A stretch of DNA of 64,000 bases from Macrostomum lignano. Its lineage: Eukaryota. The position numbers and the translations under genes were made by a program. The DNA lies in NCBI GenBank assembly GCA_002269645.1, contig NIVC01001660.1:62001-126000 (forward strand), in the 5' to 3' direction. Within the stretch, counting starts at the first letter, position 1. Each line of letters begins with the position of its first letter. Shown in pieces: positions 1-64,000 of this stretch. The notes beneath the pieces are model-generated. The model did no database searches, was not told the DNA's origin, and was given only the letters and a program-made list of their open reading frames with translations.

Positions 1-199
1 TGAGCTCCACTCCAAGCATCACCAGCTTGCTGAACAAGCACTGCAGCCTTGGAGGCAACGAGGCTGCCCCAGCTCCTCAGCAATGGCGCACCTCCAAGAT
101 TGTCTCCACCAGCCTCCACCAGCCTGGACAACCAGCGGGGCATCGCTCTGGAATGCACAACGCCGAAGCTGCTGACCGCAATTCTGCACATCCGCCTCC

Positions 200-1170
200 T
201 GCCCGGCCTCAACCCGCTGCTGCTGAGCCAACAAAGCGGCTTCCGTCCAGGCAGGTCCACCACCGAGCAGGTTGTCACCATCCGCTCTGTCATCGAGGCC
301 TGCAAGACTTGCCAGCGTTCCGTGTCAATAATCTTTGTCGACTTTCGCAAGGCGTTTACACGATGGGTGTCCAGGCCTGCAATCGGGTGGCTTCTATCTC
401 ACTATGAAGAAACTGCTGCGCTGGTGAGCGCGGTGATGGACCTCTACCGCGACTCCAGGGCCTTTGTCGATCATTTCGAGCGATGGCATCACAGAACAGT
501 TCGGCACCAGCTCAGGCGTCCTTCAGGGCGACACGCTGGCTCCCCTGCTTTCCTTCGTGGTTGTGGACTACATTTACGTGCTTCGTCGGTCCCTTCGCGA
601 GGATGACAGCTACTTGCTGGTCTCACGCCGAAGCTCCAGACGCCCTGCTGTTTTGCTTCCCGCTCTCCGTATGCTGCCCAGTGGGCTCTCACAAGGCTCT
701 GCGACGTGGGTGCCCGTGTTGGGCTGCTGGTGAATTCTCGCAAGACAAAGGTGCTGCACGTGGGCACGAATACCGCCCCAAACTCTCACGCTGCGGTATG
801 CGAGGACTTCCGGTACCTCGGCGCACTGGTGATGAACCTCGATGCGATTTTCTCTGACAGAAAGAACCAGGCCTGGCGCGCCGCGCACCTCCTCAGGAAC
901 ATCTTCGATTCAGCTGCCAGAGACGACCTGAAGGTCTGACCTGTTCTGTTCGGCCGTAGAGCCGATCCTCTTGCAGGGCATGGAGGCGGTGCGGCTGACC
1001 GTCACGCGAAGGCGAGCCCTGGACGCGCTCTACCGATCGCTGCTGCGCTACGCGCTGGGCGTGCACCACGCGGAGCGCCAGCCGACATGCGCTGGAGCAC
1101 CACCCTGAGCGCTATCCTGCGCCGGCGTCGTCAGATGCTCCTGGGCCACTGCCTACGGACCCTGGACCGC
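200..1170 (+). mobile_element. Degenerate non-LTR retrotransposon reverse transcriptase fragment
   Basis: RT motifs are spread over several frames: QQSGFRPGRSTTEQV, IIFVDFRKAF (49..606), GVLQGDTLAPLL (464..733), LLVNSRKTKVL and FRYLG (706..939). The YADD motif is missing and there are frameshifts. Confidence 0.85.
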
Positions 1171-1519
1171 GGTGTGCAACAGACAACAGAAAACAGGAAA
1201 CAGACAGCACAGGTAGCTCCGCACAGGCCAGCAGATCGAGTGCAAGTGCGGCAGAAGGAGAGCAAACCCAGAATAGAAGCCCTCGATCACAGAAAAGATC
1301 AATCCCGTCGGCTCAAGGTTGGTGTTATTTTTCAGCTCGCTTTTTTCTATTCTCTTCTTTCTCCCCACTCTCCTCAATCCCCTCTTCTCTTATCTTATCT
1401 TCTATCTTTTCTGTCATCTCTCGCCTCTCTTCTCTTCTGTCATCTCTTATCTTCTATTCCCTACCCTATCCACTCTCATCAGATCTGCAGCCATGAGCTG
1501 GATTCTTTATCTGGCCCAT

Positions 1520-1710
1520 GACGTAAAAAGCTTGCCTATCCTTGCTCCACTGGAGCTTGCGGGAACGCCATCGCCGCACAACCTCCAGTTAAAAGTGGGT
1601 GCACCAATTATACTACTTACTGCGCAATGTAAATGCCAAGCAACTCTTTTCGAATTGGATTGAGGCAAAAATCGTGACAGAATCTGGCAAAGGGAAATCT
1701 TTGTCTCTGA
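1520..1710 (+). mobile_element. Helitron PIF1-like helicase fragment
   Basis: Reads ELAGTPSPHNLQLKVGAPIILL, then after a frameshift LRNVNAKQ, then IEAKIVTESGKG. This matches the Helitron helicase segment PPHxLxLKVGxPIxLLRNL...IEAxIxTG. Confidence 0.75.
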
Positions 1711-1779
1711 CTTAGCTGAGCTGGTGGGTTGAAATGATCTGACGGAGTCGATGACTTGCAATAATTGCGCCTATTCTGA

Positions 1780-2030
1780 CTAATGAAGCTTCTGTTGAAT
1801 GTAACTATGCTGTTCCATCCTTGGAGTCACAAAGTAATCATTTTGGATCTTTTCTATAACGCCATCGGTGCCACATTGAGAGTGTTTGAGTTGATAGAGC
1901 GGATCACAAATAGCAATCACAAATGTTTAAGAATCCTCTCGAATCCTTGATCAGGAGATTAAAAAGCTATTTTTACTGGAAAGGTTTTAACGGGAAAATA
2001 CATAAAGTACCTCCAGTTTTCCCTAGTCTT
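1780..2030. mobile_element. Possible LTR-retrotransposon integrase zinc-binding fragments
   Basis: Plus strand IRRLKSYFYWKGFNGKIHKV and minus strand YQLKHSQCGTDGVIEKIQNDYFVTPRM loosely resemble the H2C2 integrase N-terminal region. Both are short and degenerate. Confidence 0.3.
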
Positions 2031-2721
2031 TTGACTTATCCAGCTATTTTTATTGAAAACGAAACGCAAGCAGGTGTTTTACAAGCAAATCGACTGTTTG
2101 CTAAAGCTTATACAGTTACAGCACGCTGAAACATGAGCGCTAAATTTTTTTTGGTGCGCAAACAAGAAGCTGTCACACCAGCCTTTATCATCGCTTTTAT
2201 ACTGTGCATGAATGGCGTGAAGGTGTAAAAAAGCCGGATGGTGAGCTCACACGTGGCCTTGAATTTGTACAGGCAAAGCTTAAACTGTGTGATGCCGCGT
2301 GCGTGACTATAACAGCTTAGTTGTTCAATCATTCTCTGGATCGCATAACACGTGTGTAGGGAGACACAGTTTGTCGAAAAGCGAAAACGCAACACCGGGC
2401 TTCCGGCAAACACACGCGCGACACGCAATATTGTAAGGCAGCTGATAAAATGGACACAACTGAGAATACAGAGACACGTGAATTGCATTAATAATTCAAG
2501 ACCAGCCACTCGAAATTCTAAGCATCCAGCAGTGTCTTTCACAGGACAAGGACAAAACACCCGGTAAAATGAAGATGAGTTTGCAGCCCACTGATCTGCC
2601 TTAATATTGCTCTTGCCGGCAGAGGCGTTACATTGCATGGTTTCATCTCAGGCTCGTAGGTTTGTAAACAAAAAATGGTAAAACGATATCTACGTGTAAG
2701 GGGTCTCTCTAGTGGTTGCTT

Positions 2722-2925
2722 TCACAAAGGCGAAATTTCACAACCGCTAATCACCTTCTTTCATAAACGCGAAATTTCATAACCGCGAAACTTCACAACC
2801 GCTAAATCACCTACTTTCATAAGCACTAAACTTCACAAACGCGAAATTTCACAACCGCTAAAAAGACTGCCGTAAATGAAAGTAAGTGCAAAAATTTTAG
2901 CGGTTGTGAAATTTCACGCTTGTGA
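2722..2925. repeat. Sub-repeat cluster ending in a 21-bp inverted repeat (MITE-like remnant)
   Basis: Several copies of gaaatttcacaaccgctaa. Arm 2843-2863 is the exact reverse complement of 2895-2915. Confidence 0.6.
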
Positions 2926-4321
2926 AACCCATACCTCTCTAGGACTTGACTTGAGACGGTGCTGCTGGTACGTGCGAGCGTAATCATATTGGCTTCTAGT
3001 TTTTAAAGCAACCACGAGATTCGAATAATGAAAAAAAAAACTGAAACCCTGGTTCTCTCCATGGATCGATCCGCCCTTAGTCTTGTTGGATTTTAAATTG
3101 ACTTCTTCCCTTGTTGGATCCGGACTTCCACAAATAGGCGCTGAAGCGTGGCGACTGTCCATCATGAACTGCTGTGGGCTTCATATCGGAGTTGCCTGGA
3201 TGCTTGGATCGTGCGACTAAATTATCTTAGGGAGCTCAGGGAGCGTAATCTGGGATCCAGGCTCACTCACCATGTCTCTGTCCTCAACGATATTGTATGT
3301 ACTTTCACCGCGCCATCTGATGACTTTTTTCACCTCTGAAGTCAACCTCCGAGCGTAGATACGATTGGTGCAGGGAAAAAGACATTAAGTATGACCTTGC
3401 CCTCCCTTCTGCTGTGGAAGTGTTGCTGACGATACTGAGACTGCGTACTTCTCATGATTCCTTTCCAGTGCCAAACAGACAAAATGCTGACTCCAGACAT
3501 CGTCGAGTCTTGGGTGTTGGAATATTCTCTAGGCAATATTTCTCTGAAAGCGTTCTCCAACGATACGATCAAGGGTGTGGTCATGCTAGCTAGGCCCTCT
3601 CGGTGAGTAGCCTAGGTGATTCACTCCACTCATTCATGCAGCAGCGAAAGAATGTCAATAGCAGATCAAAAGCAATATAGCAAAGAAGCAAGTGGGGTTT
3701 ATTCGAGATGCCTGGATATTGATATGTGTAATATATTTCGGCTAAAGTAAAAGGAACTATTGACAGAAGCATCATTGCTCCTCAGTTGCTTTACTGATTG
3801 ATTAAGCATCTCATCGATCAATACTTTCCCAAAGTTTCATCCAACAAGCAAGGAAAGTTTTCAAGGGGATTGATTGATTTTCAAATCTATGGAAATTTTT
3901 CCCAACGAAATGTCCTGTTGCTAAAACAATCCGATATTGGTGAACTGAAGCAAATCAATTGAAGGCTCAATTAGACATAAAACTGTAACAATGGCGTGTG
4001 AAAGATCAAATGAATGGCACATATCAGTTCTATCATAAAATCTTTCGGTGAAAATACTCAAAAGATTAAACGGATTCTAATCGGCCTTGCAAGCGTGAAG
4101 AGAGAACTGGATGCATCGTTAAAAAACCAAGAAAAAAGTTCGCGAAAACCAATGGGAACACCTCACAGCTGCGGAATAGGCTATTCAGCACACACCTAAC
4201 CTTGAGATTTTTGGGTATAAATAGAAGCTCAAACCAATCATGCACTCGACTGCTGAAGCATCGAATTCATGCTTCATTCTTGCTGAAGCAACACTAAGAT
4301 TGCTTTGTTCAAACCGAGCAG

Positions 4322-5398
4322 ATGAACGAAACAAACTCTAGCAATCCTCAGGAGCCCTGGTTCCACGACCCCACCTGGAACTGGTTCATCTGGAACGTCT
4401 TCGTCTGGCTCTTTCCGCTGCTCTGTCTGGTCGGAGCGGTCGCGAACGCCGTCTCCTTCTACGTGATCGTGTCCAACAGGAAGTCATTTCCCTACGTCAC
4501 CAGGCAGTACCTCACCATCATCACTGCCAGTGACTTTCTCATTCTCACGTGCAAGGTGAGCACTCACTACTTTGGCTACATGGCATTCTACGTGAAGACG
4601 AACAAGTGGACCTGGTTCACTAATCCGAGAGGTTGGGGAATCGCTTGGTGCATTGTGTACGACTTCTTTACATACTATGGGCTGGTAGGATCTCAGTTTT
4701 TTCAACTAGGTCTCACGGTAGATCGGCTGATTGCGGTAGCGGCTCCGATGAAGGCCAAGGTGATTCTGACACATCGGAGAAGCTGGGTAATGCTGAGCCT
4801 CATCACTGCAATGGCGCTGCTACTGCCGATCATGTTCGTCGCGAATCGGACGTGGAACGACGCCACTAACAACTGTGGATTACGAAGTGTCAACTATCTA
4901 GTAAACGTGTACCAGCCGGCCGAGTTCTACTTCGGCAGGGTGTTCCTCGTTCTGGCGCTGACGTCGGGCACGGTGGTCATCTGCGTGCTGCTGGCCTGGA
5001 ACAACAGGACCGCTCGGCGAATGCACTCCGACACGGCCGGCTCTGAGCAGCAGCAGCGAAGCAACCGAGAGCGACAGAGGTCGCTTGTTCGGATCAGCCT
5101 CATGCTGGTCTTCATCAACGTCTTCTTTCTGATCACGTCTCTGCCGTGGAGCATCGGCGCTCTGCTCGAAGACCAGCTGGTTAATGAACTTGGAGTCAAC
5201 CCTTTCATATTGATGATGCGGCACTTCAACTCGCTGCTGTACGCGAACAACGCTCTGTCCTGGGTGACGTACTTGATGGGACGGAACTTCCGAGAGGCTT
5301 TTTGCCGAGTGTGGCTGTCCCTGTGCTGCTGCTGCTGCGCCTCCTGCCGTCGTCGACTGGACGCTTCGGGCAGCAGCTCGACGGCGAGCACTCGATAG
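4322..5398 (+). CDS. Rhodopsin-like (class A) orphan GPCR, intronless, 358 aa
   Basis: Seven hydrophobic segments; TM1 GAVAN; TM2 ASD; TM3 end LTVDRLIAVAAP (DRY variant); TM6 LPW; helix 8 RNFREAF; C-terminal Cys cluster. Confidence 0.9.
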   Translation: MNETNSSNPQEPWFHDPTWNWFIWNVFVWLFPLLCLVGAVANAVSFYVIVSNRKSFPYVTRQYLTIITASDFLILTCKVSTHYFGYMAFYVKTNKWTWFTNPRGWGIAWCIVYDFFTYYGLVGSQFFQLGLTVDRLIAVAAPMKAKVILTHRRSWVMLSLITAMALLLPIMFVANRTWNDATNNCGLRSVNYLVNVYQPAEFYFGRVFLVLALTSGTVVICVLLAWNNRTARRMHSDTAGSEQQQRSNRERQRSLVRISLMLVFINVFFLITSLPWSIGALLEDQLVNELGVNPFILMMRHFNSLLYANNALSWVTYLMGRNFREAFCRVWLSLCCCCCASCRRRLDASGSSSTASTR

Positions 5399-8322
5399 AG
5401 CGTGCGCTAGGACTGATCGACTGGGCTGAGCTGATGGATTGAAAGATCTTATAGACTCAGTGATTTGCGATGCGCATCTATTTTATTCTGACTAATGTGG
5501 CTGCAGTCATCTAGAGGATAATTCGAACTTTAAAAAACTATAGAATAATTCGTTCAAATTCTTATTGAAGTAAAGCAATGAGGCTGAAAGTTTTGATTAT
5601 TGTGGCTTAGTTAATTAACTTAATATTTATCATAATGCAAAAAACTAAGTCTGGACAAATATGTCTTATAGAAATGTTGAGAATAAACTTATTCTCATAA
5701 TAAAATAATAAAATTATTGATCCGTTTTATTCAGACTATGAAGCTCCTATCTGGTTTGATTGAAATATGGCTAAGTAGCTACTAGCTAGTCTTTTTTGCA
5801 AGCTAACCTACATCAAGCTAACAACTTGTATTGATTTCTCAATACTGGGAATTAACGAGGATGCAATGCGAGCTCTACTTATCCTGTAGCTTCGTTTTAT
5901 TTACACTTTCCTTTGCTGGGTTTCCACTGGGCTTACTCTACTCCAGGAGTGCATGCTCACAGTTTTACTTTAGGTCAAGCATATACCCGAACTGTTTTCC
6001 TCTGAAAGCCAAAAGTCTGATTGATCAGGAACAATCAGATTACTGTCTTGTAGTCGTTGCAAGTAGAAAGCGACACAAAATCAAGACTGAACAAGCTCTT
6101 TTCTGGTGTTACATGAGTGTACGTTCTTGGAGGATCACAAACACCTTCTATCAATAATCGAAGCGACATCTTCATTCATCTTACGCTCGTAAAACACGCA
6201 ATATTACGATATATTTTGTTTAAAATGTTTTACACGCTGTTATCTGACAAGGTATGGTATAACTATAGGTACATTCAGTCCTGTTGGTCGTTGCTTGAAA
6301 GCTTAAGCCGAAGACTAAAATAAACTGAACTGTAGCCCCCATGCGACGTCAGCCGATCTTGCATTATTAAAAATAATTTCTAACATCAGCACGATTAATT
6401 CGCTGCTTCAAAATAAGCGATAGCTACTACGAGCTTAGGAAGAAAATTTGTTTGAGCCAATCTTGTTTACTCAGCCTGTATGTATAGCTTTCGCGGAAGC
6501 AATTTTTGGCAGAGAATAATCACCCGTCAGTCCTGTGCGGTGTTCGAAGTTATTTTTTACAAGCTGCAGCCCTATATTCAGATGTAGTCAATCCGAAGTC
6601 AGAGTCGGCCTTTTTATTTGTTATTGCAGAATACTCGCTGCAATTCTTGTTACTCGTATACTTTTAAAGAAATGAGAAGCAGATTTGAGTGTCATTCCAC
6701 ATTGCAGATACGATACTGATTACATTTCTCAGCAGAGCATATGAAAGCAACAGATGAAGAAGAAAAGCAGCAGTGCTTAAGGAGTCTGCAAGTGTCCTCG
6801 ACCGTTTTTTTTATTATGCCAGCCTCCTTGCAGCTGTTGCAACTTTTAGAGCGAATGCATATTGTGTTATTGGTTGGCAGTCATGATTCTTCTTTGACTT
6901 CATCTAGGTTCTGAAGTGACGAAAAAATTGACGCACTCTTAGAGAACCGTGTGGCATACTATAGTCTCGTATATTAGTTTTTGGGTCGTCGTCTGACATG
7001 GGCTGGAGGGTAGAGGACAAAATGGTGCACCTTTTGCATCAACGAAATATATGAAAAAATTACTTTAAAGCTTCTATCGTCCTACTGATAGTAGAGTAAT
7101 TGGCGAGCTTACTGTTGGACTGGTCCTTATGCAACAACAAGTGCCATGGAAGTCCTCAACAAGTATTATCTGCGTAGTAGCATGCACAGGTCCGATTAAA
7201 TTTTTAGCATAAATAAAAAGATGCATGCTGAGCTGGCTCGGGGTTTATTTAAAGGCAAATAAAATGAAAATAGAAAAAATAATGATTTACTTATAAAAAT
7301 CAACATCATCATCACTCTTTTTGTAAAGATTTTTGCATTCCATCTGCACCCGCAGGAACTCCCAAATTACGGATATAATTACACGCTGCCTATAGTATTA
7401 TATAGTGTATAAGCTTGTCCCATAGATTTGCAATCTTATATTAATAATTAATATTTGGCTAGTGCGCAAGAACCGGTAGACAACAAGGACTCCTTGGAAG
7501 GCGCGCGTGACTTCCTGTTGTCAGATGAGGCTCAAGACAATCCGGCACACGTTGGACTGAGGTTTTAGCTCAGCCTGCGAGGACACGTACACGCTGCACG
7601 CAGACAAGACAAAAAGTACAAAGAAAGCAGAGACCAAGCAGGAGGCGACACAGGCCGGTAGAATTCCGCGTTAGCGAATGAGAAGCGCTCTTGCTGCTTT
7701 TTAAAGACTGCTTGCTTGTAGCCTTGAAAAACGCTTCTGAACGTCATTTAGACGTTGAGCCGCGCGTTCAGTATTCGTTGTCCATCCGTTCTGGTTGAAT
7801 TCAGTTCCTTGTTGGCTTCTAATATCAGGTAAGTCCGCTATTCTACGTATATTTCTTACATTGGAGTTGACTACTACACAAACTAGGGCGGCAATTCTCT
7901 CTTTTAACGCCACAGCTCTAATTTAATTCACCAAAATATTTTTAGTTCTTTAGTACGAGGGTACCAATGAACTTCATAACCGTTATTGGTCGTTTTATTT
8001 CTTATTTTCATGCACTTTCGACGTACAAGCACATCTTCCTGACAACTGGACTGTATTTTTGGCAGACCACATTTTTAGAAAACAAATACAATAATGGCAG
8101 TAATATAACCATAAAGTTTGTCTATTCATTATATATAGGATGGTACACGTAATACTGCATTCGCGATGAATTTATTCACATTTACTGCGTATATTGCCTT
8201 GCAGAAGAAACTTCAGTGGAAAGAGTCTCAAATAAATAAAATTTAGCTTGTAGCTACTTTATACGTGTGGCTGAAGGCTACCGAATAAGAAGCACAAGCA
8301 CCTAGAGTTTTCAGCCGGAAGA

Positions 8323-9438
8323 ATGAATAACACAACAGCTGCTGGCCTAGAGAGCGAAAGAAATACAACCAGCGACTTTGGCGATCCTATATGGAACCAG
8401 TTTGCCTGGGCCGTCTTCATATGGCTGTTTCCGCCGCTCTGTCTGGTTGGAACAATCGCCAACGCCGTCTCCTTCTACGTGATCGTGTCCAACAGGAAGT
8501 CGTTTCCCTATGTCACCCGGCAGTACCTCAGCATCATCACTGCCAGCGACTTTCTCATACTCACGTGCAAAGCGAGTACACATTATCTGATCTATATCAA
8601 AAGCGTATCGGACTCCAACACTATCTTTCTGTCACCGAGAGCCTGGGGACTCACCTGGTGCATTGTTTACGACTTCTTTACCTACTATGCGCTGGTGGGA
8701 TCCCAGTTCTTCCAGCTGGGCCTCACGGTGGATCGCCTAATAGCCGTAGCCGCTCCGATGAAGGCCAAGGTGATTCTGACGCATCGAAGAAGCTGGGTGC
8801 TGTTAGGCCTCATCACTACGATGTCGCTGCTACTGCCAGTCATGTTCGTCGCGAACCGAACGTGGCATAACGGCAATTGTGTGTTCCGCAGCCAACAGTA
8901 CTTCGAAATTGTGTACAAGTCGGTAGAGTTCTACTTTGGCAGGGTGTTCCTGGTCTCCGCTTTAACCTCTGGCACAGTGGCCATCTGCCTGCTGCTGGCC
9001 TGGAACAACAGGACCGCTAGGAGGTTGGACATCGAGGTGAATGCCACTGAATCGCAACAGCTGCGTCACAAATATCTGGTCCGCATCAGCCTGATGCTGG
9101 TCTTTATAAATTTAATCTTTCTGGCAACAGCCCTGCCATGGACCATTTCAATTCTAACGGAGGACCAGTTGACAATAGTAATGGGCCAGGATTTTTACTA
9201 TCGAATGCTCCGCCATTTCAACTCGATCCTGTACGTAAACAACGCAGTAAGTTGGATTGCCTATTTCATGGGCCGCAATTTTCGCGAGGCCTTCTGCCGC
9301 TCTTTGCGAACAGAGCAGCTGCGCCGCCGCTGGCAACAAAGGAGCGGTCAAAGGCCGTCCGGCCTGGCGCCGCAAGCAAGGGCCGCCGAGATCGAGGACT
9401 TGCAGGTGGAAACGACGCGGTTTTTAGCGGAACCATAG
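8323..9438 (+). CDS. Rhodopsin-like orphan GPCR, tandem paralogue, 371 aa
   Basis: Same architecture as 4322..5398, with long identical stretches (NAVSFYVIVSNRKSFPYVTRQYL; GSQFFQLGLTVDRLIAVAAPMKAKVILTHRRSWV). The C-terminus differs. Confidence 0.9.
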   Translation: MNNTTAAGLESERNTTSDFGDPIWNQFAWAVFIWLFPPLCLVGTIANAVSFYVIVSNRKSFPYVTRQYLSIITASDFLILTCKASTHYLIYIKSVSDSNTIFLSPRAWGLTWCIVYDFFTYYALVGSQFFQLGLTVDRLIAVAAPMKAKVILTHRRSWVLLGLITTMSLLLPVMFVANRTWHNGNCVFRSQQYFEIVYKSVEFYFGRVFLVSALTSGTVAICLLLAWNNRTARRLDIEVNATESQQLRHKYLVRISLMLVFINLIFLATALPWTISILTEDQLTIVMGQDFYYRMLRHFNSILYVNNAVSWIAYFMGRNFREAFCRSLRTEQLRRRWQQRSGQRPSGLAPQARAAEIEDLQVETTRFLAEP

Positions 9439-11402
9439 ATCGCTGTTTTATCCAGCCTTCTGTGCTGTCAAGTGGAGAGGAAAATCCAAGCCTGGCAAGA
9501 TGGATACAAGGGAAAGGGAGTCCACAGGCAGAGGAGACTCACTGATTCTTCAAGTCAAAGACAGGAGATACCTCCCGAAAGAAAGCGGAAATATAGCAAG
9601 AGCATAGCACGAGCCAGTTAGGGGTTCACTTAATCTTCACTGGCCCGATAAGTTGAGCTGAGAAAGCAACTCAAAATGACACATGTTTCATATATGGACC
9701 CAGTGTATTATGACGACAGAATGTGACTTTAGTATCAGACTATCACATTACCTCTCCTTCCTTAGGTTTTGCTCCAAGCCATTTCGTTACTGGTGGAAAG
9801 CAGACGATTATCATTTTCTTTTTACCGTTGAAACAACATAAAATTCGTGAATATTTTTCGACCTTTATTTCATTGATTCGAGTGATTATCGCTGTCGTGG
9901 CGCTGTTAAATATGAAGCAGATTTTTGCCACTATGCTAAAATTTTGAGTTGTTGACCTACCTAGGCATCTAGGTAGACAGGAATTTGGTTTAATTTCCTA
10001 AAAACGGCTCAAACCATTTCATGAAATTAACTTGCACCGTACGATCAAATTTTTTCTGGTGACGGTACACGTGTTGTGGCTAAAAAATTGTCAATACTAG
10101 TGACAAAATATAAAAAACATGTTTTTTTGCAAAGGTCAAGCGATGTCAAGACTCCTGAGGGGATTGCTGAAATGCTGTGATTGCCTAAATTTATTTGGGA
10201 AATTGCTGAGATTATCAAAGACTCACGAGGAGAGTTGCTGAGATGTCAAGGCTTATGGGGGGATTTGCTGAAATGCGGTGGCTCATGGGGTTGTTAAGAA
10301 GCCAAGGGTTTACTGGGAGTTGTTGGTAGATCAAGCATCAAAGGGAGAGTTAGGGTTAGGCCATGGCTTAAAGGGAAGCTTTGATGCCAAAAGCTCACAG
10401 GGGATGCTGGTATCTTAGGTATCTTATAGATGGCTTTCAGGGCGTTGAGCATTAGACATCATTTTCCTTAAGAGACTAACAATAGTGACTGCTGAAGGTC
10501 AAAAGCTACATGCACCTGATGGTTAATTCTAAAATTTTTGTTTATTTCTTTGTTGCCCCAGCCCCAGACCGAAGACATTTCAATTATAATAAACGTGAGT
10601 CATCCTGTTTGCTTCAGTTTTTTCGTTTTCATTGCGTTTCAATTATTATTATTATTAGTAGACTGCACAAGCCGATAGTTTGCCTATCGGTTATTTGAGC
10701 CGCATGCCGGAAGAAGAAAAAGATAAATTACGACGAGTAAGACTTGTAGGAGAGCATTGACTGTAAGAAAGAAAACATGGTTAGCTTAACTAGATAATTC
10801 TATTCAAAATAGAAGACCTACGAGCTATAAGCAACCTAAGGGCTATAAAGCATTCTTAGCCCGGACATTTGGAGGAACAAAAAACCAACATCTTTTTCAA
10901 AAGTACAGACACGCTCAATGACTTCAGATTGACAATCTATAAATACGAAGAATATTGATCGACCATTATATAGGGCCCCGATACAAACACGAATAAACCT
11001 ATTTTTCCACTTCAAATTTAAAATGCTTTACGAGAACGTGAGATTAGTGCATTGACATTGAACCCCCGCCCGAGTCCAACGAGTAGACTCTTGTGTGGCC
11101 TAAAAGCAAGGAAATTTTTGTTTTTTGTTGTAGAAAAAGAAATTTCAAAAGAAGCAAACAGGAGGGGAGAGGGGCGGCGGCGGCGTTTCAAAGCAGCCGG
11201 AAAGAAGGATTAGACGACATGGCCGCATTTACTACCAAGCCAGAAAAAGCAGCAAGCTATAATTCCGGCAATAAATTGTTTGCGAACAACCGGATTTGAG
11301 AATTGTAGAGTGTTCTACCTTTCGCAAAAAGAAGTAAAACTGTTTATCATAGAATGCTACTGTAAGTAAGCTAGTGCACACATGCGTACCTAAACCTTAA
11401 CG

Positions 11403-11540
11403 ATGAATCATGTTACTATTTATAGCAGCAAAATGAATCACTTTCTAATAATAGCCGCAATGAGTCATGTTACCAATTATAGCGCAACCCATGAGTCATG
11501 TTACTATTTTTGGCCTGCGAAATCGTCTATAAATACAAGC
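11403..11540 (+). promoter_or_regulatory. Four AP-1-like sites followed by a TATA box (possible LTR U3 or inducible promoter)
   Basis: TGAATCA at 11404 and 11434, TGAGTCA at 11461 and 11492, in ~30-bp degenerate repeats; TATAAATA at 11528-11535. Confidence 0.4.
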
Positions 11541-12753
11541 GGTCCAAAGCGGTACCGGAGTCAGTCTCCCCACGGAAGAGGAGCGCTCCGAAAAGGAAGC
11601 TTTAGATAGTCTTCCTAGTCACCAAGTCAATCGAGACTCGGTCGAGTTGTTGCGGTAAGCCTTGCTCATTTGCGCCAGTTGTTGAGTCGACTCACTATTG
11701 TTATAGTGCTAGAGTCTGTTGAGACTCTTGAGTCCATTTGAGACTCCATTGGTTGTAGTCACCCGAAGGACTACCCTAATAGATCTTAGAGGATCTATTA
11801 GAGATTACCGGAGCAATACCTAGAGTGCATTGAGGCACTGCTAGAAAAAGAAGGCTTAAGCGAAACCGCATTACGGCGCAGGGATCCCATTGTTGATACG
11901 AGGCCTCTGATTGGTCCTGACTGCAGATACCGGCCGGAAACCCCTTCATCGGAAGTACAAGAAGAAGCAGGACCCGAACAACAGATTCAAATCAATTCTT
12001 CCGGAAGAATAACTGGCACAAAGAAGCTAGAAGTGATTGTTCCTTGATTACTAAGTAGGTCTTGGTAGTAAGGAACACATCAGAATGATACTTCGTCGAA
12101 AGACCATTTCGGAAAAAAGCGCGACCCATTTAAAGTGACTTACGATGAGGCTTGAATTTCTGATTCTGGTTGAACAGTACAAAACTTGTATCATTTTATT
12201 AACGTTTTTCTGGAACACAAAAACAAATCCGTGAGAAGTTTTACAGATCTGCCAACAGTACATACAAAGAGTCGCCGTGTTTATAAAAAAGCATTTGTGT
12301 ACAAGCAGAAATCCTTGTAGAGTTTGGATCAGCTTCATAGGTTTAATGTAACTGGCTGATGCATGCATTTGCATAATAAATGCCCCAGCTAGATACTTCC
12401 ACAAGCGTATTATAAAGGCAAAACTATACGCGAACTGGTGTTCGGTTTGACAGGTTGACAGAATTGTATCGGACACTAAGCAATAACATGGGTTAACACC
12501 TTGTTGAGTTGGTAATGACCGCAGACATCTAGTTGGTTTTGATTAATGACCTGCTATATTCTACCGTAGGAATTAATATCTCGATGTTAGTCAAAATATG
12601 CTTTAAATTTCGAAGATTAGGAGTAGGAAAAACGAGACGGACAGACAGACGCTGCCACAGTTTCAACAATCGAACTTCTGCTAAAATAACACAACAAAGG
12701 TTGGCATTCACACCCTGCTGGTAAGTGACGCACAGTTGCCACAGAAGAGATTA

Positions 12754-14921
12754 TCACAGATGCAAAACTTCGGAAGAACTGCGGGAAGTCTCGCCGGTGT
12801 TTGCTGCAGCAGCATGGCCTGGTAACAAAAAGTGCCTCGACTGCTGCTGCTGCCGCTGCGGCGGAGGCGGGGGCGGCATGTGGGCAAACGTAGGCGGAAA
12901 AGTCGGCAGCGGAACGCTGACGCTGGCTGAAGGAGCCGCCGGTGCCCCAAAGGAAGTGGAGGACGGTGGCAAACTGGCCACAGCAGCAGCGGAGGAGGCG
13001 GCGGCGGCGCAGTTGGACAGGAAGGCGGCTGGCGGCTGCGACTGCAGCAGCTGAACGGCCAGGGCGCAGTCGGCACGGCAGCGATCGGCCTCTTGGCGGG
13101 CAGCGGCTGCGGCAGCGTCGGCTTCGTCGAGGCGCTGCCGGCTGTCGGCCTGGCGACTCTCGGACTCGCTGAGCCGCTCGGCCATGCCAAGCAGGCGCTC
13201 CTCCAGGCTGCTGTTAAGTCGGCCGAGCTTCTTGTGCGACTCAAGCAAACGGTCGTAGCGGTCCCGGAGCCGGCACAGCTCCTCCTGGCGGGTGCGGCGG
13301 GTGGCCAGGTTGAGAGACTGCTCAAAAGTGTGAAAAGTTCAAACCCAGTGATTGACAGACAGTAAACCCGATGAAGACGGTACCCAGGCCAAGAAGCATC
13401 CCAGAGTCACTTGTGTCGACTCAAAGTCGTTGCAGATGGCACAGGTAACATAGGAAAGAACTGACTCTAGACAACTCTCTAACGACGAGATGTCACGTTA
13501 CAAGTTGCCTAAGAGTCACTTTAAACCGTTTTATTGACTGCGACTTTGAAACCACTCTGAAGTTGTAAAGCCGTATTTGAGGCGTACCGGTAACTGAGTT
13601 GCGTTTGAAGCGCAGCCACGCCTCTAAGCGCAAAAGTTAAGCGCCAACACAATGATTCTTTCGCGACGCTCTTACGATTCTACAGGTCACGTGACGCGCT
13701 TGGGACGCAACTGTCGCCTCTCCGTTGCATGATAATCACAAGAGTCGCTAGAGTCAGACACGGGTGAAAATGAAGTCAAGAATGACAGAATCAGGTAGGA
13801 TACAGAGTGACACCTGCACCACTCACCTGCAGCCGATGCTGATCTTTTGAACGCGCCTCAGTCTCCGCCTGCAGCTGGGCCTCCAGCCGGGAGATGCTGG
13901 CCTGCTGGTTGCGCGCCAAGTTGCGCAGCTTCTCGATCTCCTCCTGCTGAAAGGCGAAGCTGCGGGGGAGGCGAAATTTCGATACAGCAATGGTTGCTGG
14001 GGGCGAACAGGTGCTTAAAAACAAATACTTGCTTGATAAAATACATAACAATAACTGTTGTTTGATGTGTTCACCGGGAAGATTGAGGCTAAGTGTCAGA
14101 CACCTGGAAGATTGACGCTGTCTGAAGTGTCAGACACCTGGAAGATTGACGCTGTCTGAAGTGTCAGACACCTGGAAGATTGGGGCTGTCTGAAGTGTCA
14201 GACACCTGGAAGATTGGGGCTGTCTGAAGTGTCAGACACCTGGAAGATTGACGCTGTCTGAAGTGTCAGACACCTGGAATATTGGGGCTGTCTGAAGTGT
14301 CAGACACCTGGAAGATTGGGGCTGTCTGAAGTGTCAGACACCTGGAAGATTGGGGCTGTCTAAAGTGTCAGACACCTGGAAGATTGACGCTGTCTGAAGT
14401 GTCAGACACCTGGAAGATTGGGGCTGTCTGAAGTGTCAGACACCTGGAAGATTGGGGCTGTCTAAAGTGTCAGACACCTGGAAGATTGGGGCTGTCTGAA
14501 GTGTCAGACACCTGGAAGATTGACGCTGTCTGAAGTGTCAGACACCTGGAAGATTGGGGCTGTCTGAAGTGTCAGACACCTGGAAGATTGGGGCTGTCTA
14601 AAGTGTCAGACACCTGGAAGATTGGGGCTGTCTGAAGTGTCAGACACCTGGAAGATTGGGGCTGTCTGAAGTGTCAGACACCTGGAAGATTGGGGCTGTC
14701 TGAAGTGTCAGACACCTGGAAGATTGGGGCTGTCTGAAGTGTCAGACACCTGGAAGATTGGGGCTGTCTGAAGTGTCAGACACCTGGAAGATTGGGGCTA
14801 CCTAATTTATAACGTCTCACATTAGAAGTGCTCGCACTTACCCGCCAGAACTGGAGCAGTTCTGACACGGGCAGCCGCACTCAGAGCAGTGAGTGACACC
14901 TTTTGAGTAGTTGCTGGTCAT
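12754..14921 (-). CDS. TJAP1/BEGAIN-family coiled-coil protein (~258 aa)
   Basis: Exons 14842-14921 (MTSNYSKGVTHCSECGCPCQNC), 13827-13959 (FAFQQEEIEKLRNL) and 12754-13317 (RDRYDRLLESHKKLGRLNSSLEERLL...RCRADCALAVQLLQ), all with GT-AG sites and compatible phases. RxDCxLAxQLLQ is characteristic of TJAP1/BEGAIN. The exon 3 acceptor is less certain. Confidence 0.7.
13395..13760 (+). mobile_element. Dispersed ~350-bp non-coding repeat, copy 1
   Basis: Shares blocks with the reverse complement of 47865-48165: catcccagagtcacttg-gtcg-ctca--gtcgttgcag, aaagtt-agcgc-aac-caa-gattctt and ttacgattcta. Confidence 0.6.
14088..14799. repeat. 34-bp minisatellite (~21 copies) in TJAP1-like intron 1
   Basis: Unit gtcagacacctggaagattggggctgtctgaagt; each junction forms a tgtctga/tcagaca mini-hairpin. 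Confidence 0.95.
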
Positions 14922-15712
14922 TGAGAATGTCAGCAATTTTCTGATCTGTCTGTCTTCTGCTTGCTGGTTTGTTATCCTTCAAATAAGCAAGTTCAGACAA
15001 CGCTACAATAAGTTGTATTGAGGCATTTCAGAAAAGGGTGTTTAGGCGTTACAGATTAAGAAATAATCAATATGATATTAACACTAGTCTGAGATGGTGT
15101 ACATGTACCCAAAACTAGATGAGATCAAGGCTATGCAATTTGTTGCATAGTTTACTCTCTCTACTCTATTCACTCCTCACTATTCACTCTATTCACTAAT
15201 TACAGCTTACTAATTTCAGACCTCAAGGATCGCACATTTTGTTCACTAATCATAGATCACTCTTGTCACTTTTTACGAACTTAAAAATCACATAGCCACA
15301 CAATCACATACGATTAAGAACAAATAAATGCAAACAGAGTCCAAATCAAGAACAAACAAAGTGGACGCGCAATTGCTTTTGAAATTGCACGCTATTTTAT
15401 TGGTTCATTTGCTGTAACCATTACCAACCGGCTACAAAAATGCGACACACAACGCCGTTTTCTTTCCTAATAAAAAGATGTTTTCGCGTCAGCTGGCAAA
15501 ATTTTGAACAACAAAACAGGCATATCAGCTGAACACCCACAGAAGGTGGAAACCGGTACAACAAGCTATTTTTATACTAACGGCGACTATTGACAGACAG
15601 TATAAGTGACAATGCAAAGAGATGACGAGAAGTTCGAAAAATATTAATATATAGCAAAACGGTCCTGGCATAAAAGTTTGATTGACGCCAGACGCCAGGG
15701 TAAACTACATGA

Positions 15713-16615
15713 TTAGGCGTCGCAGAATTTCTTCGCCTCGGCCAGGAAGCGCAGGTAGAGCCGGTGCTCCTCGGCGGTGCAGAACTGCACCAGACTGTGC
15801 TCGAATTCCCGGGTGACGCCGCGGTGCACCAGCATCTCGGCCAGCTGCTTGTACAGATCGTCGTTCAGCATGTCGGCCTCGAGCTCGTACTCGCCCAGGC
15901 TGTCGCCGCCGCTGACGCCTTCAACTGCCACGGTGTCGATGGACAGAGTGGGATAGTCGGGCTCCTCAGCCGCCATCTGCCTGCTGATGTTGATGGGCGG
16001 GAAGCTGCATCGGACAGTCAGGCAGGCTGGGGTGGCCGGCTTGCGGACACGGAAGGTCAAATCCGGCCGGGCCAAGATCTCTTCGCCATCCTCGGACGAG
16101 TTGCCGTCCTGGTTGGCGTCGGGTCCAGGGGCGTCTTCGTGGTCGTCAACGGCGGACTCGGCATCGGGGGAAGCGGTGGAGCCGTTAAGGTCGAAGCTGA
16201 CCTCTAGAAGGGAGCCGTCCTCCGGGCACTGGCGGGTCAGGGTCATCTGGGTGCCGCTGCGAGCGGTCACGGTGAAGCCGGGGGGCGGCTGCGAGGCCCG
16301 CTGGCTTGGCTGCTGGCGGGACTGCTGCTGCTGCTGCTGGTCGGAAGCGCGCTCGTACTGCAGCTCGCTGTCCAACAGAGAGCTCAGTTTAGCGTCGTGG
16401 CTGCTGCTGGTTGCTAGGCAACGACTAATCGGAGATGAAGCGATCGCGGAGACTGGCAACAGAGGAGGAGCCGCAGGCCGAGACAGCTGCTGTAGCGTTG
16501 GGCAGCGGCGGTGGGCGCCAATGGTTGAGAGGCGCGGCAGGAGGGCGCGCGAAATGCGAGTGAGATGCTGCATGACTGAGGTGATGAGGCTTCGCACATG
16601 CAAAAAGAGGGGCAT
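15713..16615 (-). CDS. C1QBP: Mitochondrial acidic glycoprotein p32/MAM33 (C1QBP), intronless
   Basis: Arg/Ser-rich presequence, LSSLLDSELQYE, PPGFTV, acidic loop, and C-terminal LNDDLYKQLAEMLVHRGVTREFEHSLVQFCTAEEHRLYLRFL typical of the MAM33 family. The start may be the ATG at 16615 or the downstream MQHL ATG. Confidence 0.85.
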   Translation of the reverse strand: MPLFLHVRSLITSVMQHLTRISRALLPRLSTIGAHRRCPTLQQLSRPAAPPLLPVSAIASSPISRCLATSSSHDAKLSSLLDSELQYERASDQQQQQQSRQQPSQRASQPPPGFTVTARSGTQMTLTRQCPEDGSLLEVSFDLNGSTASPDAESAVDDHEDAPGPDANQDGNSSEDGEEILARPDLTFRVRKPATPACLTVRCSFPPINISRQMAAEEPDYPTLSIDTVAVEGVSGGDSLGEYELEADMLNDDLYKQLAEMLVHRGVTREFEHSLVQFCTAEEHRLYLRFLAEAKKFCDA

Positions 16616-16721
16616 AGCAGAGATGCTTGAGCATAGGTTATTGATAGACTTGAAAATCAAGTCACCTACTGTACACTGCAGACTAATTTAGGGGCTCCAT
16701 CAGTAGAGGAGAATTAGGGAA

Positions 16722-17340
16722 GATTCTGGAGGAGAATAAGGGACGAATCTGGAGGAGAATTAGGGAAGATTCTGGAGGAGAATTAGGGAAGATTCTGGAG
16801 GAGAATTAGGGAAGATTCTGGAGGAGAATCAGGGACGAATCTGGAGGAGAATTAGGGACGAATCTGGAGGAGAATTAGGGACGAATCTAGAGGAGAATTA
16901 GGGACGAATCTAGAGGAGAATTAGGGACGAATTTAGAGGAGAATTAGGGACGAATCTGGAGGAGAATTAGGGACGAATCTAGAGGAGAATTAGGGACGAA
17001 TCTGGAGAAGAATTAGGGACGAATCTAGAGGAGAATTAGGGACGAATCTAGAGGAGAATTAGGGACGAATCTGGAGAAGAATTAGGGACGAATCTAGAGG
17101 AGAATTAGGGACGAATCTAGAGGAGAATTAGGGACGAATCTGGAGAAGAATTAGGGACGATCTAGAGGAGAATTAGGGACGAATCTAGAGGAGAATTAGG
17201 GACGAATCTGGAGGAGAATTAGAGAAGATTCTGGAGGAGAGGGAAGATTCTGGAGGAGAATTAGGGAAGATTCTAGGGAGAATTTGGGACAACTCTGGGG
17301 GAGAATTCGGGGTGATTATTCGGGAGAATCAGGGACGATT
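16722..17340. repeat. 23-bp minisatellite containing TTAGGG
   Basis: Unit aatctggaggagaattagggacg, between EMC3 and C1QBP. Confidence 0.95.
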
Positions 17341-18324
17341 CTAAAGAAAAAACAGGGGACTATGAATAATAGTTTATATAGAAATCTTAGCTATTGTACA
17401 CAACAGACTCTAAAAACTGTAAAAAGTGATAATAAATCAATAATAAACGGTGAAAAATGAAATCGTCACACAGACAGTAGATAAACAATATATTTCAAGA
17501 CAACAGCAATATAGAGGTGCCTATTATAACTCTGACAAGTTATCCAGAATGACAACACAAAGTTGGGATAATATAGTTAAACAACATTCATTTTAATTCA
17601 ATGGCAATTGACATTAAATCAAGTTTTTTAGCAGCCAAAAATGAAGTTCTAAACTAGCTGATAATAGTCTTAACTCTCCAGCCAGCCATATTCAACCCAA
17701 ACTTCGACGAATTTCTATGGCCAAAACTGACTTTGGTGGACTCTCCAGTTTCATTTCCACAGCGGGCATGACTTGTCTGAATTTAACTGCCCTATCTGTG
17801 TCTGTGCCATAGACCACAGAGTGTTTTGACCATAGACTAAAAAGAAACATTAGTTGACTATGATTGGTAGTATCCCCCCTTTGGGCCATAGACAATTAAA
17901 AAGACAGTCCTCAATAGATTAACTCTCCCACTGAGGAATAAACCTTCTGATGCCGTTCACTTAGAGTGCAAAAATTAAACGCGTACTCATCTGACAAGGA
18001 GTTGACAGAAACTACAGTTTCCTTAATAGAGTTCATAGATAGAATTAAACACAGATAGAAAACAACGTCACTTGATGGCGATAAAACTTCTTGACCAGTC
18101 CAGTCCTTGGACTGAACAGCCATAGCTGCGGCTGAGCTGTCGATTGCACATCTGGCCCAATTAAGGCAGGTGCAATCAATTATTTTATTACTCTAGTAGT
18201 AGTCATAGCAGCAGTGTCTTATCGCCATCAGATAATGTTATTCGCAGTGAGAATTAAATCGCGAGAGAGAAACACACAAGCAAATCTCAATCAATCAGCA
18301 TCACCACCCCATCTCCTAGCCTCG

Positions 18325-20721
18325 CTATTTTCCGCGCTTCCGCCCGCTGCCAGGAGAGACAGCGGCGCCGCCCCTGGGGCCGCCGCGGCCGATTAGCGCG
18401 GCCGGAGCATCTTCGGCGGCCCCGGTGATCAGCAGGTCGTCGCTGAGACCGCCGCTGCCGCTACTGCCAATCAGCGACTCGACAACATTCTCTAGGGCCC
18501 AATTGTGCTCCACAATCTCCAGGGTCTCCCATTCGGCTTTGAAAGCTTTGTTAGCGTCAAAGCCTTGGCCGCCGGCGGCCCCGCCCGGGTTCATCATCAT
18601 GTTGTCCTGCATCAGGCGGGCCTGCGGGCAGGGAATTCAATTAAATAACTTACCATATATATAAAACTACTGTACTGAATGAGGCTACTGAAAGTAGGCT
18701 GGAAATATTAGCCAATACGCAAAACTTAAGGCACCCGTCTGTAAAGCTAAGCATTAGGTTGCTGTAAATCTAGGGCCCCTGTTGCTGTAAATCTAGGATC
18801 CTGTTGCTGTAAATCTAGGGCCCCTGTTGCTGTAAATCTAGGATCCTGTTGCTGTAAATCTAGGGCCCCTGTTGCTGTAAATCTAGGATCCTGTTGCTGT
18901 AAATCTAGGATCCTGTTGCTGTAAATCTAGGGCCCCTGTTGCTGTAAATCTAGGATCCTGTTGCTGTAAATCTAGGGCCCCTGTTGCTGTAAATCTAGGA
19001 TCCTGTTGCTGTAAATCTAGGAACCTGTTGCTGTAAATCTAGGATCCTGTTGCTGTAAATCTAGGGCCCCTGTTGCTGTAAATCTAGGATCCTGTTGCTG
19101 TAAATCTAGGGCCCCTGTTGCTGTAAATCTAGGGCCCCTGTTGCTGTAAATCTAGGATCCTGTTGCTGTAAATCTAGGGCCCCTGTTGCTGTAAATCTAG
19201 GATCCTGTTGCTGTAAATCTAGGGCCCCTGTTGCTGTAAATCTAGGATCCTGTTGCTGTAAATCTAGGATCCTGTTGCTGTAAATCTAGGGCCCCTGTTG
19301 CTGTAAATCTAGCATCCTGTTGCTGTAAATCTAGGAACCTGTTGCTGTAAATCTAGGATCCTGTTGCTGTAAATCTAGGAACCTGTTGCTGTAAATCTAG
19401 GAACCTGTTGCTGGGTTGCTGGGACCTGGGTCCTAGTGATGCAAATATACGGCGCGCTGCTGTAAATCTTTAGCACGATGCTGTAAACCTACGGAGATAT
19501 GCTGTAAACCTACGGAGATATGCTGTAAACCTACGGAGATATGCTGTAAACCTACGGAGATATGCTGTAAACCTACGGAGATATGCTGTAAACCTACGGA
19601 GATATGCTGTAAACCTACGGCGCCATGCTGTAAACCTACGGCGCCATGCTGTAAACCTACGGCGCCATGCTGTAAATCTACAGCGTGTAAACCTACGGAG
19701 CCATGCTGTCATCAAAGGTCTAAAGGCAAAGTCTCACCTGATCGGCGCTATTATCGGCGCCCAGTACAAGCGTGTAGACGCTGCGCAGGCCGAAGATGTT
19801 GAGAAAATACCAGCTAGCAGAGCTGACCCAGCTGGCGTCCAGGCTGACCAAAGACTCGCAGCCGCGCTGCAGCATGGGCTTGAAACGGTAGGTCAGCGGG
19901 AACGGCACCTTGGTGGTGAGGAAGCCGGAGAAGGCCCAGTTAATCCAGCCGCCAATCACCAGCATGGGGATCATGTTCAATACGTTGCCTTTGACCATCT
20001 CCGTCATCATTGACGGGTCCGTCATTGGATTCTTCATCATGGCGTTTTCGCGTTTCACTGTCTTGAAGAAGCCGTGCTCGGGATCGTTGAAGTAGTACTT
20101 GCGGCTGGCGAATGCCTGCCTGGGGATGTAGTTGGCGTTCTCTCGGAGCAGCCGGCTGCGCATCAGCACCTGCGCAGCGAGGGATGGGCGGCTCCAGGTA
20201 AGGGATGCGATTCTCGCGGCTGGATGGGGCGGATCTCAGAGGCGATTGGGGGGGGGCGGTTAGGCGGTGGGGCAGATCTCAGGTGCGGTTGGGGGGGGGC
20301 GGATCTCAGGGCCGGTTGGGGGGATCTTAGGGCCGGTTGGGGGGGCGGATCTCAGGGCCGGTTGGGGGGGGCGGATCTTAGGGCCGGTTGGAGGGGGGCG
20401 GATCTCAGGGTCGGTTGGGGCGGATCTTAGGGTGCAGTGGTTAGAAACGGATTTCAGGGGCCGTTAAAGCTGTTCTTGAGGCAATAAATTTGAGAAGCTA
20501 AACAAGTCTAGACTACTATGGAGCAGAGGCAGACAACTAAAAAAAATAAAATCACAAGCGGAACCCACCTGCTGATCGGAGACCTGCTCGGGCTCCGCCT
20601 TTTTCTCTGCGCTAATCAAAATAGTGACGTAGTGGCGAATCACTCCGAATAGAAAGGTGATGATGACCAGGGGCAGGAACACCCACATGCGGATGGCCGA
20701 GTCCAGAAGCAGCTCAGCCAT
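18325..20721 (-). CDS. EMC3: ER membrane protein complex subunit 3 (TMEM111), 293 aa
   Basis: Exons 20569-20721, 19738-20169 and 18325-18621, all GT-AG and phase 0. Motifs [83 protein letters not shown]. Confidence 0.95.
18756..19710. repeat. Two related minisatellites (22/23-bp and 21-bp) in EMC3 intron 2
   Basis: taggatcctgttgctgtaaatc and tagggcccctgttgctgtaaatc (18756-19412), then atgctgtaaacctacggagat (19478-19710); both share gctgtaaa. Confidence 0.95.
20205..20460. repeat. G-tract degenerate repeat in EMC3 intron 1
   Basis: Repeated gggcggatctcagggccggttgggggg. Confidence 0.8.
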
Positions 20722-20809
20722 GGTGCCAGCTGGAATGTAAAAAAATTTTTTTTTAGATCTGACCCTAAGCTGATCATTTCGGGCTGCCATCCGCAATTAG
20801 CGATTCTCA

Positions 20810-21215
20810 ACTATCACCTGGGATTAACGATCTTCGATTATCATCTGGGATTACCGATACTCGATTATCACCTGGGATTAACGATACTCGATTATCACCT
20901 GGGATTACCGATACTCGATTACCACCTGGGATTAACGATACTGAATTATCGCCTGGGATTAACGATACTCAATTATTCCCCAGGATTACCGATCCTTAAG
21001 TATCACCTGGTATTAAAGGTCCTTAATTATCAGCTGGGACTAATGGTCCCTAATTATTTTCAAGGATTAAAGATCCTCATCACCTGGTATTAGAGATCCT
21101 GAATTATCAGCTGGGATTAACAATCCCTAATTGTCACCTGGAATTAACGATACTCGATAATTAACATAGGACTAACGATTCTCAATTATCAATCAGGATT
21201 ATCATCGAGTCTCAC
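20810..21215. repeat. 27-bp decaying minisatellite in the OTC-EMC3 spacer
   Basis: Unit gattatcacctgggattaacgatactc; period 27 checked at 20821, 20848 and 20875. Confidence 0.85.
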
Positions 21216-21696
21216 CCGAAATTACCAAAATCCAAACTATATTTTGCATTAACTCCCTGATAGTCAAAAGCTTTAATATTTAAGTAAACAATAAAAAACA
21301 CAGAGTTATTATCATTCCATCCACCATGTACCTTAAAGAATCATTTTATTTTAAAAAATATACTGCCAAGCTTACCATAAAAAGCGAAGAAAGTAAAAAG
21401 CACAGAACAAATATTTGGAAGACTATTGACTAGTAGTCACAGTGAAATGACTCACAATAAAAGTTGTGATAAAAATTCCGGTCACCAATTAATAAAAAGC
21501 TAACCAAAAAATTCTCGAAATCATTGACAACCAACCAACAAGACTTAATCAAGCACCTGAGAAAACCAGTTGACTAGTTAAGGAAAAAGGTGGACTAATA
21601 CAGGGCCTTGAGATTCAATATGTCACAATTAGTGTTAAAGCAATTCTGCCGAAGATAATGTCAATAAAAAGGCAAACTATAAAAATAACAGAGTGC

Positions 21697-24600
21697 TCAG
21701 AAGCTCGGCATGGGACAAGCCGGTCGGTACTGATCGTTGAGCACATTGAGCAGGACAGACATGACTGTCCACTTGCGATTGTGAGACTCCGGCCACACGA
21801 GGCTTCGCTTTGAGTCGTAGAAAATATCGTCGGTGACTTCCTCCTGCTTGCGGGGCAGGCAGTGCATAAACACCCAGCGCGGCTTGGCGTGCGCCACCAG
21901 GCTGGAGTTCACCTGAGCGGGGTTGGACAGGTGTTAATTGTTTATCTAGTTAGATGAGATCATAAAATAAGGTAGGCTTAATAATTACTGCACTCCAGAC
22001 TGATCTGTGCCGCTAGATAAGGTGAGATAATTACTGCACTCCTGACTGATCTGAGTGCCGCTAGATAAGGTGAGATAATTACTGCACTCCTGACTGATCT
22101 GTGTGCCGCTAGATAAGGTGAGATAATTACTGCACTCCTGACTGATCTGAGTGCCGCTAGATAAGGTGAGATAATTACTGCACTCCTGACTGATCTGTGT
22201 GCCGCTAGATAAGGTGAGATAATTACTGCACTCCTGACTGATCTGAGTGCCGCTAGATAAGGTGAGATAATTACTGCAGTCCTGACTGATCTGAGTGCCG
22301 CTAGATAAGGTGAGATAATTACTGCACTCCTGACTGATCTGTGTGCCGCTAGATAAGGTGAGATAATTACTGCAGTCCTGACTGATCTGAGTGCCGCTAG
22401 ATAAGGTGAGATAATTACTGCAGTCCTGACTGATCTGTGTGCCGCTAGATAAGGTGAGATAATTACTGCACTCCTGACTGATCTGAGTGCCGCTAGATAA
22501 GGTGAGATAATTACTGCAGTCCTGACTGATCTGTGTGCCGCTAGATAAGGTGAGATAATTACTGCACTCCTGACTGATCTGAGTGCCGCTAGATAAGGTG
22601 AGATAATTACTGCAGTCCTGACTGATCTGTGTGCCGCTAGATAAGGTGAGATAATTACTGCACTCCTGACTGATCTGTGTGCCGCTAGATAAGGTGAGAT
22701 AATTACTGCAGTCCTGACTGATCTGAGTGCCGCTAGATAAGGTGAGGTAATTACTGCACTCCTGACTTATCTGTGTCACTAGATAAGGTGAGATAATTAC
22801 TGCAGTCCTGACTGATCTGTGTGCCGCTAGATAAGGTGAGATAATTACTGCACTCCTGACTGATCTGTGTGCCGCTAAATAAGGTGAGATAATTACTGCA
22901 CTCCTGACTGATCTGTGTGCCGCTAAATAAAGTGAGATAATTACTGCACTCCTGACTGATCTGTGTGCCGCTAAATAAGGTGAGATAATTACTGCACTCC
23001 TGACTGATCTGTGTGCCGCTAAATAAGGTGAGATAATTACTGTACATTTAATGATCCCTACCGATGGCTAGGTGAGCTAATTATCGCCAATGAGGCAAGA
23101 TAATTAAACATGATTAATTAGTGTTAACCTGTAATTCATAGTTAATAATATTTGTTAAGTTGAGCTGAGCCAGCACCTGAGATGCCTCACCTGGAACCCT
23201 TTGAAATCTTTCAGGCGGCGCTCCTTCTCCGCCTCGCGGCCCATACTGACGAATGTGTCCGTGACAATGACGTCAGCGCCGCGAACCGCCTCGGCGGGAT
23301 CTCTGGTGAGCACCAGCTGGGTGCCGTACTGGCGGCTGAGCTCGCGGGCGTCCTGCACCACGGCCGGATTCGGGTCATAGCCCGCGGGCGAAGCGATGCG
23401 GATCTGCGGCGACGAAGAGGTTGTTTTGTGGGATACCGTTGAAGGACCAGCGGGACAGGTATTGAAGGCACAGGGAAACAGGTATTGAAGGCACAGGGAA
23501 CAGGTATTGAAGGCACAGGGAACAGGTATTGAAGGCACAGAGGAACAGGTATTGAAGGCACAGGGGAACAGGTATTGAAAGCACAGGGGAACAGGTATTG
23601 AAGGCACAGGGAACAGGTATTGAAGGCACAGAGGAACAGGTATTGAAGGCACAGGGGAACAGGTATTGAAGGCACAGGGAACAGGTATTGAAGGCACAGG
23701 GGAACAGGTATTGAAGGCACAGGGAACAGGTATTGAAGGCACAGGGGAACAGGTATTGAAGGCACAGGGGAACAGATATTGAAGGACCAGCGGGACGGAC
23801 AGGTATTGAAGGCACAGGGAACAGGTATTGAAGGCACAGGGGGACAGGTATTGAAGGCACATGGAAACAGGTATTGAAGGCACAGGGGAACAGGTATTGT
23901 AGACACGGGGAAAAGGTACTCAAGGCACAGAGGAACAGGTATTGAAGTGACAGGGAAACAGTGGAACAGGTATTGAAGTACTAGGGTCCAGTGAACTGAA
24001 AAACCAGATAGATAGATAGATAGGTAGATAGATAGATAGTAAGGTACTGAAAAACCAGATAGACAACCAATTAAAGGACAAGAGACACAGCAATGAAAGA
24101 GCCAGGGGGAACAAGCATTGCCTGACAGGGGGCAATACTGATGAGGAATTACTGAAATAGGATTTCAGCCCAACCCAAACCCCGGTATGCTCACAGACAT
24201 GCCCAGCTTGGGGCAGCCCATCATCAAGGAGTGCGTCATGTTGTTGTCTCCGTCGCCTACAAAAGCCCACACGAGGCCGTTGAGGTGGCCAAAGTTTTCG
24301 TACGCGGTGAAAAAATCGGCCAGCACCTGCAGCGGATGGTACTGGTCAGACAGGCCGTTCACTATGGGCACGCTGGAGTGCTCGGACAGGGTCATCTGGA
24401 CGGGAATTGAGAGGTAGGGAGCATTACATTCGTTATACTTAGTCACTAAACCCAACCTGAATCTCACTAAGCCCAAAATGAATCTCACTTATCCCAGCCT
24501 GAATCTCACTAAACAACAAAACCTGAATCTCACTTACACCCAACCTGAATCTCACTTACACCCAACCTGAATCTCACTTACACCCAACCTGAATATCACT

Positions 24601-25629
24601 AAACCCAACCTGAACCTCACTAATCCCAAAATGAATCTTACCAAGCCCTACCTGAATCTCACTAAGCCCAACCTGAATCTCACTCAGTCCAACTATCATT
24701 TCATTTATCCCAACTTGAATCTCACTAAAACCAATCTGAATCTCACTGTCCAACTGGAAGCTCACTCATCCTGACCTGAAGCTCACTCATCCAAACCTGA
24801 ATCTCACTCATCTCAACCTGAATCTCACTAAGCCCAACCTGAATCTCACTTATCCCAACCTGAATCTCACTCAGTCCAACTGGAATCTCACTCATCTCAA
24901 TCTGAATCTCATAAAGCCCAACCTGAATCTCACTCATCTCAATCTGAATCTCATAAAGCCCAACCTGAATCTCACTCATCTCAATCTGAATCTCATAAAG
25001 CCCAACCTGAATCTCACTAAGCCCAACCTGAATCTCACTCATCTCAACCTGAATCTCACTCATCTCAACCTGAATCTCACTCATCTCAACCTGAATCTCA
25101 CTCATCTCAACCCGAATCTCACTAACCCCACCCCGCCCAATAAATAAGCAAGCCAAAACGCAGCTGCCAATCTCACCAGCGAGTCGTGCGCATACACCCT
25201 GGCCAGCACGGCATCGCAGAAGCCGGACAGCACCTTAGCCGTGTCCGGCAGAGACTCATTCGTGCCCAGGTGTACATCCTGCGGACTGAGGAACACCGGC
25301 TGACCGCCGAGCAGGAAGAAGCCGGTCTCAGTGCTCACCCGAGTGCGGGTGCTGCGCTTCTCAAAGATCATGCCAAGAGAGTGGCCCTCTAGCGGTCGGT
25401 AGCTCAGAAGCCTGTCCTGAGCGTGTCGCGCCTTCAGATCCTTGGCCGTCCACAGCAGCTGGGCGATTTCGGACTCTGAGTAGTCGCGCAGAGTGAGAAA
25501 ATGCCGGCCTTTGAGATTGCTCCACTTGTCGGTTGAGGCGGCCGTTGATGAAGCGGCGCGGGATGCGATGCGAGGAGACTGGACAACGGCCAGGCGACCG
25601 ACTTTGATGAGCAATTGCAGTGGCGACAT
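21697..25629 (-). CDS. OTC: Ornithine carbamoyltransferase, mitochondrial-type, 360 aa
   Basis: Exons 25177-25629, 24195-24395, 23191-23403 and 21697-21912, all GT-AG and phase 0. Carbamoyl-phosphate motif [15 protein letters not shown], ornithine-binding SMG loop (TDTFVSMG), HCLP, and an N-terminal presequence. Confidence 0.97.
21985..23045. repeat. 48-bp minisatellite in OTC intron 3
   Basis: Unit ataattactgcactcctgactgatctgagtgccgctagataaggtgag; produces the spurious [16 protein letters not shown] ORFs. Confidence 0.95.
23445..23985. repeat. ~21-bp minisatellite in OTC intron 2
   Basis: Unit ggaacaggtattgaaggcacag with variable G runs. Confidence 0.95.
24455..25125. repeat. 21-bp minisatellite in OTC intron 1
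   Basis: Unit ctgaatctcactcatctcaac; produces the spurious SEIQVEM ORFs. Confidence 0.95.
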
Positions 25630-25699
25630 CGCTGGTTTAAAGAGCAGCGGAAAGTAATTAAATATTGTTAGATATTTCGTGTGACATTTTTGATTTCTA

Positions 25700-27030
25700 A
25701 ATCACCTGTTTAGCTTATGGGCGATTCTTAAATCACCTGTTTAGTCTATGGGCGATTCTTAAATCACCTGTTTAGCCTATGGGCGATTCTTAAATCACCT
25801 GTTTAGCTTATGGGCGATTCTTAAATCACCTGTTTAGTCTATGGGCGATTCTTAAATCACCTGTTTAGCCTATGGGCGATTCTTAAATCACCTGTTTAGC
25901 TTATGGGCGATTCTTAAATCACCTGTTTAGTCTATGGGCGATTCTTAAATCACCTGTTTGGTCTATGGGCGATTCTTAAATCACCTGTATAGTCTATGGG
26001 CGATTCTTAAATCACCTGTTTAGTCTATGGGCGATTCTTAAATCACCTGTTTAGCCTATGGGCGATTCTTAAATCACCTGTTTAGCTTATGGGCGATTCT
26101 TAAATCACCTGTTTAGTCTATGGGCGATTCTTAAATCACCTGTTTAGTCTATGGGCGATTCTTAAATCACCTGTTTAGTCTATGGGCGATTCTTAAATCA
26201 CCTGTTTAGTCTATGGGCGATTCTTAAATCACCTGTTTAGTCTATGGGCGATTCTTAAATCACCTGTTTAGCCTATGGGCGATTCTTAAATCACCTGTTT
26301 AGCTTATGGGCGATTCTTAAATCACCTGTTTAGTCTATGGGCGATTCTTAAATCACCTGTTTAGTCTATGGGCGATTCTTAAATCACCTGTTTAGTCTAT
26401 GGGCGATTCTTAAATCACCTGTTTAGTCTATGGGCGATTCTTAAATCACTTGTTTAGTCTATGGGCGATTCTTAAATCACCTGTTTAGCCTATGGGCGAT
26501 TCTTAAATCACCTGTTTAGTCTATGCGCGACTCTTAAATCACCTGTTTAGTCTATGGGCGATTCTTAAATCACCTGTTTAGCCTATGGGCGATTCCTAAA
26601 TCACCTGTTTAGTCTATAGGCGATTCTTAAAACACCTGTTTAGTCTATGGGCGATTCTTAAATCACCTGTTTAGTCTATGGGCGATTCTTAAAACACCTG
26701 TTTAGTCTATGGGCGATTCTTAAAACACCTGTTTAGTCTATGGGCGATTCTTAAAACACCTGTTTAGTCTATGGGCGATTCTTAAAACACCTGTTTGGTC
26801 TATGGGCGATTCTTAAAACACCTGTTTAGTCTATGGGCGATTCTTAAATCACATTTTTAGTCTGTGGGCGATTCTTAAATCACCTGTTTAGCCTATTATA
26901 GGCGATTCCTAAATCACCTGTTTAGTCTATGGGCGATTCCTAAATCACATGCTTAGTTCAAGGGCGATTCTTAAATGACCGGTTTAGTCTATGGGGGTTC
27001 TTAAACTACCTGTTTAGTCTATGGGGATTC
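25700..27030. repeat. 31-bp minisatellite immediately upstream of OTC
   Basis: Unit tttagtctatgggcgattcttaaatcacctg, about 40 copies. Confidence 0.95.
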
Positions 27031-27669
27031 TTAAAGCAACTGATTAATCCATTACCAAAAGAAGTTATTGCGCACCTGTGTATTCTAAATATAATAGGCA
27101 TAAATAATGTTGTATATACTTAGCGAACAAAATGAATTTCAAACAGGTGAATCTCTGGATAGATAAAAAATCACATAACACATAGTCTAGAGTTTGTACA
27201 CGGCGAAGCGGTGCTTGGAATTCCAAATTGCTTGAAGTACACACAATCAAAATAATGAGAGTATTAATTAATACAATTTCTGGTAAAAATCATATATGAA
27301 GCTAGATCGATCGCGAAAATATGCTATTTAAATATGACTGCAAAAAACTACAACACACTACAGATCAGAACAAGTGTTGGAAGGCGTCTGTGGCTACCCA
27401 TGGCTAAAAATTTTTGGCACTGTCAACATATTTGAATGTGCATTATAAATATTAAATAAGCGGGCTAAGCGCGTCACAACAGGAACTATTTTTGCTAGAA
27501 GTACATTTATGCGGAATTCACCCTTACAGTCCAGCCATAGTAAGCACAAAAGTAATTTGTGTTTTACTTGCGTGTCTATGTACTGGTATTTTCTTTTTAG
27601 ACTGAAGAAATTATTAAATTTAACTGGCTGAGTACCCTATGGCTTATTATGATCTATTTCCGATATTCA

Positions 27670-28205
27670 CCCCTACTGTCCCCTTGAGACCCCTACTGTC
27701 CCCTTGAGACCCCTACTGTCCCCTTGAGACCCATACTGTTCCATGCGCCCCTACTGTCCTCTGTGACCCCTACTGTCCCCTTGTGACCCCTACTGTCCCC
27801 TTGAGACCCCTACTGTCCCATGCGACCCCTACTGTCCTCTGTGACCCCTACTGTCCCCTTGTGACCCCTACTGTCCCCTTGAGACCCCTACTGTCCCATG
27901 CGACCCCTACTGTCCCCTTGTGACCCCTACTGTCCCCTTGAGACCCCTACTGTCCCATGCGACCCCTACTGTCCTCTGTGACCCCTACTGTCCCCTTGAG
28001 ACCCCTACTGTCCCCTTGAGACCCCTACTGTCCCATGCGCGACCCCTACTGTTCTCTGTGACCCCTACTGTCCTGCAACCCCTACTGTCCTGTGAACCCT
28101 ACTGTCCCTTTGTGACCCCTACTCCTTGTGACCCCTACTGTCCCCTGTGACACTACTGTTGCTTATGTAACCCTCTACTGTCCCTTCCCTGACCCTTACT
28201 GTCAC
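27670..28205. repeat. ~20-bp minisatellite
   Basis: Unit gacccctactgtccccttga. Confidence 0.9.
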
Positions 28206-28719
28206 TGCACCTTATTTACGACTTATATAGTGCCATTTCAGGAGCTCTGGGTCAAGTAACCATGGCTGCAAGTCCAATGCCCTCTACAAATGTAAGGTAC
28301 TCTTCAAAAATGTAATCTAGGAATACATACGCGCGTACTGTATGGAAAATTATTGGTTTAACAAAAAAATCAGGACACAATTTGCTCATACGAGCTAGAT
28401 TGAGGATAAAGGATACTGAACCAATTTAATTTGCGAAAGCTTTTGATAAACTACATCACAGCGCATGTTTCCGAGCAAGATTGTATATACAGCTAGCGAT
28501 TCAGACCGACTGCAGTAAATACGGAGGGCACAACACTGACAGAATTGAATAAATCGAATGGCACAGAGTCAGTTCAAATATCTGCTTCTGCGAACAGAAA
28601 AAGGTGGTGGCAGATTTGAAGTTAAGACAATCATTTCGAAAGGCCAGTCATTAAATATCAATGCACTTACTATTTAGGGGTGGGGATTTCAATGAGGATT
28701 CTGACACTCTGGGGGGCTG

Positions 28720-28945
28720 GCACAGCAACTGAGGATCTGGGAGGCTGGCCCAGCAACTGAAGATCTGGGAGGCTGGCTCAGCAACTGAGAATTTCGGAGG
28801 CTGCTGGCCCAGCAACTGAGAATATGGGAGGCTGGCTCAGCAACTGAGGATATGGGAGGCTGTTGGCCCAGCAACTGAGGATATGGGAGGCTCGCCCAGC
28901 AACTGAGGATATGGGAGGCTGGCCCAGCAACTGAGGATATGGAAG
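28720..28945. repeat. ~28-bp short tandem array downstream of the VPS39 stop codon
   Basis: Unit cagcaactgaggatatgggaggctggc. Confidence 0.85.
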
Positions 28946-29012
28946 GCTGGCAGGACAACCTCACAAGCCAGTATACTAGGCAACAGCAATAGCTATAAAC
29001 ACACACAGACAC

Positions 29013-32000
29013 TCACTCCGCCCCAGACTGTCCGCCACTCAGGCGAGCCCGCATCACCGCCATGCAGCCGTAGTGGGTGACCTGGCGCGACGGGAACCTG
29101 GCAAAGGCGCTGGCCCCGATCCGGTTCTGGCAGACGCTGCACCGGGTGCCCTCCTCGATGGCCACCCGGCCGGAGCGGACCCGGGCGAAGGCGGCCGCAG
29201 TCTGCAGCCGCTCGGCGTGGTACAGACCGCGGCGGGACTGCAGCAGGCGCTTCTCGGCCTCGAGCCGTTGCAGCGATGTCAGCAGATAGTCAGACAGGTC
29301 GGCCAGCGGGGTGGCCGGCGGCAGCAGCGGCAGGACTCGGACAGGCGGTATCTGGCCCGGCCGGCGTTTCAATAATTGTAGCGCGCGCTGCGTCATTGGC
29401 GCCGGAGCGCGCGGCGCCTACAAAAGTAGTGCTTTATTTATAACAAACCAAGGCAGACTGTTTAGGATTTCACTTTGAAAGATGAGCAATACGGGGGCCG
29501 ATTTCATAAAAAAGCTACAAGTGACCAGTGAAAAGTCGACAAATGACAAGTGTCAAGCGTCAACGATTTTGGTTTCATAAACATGGGTCCTTAATCGTGT
29601 TAAAAATAACTCAATTTTATGTCAATGGTTGAGACACAATATGAATTTAAGGATCTGTGTTTTAGACAGACTTGCTTTAAAGACGGCCTCTGCGTTCTTC
29701 TTGGACTTCAATACACAGCTTTAAACCACTTTAAAGCTCACTTTCAGGGAGGTTATTGACATAGATTTTATTTTGCGGGATTTATTCGATCACTTTCCCG
29801 GACATATTGCAAGGATTATTGTATGTATCTAAATAAGCGAGCTAGCTTCTCTCTTCTCTTTCCTTCCTGACTCGAGAAATTTCTTAATGAAATTTTGTCT
29901 ATGGTAAGAATGTGGGGGCTTTGCCGCCACACCCCTAGCAGGGGCTTCGCCCCCACACCCCCACCCCCAACTTCAATCATAGACATACAAGTATGGCTCC
30001 GGGATTTATCTGAATACATGCCGCAAAATTAAAGTAGTTTAAATAAGATATTCTATGAGTTTTTCGGTCGGTATTTCACTTAAATCCCATACCGACCTCA
30101 AACCCATAGAAAATATTATACTTAATAAAGCTAAAATTGTCACAGCGACTTGTCAAAAACACAAGACAAGAGGAAGTATTTTCACACAGAAGCATCCAGC
30201 TTAGTGCATGTCTATGGACGAAACCCCCGAAGAAGCGATTGTAATTTGTCAAATTTCGCTTGTCACTTGTAATTTGTCCGACAAGTGCTTTATGAATAGC
30301 CCTACTCACATGCAATTTATAGGCCTCGGCAGGCAGGGGCGCCAGCAGCGCTTTGATCAGCTGACCGTAGACCTCGCCCTGAAGGCTGGCTAGCGAAGAA
30401 TCGGCCGCATCGCCAGTTTCGGCAGTTGGCTGGCTGAGAATCTCTTCAGCCAGAGACTCAGCCTTCTCCGGCGACTCCAAATACTGAGCCAGAATAGTGA
30501 ATGCCAGCTCGTACTGGCCCAGCCTGCTCAGCAGCAGGGCTCGCTCCTCCAGCATGTCGTTGTTAGGATAGCGGGCCAGCAGCTCCTGGGCGTTGTAGTG
30601 CCGGGAGCGGCGCAGGAAGGCCAGCAGTCGGGACCGGGCGCCGGCCACGGCTAAAGGCTCGGTCTGCTGCTCAAGCCTGAGCCGGTACTGGTTAGCCAGT
30701 CGGGTGTGCAGCGATTCGCTGGTGTCAGGCGGCTTACAGTGCAGTACGCAGTGCTCAAGATAGTCTGTGAGCAGTTGGGGAGCGCTAGACTCCAGGAAAT
30801 TGGCCACCTCTATGCGTGGCAGCGCATTGTCACCGTCTGCTTGGCTCTCTGTGAAGATTCGCAAGCCCTCCTTGGGGTCGCGCTCGATTATCCACCGACT
30901 GTAGCGGAATATGAGATCCTGGTAGGGCACGCCCAGTTCCTGCACGATGCAACAGTTTTGTGGGATGCAGGGTTAGGGGATGCGGTGTCAGGATAGGGGC
31001 TGCAGTGTCAGGATAGGGGGCTGCAGTGTCAGGATAGGGGGCTGCAGTGTCAGGATAGGGGGCTGCAGTGTCAGGATAGGGGCTGCAGTGTCAGGATAGG
31101 GGCTGCAGTGTCAGGATAGGGGGCTGCAGTGTCAGGATAGGGGCTGCAGTGTCAGGATAGGGGCTGCAGTGTCAGGATAGGGGGCTGCAGTGTCAGGATA
31201 GGGGCTGCAGTGTCAGGATAGGGGCTGCAGTGTCAGGATAGGGGGCTGCAGTGTCAGGATAGGGGGCTGCAGTGTCAGGATAGGGGCTGCAGTGTCAGGA
31301 TAGGGGGCTGCAGTGTCAGGGTAGGGGCTGCAGTGTCAGGGTAGGGGCTGCAGTGACAGGATAGGGGGCTGCAGTGTCAGGATAGGGGGCTGCAGTGTCA
31401 GGATAGGGGGCTGCAGTGTCAGGATAGGGGCTGCAGTGTCAGGATAGGGGCTGCAGTGTCAGGATAGGGGGCTGCAGTGTCAGGATAGGGGCTGCAGTGT
31501 CAGGATAGGGGCTGCAGTGTCAGGATAGGGGCTGCAGTGTCAGGATAGGGGGCTGCAGTGTCAGGATAGGGGGCTGCAGTGTCAGGATAGGGGGCTGCAG
31601 TGTCAGGATAGGGGCTGCAGTGTCAGGATAGGGGGCTGCAGTGTCAGGATAGGGGGCTGCAGTGTCAGGATAGGGGGCTGCAGTGTCAGGATAGGGGGCT
31701 GCAGTGTCAGGATAGGGTGCTGCAGTGTCAGGATAGGGGCTGCAGTGTCAGGATAGGGGCTGCAGTGTCAGGATAGGGGGCTGCAGTGTCAGGATAGGGG
31801 CTGCAGTGTCAGGATAGGGGGCTGCAGTGTCAGGATAGGGGGCTGCAGTGTCAGGATAGGGGCTGCAGTGTCAGGATAGGGGCTGCAGTGTCAGGGTAGG
31901 GGCTGCAGTGTCAGGGTAGGGGCTGCAGTGACAGGATAGGGGGCTGCAGTGTCAGGATAGGGGGCTGCAGTGTCAGGATAGGGGGCTGCAGTGTCAGGAT

Positions 32001-35000
32001 AGGGGGCTGCAGTGTCAGGATAGGGGGCTGCAGTGTCAGGATAGGGGCTGCAGTGTCAGGATAGGGGGCTGCAGTGTCAGGATAGGGGGCTGCAGTGTCA
32101 GGATAGGGGGCTGCAGTGTCAGGATAGGGGGCTGCAGTGTCAGGATAGGGGGCTGCAGTGTCAGGATAGGGGGCTGCAGTGTCAGGATAGGGGGCTGCAG
32201 TGTCAGGATAGGGGGCTGCAGTGTCAGGATAGGGGCTGCAGTGTCAGGATAGGGGGCTGCAGTGTCAGGGTAGGGCTGCAGTGTCAGGGTAGGGGCTGCA
32301 GTGACAGGATAGGGGGCTGCAGTGTCAGGATAGGGGGCTGCAGTGTCAGGATAGGGGCTGCAGTGTCAGGATAGGGGGCTGCAGTGTCAGGATAGGGGGC
32401 TGCAGTGTCAGGATAGGGGGCTGCAGTGTCAGGATAGGGGCTGCAGTGTCAGGATAGGGGGCTGCAGTGTCAGGATAGGGGGCTGCAGTGTCAGGATAGG
32501 GGGCTGCAGTGTCAGGATAGGGGCTGCAGTGTCAGGATAGGGGCTGCAGTGTCAGGGTAGGGGCTGCAGTGTCAGGGTAGGGGCTGCAGTGACAGGATAG
32601 GGGCTGCAGTGTCAGGATAGGGGGCTGCAGTGTCAGGATAGGGGGCTGCAGTGTCAGGATAGGGGGCTGCAGTGTCAGGATAGGGGGCTGCAGTGTCAGG
32701 ATAGGGGGCTGCAGTGTCAGGATAGGGGCTGCAGTGTCAGGATAGGGGGCTGCAGTGTCAGGGTAGGGGCTGCAGTGTCAGGGTAGGGGCTGCAGTGACA
32801 GGATAGGGGGCTGCAGTGTCAGGATAGGGGGCTGCAGTGTCAGGATAGGGGGCTGCAGTGTCAGGATAGGGGGCTGCAGTGTCAGGATAGGGGGCTGCAG
32901 TGTCAGGATAGGGGGCTGCAGTGTCAGGATAGGGGGCTGCAGTGTCAGGATAGGGGGCTGCAGTGTCAGGATAGGGGCTGCAGTGTCAGGATAGGGGGCT
33001 GCAGTGTCAGGATAGGGGCTGCAGTGTCAGGATAGGGGGCTGCAGTGTCAGGGTAGGGGCTGCAGTGTCAGGGTAGGGGCTGCAGTGACAGGATAGGGGG
33101 CTGCAGTGTCAGGATAGGGGGCTGCAGTGTCAGGATAGGGGGCTGCAGTGTCAGGATAGGGGGCTGCAGTGTCAGGATAGGGGGCTGCAGTGTCAGGATA
33201 GGGGGCTGCAGTGTCAGGATAGGGGCTGCAGTGTCAGGATAGGGGGCTGCAGTGTCAGGATAGGGGGCTGCAGTGTCAGGATAGGGGGCTGCAGTGTCAG
33301 GGTAGGGACTGCAGTGTCAGGGTAGGGGCTGCAGTGACAGGATAGGGGCTGCAGTGACAGGATAGGGGCTGCAGTGTCAGGATAGGGGCTGCAGTGTCAG
33401 GGTAGGGGGCTGCAGTGTCAGGATAGGGGGCTGCAGTGTCAGGATAGGGGGCTGCAGTGTCAGGATAGGGGCTGCAGTGTCAGGGTAGGGGGCTGCAGTG
33501 TCAGGATAGGGGGCTGCAGTGTCAGGATAGGGGCTGCAGTGTCAGGATAGGGGCTGCAGTGTCAGGATAGGGGGCTGCAGTTTCAGGAAGTGGCTGCAGT
33601 GACAGGATAGGGAGCTGCAGTGACAGGATAGGGGGCTGCAGTGTCAGGATAGGGGGCTGCAGTGTCAGGATACGGGGCTGCAGTGACAGGAAAAGTTGCT
33701 GCAGTGACAGGATAGGGGGCTGCAGTGACAGGAAAAGTTGCTGCAGTGACAGGAAGTGGCTGCAGTGACAGGATAGGGGCTGCAGTGTCAGGATAGGGGG
33801 CTGCAGTGTCAGGGTAGGGGCTGCAGTGTCAGGATAGGGGCTGCAGTGTCAGGATAGGGGGCTGCAGTGTCAGGATAGGGGGCTGCAGTGTCAGGATAGG
33901 GGGCTGCAGTGTCAGGGTAGGGGGCTGCAGTGACAGGAAGTGGCTGCAGTGACAGGATAGGGAGCTGCAGTGACAGGATAGGGGGCTGCAGTGACAGGAT
34001 AGGGGGCTGCAGTGTCAGGATACGGGGCTGCAGTGACAGGAAAAGTTGCTGCAGTGACAGGATAGGGGGCTGCAGTGTCAGGATAGGGGGCTGCAGTGAC
34101 AGGAAAAGTTGCTGCAGTGACAGGATAGGGGGCTGCAGTGTCAGGATAGGGGGCTGCAGTGACAGGAAAAGTTGCTGCAGTGACAGGAAGTGGCTGCAGT
34201 GACAGGATAGGGGGCTGCAGTGACAGGATAGGGGGCTGCAGTGACAGGATAGGGGGCTGCAGTGACAGGATAGGTTAATGCGGTAATGTTAGACTAAGGT
34301 TTCAAGATAGAGTTCTACAACAGTCAAACAGAAAAGCTAAATCCGATTTACCTGCAGGTACTGCACGCTGTCCTCAATATTGGAGATCTGAGAGCCGGGT
34401 TGCTGATAGTGCTCCATGAGCAGTTTCAAACTTGACTCGTGATCGTTATTGTTTTTATAGAGCAGCAGCAGGCTTGACCACATTCGCTTCTGTTTCAGAC
34501 AGGCTTCCGCCTCGCGCAGGTGACAATAGTTGGTGGTGCGAAGCAGGGAAGGCACCAGAGCGGGATTGCTCTCCAGGTAGCATTTCAGCAGTGAAGTGTC
34601 AACTAGCTGACGGAGCTTCTCTAAGTCAGCGGTGATTGGCTGTGGTGGAAGGCATCAGGTTGAAGCCATTTGCACTTTCCAGTTCGCTTCGAAGCCAGAC
34701 TCCAGATTGCCTACTCTCCCCCTTTAGCCACTGCTATCTACTCTCCCCCTTTAGCCACTGCTATCTACTCTCCCCCTTTAGCCACTGCTATCTACTCTCC
34801 CCCAACCACTCTTCTGTCTACTCTTCTCTCTTAGCCTTTGTAGCCCCTGAGAATCTCACACCTTAGAGAATCTTACTCATTAGAATCTCCGGCCCCTGAG
34901 AATCTCACCCCTGATTATTTCACTCGTGAGAATCTCAGCCCTGAGACTCTCTTCTCCCTAAGAATCTCTCGAAGGGGGTAGCCTAGTGGTCTCTGATGTG

Positions 35001-38000
35001 CCAGCGGCCCAGGCTCGATTCCAAGTGCAGTCACGTTAATTTGGGGCTAAATTGGAATCTCAGCTTGGCTCTGCTCGTGCAATTGCCGCCCTTCAGGGCC
35101 AACCCTTAAGGCACAGTAAAGTGTACATGCCTAATGATAAAGTCAGGGCCGCTGTGCACTCCTGTGTGAGAGTGTGCCTGTGAGAATGACTGCGTACGTA
35201 TCCGCGCGCTTGTGTGCCTGCTCAGGGGAGTCGGCGGAACGGGCAGCAATGCCTCTCGCCGGTTGTGTGACAATGTCGCCGCCCACGCCCCCGGGACCCT
35301 CCCCAGGCGACCAGCAGCTCACCTGGTATTTGTCAACAGTGTAGAACTGAATAGGAGGCGGCGGCGGCGGCACCTTCTGAGCGATCTGAGCTAGCAGCTT
35401 CTTGCGCACCGAAGACAAATACTTGGCCAAAGCGAAGTAGCTCTCCAACAGGTCCTGGCCGCTGAACTCAGGCACCCGGCCGGGAAAGCTGACTCGATCC
35501 CGGAACTCCCTCGGCGCGATAGGGTACATGGCAACCACATTGGCCGGATCAATGCTCAGCAGCTCTAACAGGTCCAGCGACTCAGCGAACTGGCGCTGGC
35601 AGAACAGGTTGAAGGCGTAGTGGCACTTCACCAGCGAGACGTCAATGTCCCGCAGCTCGTCCGCCCTGTCCGGATCCGACTGGCCGATCTCGTGCAGCCG
35701 TAGGGCCAGCTCAAAATCGCGACGCTGTATGAGAACTTTTATCTGGGCTGACAGCGGCCGCGGGTGCAGGCAGTAGACTGACTTGGCAGAGGCAGCGAAC
35801 AACACGCCGCGGTGCTGGCTGACGCTGCGCAGGCTCTGCACGGGGGTGTGACTCAATGGAGCTAGGGGTGTGACTCATTAAAGCTAGGGATGTGACTCAT
35901 TAAAGCTAGGGATGTGACTCATTAAGGCTAGGGGTGTGACTCATTAAGGCTAGGGGTGTGACTCATTAAGGCTAGGGATGTGACTCATTAAGGCTAGGGG
36001 TGTGACTCATTAAAGCTAGGGATGTGACTCATTAAGGCTAGGGATGTGACTCATTAAAGCTAGGGATGTGACTCATTAAGGCTAGGGGTGTGACTCATTA
36101 AGGCTAGGGGTGTGACTCATTAAGGCTAGGGATGTGACTCATTAAGGCTAGGGGTGTGACTCATTAAGGCTAGGGATGTGACTCATTAAGGCTAGGGATG
36201 TGACTCATTAAGGCTAGGGGTGTGACTCATTAAGGCTAGGGGTGTGACTCATTAAGGCTAGGGATGTGACTCATTAAAGCTAGGGATGTGACTCATTAAA
36301 GCTAGGGATGTGACTCATTAAAGCTAGGGATGTGACTCATTAAGGCTAGGGGTGTGACTCATTAAGGCTAGGGATGTGACTCAATGGAGCTAGGGGTGTG
36401 ACTCATTAAAGCTAGGGATGTGACTCATTAAGGCTAGGGATGTGACTCATTAAGGCTAGGGATGTGACTCATTAAGGCTAGGGATGTGACTCATTAAGGC
36501 TAGGGATGTGACTCATTAGAGCTGGGGATGTGACTCATTAGAGCTGGGGATGTGACTCATTAAAGCTGGGGATGTGACTCATTAGAGCTAGGGGTGTGAC
36601 TCATTAGAGGTAGGGGTGTGACTTATTTGGGATTATTCATCAGGGATTAGAGCTAAGGGTGACTCATTGGAGCTAAGGGTGACTCATTGGAGCTAAGGGT
36701 GACTCCTTGGAGCTAGAGGTGACTTATTGGAGCTAAGAGTGACTTATTGAAGCTAAGGGTGACTCATTGGAGCTAAGGGTGACTCATTGGAGCTAGAGGT
36801 GACTCATTGGAGCTAAGAGTGACTTATTGAAGCTAAGGGTGACTCATTGGAGCTAAGGGTGACTCATTAGAGCTAAGGGTGACTTATTGGAGCTAAGGGT
36901 GACTCATTGGAGCTAAGGGTGACTCATTGGAGCTAGAGGTGAGTTTTTGGATCTATGCGTGACTGCAACTCAAGGCGAGAGTGGTGGAAGAGGCGATTAT
37001 CAAGGAGCTGGCCCCTGAGCACAGACGCGTACACAGGCACTTTCTCTGCGATGTCAGGCACGCACATACCGACCCTTTGGGGGCTAACTCATTAAGTAAT
37101 CTCAAACTCACCGGAATGTCCAAATTCTGTATCAGCGAAGTCCGCTGATCAACAGTTCGAACTTCAACAAAATCGGCACAGATGCCAATCAGAAACGGGG
37201 CCAAATATTGCAGCAGCAGAGGCTCCTTGGACCACTTGACCATCAGCGGCCCGTCGTTGCTTTTCTGACCGCGTCGCCAGCGGCCCTTCTCGTTGACAAA
37301 CATAGTCTTGGAGTCCTTGGAGCAGAGCGCCAGAGTGTTGCGCTCAACTGGCGCCATGACCGGGCCCGTGGCCGGTGAGAAAGGAAACAGCTCGAGGATT
37401 TCTCCGTCATCAACGCGAATTCGAAAGTAGTCGGTTTTTAATGCGACGCAGAGCGCTGTTGGGCCAATCCAGCTGACGGCTCTGGCCGCGGCGGGCAGGG
37501 CGAGTTCCTGGCGGAGCTCGGCGAACTGCGAGGCGCCAGGAGGCCAGTGGTACAGCAGCAGCCGCTGCTTGACGTGAACGCACAGGCGCAAGTTGGCTTG
37601 TCTGCCGCTTCCGCCTCCGGGATCTGCCGGGGTCTGGTGACAGCAGGCGAACAGGGAAGCGCCTCGGGTTCTGTCCAGCACGCTGAGAGCCTTCAACGTG
37701 TCCAGATTGTGCACCGAGACTGTGCCATCTGACAGGCTAATTAGCAAGCTGAGCGGCACCACAGCTTCCAGCTGCTGGATTGGCCGCCTGGAGAATGATT
37801 TGTGCGACTTCAGCAGCTGGATGGAGGGGCATTTGTCCAGGCCCGAGATGGAGTAGCTCAGCAGGTGGCCCTGTTCATGGCAGTGGGAGGAGCTGAATTA
37901 TTAATGAGACTGAGGCTCATGGGGAATTTCTCAGATCATGAAGACAAGACTCATAGGGAATTTCTCAGATTGCAAAGACAGAAAGGCTCATGGGGAATTG

Positions 38001-38717
38001 TCCACGTTGTAAAGACACAAAGGCTCATGGGGAATTTTCCAGGTTGTAAAGACACAAAGGCTTATGGGGATTCGTTCTGATTGTAAAGACACAAAGGCTT
38101 ATGGGGAATTGTCCAGGTTGTAAAGACACAAAGGCTCATAGGGAATTGCCCAGGTTGTAAAGACACAAAGGCTTATGGGGAATCGTTCTGATTGTAAAGA
38201 CACAAAGGCTTATGGGGAATTGTCCAGGTTGTAAAGACACAAAGGCTTATGGGGAATCGTTCTGATTGTAAAGACACAAAGGCTCATGGGGAATTGTCCA
38301 GGTTGTAAAGACACAAAGGCTCATGGGGAATTGTCCAGGTTGTGAAGACACAAAGGCTCATGGGGAATTGTCCAGGTTGTAAAGACACAAAGGCTCATGG
38401 GGAATTGTCCAGGTTGTAAAGACACAAAGGCTCATGGGGAATTGTCCAGGTTGTAAAGACACAAAGGCTCATGGGGAATTGTCCAGGTTGTAAAGACACA
38501 AAGGCTCATGGGGAATTGCCCAGATTGTAAAAAAGATACTGAGAACAGTGAGGATCAATCAATGTTATTACAACAATGATCTCCATGGTCTCCAAGCAGA
38601 ACTAACCTGATTGGTGCCAACCAGCAGAGTGGGTCCACAGTAAGTGAGGCATTCAATCTGCAGCGGTAGGTTATGCAAGATGGTGACCGCCTCGAATGGC
38701 TCGTAGTTTTCCAACAT
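29013..38717 (-). CDS. VPS39: Vam6/Vps39-like HOPS subunit (~901 aa)
   Basis: Exons 38607-38717 (MLENYEPFEAVTILHNLPLQIECL), 37112-37870, 35323-35835, 34352-34639, 30310-30939 and 29013-29417, all GT-AG and phase 0. CNH domain, clathrin-repeat region (CHLREAEACLK; LIFRYSRWII...GLRIFTE) and Vps39_2 Zn motif CSVCQNRIGASAFARFP...HYGC. Confidence 0.93.
30978..34275. repeat. 20/21-bp minisatellite, ~3.3 kb, in VPS39 intron 4
   Basis: Unit ggatagggg(g)ctgcagtgtca, roughly 160 copies. Confidence 0.97.
34974..35110 (+). mobile_element. tRNA-derived SINE head or tRNA pseudogene fragment in VPS39 intron 3
   Basis: A-box-like TAGCCTAGTGG (34979-34989) and B-box-like GGCTCGATTCC (35012-35022) at Pol III spacing; no complete cloverleaf. 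Confidence 0.45.
35862..36945. repeat. 22-bp and 20-bp related minisatellites in VPS39 intron 2
   Basis: ctagggatgtgactcattaagg grading into agctaagggtgactcattgg; the array abuts the 3' splice site at 35836. Confidence 0.95.
37905..38525. repeat. 37-bp minisatellite in VPS39 intron 1
   Basis: Unit gttgtaaagacacaaaggctcatggggaattgtccag. Confidence 0.93.
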
Positions 38718-39439
38718 CACATGGCTCTCTGATGAGGCAAGCCGCCAGCTGGAAAATTTGCGAACAAAATAAATGTTTTCGTCTTTTTACACCTGCTAAT
38801 TTGACGCGGAATTTTAATGATAGAGGACAAAGGAAGAATCAAAATAGTAAAGTTCATGATAACTTTTCTGAATAAATTTATTAATATTAAAACATTTATG
38901 AAGCTAGTAAAACAAGATTTAAGCACTTTACGAGAATTTGGTATAGATTAACTATTAGCAATCACATTTATGCGTAAATTAAAGCAAAACTATACGCACG
39001 AAGTCTACGTACGGCATCAATTGTGAAAGACCGCAATGCAATGCAAAAAAAACAAAAAAAGATAATGAATAACAATGTACGCTGCATTTAACAAGCAGAT
39101 AAAGGAAACCCATCACCCATGTGCACTGATTAAGCATTTGCAAACCAATTAACCGACAATGTATCTAGAAATATTGATACGAGTGTCGTATATTATGAAT
39201 TATGGCTACTTGTGTTTACAATGACTGTTAAACTGTTGAAAAGATGAAATATTGCAATAATTAGACAGCTCATTATTAGTATTCTTCTGATGGATCATCT
39301 GCGCATGTTAAAACACTACTCACCGAAATACTTGTACGAGCTAAGCCTAATTTAAAGATTGAAAACATTAAATTAACACACAGAACTTCTTAACCTACAC
39401 ACGTAACTCAAAGACACGAACTTTTAGCAACTAAAGTAC

Positions 39440-39970
39440 ATGGTTACAAATCACTTAACTAAAGTACACTACAGAACCTCAACCCTAGTAGCTAAACTAC
39501 ACCGCTGGAAGCGAACCTTAGCAACTAAAGTACACTATTAAAAAAATCCTAGCAATAAAAGTACACCACTGGAAACCCACCCTAGCAACTAAAGTACACT
39601 ATTGGAAACCCACCCTAGCAACTAAAGTACACTACTGGACACTCACCCAGGCAACTAAAAGTACACTATTGGAAACTCACCCTTGCAACTAAAGTACACT
39701 ATTGGAAACTCACCCTTGCAACTAAAGTACACTATTGGAAACACACCCTGGCAACTAAAGTACACCACCGGAAACCCACCCTAGCAACTAAAGTACACTA
39801 TTGGAAACCCACCCTAGCAACTAAAGTACACTATTGGAAACCCACCCTAGCAACTAAAGTACACTATTGGAAACCCTTCCTAGCAATAAAATTACACTAT
39901 TAGAAACCCACCCTGGCAACTAAAGTACACCATTGGAAACACACCCTAGCAACTAAAGTACACTATTAGC
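39440..39970. repeat. 33-bp minisatellite between TBC1D20 and VPS39
   Basis: Unit ctagcaactaaagtacactattggaaacccacc. Confidence 0.9.
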
Positions 39971-40032
39971 AAAGTGGACGCCTAAATCATAAAACATCAA
40001 GCAAGCTCCATATATATATTAAAGTGCGCAAG

Positions 40033-43000
40033 TCAACTCAGCAGTTGGGTCCACAGCACAGCCAGCAGAGCCACCAGCACAGCCAGCAGAATCAGCAGAG
40101 CCCCCCTCGATCGAAGCAGATGCGGCAGGCTGACCTGCGCCTTCACCATCAGCAGCCCCAATCTCGACCGAGGCTTCCGCTGTCCGCCGGGCTGCTCAAA
40201 CAGTTTGAGCTCGTCAAACCAGGACGGGGACTGGACAGTGTCCGGCGGGTGCAGGATAAACAGGCGACAGGCCTCGGAGATGACCGTCTCCAATTGGATG
40301 GCGCCGCTATTGGGAATGTTGGCCAGGCAAGAGTGCAGCACAGCAAAATCAATGTCTTCCGGAGGCAGAGACAGCAGACGATCCTGAAATTTGAACCGAT
40401 TTGTACTACTTAGCAGTAGCAACATCAAATATATATTTTACCTGCGATTCGATTCACCTGCTTGTGCAGAACCAAAGCAGCGCTAAAGTACAGCGGCATC
40501 AGCGGATGACTGGCCAAAAAGAAATCGTACAGCCGCAGGATTGCGTCAAGGTCGTCTAGCACGTGACCAAACCAAGTGATCACCCAGGCAACTGAGAATG
40601 CCGGCGGAACTTCGTGCTTTTCAATGAGATCGGCTATTCGTTTGCCGCGCGGGTCCTGAGGGGGGGGGCGCGTTTGGAGTGCGATGGGTTGCAACAATGC
40701 TATGGCTAATGAGGCACTAACATGACGAACTGCACTCTAAGACCCTTGTGACTGCCCCCATGAGATCCCTCAATACTCGGACTGTCTCTCCCTGGTCTCC
40801 CTGAGACTGCCTCCTTGAGACCTCTTTGAGACTGCCCCCTTGAGACCTCTTTGAGACTGCCCCCTTGAGACCTCTTTGAGACTGCCCCCTTGAGACCTCT
40901 TTGAGACTGCCCCCTTGAGACCTCTTTGAGACTGCCCCCTTGAGACCTCTCTGAGACTGCCCCCTTGAGACCTCTCTGAGACTGCCCCCCCCGAGACCTC
41001 TTTGAGACTGCCCCCTTTGAGACCTTCCTGAGACTGCCCCCCCGAGACCTCTTTGAGACTGCCCCCTTGAGACCTCTTTGAGACTGCCCCCTTTGAGACC
41101 TTCCTGAGACTGCCCCCCGAGACCTCTTTGAGACTGCCCCTTGAGACCTCTCTGAGACTGCCCCCTTGAGACCTCTCTGAGACTGCCCCCCCCCGAGACC
41201 TCTTTGAGACTGCCCCCTTTGAGACCTTCCTGAGACTGCCCCCCGAGACCTCTTTGAGACTGCCCCTTGAGACCTCTTTGAGACTGCCCCTTTGAGACCT
41301 TCCTGAGACTGCCCCCCGAGACCTCTTTGAGACTGCCCCTTGAGACCTCTCTGAGACTGCCCCCCTTGAGACCTCTCTGAGACTGCCCCCCCGAGACCTC
41401 TTTGAGACTGCCCCTTTGAGACCTTCCTGAGACTGCCCCCCGAGACCTCTTTGAGACTGCCCCCTTGAGACCTCTTTGAGACTGCCCCCTTTGAGACCTT
41501 CCTGAGACTGCCCCCCCGAGACCTCTTTGAGACTGCCCCCTTGAGACCTCTCTGAGACTGCCCCCTTGAGACCTCTCTGAGACTGCCCCCCCCGAGACCT
41601 CTTTGAGACTGCCCCCTTTGAGACCTTCCTGAGACTGCCCCCCGAGACCTCTTTGAGACTGCCCCCTTGAGACCTCTTTGAGACTGCCCCTTTGAGACCT
41701 TCCTGAGACTGCCCCCCCGAGACCTCTTTGAGACTGCCCCTTGAGACCTCTTTGAGACTGCCCCTTGAGACCTCTTTGAGACTGCCCCTTGAGACCTCTT
41801 TGAGACTGCCCCCTTGAGACCTCTTTAAGACTGCCCCTTGAGACCTCTTTGAGACTGCCCCCTTGAGACCTCTTTGAGACTGCCCCCTTGAGACCTCTCT
41901 GAGACTGCCCCTTGAGACCTCTTTGAGACTGCCCCCTTGAGACCTCTTTGAGACTGCCCCCTTGAGACCTCTTTGAGACTGCCCTTGAGACCTCTTTAAG
42001 ACTGCCCCTTGAGACCTCTTTGAGACTGCCCCTTGAGACCTCTTTGAGACTGCCCCCTTGAGACCTCTCTGAGACTGCCCCCTTGAGACCTCTTTGAGAC
42101 TGCCCCTTGAGACCTCTTTGAGACTGCCCCCTGAGATCTCTTTAAGACTGCCCCTGAGACCTCTTTAAGACTGCCCCTGAGACCTCTTTAAGACTGCCCC
42201 CTGAGACCTCTTTAAGACTGCCCCCTGAGACCTCCCTAATACTGCCCCCTGAGACCTCCCTAATACTGCCCCCTGAGACCTCCCTAATACTGCCCCCTGA
42301 GACCTCCCTGAGACTGCCTCTCCCTCTGACCTGAGACCCCTGAGACCAGAGTGCCCCGAGTCCAGTTAAAACAAATAGAAACAGTCTAAAAAATTCACCT
42401 TGCTCAAAAGCAGCGGCACCAGTTTCAACAGCTCAGTAGTAACAGCCATGCTCGGGTACAGGTGCTCACGCAAGTGACTTTTAGAGACAGCCTCTACAAC
42501 ATTATAGGCGTGCCGACTGTCCAGCACAAGCAGGAATGTAATAACAATATCGTGATAGCCCTGATAATAGTGCAGGTGAGAATTCGCGTGCAACACTCGC
42601 ATAATGGTCTCCACTAGCTGGTCCTGGTAGGACATTCGCACCTGCTCGTCCATGCCGGGTGGGAATCGCTTCAGGGAGCGCTCAACGTCTAACACAACCT
42701 GCGAGTAGATTGGAAGACGGACGGTTGGCTTTGCAAGTTCATCTACTGATAAGTAGAAAGTTTAGAGTGTAACGCGAAAAGCTTGCATGGCGGGAAAAAC
42801 CCTGACGCAACGGCTTCGGCGACATTGCCCAACAACCAGCGCTATACAGACAAGCACATACAGACACGTTTACCGATGAGCTGCTCTGCCCCTTAGTGTA
42901 GGTCTTAATAGGCCAGCTGATTAAGTCTAGAGGGATGGAAACCGGTACTGCCAGTATGACCTGGCCTGGTTCAATTTCACTTTTAACTAGCTGACTAAAA

Positions 43001-45841
43001 AGGGGGGAAGGAGATGGAAGTGGGGAGACTGGGGGAGAGTGGGAGAGGGAAAGTGGGTGGGAGAGTGGGTGGGAGAGTGGGAGAGGGAGAGTGGGTGGGA
43101 GAGTGAGAGAGGGAGAGTAGGTGGGAGAGTGAGAGAGGGAGTGGGTGGGAGAGCTAAGAAAGGCAGGCAGAGATATAGACAGCGAGGGAGAGGGGGAGAT
43201 GGATTGTAGAACAAAGCAACTGGGAGGGTGAGGAGAGGGAGAGAGGGTGGGAGAGTGAGAGAGGGAGAGTGGGTGGGAGAGTGAGAGAGGGAGAGTGGGT
43301 GGGAGAGTGAGAGAGGGAGAGTGGGTGGGAGAGTGAGAGAGGGAGAGTGAGAGAGGGAGAGTGGGTGGGAGAGTGAGAGAGGAGAGTGAGAGAGGGAGAG
43401 TGGGTGGGAGAGTGAGAGAGGGAGAGTGGGTGGGAGAGTGAGAGAGGGAGAGTGAGAGAGGGAGAGTGGGTGGGAGAGTGAGAGAGGGAGAGTGGATGGA
43501 GAGTGGGAGAGGGAGAGTGGATGGGAGAGTGAGAGAGGGAGTGGGTGGGAGAGCTAAGAAAGGCAGGCAGAGATATAGACAGCGAGGGAGAGGGGGAGAT
43601 GGATTGTAGAACAAAGCAACTGGGAGGGTGAGGAGAGGGAGAGAGGGTGGGAGAGTGAGAGAGGGAGAGTGGGTGGGAGAGTGAGAGAGGGAGAGTGGGT
43701 GGGAGAGTGAGAGAGGGAGAGTGGGTGGGAGAGTGAGAGAGGGAGAGTGAGAGAGGGAGAGTGGGTGGGAGAGTGAGAGAGGGAGAGTGAGAGAGGGAGA
43801 GTGGGTGGGAGAGTGAGAGAGGGAGAGTGGGTGGGAGAGTGAGAGAGGGAGAGTGAGAGAGGGAGAGTGGGTGGGAGAGTGAGAGAGGGAGAGTGGATGG
43901 GAGAGTGGGAGAGGGAGAGTGGATGGGAGAGTGAGAGAGGGAGTGGGTGGGAGAGCTAAGAAAGGCAGGCAGAGATATAGACAGCGAGGGAGAGGGGGAG
44001 ATGGATTGTAGAACAAAGCAACTGGGAGGGTGAGGAGAGGGAGAGAGGGTGGGAGAGTGAGAGAGGGAGAGTGGGTGGGAGAGTGAGAGAGGGAGAGTGG
44101 GTGGGAGAGTGAGAGAGGGAGAGTGGGTGGGAGAGTGAGAGAGGGAGAGTGAGAGAGGGAGAGTGGGTGGGAGAGTGAGAGAGGGAGAGTGAGAGAGGGA
44201 GAGTGGGTGGGAGAGTGAGAGAGGGAGAGTGGGTGGGAGAGTGAGAGAGGAGAGTGAGAGAGGGAGAGTGGGTGGGAGAGTGAGAGAGGGAGAGTGGATG
44301 GAGAGTGGGAGAGGGAGAGTGGGTGGGAGAGTTAGAGAGGGAGGGTGGGTGGGAGAGTGAGAGAGGGAGAGTGGTGGGAGAGTGAGAGAGGGAGAGTGAG
44401 AGAGGGAGAGTGGGTGGGAGAGTGAGAGAGGGAGAGTGGGTGGGAGAGTTAGAGAGGGAGAGTGGATGGGAGAGTGGGAGAGGGAGAGTGGGTGGGAGAG
44501 TTAGAGAGGGAGAGTGGGTGGGAGAGTGAGAGAGGGAGAGTGGATTGGAGAGTGAGAGAGGGAGAGTGAGAGAGGGAGAGTGGGTGGGAGAGTGAGAGAG
44601 GGAGAGTGAGAGAGGGAGAGTGGGTGGGAGAGTGAGAGAGGGAGAGTGGGTGGGAGAGTGAGAGAGGGAGAGTGAGAGAGGGAGAGTGGGTGGGAGAGTG
44701 AGAGAGGGAGAGTGGGTGGGAGAGTGAGAGAGGGAGAGTGAGAGAGGGAGAGTGGGTGGGAGAGTGAGAGAGGGAGAGTGGGTGGGAGAGTGAGAGAGGG
44801 AGAGTGGGTGGGAGAGTGAGAGAGGGAGAGTGAGAGAGGGAGAGTGGGTGGGAGAGTGAGAGAGGGAGAGTGAGAGAGGGAGAGTGGGTGGGAGAGTGAG
44901 AGAGGGAGAGTGAGAGAGGGAGAGTGGGTGGGAGAGTTAGAGAGGGAGAGTGGATGGGAGAGTGGGAGAGGGAGAGTGGGTGGGAGAGGGAGAGAGGGAG
45001 AGTGGGTGGGAAAGTTAGAGAGGGAGAGTGGGTGGGAGAGTGAGAGAGGGAGAGTGAGAGAGGGAGAGTGGGTGGGAGAGTTAGAGAGGGAGAGTGGATG
45101 GGAGAGTGGGAGAGGGAGAGTGGGTGGGAGAGGGAGAGAGGGAGAGTGGGTGGGAAAGTTAGAGAGGGAGAGTGGGTGGGAGAGTTAGAGAGGGAGAGTG
45201 GATGGGAGAGTGGGAGAGGGAGAGTGGGTGGGAGAGTGAGAGAGGGAGAGTGGGTGGAGAGTGAGAGAGGGAGAGTGGGTGGGAGAGTGAGAGAGGGAGA
45301 GTGGGTGGGAGAGCTAGAGAGCAGCTAAGAAAGGCAGGCAGAGATATAGACAGCGAGGGGGAGGGGGAGATGGATTGTAGAACAAAGCAACTGGGAGGGT
45401 GAGGAGAGGGAGAGAGGACTCAGAAGGATTCAAAATTGGGATAAGCATGGAGGGAGCTGCCAGTAAAGCAGCAATTAAAGCAACAGGCAAATCAGGCCAA
45501 ACAAGGAGACTGCAGTCGGATTGGCGCACCTGATTATAATCCGGATGCCGTTTCAACTGTTTCTGAGTCGGCGTCGGCGGCTCCGGCTTGTCGGCGACGC
45601 GGGTGAGCAGCGGCCAGACGAGTCGGCGAAGCTCGTTGGACGCCAGGCCGTAGCGCTCGATGGCCAGGCAGCGGAGGGCGTCCACATCCGGGGAGCCGGC
45701 CGGCGATGTCGCTGAGAGCGCCTCGCGAACTCGTTCGGCTTTCCGACGTCGGAACGTCGCTAGCAAGGTCGCCGCCGAACTGGCTTCGTCGGTTGCGTCG
45801 GCAGACGATGCCGAGGCCGTGGCGGCGGCGTGAGCAGGCAT
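40033..45841 (-). CDS. TBC1D20: TBC1 domain family member 20 (Rab GAP with C-terminal TM anchor), 386 aa
   Basis: Exons 45530-45841, 42399-42698, 40458-40655 and 40033-40383, all GT-AG and phase 0. LRRLVWPLL, arginine finger LDVERS, glutamine finger YYQGYHD, ITWFGH, RLYDFFLASHPLMPLY, and a C-terminal hydrophobic anchor. Confidence 0.95.
40790..42330. repeat. ~25-bp minisatellite in TBC1D20 intron 2
   Basis: Unit gagactgcccccttgagacctcttt. Confidence 0.95.
43000..45420. repeat. Polypurine (GA/GT) satellite with a higher-order repeat in TBC1D20 intron 1
   Basis: gagagtgagagaggga and gtgggtgg units, interrupted by a ~90-bp block (gctaagaaaggcaggcagagatatagacagc...) near 43150, 43555, 43955 and 45325. 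Confidence 0.93.
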
Positions 45842-46379
45842 GACTGGGCTCGGCGGTCAGGCTTGGCTTAGCAGTGAAGATTTATGGCTGCTGCTGTTGC
45901 CTTGGTAACGCTGATGACGCAATGGACAGTTGCTGAGGGCATTAAATGAGGTGCAAAAAGCTTACTAATTATTGCTGAACTAATCAAAATGTACGTCGCG
46001 TCTAGTACATCCTTATCGGGAAGATGGTTAGAAGAGGATAAAATATAACAGCTTAATGAAGTTAGCGAGAATTATTAATATTTATTGAAGTTAAAATTTA
46101 ATCCATGGACAAGCCGAGCGGGTACGAGATGACATCTCATTGAGATAACTTCAAGACTGAGTGCAGTTGGTACTTTTTAGAACTAGACTTTGCGCGAAAA
46201 TAACCGACAAGAACTGATGCTGTTAGTAGTTTGTTGTACAGGAAACTACACCAAGTTAACAGGTCAATACTTATAATTTTATAATCATTACATTATCATA
46301 GCTCTTACATGACTAACTGTAACTCGATAGCGTACCCAAAATGCTGATTATAGAATACCATAAATCTCTTTGAATCAAC

Positions 46380-46665
46380 CTGCCTACAACAGGACACTAC
46401 TACAGCATCAATCTGTCTACTACAGCACACTACCTACAATATCAACCTGTCTACTACAGCAGTCTGACTACAGCATCAACCTGCCTACTTTAGAACACTA
46501 CCTACAGCATCAAACTGCCTACTTTAGAACACTACCTACAGCATCAAACTGCCTACTTTAGAACACTACCTACAGCATCAAACTGCCTACTTTAGAACAC
46601 TACCTACAGCATCAAACTGCCTACTTTAGAACACTACCTACAGCATTAAACTGCCTACTAGAGCA
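46380..46665. repeat. 34-bp minisatellite
   Basis: Unit ctttagaacactacctacagcatcaaactgccta. Confidence 0.85.
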
Positions 46666-47234
46666 CACTAACCAATGTACTATACAGCATTTATTGGATA
46701 ATAATAATCGGATAATAATAAAAACAAGAGTGCACAAAATTCACTGCAAAATATCAAGCAAGAGGAGAAAGAGAAGACAGAGAACTCCGTGAGCTAAGCC
46801 TATAGTTAATTGCATTACGTTTTACGCATCGCATATACTTATTTATAAGAAAGCTTTATTGATCGCGCTGCATCATATTGAGGGGTGAAATCAAAAAAGC
46901 ATAGAAGCATATTCCAACACGTTTCAGCAATAATATTAAGCAACAATTTAAAGAAAATGAAAACTGAAAGCCAATCAATGGGTGACACGCGCAGGAGACG
47001 AATAGAGAAATTTTTAATGTACAAAAGCATAAACTGTTTTCTTCAAACACTCGCGCACTACTACAAGTAGCTATTTGTATATCATTACAAAAAATAGATA
47101 GGCTGGTGATTCTTCGAAACAATTCACTGACCGATTTACACTTTTTTAACCGAAGGAATAACAAGCTCTATTTACTCGTAAACTAAATGACTACGAGTCT
47201 GATTTAACTCGTAAACTTTAAAAGTTTTACTGTT

Positions 47235-47857
47235 ATTCAGTCGCCGTTCTACCATTTTTCAGTCACTGTTCTACTATTTTTCAGTCACTGTTCTACCATT
47301 TTTCAGTCACTGTTTTACTACTTTTCAGTCACTGTTCTACCATTTTTCAGTCACTGTTCTACCATTTTTCAGTCACTGTTTTACTACTTTTCAGTCACTG
47401 TTCTACCATTTTTCAGTCACTGTTTTACTATTTTTCAGTCACTGTTTTACTATTTTTCAGTCGCTGTTCTACCATTTTTCAGTCACTGTTCTACCATTTT
47501 TCAGTCACTGTTTTACTATTTTTCAGTCGCTGTTCTACCATTTTTCAGTCACTGTTCTACCATTTTTCAGTCACTGTTCTACCATTTTTCAGTCGCTGTT
47601 CTACCATTTTTCAGTCACTGTTTTACTATTTTTCAGTCACTGTTCTACCATTTTTCAGTCACTGTTTTACTATTTTTCAGTCACTGTTCTACCATTTTCA
47701 GTCACTGTTCTACCATTTTTCAGTCACTGTTCTACCATTTTTCAGTCACTGTTCTACCATTTTTCAGTCACTGTTCTACCATTTTTCAGTCACTGTTCTA
47801 CCATTTTTCAGTCACTGTTCTACCATTTTTCAGTCACTGTTCTACCATTTTTCAGTC
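47235..47857. repeat. 22-bp minisatellite
   Basis: Unit ttctaccatttttcagtcactg. Confidence 0.93.
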
Positions 47858-47864
47858 GGGGGGG

Positions 47865-48165
47865 CCGACTCTTGACTTTTAACGACTCAAACTCGTGTCT
47901 AATGCGGTGGAGACACTGGAGTGGCGTCACAACTGCGTCACGAGAGTTTTAGAATCGTAAAACAGTCTTCCAAGAATCGTTGAGTTAGCGCTCAACTTTC
48001 TTCTTCAGACTTTTTAGCGATAGGAGAACGCCACTGAGACACCAGAGATGTGACTCTAATCAGCAAGCGACGGATCTATGCTTCAGTTTCAATTCAGCGA
48101 CCCTAGCACGCCTCAACTACGACTGCAACGACACTGAGGCGACGCAAGTGACTCTGGGATGGTAA
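47865..48165 (-). mobile_element. Dispersed non-coding repeat, copy 2
   Basis: Homologous to 13395-13760 in the opposite orientation. Confidence 0.6.
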
Positions 48166-48269
48166 TTGGTCTGGGTACAGATTCCATTAAGGTGTTCATT
48201 GTTCCAGACACCAGTACGCAGGATACACGTGAAGTCACATTACAGTAATTCAAACCCTGTTTACCCAGC

Positions 48270-49913
48270 TCAAGCGTCTTTATCCCCGCCGTCAATGTAC
48301 AGCGGCACCGCCAATGGGGGAAACGGCAACGTTGGCGGCACCGCCTGATCCTCGACAGTCGGCACTCCGGCCGCGGAATCGTCGCCAACGCCAACAACGT
48401 CGTCAATGGTTGGCAAAAGCGACATCGGCAATTCGTCGGCGTCGTCAGCTTCGAAACCGAACGAGGCTGGCGCGGTTGACACGACAGAGGCGGTCGCCGC
48501 CACCGTTGCAGCAGCAGTTGACTGCAAATTGGAAGACTGCGATGCGGCGCTGACGGCGGCAGCCGAGGCGAACACCGCTTCAACGGAGAGTCCGCTGGCC
48601 TCCAGTCCGCGCACGCTCTCAAAAATGTCGTCCATGGAGTTCTGGCGCTGAAGGCCTCCGCCTCCGACAGTGCCGCCAGCCGGCTGGCGCTGATGATCGA
48701 TCAAAGCGGCGGCGAGGTTCAAGCCGCCGAGCGGCGACACGGCGATGGCATCCAGGGCCGCTGCCGCCGTGGAGCTGACCAGCGCCTCCTGCAGCGGTCG
48801 CGGCGGACGGCCCTTGGCCGAAGTTCCGGCCAACTCCGACACATCATATCCAGACGAGGCCCCATCGTCGTCATTGTCGCTGGCGCCGCTACCATCTTTC
48901 AAGTCGGAGTCCCGATCTCCTTCTACGTCGTCGCTGCCTTCTGACGAGGCCGACGATTCGTACATGGCTTTGCAGCGGCCGCGGGGTCGCTTCAACACTC
49001 GCCAGTGCTTGTTGCTGCGGCTATCATCCTCGTCATTTGATCTTTGCCGGCTCCGTTTTGTACTTTTCTGCTTTTTTCGCTTTCGCCGTTCCGGCAGATC
49101 CGACAGTCCGGAAGTGGCCGATGCGGACGCCGTGGCGGCGGCGGCGGCGAAGGCTGCCAGGCTGGACAGCGGCGGCGGGCGGCGGGCGGAGCCGCGGACA
49201 GCCGCAGGTGATTCTTCATTGTCCTCCTCCCCGTCGCATTCGAATATCCGCTTGCCCCTATGCCTGCCGACTGCGCCAGCTGCCGAAGCGCCATTGCTAA
49301 CTGCAGAGTCCAGCTTCTCCGATGCTCCATCTGAATTTTCATCTTCGTCGTCCTCTTCGCCTTCGAAGATTCGTTTGCCCCGAGACGCTCGGCCGCGTCG
49401 GGCCGGCCAGGCTGCACAGTTGGCGCCGTTGATGCTGCACTGTGCCTCTTCTGCTTCTTCATCATCATCATCATCCTCTTCTTCATCATCATCTTGGTCC
49501 TCGTCTTCCTCGCTGTCTGGCTCGGCGCTCCGCTTCAGGTAGGAATAGTACAGCTTCTTGTGCGCCACCGAGCGGTAGCCTTCGCCGAGGTCGCCGCTGC
49601 CGAACCGTCTGGACAGGAGGTCGCCAGCCGCGGCCGCCACCTCCTCGTCGGCTACGTCGCCGTCCGGTATCGCCGCGTCAGTCGGCGAAGCTTCACCCTC
49701 ATTGTCGTCGTCATTGCCAGCCTCGTCTGGGTCGTCGTCGAGATCCTCCGAGTTGATGCTGGACGGCGTGTCCTCGAAGATTCGCTTCTGCCGTATCGCC
49801 GGGTCGCGTCTCGCCTGATCGACTGGCGCCGTTGGCGGCGGCAGATCCGGCGGCGGCGGCGGCGGCGGCGGTGGCGGCGAGTTGTCGTCGCCTTCGCCGT
49901 CAGCTGCCGACAT
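48270..49913 (-). CDS. Uncharacterised acidic/basic disordered protein, 547 aa
   Basis: Long GC-rich ORF with poly-Pro, Asp/Glu tracts, a basic NLS-like stretch (RRKRKKQKSTKRSRQR) and three KRIFE motifs. No recognisable folded domain. Acceptor-like ccttccag at 49967. Confidence 0.65.
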   Translation of the reverse strand: MSAADGEGDDNSPPPPPPPPPPDLPPPTAPVDQARRDPAIRQKRIFEDTPSSINSEDLDDDPDEAGNDDDNEGEASPTDAAIPDGDVADEEVAAAAGDLLSRRFGSGDLGEGYRSVAHKKLYYSYLKRSAEPDSEEDEDQDDDEEEDDDDDEEAEEAQCSINGANCAAWPARRGRASRGKRIFEGEEDDEDENSDGASEKLDSAVSNGASAAGAVGRHRGKRIFECDGEEDNEESPAAVRGSARRPPPLSSLAAFAAAAATASASATSGLSDLPERRKRKKQKSTKRSRQRSNDEDDSRSNKHWRVLKRPRGRCKAMYESSASSEGSDDVEGDRDSDLKDGSGASDNDDDGASSGYDVSELAGTSAKGRPPRPLQEALVSSTAAAALDAIAVSPLGGLNLAAALIDHQRQPAGGTVGGGGLQRQNSMDDIFESVRGLEASGLSVEAVFASAAAVSAASQSSNLQSTAAATVAATASVVSTAPASFGFEADDADELPMSLLPTIDDVVGVGDDSAAGVPTVEDQAVPPTLPFPPLAVPLYIDGGDKDA

Positions 49914-50660
49914 CTCGTCTCTCAGGGATTGACGGGCGCTTCAGTGACAGTCGGCTCTGAGCAGCTCTGGAAGGTTGGAATAGGATTTTGTAGAGGAGAA
50001 TCGTTCCATAGATTGGATTTCTTCAATGTCTTTGCTATTCATCCTTTTCTGGAATAAAGGAAAACTTTTTAATGCCTTTGCGGCATAATGTCCAACAAGA
50101 CTGATATGCCATTTCTGATCTCGACAAGTCATGTCTATTAACTAATATTTATATATGCTCAGCTGTCAAGGCTTATGGGGTGAATTACTGAGAGGTCAAT
50201 GCTTGGGAGGAATTACTGAGAGTTATTACTTACAGGGGACTGCTGAGATGTCAAGGCTGTGAGGTCAGAAGCTACATGTAGTTTAGGCAAAAAATTATTC
50301 CATTCTTTTTCGGCTCCCTAAATCTTTGTCCCTGATCAATTTTACTCAAATAAGGTGATTTTTAACCAAATATGGAATGCTTTCAAGAAAATGTGCTTTC
50401 ATTTTAAAGGATTCAAAATAAATAAAACTAGTTTATATTTTTTTTGGCCTTTTTTCTGAATAATATTAATAAAATCAATAACATCAATCCCAGCTTAGTT
50501 TCTGTGCCAACATTAGGCTACCAAATCATTAGCACATTGTACTTTTAAAAGCTTTAAAAAATTGAATTATTATGCAAATTTACTAGGATGAAAGTAAAAC
50601 AAAAAATAAAAATAAATTGAAAACATTGACATTTCATACATGGGAAACCTTAGTGGCTTG

Positions 50661-50790
50661 GGATTCACCTGGCCATTTCTATTGGCAACACATATGTAAG
50701 TTGCTATTGGCTAAGAGTAGTCATGTGACTACTATTTTGTCCAATAGCAACTTACATATGTGTTGCTAATAGAAATGGCCAGGTGAATCC
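50661..50790. repeat. 130-bp near-perfect palindrome
   Basis: 50-bp arms (ggattcacctggccatttctattggcaacacatatgtaagttgctattgg) with one mismatch, around a core with its own agtagtca/tgactact stem. Confidence 0.9.
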
Positions 50791-51829
50791 TACCATGATC
50801 TTCAAAAAACTTGTAAAAATTGATGCTTGATTTTTTGCTCTATACACGTCTGACACTAGGTTTTGTGTTATACTTGTATATAGGTGCCATAGCATCCTGA
50901 CTTTTATTTTAGCATCTTGGATTTGGACCTCCAATGCCAAATTGACATCCTTATTTTTCTAATATTAACTTACCAAACCTATAACAAATTAAATTTTCAA
51001 GGTCTAGAAACTTATTAATATTAAATTAGAAAGAAAACCCCTATTGGCCTATTAACAACTTGACTGTCAAAAGTTATAACTTTTTTATTGATACTACCTG
51101 AAATTCTGGTTTTCAGTTTGGTATTAGGGTTGAAGACCCAGGATACCAAATTATACTACAATTCTAACAAAAACCCAGCCAAAATAGATGACTATCACTA
51201 TCATTGCAATAACAAGTTCACAATGGTTAGAATAAAAAAATTTTCTATAAGCAACACATGTAACGGGGGCTAAATGGCAGCATGCCAGAGTGGCTGAGGG
51301 ATAGCATGTTATATCAGAGGTGTAGTGCACTAGAGAGGTAGCGCACACTTAAATCCCTTATTGCAGCCAAGGTCTGAACTGCACCAGACATCCCCTTTTC
51401 CTGTACCAAACTAGGCTAGTATGCTAGACTATGCTTATATTGCTGGGAGCCAATTTGTGCCAGATCTGGATGTTTTCCACAATAATGGCAATTGGCTATA
51501 ATAGGGACTTAAAAGATGGCATACAGAAGTGAAAGTATGTTAAAAGGTAACACACTAGATATCTATCTTAATGAAAATGCAACAATAAAATAAATAATTA
51601 AATAAAAATAAAAAATATTTTTTAGAAAATGCTACAATTGTAACATACTTATTGGTAGAGTTCTGGTATAGCTATGGATATGGCTATGGAAATTTACAGA
51701 TACAAAGGTTTTTTGGCAAAATATATAGATAGATATAGTTATAGGAACATATTCTTCCTATATCTAGTTCTTATATCTAGTAATACAACTCAATTGAGAA
51801 TTGAAAGACCATTGGAGCTATTGATTTGA

Positions 51830-52330
51830 TAGGGTTAGGGTAGTAGAAATAAATGAATGTTGCCAGTTTCAAAGTGAGGGAAACTTGTCAGTCCCTAAAA
51901 TTTAGGACTCAAGTATCAACATAGATTGTCAATGCCATGTCCATGTTATGGACCTTGTGTGGTAGGGGCTAAATTTAAAATGAATGTTTTCAATTTCCAA
52001 GGGAAGCTCTTTAGTCACTACATAGATTTGGAGACTTAGCAACAAAGAGTTTTGATACCACTGGCATGTTGTGGTTAGGTAATAGGGGCTAATATTAAGA
52101 TGAATATTTTCACTTTCAATGCAAAAAGAGCTCTTAAGTACCTAAGGTTGGGGACTTAAACAATAGAGTTTTGATCAAGGGGAGCTTTAAGGTCTTTAGG
52201 ATCAGGGACTAGGATGAGGTTAAGATATTTAGGGCTAAATTTAGGATAAACACTTTCATTTTCAATGTGAGAGGAGCTCTTAAGTCCTTAAAAATGGGGA
52301 CTCAAGCAACAAAGACAAAAATTTTGACAC
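51830..52330. repeat. Old degenerate ~125-bp tandem repeat (about 4 units)
   Basis: Recurring tagggctaaattt...atgaat.ttttca.tttc...gagctcttaagt...ggact.a.caa blocks near 51835, 51963, 52083 and 52230. Confidence 0.55.
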
Positions 52331-52616
52331 TACATTTACATTCAGCCAATTGAGATTGGAATATGGATAATAGTTAAAGTTAAGATTGTAGAATGACCTG
52401 TATAACTTTTGCTGACACATTTTTAGACATATCTTCCAACAGGTTTACAACACTTAAAATGTTGCAAAAAGTATCAGAAAAGTATCATAACAGTTTAACT
52501 TTTGCCAACACATTTTTAGACATATCTTTCAACACTTTTTTATGACACATAAAATGTCGCAGTGTTGGAAAGTGTTGTAACTATTAGTGGGTAGTGTTAA
52601 GGTTATACATCAATCT

Positions 52617-55600
52617 CACGGTGCTTCCCACGTGGCAAAATGACTTAAAAAATTGCCCAAGAAAACGGTTACTAATGTTGCAGACTAGGGTGCCTCAGCT
52701 GTCTAAAACATATTTTAAAAGAATCATAAGTGCTTGTCTTGTCATGATAAAGCCAATTAAACACTTATACTATTTCAAGTGTCTTTAATACATTGTAAAG
52801 TGTAGAACTTCAAGTTTAATCATTTATGAGACAAGTACAATCAATAATTTTAAAGTGAGGGAGTGGTTGAACTCAAGTCACTGCCTCAAATCACGCAATA
52901 TGCCCCTAATTGTATGAAGAGCTTATATTGGAAAAGTGTCAGAGGGGTAGGGTGAACAGGAGTACATTCGTGCAATGTTCACCTCTCCAGGTGCAACTGC
53001 GTCTATCCTAGTAGTGGTTCTAAATGAGTGCTCTTGCATAGTGCTTTAGCCCTAATCAATAAATTTTACTTTCAGTTTATTGATTTTCATTTTTAGTATA
53101 TTGGATTGGCTTTAAAATGAGTTGATAAGGTGAGTTAGAGAAGCATTGGGTTAAATATTGTTAGTGTGACAAAGGTCAAGAAAATCAGCTCATACTCCTG
53201 AATTCTAGCTAAACTCTACGACCTATCTTCTAGAAAAGATAGTTGATTAAGCAATTCCCAACAGCTTGAAGTCCCATGACCAGTGCCAGCAGAGTGTATG
53301 TCTACTTTGTCTGCGAAAGGCTGAGCGCCGCCTGAATGACATCACAACTGTTGAGCAGTATGTCCTTCCGAATTATTCGTCTGTGCAGCATCTTCTGCCT
53401 GTTGGAGTCTGCGAGGGCTGCCGTCGAATTATTTCTTCGCTTGGAGGCCCAGCACCTTGGCCTTTGCCGCCCAGACTCAACTACGAGCAAATGCTAGCAG
53501 ATCTTAGCAGCATTCCTGTGAGTCGAAGATCGCAACCAAACTGCCCATGCGAGATCTGCAAGATTGCCCGCAGCAACCTGCGCAAAAATGCAGATCCACA
53601 CAGCACCTATGCAACTGGTACACTTAACTGCGCCAGAGGCCGTCCTTCAACTAGTGCAGATGCAGCCCAGGCTCCTTTGCGGCTCTGCTCTGGCTGCCAC
53701 TCGCCCATCGGCAAGGGCAAGCCGCATTGCTGCAACAAAGCAACCCAGCTAGCAAATCTGAGCAGCTTGATCAGCCCTGGAACAGCAGAGCAAGTCGCTA
53801 GCACTACAGTTGCTGCCAAGCTGCAGGCCACCGGGGCAAGCACCGTTGCACTGAAAAGAGCGCAAGGAGGCAAACCTCTAGCTGTCACTGTGGCCAACAC
53901 AGCCTGCAGCACACGACAGCTGGCTCCAACAACAGCTAACACGATGCTTCAGCTGAAAGTTGCATTAAATCTCAGCAACCGGCAAACTCTGCAAGCGGCC
54001 AGCATTTTGCGAAAAGGAGCCGGCTCAGGGAAGGCTGTGCAGTCGAACTTGGGTGCAAGCCTCACTGCCAGAAGCCGGCATCTGAAAGACTTTTTTGTGA
54101 GCAAGCTGCTTGAAGTCGACAGCAAAGTGGCTACCGCAAAAAACGCCGTGAGCTGCAGTGATGTGCAAGGCCTGATTGAGAAGGTCGCTTCTGAGAGGGG
54201 CTACACGGATGTCGACGTAAAGCTTGGTCTTGACGGAGGCGGTGGATTTTTTAAAATTTGTGCCAGCCTGCTGCATCGAGGTGATAGCCAAGAAAGTCAG
54301 ACGACAAAGGACCAGCTGTTTGCCAATTCTGGAGTAAAAAAGCTGTTGCTGCTAGCAGCTGTGCCGGACATGAGCGAGTGCTACAATAGCATCAAAGTTC
54401 TCTTTCAGCATTTGAGCCTTGGAGGAGTAACAGTGAATGCAGTAGCAGCTGACATGAAGGTTGCGAACCTCATCTGTGGCCTCCAGTCACATGCATCCAG
54501 GCATCCATGCTGCTATTGGGAGGCTCCTGTGCCACTGAACACCTGTGGCCCGATGAGAACTGTTGGAAGAATACGACAGATGGCCGTGGACTTCGCCAGC
54601 AGCGGCAGAGAGAGAAGCAGTGCAAAGGATTTCTACAACTGCGTTGAGGCCCCTCTGCTTCAGGCAGACAATGAAGCCGAGATTCTGTTCGTTCTGCCTC
54701 CACCAGAGCTGCATCTGATGCTTGGCATCACGAATTGCATCTTCGACGCATTGAACTCGGCGTGGGGCAACGACTGCGCGTATCAGTGGGCCTATGACCG
54801 CAGCATTGTGCGCGTTGGATACCGTGGCGGCAGCATGGAGGGAAACGCCTGCCGCACTCTGCTTCGCAAATCTGCAGAGCTTCATGAGTATCTGCCGCAG
54901 AACCTGAAGCCCTACGGTTCTTGTTTGATGCGTTTAGATTTCGTCGTCAGTAGCTGCTTCGGTTCCCAGCTGCATGCAGATTTCCAGCAGCACATTTTGC
55001 AGTTCAAGACTGCATTTGAGCTGCTTGGTCTGCCAATTTTCCCGAAAGTGCACGTGCTGCTGCACCACGTAGGAACCTTCTGTAGCGCCACTGGTAGCGC
55101 ACTCAGCCTGTTTAGCGAACAATCCTTTGTTAATCCTACATGTATTGAGCGTGCACCGCGATTTCGCTCAAACTTGGCAGAGATTTGCTGTGCCCACGCA
55201 GCACAGCAAATTCCCAGACGCGTTGCTCTCAGCTGTCATTGCATACAACAGCTTTCACATTTGACAATTTACTTGTAGCTTAGTTTCAAATTCCTTTTGT
55301 CTTTACTGTACGAACTTAACTTGTTCTTTGTTGAATTTCATTTAGTATTGCTTATTCTTCTACTATTTCTTAAAAATTTGTGGCCTAAATTTCAGCTTTA
55401 TTTTGTTTAAATTCGCATTAATTTTTTCTTACATTTTTTCTACTTAATGTTAATTTAATATATATTGCTCTTAGTTGGCTCTGCTTAATAGAAAAGGCCG
55501 TTAGAATAAAAATTACTATATCATGACAAGACAAGCACTTACGATTCTTTTAAAATATGTTTTAGACAGCTGAGGCACCCTAGTTTGCAACATTAGTAAC

Positions 55601-55651
55601 CGTTTTCTTGGGCAATTTTTTAAGTCATTTTGCCACGTGGGAAGCACCGTG
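52617..55651 (+). mobile_element. Chapaev-type (CMC/Transib-related) DNA transposon, 3,035 bp, full-length
   Basis: 133-bp TIRs at 52617-52749 and 55519-55651 with 2 mismatches; termini CAC...GTG; identical 4-bp flank ATCT on both sides (52613-52616 and 55652-55655). CAC/GTG ends with a 4-bp TSD are the described Chapaev signature. Confidence 0.88.
53266..55264 (+). pseudogene. Chapaev transposase, frameshifted near the third catalytic residue
   Basis: N-terminal Zn finger H-x7-CxxC...CxxC...CxCxxC; core KLGLDGGG, ADMKVANLICGLQ...HPC, PPELHLMLG, GNACRTLL, PKVHVLLHHV, FSEQSF. The conserved tail SVHRDF...W...LLSAVIAYNSFHI* continues in the +1 frame (55148-55264). The ORF opens on TTG, with no ATG found. 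Confidence 0.85.
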
Positions 55652-57009
55652 ATCTAAATATACTAAATCTCTATCTATATATTGTATATGTACAACTATA
55701 TGACACAATGGGATTGAAAGTTTCATAACAATTAAAGTTGTGATTATCCCTCAATCAGTGAGCCTCCCATCAGTATTTATAAATAGGCCTATTAATATTA
55801 ATATAATTGATTAAACATATTAGTTAATTTTACAATACCTATTAAGTTGCTAATTAATGGTACAGAAAGAAAGAGTAGATATAGTAGAGATTCAATGCTG
55901 TGGCCATGTACATTTTGTACATGTGGCCATCTTAGTCTTATACCCAGTGTGCAGCCACCCCATTTCCGCTGTGTACATTTTAATGTCAGTTTAACATTAG
56001 TAAAACCGATTGAACCAAAGTTAGGGGGCTTATATACATTGCTTGGTATGCATCTATAGACTTTGAGAATTCATTCCAGTAATGGCAGCAAAATTTATTA
56101 GGTCTAGGCCCTATTGAAAGTAAATATAGCCTTATAGGCTCTCTCATGAATAATATAGCTAATGATATTGAAAATATTATCATAGCCATACATAGGCTTA
56201 ATTTTCTCTCTAGGTAGCAGTTTGGTCTAATTTTTGAATTGAAGGTTTTATTGTTGTACTAGATATATAATAGTTCATAGGCCTAGGCCTAGTGCTTTTC
56301 AGCTGCCAGTTAGTAGAATCCACACTTCATTTTGCAATTTACCATTCCGCTGGAGATTCCACATTTTTTGTGCTATTCTATTCTGATTCTAATGCTGTTT
56401 CTGCATTTCACTGGGCTGGGCCTAGGTGCCACTTAATTTTAGCTTAGGCTAATAGTCTAATACTATACTTATACTCACAAAAATATATTGTTATTCAATT
56501 TATTTTGTACATGTAGGAATTTAGTCATGTACATGTATAATTGTTGGCTTTGTCCCCCTACCATAAAATCCATGGCGACGCGCCTGGGAGTAAGACTCTT
56601 AATATTAGACTAGATATTGAAAACAATATAAGTTGAATTTTAAATTAATTAGGCCCAATAGATATTGCAACAGAAAGACACAGTGAAGTAGACAAGACAA
56701 TCACGACACCGACTGCATACACCAGACTTGTACACCGTCACCCTGGTCCCTGATACATATTCAACCGCGACTAGTCGCATCACAAATCTGACTGAGCGAT
56801 ACAAGCTAAGCTATAGGATACGAGCAGCTCGGTATATATAGATAGATTTGCCAGGAAAAATAAAGTCAAATTTTTGAATTAATCCAAACAAATGATTACA
56901 AGGTTTACATTTTCGTGCCATTTTCTTACAAAATAAAGTCTTGAGTCTAGAAAATAATTTTACACAAATTTCTTATTTTTAAATTTTTTTTCGAATAATC
57001 GTTTTTTCA

Positions 57010-57460
57010 CTTTTGACTTGGCATTTGACTTTGGCGTTTTTTTTCACTTTTGACTTTGCAATAAGTTTTGACGGTGGTGTTGGTGTTTAAGCTGGTGTTG
57101 ATCATGGAGTGAATCAGCGATGGAAGCCAGTTTCGCTGGCATCTGTCGATCCTGAAAGCAGGTCAAATATGGCGCTGCAGTTCGAGCGGCAGACAGCGAA
57201 TCATGCAGAGTCGCCTTTACCATTTCCGGAACACGGACGGTTTTGTCGCTGCCAAGGTCCGAGCTGTTCAGATTTAAATAAGCTGGCTGAAATGTGTCTT
57301 CTGATGTAATGCCACGCAACTTCTGATGTAATGTCCAGCATTCGAAACGATCGAGGCTTCTGGATTGTTCCTGTAAAATGATGGGACTTTGAGCAGCAAG
57401 GGGTGAATTCCTCGTTCGGGGTAGACTGTTCGACATGTGCCGAGGCAGGTGTGGCTCAAG
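57010..57460 (-). mobile_element. Possible retroelement 3' remnant with (AAAGTC)-like tail
   Basis: GC-richer patch ending on the minus strand in gtcaaaagtg...caaagtcaaatgccaagtcaaaagtg; no clear protein motif. Confidence 0.3.
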
Positions 57461-57904
57461 GACTACTCAAGTAACATATATAGGACGCAACAGTCGAAAT
57501 CTATGGTAAATGTTTTGAAGGCAACTTTTCGCCGAAAAATACACTACAGAAATCGAAATTGGAGGTTTTAATTTTTTCAGCACAAAAATTGTTATTGCTT
57601 TTGATTGGAGGCAGATCCAGTGTTCATCTTTTGATATGTTGTGCCTTTCTTATTTCTCTATTGATATTCATAAAGCTTTTCGTTCAGAAATAGTTTTAAA
57701 TGCAGTTTTCACCGGAAAATACACTACGGAGATAGGAAATTTCACGATTTTCAACACTAAAACAGTGATTGGGTCTCTTACAGTGTCAGAGAAAGTTCTA
57801 ATCGCACTATTTTGTGCCTCATATTCTGCTCTAACGACGCATTAATCGATTTTTCATGTTAAATTGGTAGCTGTCACTTGAAAAAAACGTTTAAAAAATG
57901 ATAA

Positions 57905-58268
57905 GAAAGGCATCGTCACAGCTCCAGGAAAAAATCCGCAGCGAGGAATGTCCATTCTGCCTCTCGGCAAATGTGTCGAGAATGCGAAGCACTTCATCTG
58001 TGACTGCCCCGCCTTTACTCAGATCAGGCGCACCTACCTCGGCCCAAACCCGGACCTCTCCGACGTTTTCAGGCCCGAGAACCTCTGCCAGCTCGTCCGC
58101 TACCTAAGGGCTACCGGTCGAGCGTCCATATCCACCTCCTCTGAACTCTCCAGAGGAGGACCGCGCTGCGGACACCGGCACCGCGGTCACCAGGAGTTAG
58201 CGGAATAGGCGGTGATGTCTCTGGGATGCTCGGAGCCCCCTGCAGCTAAGTCAAGAAAGTCAAAGTGG
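57905..58268 (+). mobile_element. 5'-truncated non-LTR retrotransposon 3' end (CCHC zinc knuckle)
   Basis: CPFC (frame 57898) followed by ENAKHFICDCPAFTQIRRTYLG...LVRYLRATGR (frame 57948), typical of the C-terminus of RT-RNase H LINEs; ends in aagtcaagaaagtcaaagt. Confidence 0.7.
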
Positions 58269-59051
58269 GTGTCGGAGGCTGAGTGAGGGTGCCGGATGCT
58301 GATGTGGGTGCTGGAGGCTGGGTCTGTCTCCTCTATTCCAATAGTGAGTTCCGAATCTGGTCAATTTAAAGTTTCCTGTGCATATTTTTGGAAGGTAATG
58401 GGAATTAATTTTCATTTTTATTCTCAAATTTCACAATCTTAAAAGAAACAGGTACGCTTTTAAATGAAAATGCATGCAACCAGCATACAGTTGGATTTAC
58501 CATTGAAGCAGTTTTTCATGCTTTGAGATTCGTAGGCAAATATTCTAAGAGGAATAATTAAGGGGAAAATAAAACAATAAAAAGATGGCCGGGTAACCAA
58601 GCTGTAAAACAAATGACCAAAGTGGATGCTTGGTTGATTCCATGAGCTGAATAAACTGTAGGTGAAAAATTTCATAAAAGTTCTTTTGCAATGCGTACTG
58701 GTTACTTGAAATAACTGACAATGCAAATGAAGGCCTTCATCATCACCACGGTCCATTGTATATTGTAATACTTTAAGTATCTGCCGTGCATGCATCCTGG
58801 GACTGGCCGGGGGTTGCATACTGATTGACTTGCAATTCATTCTGAAGGTGCTTTCGTGTGTTTACTTCCATGTTCATCAGCTTGTTAACAAAGGTGTGCT
58901 TTGTATAAAATATGTAACAAATAGGTTATTGTGAAATTGCTTTAGGTCTTCAAAAGGCAAGCTGCCCTTCTTCAATCTGTCAATCATAAAGGCCTTCTTG
59001 TCAGTAGATTCGCAATCAGACGCTGCAGACTCTATTCGACCTGAAAGGACA

Positions 59052-59849
59052 TCAGCGCGAAAACTTCTGCCAGTTGGCGTCGGTCTCGATGGAAGCCTCG
59101 ACGGCGGCGTCTCCGTGCAGAATCTGGCGGCAGGCGAGGCTGGCCCTGTTGAACAGGACGGACTTGCACACTGGATTGGCAGTGCACAGGGACATGCAGT
59201 GAAGACGGCTCCTGACAGTCAGCTCCTCACCACGGCAGTAGAACGGAGCGGTCTCGGGAGGCTGCTGGGTGGGAAGGCCGATCTTAAAAAAGACGCTGAC
59301 AGGCTTGCTGTAGGCCTGCGGTCCGGGCTCGCAGATGAAGCCGTAGCGGTTACTGCAGACAGCGTCAGTCAGTGTCAGTGGGGCCTTACCGTTGTCGCAC
59401 AAAAGCTGCAGACAGTCATCAGCCGCATCGATGCTGTCAGGCCTGTCTGTGAACCACATGGCGCCGCTGATCGGCAGTTCTCCGTCGTCAGTGCTCAACC
59501 AGCCGCTTCGAGATTTGCCAGATTCCTTCAGCATATCGGTGAATCCTAGCAAGTACCGTTCTGTGCTTCCTCGAGGACGCAGCACCGGCTGTAGCGCAGT
59601 GAGCGTGCTCCCTGTGCTCAGCAGGCGGCCGCCGATGGAATTACAAAATGCCTGAGCCTCGCACCAGTTGAGCCGTTCACCACCAGACTGATGCGGTCTA
59701 ACGAACAGGCAGAGTCCATTTTGCATGGTGAAGTTTTTTGGACAGCTGCCGACAGCAACTCCAGCGATGCAAAGTTGAAAGAGCATCAGGTGCAGCAGAA
59801 TGTGAGCACGGTACCTACGCAGCGATGGGACCGTTACTTGTCCGAGCAT
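59052..59849 (-). CDS. Secreted C-type lectin domain + PAN/Apple domain protein (~265 aa), intronless
   Basis: Signal-like ILLHLMLFQLCIAGVAVG; CTLD CPKNF...CLFV...NWCEAQAFCNSIGGRL...W...RPD...DC...DAVCSNRYGFICE; Apple-like HCMSLCTANPVCKSVLFN...C. The ATG at 59849 was chosen by inspection. Confidence 0.8.
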   Translation of the reverse strand: MLGQVTVPSLRRYRAHILLHLMLFQLCIAGVAVGSCPKNFTMQNGLCLFVRPHQSGGERLNWCEAQAFCNSIGGRLLSTGSTLTALQPVLRPRGSTERYLLGFTDMLKESGKSRSGWLSTDDGELPISGAMWFTDRPDSIDAADDCLQLLCDNGKAPLTLTDAVCSNRYGFICEPGPQAYSKPVSVFFKIGLPTQQPPETAPFYCRGEELTVRSRLHCMSLCTANPVCKSVLFNRASLACRQILHGDAAVEASIETDANWQKFSR

Positions 59850-60419
59850 GATGTAAATCGAGAATTTAATTCTATAGAAAGAAGTAAGCAAGCAGCTGAT
59901 GACTTCCTTCTGGTATAAAAGGACAGATTTTTCGAACATTTGTTTGATAAATGGCAATCCCCCGATGCAGTTTCGTGATTTGCTGAGCATTTTTAGCGTG
60001 AAAAATATATCGTGAAGGACGGTGGCTTTAAGAAGAAGGGACTACAACCATCTAATTGGCTCACTGTTTCTTTGAAATTATTGCTAGCATTAGCTAAAGG
60101 CAGTTGTCATCAATATTTACATGTGAATTACTGTATCCGTGTTTTACTGATGTGTCAGATCCGGGGCTTTGTTGGACGAAATCGAAAATATTTAGAACAG
60201 AAGTCGGCAAAGTTTTTTTTACCGTCAAGGGCCAGATTAAGAATCTAGCTCATGGCTGCGGGCCAGATGAGAGTGGAAAGGAGAGGGAATGCAATACTAG
60301 AGCTAAGAGAAGACGAGAGAGGCAAGAGATGGAATGAGAAAAAAGATAGAAGATAAGAGGAGAAGAAGGGAGAGCGAAAGAAGAGCTAGGAGATAGGAGA
60401 GAAAAGAGAGGAGCGAGAA

Positions 60420-61350
60420 GAGGAGAGAGAGAAGAGGGGAGAGAGAAGAGGGGAGAGAGAAGAGGGGAGAGAGAAGAGGGGAGAGAGAAGAGGGGAGAGA
60501 GAAGAGGGGAGAGAGAAGAGGGGAGAGAGAAGAGGGGAGAGAGAAGAGGGGAGAGAGAAGAGGGGAGAGAGAAGAGGGGAGAGAGAAGAGGGGAGAGAGA
60601 AGAGGGGAGAGAGAAGAGGGGAGAGAAAAGAGAGGAGCGAGAAGAGGGGAGAGAGAAGAGGGGAGAGAGAAGAGGGGAGAGAGAAGAGGGGAGAGAGAAG
60701 AGGGGAGAGAGAAGAGGGGAGAGAGAAGAGGGGAGAGAGAAGAGGGGAGAGAGAAGAGGGGAGAGAGAAGAGGGGAGAGAGAAGAGGGGAGAGAGAAGAG
60801 GGGAGAGAGAAGAGGGAGAGAGAAGAGGGGAGAGAGAAGAGGGGAGAGAGAAGAGGGGAGAGAGAAGAGGGGAGAGAGAAGAGGGGAGAGAGAAGAGGGG
60901 AGAGAGAAGAGGGGAGAGAGAAGAGGGGAGAGAGAAGAGGAGAAGGAGAAGAGGGGAGAGAAAAGAGAGGAGCGAGAAGAGGAGAGAGAGAAGAGGGGAG
61001 AGAGAAGAGGGGAGAGAGAAGAGGGGAGAGAGAAGAGGGGAGAGAGAAGAGGGGAGAGAGAAGAGGGGAGAGAGAAGAGGGGAGAGAGAAGAGGGGAGAG
61101 AGAAGAGGGGAGAGAGAAGAGGGGAGAGAGAAGAGGGGAGAGAGAAGAGGGGAGAGAGAAGAGGGGAGAGAGAAGAGGGGAGAGAGAAGAGGGGAGAGAG
61201 AAGAGGGGAGAGAGAAAAGGGGAGAGAGAAGAGGGGAGAGAGAAGAGGGGAGAGAGAAGAGGGAGAGAGAAGAGGGGAGAGAGAAGAGGGGAGAGAGAAG
61301 AGGGGAGAGAGAAGAGGGGAGAGAGAAGAGGGGAGAGAGAAGAGGGGAGA
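60420..61350. repeat. 14-bp polypurine satellite
   Basis: Unit gagagaagagggga. Confidence 0.95.
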
Positions 61351-62934
61351 GCACCCGTTACTCTTGACCACACTAACCTAACGCGCTCGTTCTTCTTGAC
61401 TTCAGTTTTTATTCTGCTTAAATTATTGTAATTTGGCTCCTTTTTACTGAAAGCGTGTCAAGGTTTCGGCTACTGGAGAAAGATGTGCAAGAACTGTCTG
61501 ATAAGCGAATAAGCGGATATAGAAAAGCCAGAGTGGATGAAGCAGTATTGGTTTGTTATTGGCTTTGAAACGCTTTCTCTGCCTCCCCATGCATGCAGGG
61601 ATGTATAGCTATGACGCTTCTTACCATATGGCCAATTGAAAAGAATTTGTAAGACTTTTATAACTTAAAAGTTTTTTTGCTGAACTCTATGCAATTAAAG
61701 ATTTGTGAAACACTCAATTCCTAGTAGCTCTCAGCATTCAGCTGGCCAAGTGGCCAGTTGGTAGAATAAAGTGAATTCCTACTGTATCCCATCTACATGT
61801 ACTTACATTGTAAATGGCTACCATAAATGAGTCAATATATTTTAGTGCTAAAAATCAATAGTATACGAGCTACGACTATTTTCGAGCATGATTCTGTCAA
61901 ATATAGGGCTTAATTATTGCATAGAAGTGCAGGCTTGTAACGAGTAATCAAAAATCTAGGTAGTAATTTCTCATTACACCGCCCTCGTGCGCGCATTTCA
62001 AAATTCCTATGACCCACCTGGCTATCTACTGACAGTACTATATGTGGCTTCTGATTTGCAATACAATTACATTGCCAAGACTGCAAAATATGAAATTTAG
62101 AATTGCTTGCTGGGTGTTGTGTATTTGCTTTGCTAACTAATTATAGTCATTCATAGACGGACTTTTGATTTAGATATTAGTCTATGGTTCATAGGGATTA
62201 AGTTTGACTGTACACATTTATTTGCTTCAAGTCTCGATACTTTTCGTTTAAGTAAACAATAAACGCCGTTTAATTCACATTCTGTGGTTAGAATGTCTGA
62301 GGCTGCGTTTAATGGTCTCGAGGCGAGCGTAGCGAGCCGAGGACTATTGATTGCAGCCGAGGATATTCTAACCATAGACTATGATGAATTAAACGGCGTT
62401 TATCATATATTAAATTCGATTGCTCCTGATTTCGAGGAGATTATATGATATAATATCCTAGTTTTTGTTAAAAATTACCACAGACAACACATTCCCGGCT
62501 CAGAATAGTACAATTTTTTAACGATTAAATAAGCAATCGTATTTTATATATAAACAAGCTACAAACGCGCTACCGCTAAGACACTTCAACTTCTAACTTC
62601 CCAAAAGTTTTACCGCCTTCGCGTTATTCAAAACGTAACACTGGGTTAGAGATGGGTTTGTAGAAGGAGATATTTTACCACTGAAGATAATTGAAATCCC
62701 AATAATTAATGATGAATACAAGGCAAAATCTCAAACTACTCGACTGTGGCAGGCATTTAGGAATTGCGGTAATTAGTCATCAATTTTAGAGAAAGACTAG
62801 CAATCTTCGCCCCCCGTTGGGGGACATCTGTATAGAATCTCTGTTCTCTACAAGTAACAAAAAGACAGCCAAACAAAGCCTTCACAAAGACAACAGACAA
62901 ACTGCTCAAATAAAGTGTAATGCAAAAAGAAATC

Positions 62935-63068
62935 ATCCCAAGACAGCAAGCATCCCCCAGATAGCAAGCATCCCCTAGATTGCAAGCATCCCCCAGATAG
63001 CAAGCATCCCCCAAATAGCAAGCATCCCCCAGATAGCAAGCATCCCCAAATAGTAAGCATCCACCAGA
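62935..63068. repeat. 18-bp short tandem array
   Basis: Unit agatagcaagcatccccc. Confidence 0.85.
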
Positions 63069-63159
63069 CAATAAGTAGCTAGTGCAACAATTTCCTTAGC
63101 TCTATAGTGGCTCCTTTAAAATTGGCATGACGCTTACTTTTACGTTTGAAATTGTGTAT

Positions 63160-63570
63160 CTTTTATGTTTGACATGGTGGCTCTTTTATGTTTGACATGG
63201 TGGCTCTTTTATGTTTGACCTGGTGGCACCTCAATGTAATGATGGCTCTTTAATGTTTGACCTGGTGGCACCTCAATGTAATGATGGCTCTTTAATGTTT
63301 GAAATGGTGGCTCTTTAATGTTCGACATGGTGGCTCCATAATGTTAGACATGGTGGCTCTTTAATGTTCGACATGGTGGCTCTTTAATGTTAGACATGGT
63401 GGCTCTTTAATGTTCGACATGGTGGTCCTTTTATGCTTGACATTGTGGCTCTTTAATGTTTGACATGTTGGTCCTTTTATGTTTGACATGGTGGCTCTTT
63501 AATGTTTGGCATGGTGGCTCTTTGATGTTTGACATGGTGGCTCTTTAATGTTAGACATGGTGGCTCTTTA
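63160..63570. repeat. 23-bp minisatellite
   Basis: Unit tgtttgacatggtggctctttaa. Confidence 0.9.
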
Positions 63571-64000
63571 ATTTTTAACGTTTGTTAAACGTTTTTGACG
63601 TTTGTAACGCAAGAATTTTTTGTATTTTTCGCGAATAAACTTGAAAAGTACAAAGTGAAACTTATGAACATGGCATTAAAAGTACAACCGATATGTCTCG
63701 TATACATAGCGTGTGCAATGGCTGCATGTGACCAGATGAGTTCCTTTAATACTCTACGTTAGTCTATAGTCGCAGCCCTCGGATTCGCTCATTCCTGCCC
63801 TCAAATCCATAGTCAGAACAATCAGTTCGGCTCTATTTCCTTAGCCTTTGCGCTTTGCCACAGACTATTCATATTTGTTTCGCCAAAGATTAAGAAATGA
63901 AGTAAGACAAAAGCTTCATTCAGGGCCTTCGCCTTAGTTAAAATTGACATCTTGTGAGTTTCGTATATTATTCAACTTTCAATATATGGAAGACGAAGGC

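Follow-up and report, generated by a model that had tools for sequence, protein, structure and literature searches.

Why should every intron in four conserved housekeeping genes of Macrostomum lignano lie exactly between codons, and are these introns inherited or new? The window analysed is the whole 64,000-nt stretch of contig NIVC01001660.1, and all features described here lie on its minus strand. They comprise the coding regions of EMC3 (18325..20721; exons 20721-20569, 20169-19738 and 18621-18325, stop codon included; 293 aa), OTC (21697..25629; exons 25629-25177, 24395-24195, 23403-23191 and 21912-21697; 360 aa), VPS39 (29013..38717; exons 38717-38607, 37870-37112, 35835-35323, 34639-34352, 30939-30310 and 29417-29013; 901 aa) and TBC1D20 (40033..45841; exons 45841-45530, 42698-42399, 40655-40458 and 40383-40033; 386 aa). 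The models rebuilt from the window have 2, 3, 5 and 3 introns, respectively. All 13 coding introns are GT...AG and phase 0, and each exon holds an integer number of codons.

All five junction peptides of VPS39 are present in the NCBI protein BOX15_Mlig022540g4, encoded on a paralogous contig and 98% identical. A donor 42 nt downstream of the VPS39 exon 2 end was rejected, since this protein places the end at 37112 (...NLDIP, CCG|GTGAGT); with that donor intron 2 is also phase 0. TBC1D20 differs from an NCBI protein of 386 aa (P0038) by two substitutions and has the identical structure. The five junctions of OTC and EMC3 are all supported by gapless alignment to the human proteins (PDB 1c9y and 6ww7). 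At a paralogous locus, where the NCBI annotation was guided by RNA-seq (PMC5730564), the annotated OTC (360 aa) matches our exons in start and stop, and the annotated EMC3 (288 aa) matches in stop and starts 15 nt later. A transcript-like contig from SRR30276812, 89% identical to EMC3, runs without interruption across both of its junctions. Those junctions that two other genome copies cover are all conserved, at 29-30 of 30 bases; these copies are duplicates and count as non-independent data. The 13/13 phase-0 introns reported by the first-pass annotation are thus confirmed, and a recount on our models also agrees with its figure of eight introns following a CAG codon.

The rule is not absolute in the window. 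An adjacent coiled-coil gene (CDS 12754-14921), outside the four-gene set, has one phase-2 intron (intron 1, 13960..14841, cgg|GTAAGT...CCGCAG|c) and one phase-0 intron (intron 2, 13285..13826, cag|GTGAGT...CGCCAG|gag), so that the total for the window is 14/15. With half of all introns in phase 0, the probability of 13/13 is 0.5^13 = 1.2e-4, as had been calculated, and that of 14/15 is 4.9e-4. Such an ordinary mix is what the orthologues of the four genes show (23 of 48 introns, 48%; Fisher p=3.8e-4 against 13/13).

Could the phase proportions be normal in the genome as a whole, with phase 0 at about half, and the locus be a fluke chosen for its striking look? The sample is small (13 introns, 15 with the coiled-coil neighbour, from a single 33-kb locus), the neighbour's phase-2 intron already violates the rule, and the probabilities above are not negligible when thousands of windows are read. 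Set against this are the 48% in the orthologues and a second, independent oddity that itself predicts a phase-0 excess: CAG|G flanks 7 of the 13 introns (8 of the 15 in the window, neighbour included), and about 75% of AG|G sites in these genes are in frame. The CAG|G share greatly exceeds that expected from the usual exonic consensus of animals, which at human introns is roughly one in ten. We therefore regard a fluke as unlikely.

How do these introns relate to those of other animals? We compared each gene with one to three orthologues drawn from starfish, snail, urchin, oyster, zebrafish, annelid, blood fluke and human, the blood fluke being the only other flatworm. VPS39 has 18 introns in Acanthaster and 24 in Bulinus, 17 of them common to both in column and phase. 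The same seven TBC1D20 introns occur in oyster, urchin and zebrafish, and EMC3 has seven introns in Capitella, four of which are retained in Schistosoma. Human OTC has nine introns, of which those at c.77, c.663 and c.867 are confirmed (PMC12351844), the other two thirds of the exon boundaries being presumed. The orthologues accordingly have many more exons, as had been stated: 24 introns against 5 in VPS39, 7-8 against 3 in TBC1D20, 7 against 2 in EMC3, and 9 against 3 in OTC.

Among these 48 non-redundant orthologue introns, none shares a position with any of the 13 in M. lignano. If massive loss had spared only ancestral phase-0 introns, as was first suggested, the low number (13 vs 48) and the uniform phase of the survivors would be explained, but not one of the 23 phase-0 introns of the orthologues is present in the M. 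lignano genes. On the sampled orthologues selective retention is therefore refuted, and we give it next to no weight. The same result supports the other proposal, lineage-specific gain, here following complete loss of the ancestral set.

Several introns nevertheless lie close to old positions, and ancestral introns might have shifted onto codon boundaries, by anything between a few bases and several dozen. EMC3 intron 1 (20170..20568, cag|GTGGGT...GCGCAG|gtg) comes 4 nt downstream of a phase-2 intron that is ancestral and retained in Capitella and Schistosoma, and Bulinus has a phase-1 intron 7 nt away from VPS39 intron 4 (30940..34351, cag|GTAAAT...GTGCAG|gaa). Two more are near phase-0 introns: OTC intron 3 (21913..23190, cag|GTGAGG...GCTCAG|gtg; after human codon 285) precedes human intron 8 (c.867) by 12 nt, and the 74-nt TBC1D20 intron 3 (40384..40457, cag|GTGAAT...TTTCAG|gat) follows a conserved bilaterian intron by 18 nt. 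OTC intron 2 (23404..24194, tct|GTGAGC...GCCGCAG|atc; after human codon 214) sits 21 nt upstream of human intron 6 (c.663). However, random placement would give similar distances: the introns are a median of 26 nt away from their closest orthologue intron (permutation P=0.33), and chance also accounts for the two near misses, at 4 and 7 nt (P=0.51). Moreover, 48 ancestral introns cannot all have become 13, which means that most of them were lost under any reading, and sliding has support for one-base shifts alone (PMC3488318). The sliding proposed in the first-pass annotation thus appears very improbable.

If the introns are new, what determined their positions? Besides EMC3 intron 1, OTC intron 3, VPS39 intron 4 and TBC1D20 intron 3, the CAG|G class includes EMC3 intron 2 (18622..19737, cag|GTGAGA...CCGCAG|gcc), VPS39 intron 1 (37871..38606, cag|GTTAGT...GAACAG|ggc) and TBC1D20 intron 1 (42699..45529, cag|GTGCGC...TCGCAG|gtt). 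With TBC1D20 intron 2 (40656..42398, aag|GTGAAT...CCTCAG|gac) there are eight introns at AG|G. In-frame CAG|G sites are occupied in 7 of 25 cases and other codon boundaries in 6 of 1911 (odds ratio 123, p=4e-11). These motifs are themselves strongly skewed in frame: in the four coding sequences phases 0/1/2 account for 58/7/11 AG|G sites (about 75% phase 0), 25/0/9 CAG|G sites and 13/0/1 AG|GT sites. With about 75% of AG|G sites falling on a codon boundary, a preference for such sites alone gives a strong phase-0 excess, and under this null the probability of 13/13 rises to about 0.03; with a phase-0 fraction of 0.75, P(>=14 of 15)=0.08. When all sites are instead weighted with a generic metazoan exonic consensus, the prediction is only 55% phase 0, which counts against site preference as the cause. 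New phase-0 positions, mostly after a CAG codon, suggest that introns were replaced at a favoured sequence. The phase-0 excess would then be largely what one expects, with this codon usage, if introns are inserted or fixed at in-frame CAG|G. An unusual regime had been claimed for these genes, and the term is fair as regards the complete replacement of positions.

Alternatively, phase-0 introns alone may have persisted, one conceivable reason being a higher cost of mis-splicing where a codon is split. Of the 13 introns, five lack AG|G and are nonetheless phase 0: OTC intron 1 (24396..25176, ctg|GTGAGA...GTCCAG|atg; after human codon 148), OTC intron 2 (tct|atc), VPS39 intron 2 (35836..37111, ccg|GTGAGT...GTGCAG|agc), VPS39 intron 3 (34640..35322, cag|GTGAGC...CCACAG|cca) and VPS39 intron 5 (29418..30309, cat|GTGAGT...TTGTAG|gcg). 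We know of no mechanism of phase-selective persistence specific to this lineage, and a phase-2 intron survives in the adjacent coiled-coil gene. In general, the phase-0 excess is not fully accounted for by site preference, and differential loss has been proposed (PMC3488318). The age of the occupied codons argues for site choice rather than subsequent filtering. Gln precedes TBC1D20 intron 1 in 115/115 orthologues (with Val following in 115/115), VPS39 intron 4 in 18/18, EMC3 intron 2 in 112/118 and EMC3 intron 1 in 96/118, and the OTC intron 3 site is Gln-Val in human OTC. Judged from these alignments, several of the occupied Gln codons are ancient, older than the introns. Later selection on phase is in our view a doubtful explanation.

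Three introns read CAG|GT...CAG|GT, exactly as the first-pass annotation described: EMC3 intron 1, OTC intron 3 and TBC1D20 intron 1, with direct repeats of 5-7 nt (GCAGGTG, CAGGTGA and CAGGT). Taken as target duplications, they would suggest that a mobile element or staggered double-strand-break repair made the introns and that its target preference set the phase; short direct repeats are also the footprint of Daphnia neointrons (PMC4202315). The hint is weak. CAG ends 8/13 upstream exons and GT begins 3/13 downstream ones, so that all three coincide with P=0.20, as expected from the marginal frequencies, and the repeats are splice consensus and nothing beyond. No similarity was found between any two of the 13 introns (blastn, word 11) or between introns and their own flanking exons, and Daphnia neointrons have no phase bias (PMC4202315). 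Since the CAG|GT cases are no more than the marginal frequencies predict and no sequence is common to the introns, no introner signal is seen among the 13, and we doubt this origin too.

The reading we prefer, with a probability of roughly 0.6, is that these are ordinary U2-type GT-AG introns, all lineage-specific replacements at proto-splice sites, with the phase bias due to site preference. In the M. lignano line the four genes have shed their entire ancestral set, at least 24 introns in VPS39 and 7, 7 and 9 in TBC1D20, EMC3 and OTC as other animals have them, and they now contain 13 introns at new positions; the order of loss and gain we infer. New introns would have been inserted, or been fixable only, at proto-splice sites, chiefly an in-frame CAG (Gln) whose next codon begins with G. 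In this GC3-rich coding sequence, with AG|G in frame in about three quarters and AG|GT in about nine tenths of cases, this probably gave the strong phase-0 excess, and the remainder of 13/13 may be small-sample luck. Reverse splicing with reverse transcription is a candidate source, which would erase old introns too and fits the site preference. After the gain, unrelated minisatellite arrays would have enlarged most introns. Minisatellites make up 77% of EMC3 intron 2 (22-nt unit), 88% of OTC intron 1, where the donor motif GTGAGATT is repeated in the unit, and 97% of VPS39 intron 4 (a single 21-nt unit, about 160 copies); in VPS39 intron 5 tandem repeats were not found.

Which known systems resemble this one? 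Oikopleura dioica has SL trans-splicing and a fast-evolving genome, as does M. lignano. As far as PMC3488318 describes them, its conserved genes have likewise lost ancestral introns and have others at positions specific to the lineage, but its introns are uniform over the three phases, whereas those of M. lignano are 13/13 (14/15) phase 0, all canonical GT-AG, long (74-3412 nt) and minisatellite-rich. Recent introns of Daphnia pulex also arose de novo at new positions, some with short direct end repeats comparable to our three cases. In contrast, they measure about 78 nt, are AT-rich and have phases of 30/33/37% (PMC4202315), and their repeats of 4-12 bp exceed chance, while those of M. lignano are splice consensus at most. 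Because gains in Daphnia and Oikopleura are flat in phase, gain alone does not predict phase 0. Introners and introner-like elements of fungi and algae share with M. lignano many gains in one lineage, and their target duplications can provide splice sites (PMC4457414). The sequence families that define them are absent among the 13 introns. For Caenorhabditis, Coghlan and Wolfe in 2004 reportedly found a stronger exonic AG|G consensus at novel lineage-specific introns than at older ones, a combination also present in M. lignano; nematodes keep many ancestral introns beside the new ones, unlike our four genes, which keep none.

A further likeness is to the proto-splice-site model, (A/C)AG|G (Rogozin et al. 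2012, PMC3488318), in which the exonic flanks of lineage-specific introns carry more signal than those of old introns and phase 0 is over-represented among proto-splice sites. In M. lignano, too, exonic signal is strong at lineage-specific introns (eight of 13 at AG|G, seven of them CAG|G), in-frame sites outnumber out-of-frame ones, and several sites are conserved Gln codons predating the intron. Five M. lignano introns lie off the motif. In other genomes the model does not fully explain the phase-0 excess (PMC3488318), but the frame skew of sites in M. lignano is much stronger (about 75-90%) and may explain most of it.

On the minus strand the four genes follow one another head to tail in the order TBC1D20, VPS39, OTC, and EMC3. 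The finding extends from the start codon of TBC1D20 (45841-40033) through the rebuilt models of VPS39 (38717-29013) and OTC (25629-21697) to the stop codon of EMC3 (20721-18325). As the first-pass annotation had claimed from the sequence, all 13 coding introns (two in EMC3, three in OTC, five in VPS39, and three in TBC1D20) are phase 0 and of the U2-type GT-AG class, every one beginning with GT and ending with AG. A CAG codon precedes eight of the 13, and three read CAG|GT...CAG|GT. These statements are supported by NCBI models, human alignments, and other genome copies.

Exons were rebuilt from open frames and GT/AG sites, and independent support was then sought. The VPS39 model is 98% identical to BOX15_Mlig022540g4 (P0001), a protein of a paralogous copy, in which all five junction peptides are present. 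The TBC1D20 model is 99% identical to BOX15_Mlig025532g1 (P0038, 386 aa), with two substitutions only. According to P0001, VPS39 exon 2 ends with ...NLDIP (CCG|GTGAGT, 37112) and exon 3 starts with SLRSVSQHRG (35835), giving a phase 0 junction; a later donor, TCG|GTATGT, was ruled out by the same protein. The human OTC and EMC3 proteins (PDB 1c9y and 6ww7) align over all five junctions with no gaps, and the spliced VPS39 and TBC1D20 proteins align to their orthologues over the junctions. In L004 (NIVC01003474.1), another M. lignano genome copy of the locus, the annotated OTC (360 aa) starts and stops exactly as the mapped exons do, while the annotated EMC3 (288 aa) shares the stop and begins 15 nt further on. 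Where junctions are covered by L004 and by a further copy, L008, 29-30 of 30 bases are conserved in each. A transcript-like contig of 1187 nt from a related worm (run SRR30276812) carries EMC3 at 89% identity with both junctions uninterrupted. The M. lignano annotation is RNA-seq-based and was built with StringTie, TACO, and TransDecoder (PMC5730564). RNA support for the junctions is indirect and comes from P0001, P0038, and the L004 gene lengths, all RNA-seq-guided models, together with the EMC3 contig. None of seven candidate proteins had an exact match in a collection of 15 billion proteins, where the window's own copy is unannotated, and the database support for the gene models comes from paralogues at 98-99% identity.

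The UniProt/WormBase ParaSite models P0002-P0006 and P0022 were discarded as fused and frame-shifted. They are older automatic models which join TBC1D20, VPS39, and even OTC, with frame errors and skipped exons, and they should not be used at this locus. Such chimeras illustrate a practical point: predictors whose training comes from other animals will put M. lignano exons in the wrong place. The NCBI model of EMC3 in L004 (L004 20159-20174, window 20721-20707) begins 15 nt 3′ of the ATG aligned to the EMC3 Met of other animals, and AG directly follows ATGGCTGAG in this region. The late start could mean that the model is truncated, or could mark a trans-splice acceptor.

How do these introns compare with those of the same genes in other animals? 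To map orthologue gene structures, each annotated protein was matched exactly, as spliced segments, to the genomic locus that encodes it. For VPS39 this gave 18 introns in Acanthaster and 24 in Bulinus; 17 share both alignment column and phase. TBC1D20 shares seven identical introns among oyster, sea urchin (which has one more), and zebrafish, and EMC3 has seven introns in Capitella, four of which are retained in Schistosoma. Human OTC has nine introns, with boundaries given in the standard c. numbering. Three of the nine human exon boundaries are confirmed (PMC12351844). The 48 non-redundant orthologue introns show an ordinary mix of phases 0/1/2 (23/16/9). Against this mix, 13/0/0 gives p=3.8e-4 in the Fisher test (p=1.1e-3 with tool-derived structures only), so the phase 0 excess is real when these genes in other animals are the reference.

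The excess is nevertheless no rule of the M. lignano genome, because the adjoining coiled-coil gene (CDS 12754-14921, minus strand, three coding exons) has a phase 2 intron. Its protein is 98% identical to the database protein P0275 (247 aa), which has no Pfam match. Intron 1 (GG|GTAAGT...CGCAG|C) is the sole non-phase-0 intron in the window, and the second intron (CAG|GTGAGT...CGCCAG|GAG) is phase 0. The window total, drawn from five genes at one locus, of which the two extra contigs are duplicates, is thus 14/15, with P=4.9e-4 at a phase 0 fraction of 0.5 and P=0.08 at 0.75. Intron lengths modulo 3 showed no pattern.

The first-pass annotation had offered two explanations: selective retention of phase 0 introns, or lineage-specific gain or sliding into codon boundaries. 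The 13 positions have no counterpart among the 48 orthologue introns from eight species, OTC having been compared with human only, where three of nine boundaries are confirmed. Conversely, the M. lignano genes lack every one of the 48, the 23 phase 0 introns among them. This refutes selective retention. Measured from each M. lignano intron to the closest orthologue intron, the distances (4, 11, 38, 38, 18, 29, 26, 69, 7, 63, 58, 21, and 12 nt) fit random placement at codon boundaries: the median is 26 nt (P=0.33), and two of the distances are 7 nt or less (P=0.51). Sliding is therefore not supported, though the near misses at 4 nt and 7 nt could each be a single case of it. On the orthologues sampled, lineage-specific gain stands, and the interpretation in the first-pass annotation is right in part: the 13 introns are gains which followed complete loss of the earlier ones. 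Schistosoma EMC3 has kept ancestral introns and has none of the M. lignano ones, which places the replacement within the flatworms, on the branch to Macrostomum.

All four genes could instead be retrogenes, an origin indistinguishable from intron loss in place mediated by reverse transcriptase; this is unlikely, as it would need four separate events in a row. The MAM33/C1QBP-like gene (15716-16687, minus strand), whose whole Pfam domain lies in one uninterrupted ORF, is a further gene stripped of introns. The human gene has several.

The new introns lie preferentially at in-frame CAG|G: over the four spliced coding sequences, seven of 25 such sites are occupied (28%) versus six of 1911 other codon boundaries (0.3%), an odds ratio of 123 (p=4e-11). 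Exonic (A/C)AG|G flanks are present at eight of the 13 introns (seven CAG|G and one AAG|G) and missing at five. At four sites the Gln is conserved in 81-100% of orthologues at the amino acid level, the ancestral codon being CAG or CAA: Gln|Val at TBC1D20 intron 1 is invariant in 115 orthologues, the Gln at VPS39 intron 4 is found in 18/18, and the Gln at −1 of EMC3 introns 2 and 1 in 112/118 and 96/118, respectively. Human OTC has Gln-Val at intron 3. Several of the Gln codons are ancient, so their sites predate the introns, in line with the proto-splice-site model (PMC3488318).

In the four coding sequences the motifs are themselves skewed among phases 0/1/2: AG|G 58/7/11, CAG|G 25/0/9, and AG|GT 13/0/1. 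The likely cause of the skew is that most codons here have G or C as their last base and that AGG and NNA-GGN combinations are uncommon. A process requiring AG|G would give about 75-90% phase 0, which makes 14/15 unremarkable (P=0.08-0.17). The generic metazoan exonic consensus predicts only 55% phase 0. A strong preference for CAG|G, acting on the codon usage of M. lignano, would produce the phase 0 excess as a by-product, and the excess is best read in this way. The five introns without AG|G are also phase 0 and lie outside this explanation; small-sample luck plausibly covers the rest of the excess.

Where did the new introns come from? Comparison of the 13 introns with each other by blastn gave no match between any two and no families, and comparison of introns with the exons of their own genes, done for all four (blastn, word 7), gave no match either, though old duplications could have decayed. 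No gaps interrupt the alignments at any OTC or EMC3 junction, at introns 1 and 3 of TBC1D20, or at introns 1 and 4 of VPS39, so the introns were not made from coding sequence by intronization. The three CAG|GT...CAG|GT introns had been taken as a hint of insertion with target duplication. They do carry direct repeats of 5-7 nt at both ends, but all of these are CAG|GT(G/GA), the splice consensus itself. With eight upstream exons ending in CAG and three downstream exons starting with GT, coincidence of all three has P=0.20, as the marginal frequencies would predict. The window gives no clear evidence for a transposon or repair footprint.

Most of the introns carry tandem arrays. In 11/13, minisatellite arrays with units of 15-66 nt, different in each intron, make up 29-97% of the length; without arrays most introns would be about 90-550 nt. 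Array copy number varies among the three genome copies. Intron length differs up to 3.5-fold among them, for example 3412 versus 1641 nt in VPS39 intron 4 and 1278 versus 365 nt in OTC intron 3, against an exon identity of 96-100%. On the sense strand several arrays are rich in pyrimidines, which shows as a strong positive GC skew of the plus strand. Array units in three introns bear splice-site look-alikes. In OTC intron 1 (24396-25176) the unit is TGGGATTAGTGAGATTCAGGT, through which the real donor motif GTGAGATT recurs about 32 times. In VPS39 intron 4 (30940-34351) CTGCAG is part of the unit CCTATCCTGACACTGCAGCCC, which is present about 160 times and continues, in degenerate form, to the real acceptor; in VPS39 intron 2 (35836-37111) the array ends 25 nt before the acceptor. 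Such arrays may have expanded from sequence close to the splice sites, or may serve as decoys.

The coiled-coil, MAM33, EMC3, OTC, VPS39, and TBC1D20 genes form one head-to-tail row on the minus strand (12.7-45.8 kb), and about 1-3.4 kb separates the four genes of the finding. Spliced-leader trans-splicing and polycistronic precursor transcripts have been reported in M. lignano (PMC5730564). Besides MAM33, the single-exon genes of the window are two paralogous rhodopsin-type GPCRs 4 kb apart (4298-5395 and 8275-9435, plus strand, Pfam 7tm_1), an acidic protein (556-aa ORF, 48273-49940, minus strand, annotated in L008 as a single-exon gene of 549 aa), and an ORF with C-type lectin and PAN domains (59055-60041, minus strand). 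A 675-aa ORF (53251-55275, plus strand) has no Pfam match, and a reverse-transcriptase fragment (34-603, plus strand) lies at the window edge.

The origin of introns and the over-representation of phase 0 are old open questions, and few animal lineages have undergone wholesale intron turnover. It is conceivable, at perhaps three chances in ten, that in Macrostomum or in all Macrostomorpha nearly the whole ancestral intron complement has been replaced genome-wide by introns at in-frame CAG|G. If so, this would be near-complete turnover with a phase 0 fraction far above any reported, at the opposite extreme to Oikopleura, and would imply a site-specific process of intron gain, maybe still active, which could be caught by means of duplicated subgenomes and sister species. 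M. lignano serves as a transgenic laboratory model; its genome was duplicated as a whole recently, and sister species have been sequenced. Should new introns sit at conserved pre-existing CAG|G throughout the genome, the proto-splice-site account of phase bias would be directly testable by setting occupied beside unoccupied sites according to frame and age, and differences in intron presence or absence could be searched to reveal the mechanism.

A search of the literature on Macrostomum and flatworms gave nothing relevant on introners or on the phase, gain, or turnover of introns, so the case is probably unreported. It fits a known kind, that of fast-evolving animal lineages with intron turnover and gain at proto-splice sites. 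Unlike introners, the 13 introns form no families of shared sequence. As in Oikopleura, introns stand at lineage-specific positions (13/13 in the four genes); however, uniform phases are reported there, whereas here 13/13 (14/15 with the coiled-coil gene) are phase 0. In Daphnia neointrons the phases are likewise flat (30/33/37%), and M. lignano would differ from both if the pattern holds genome-wide. The flat phases of these two systems indicate that gain as such does not yield phase 0.
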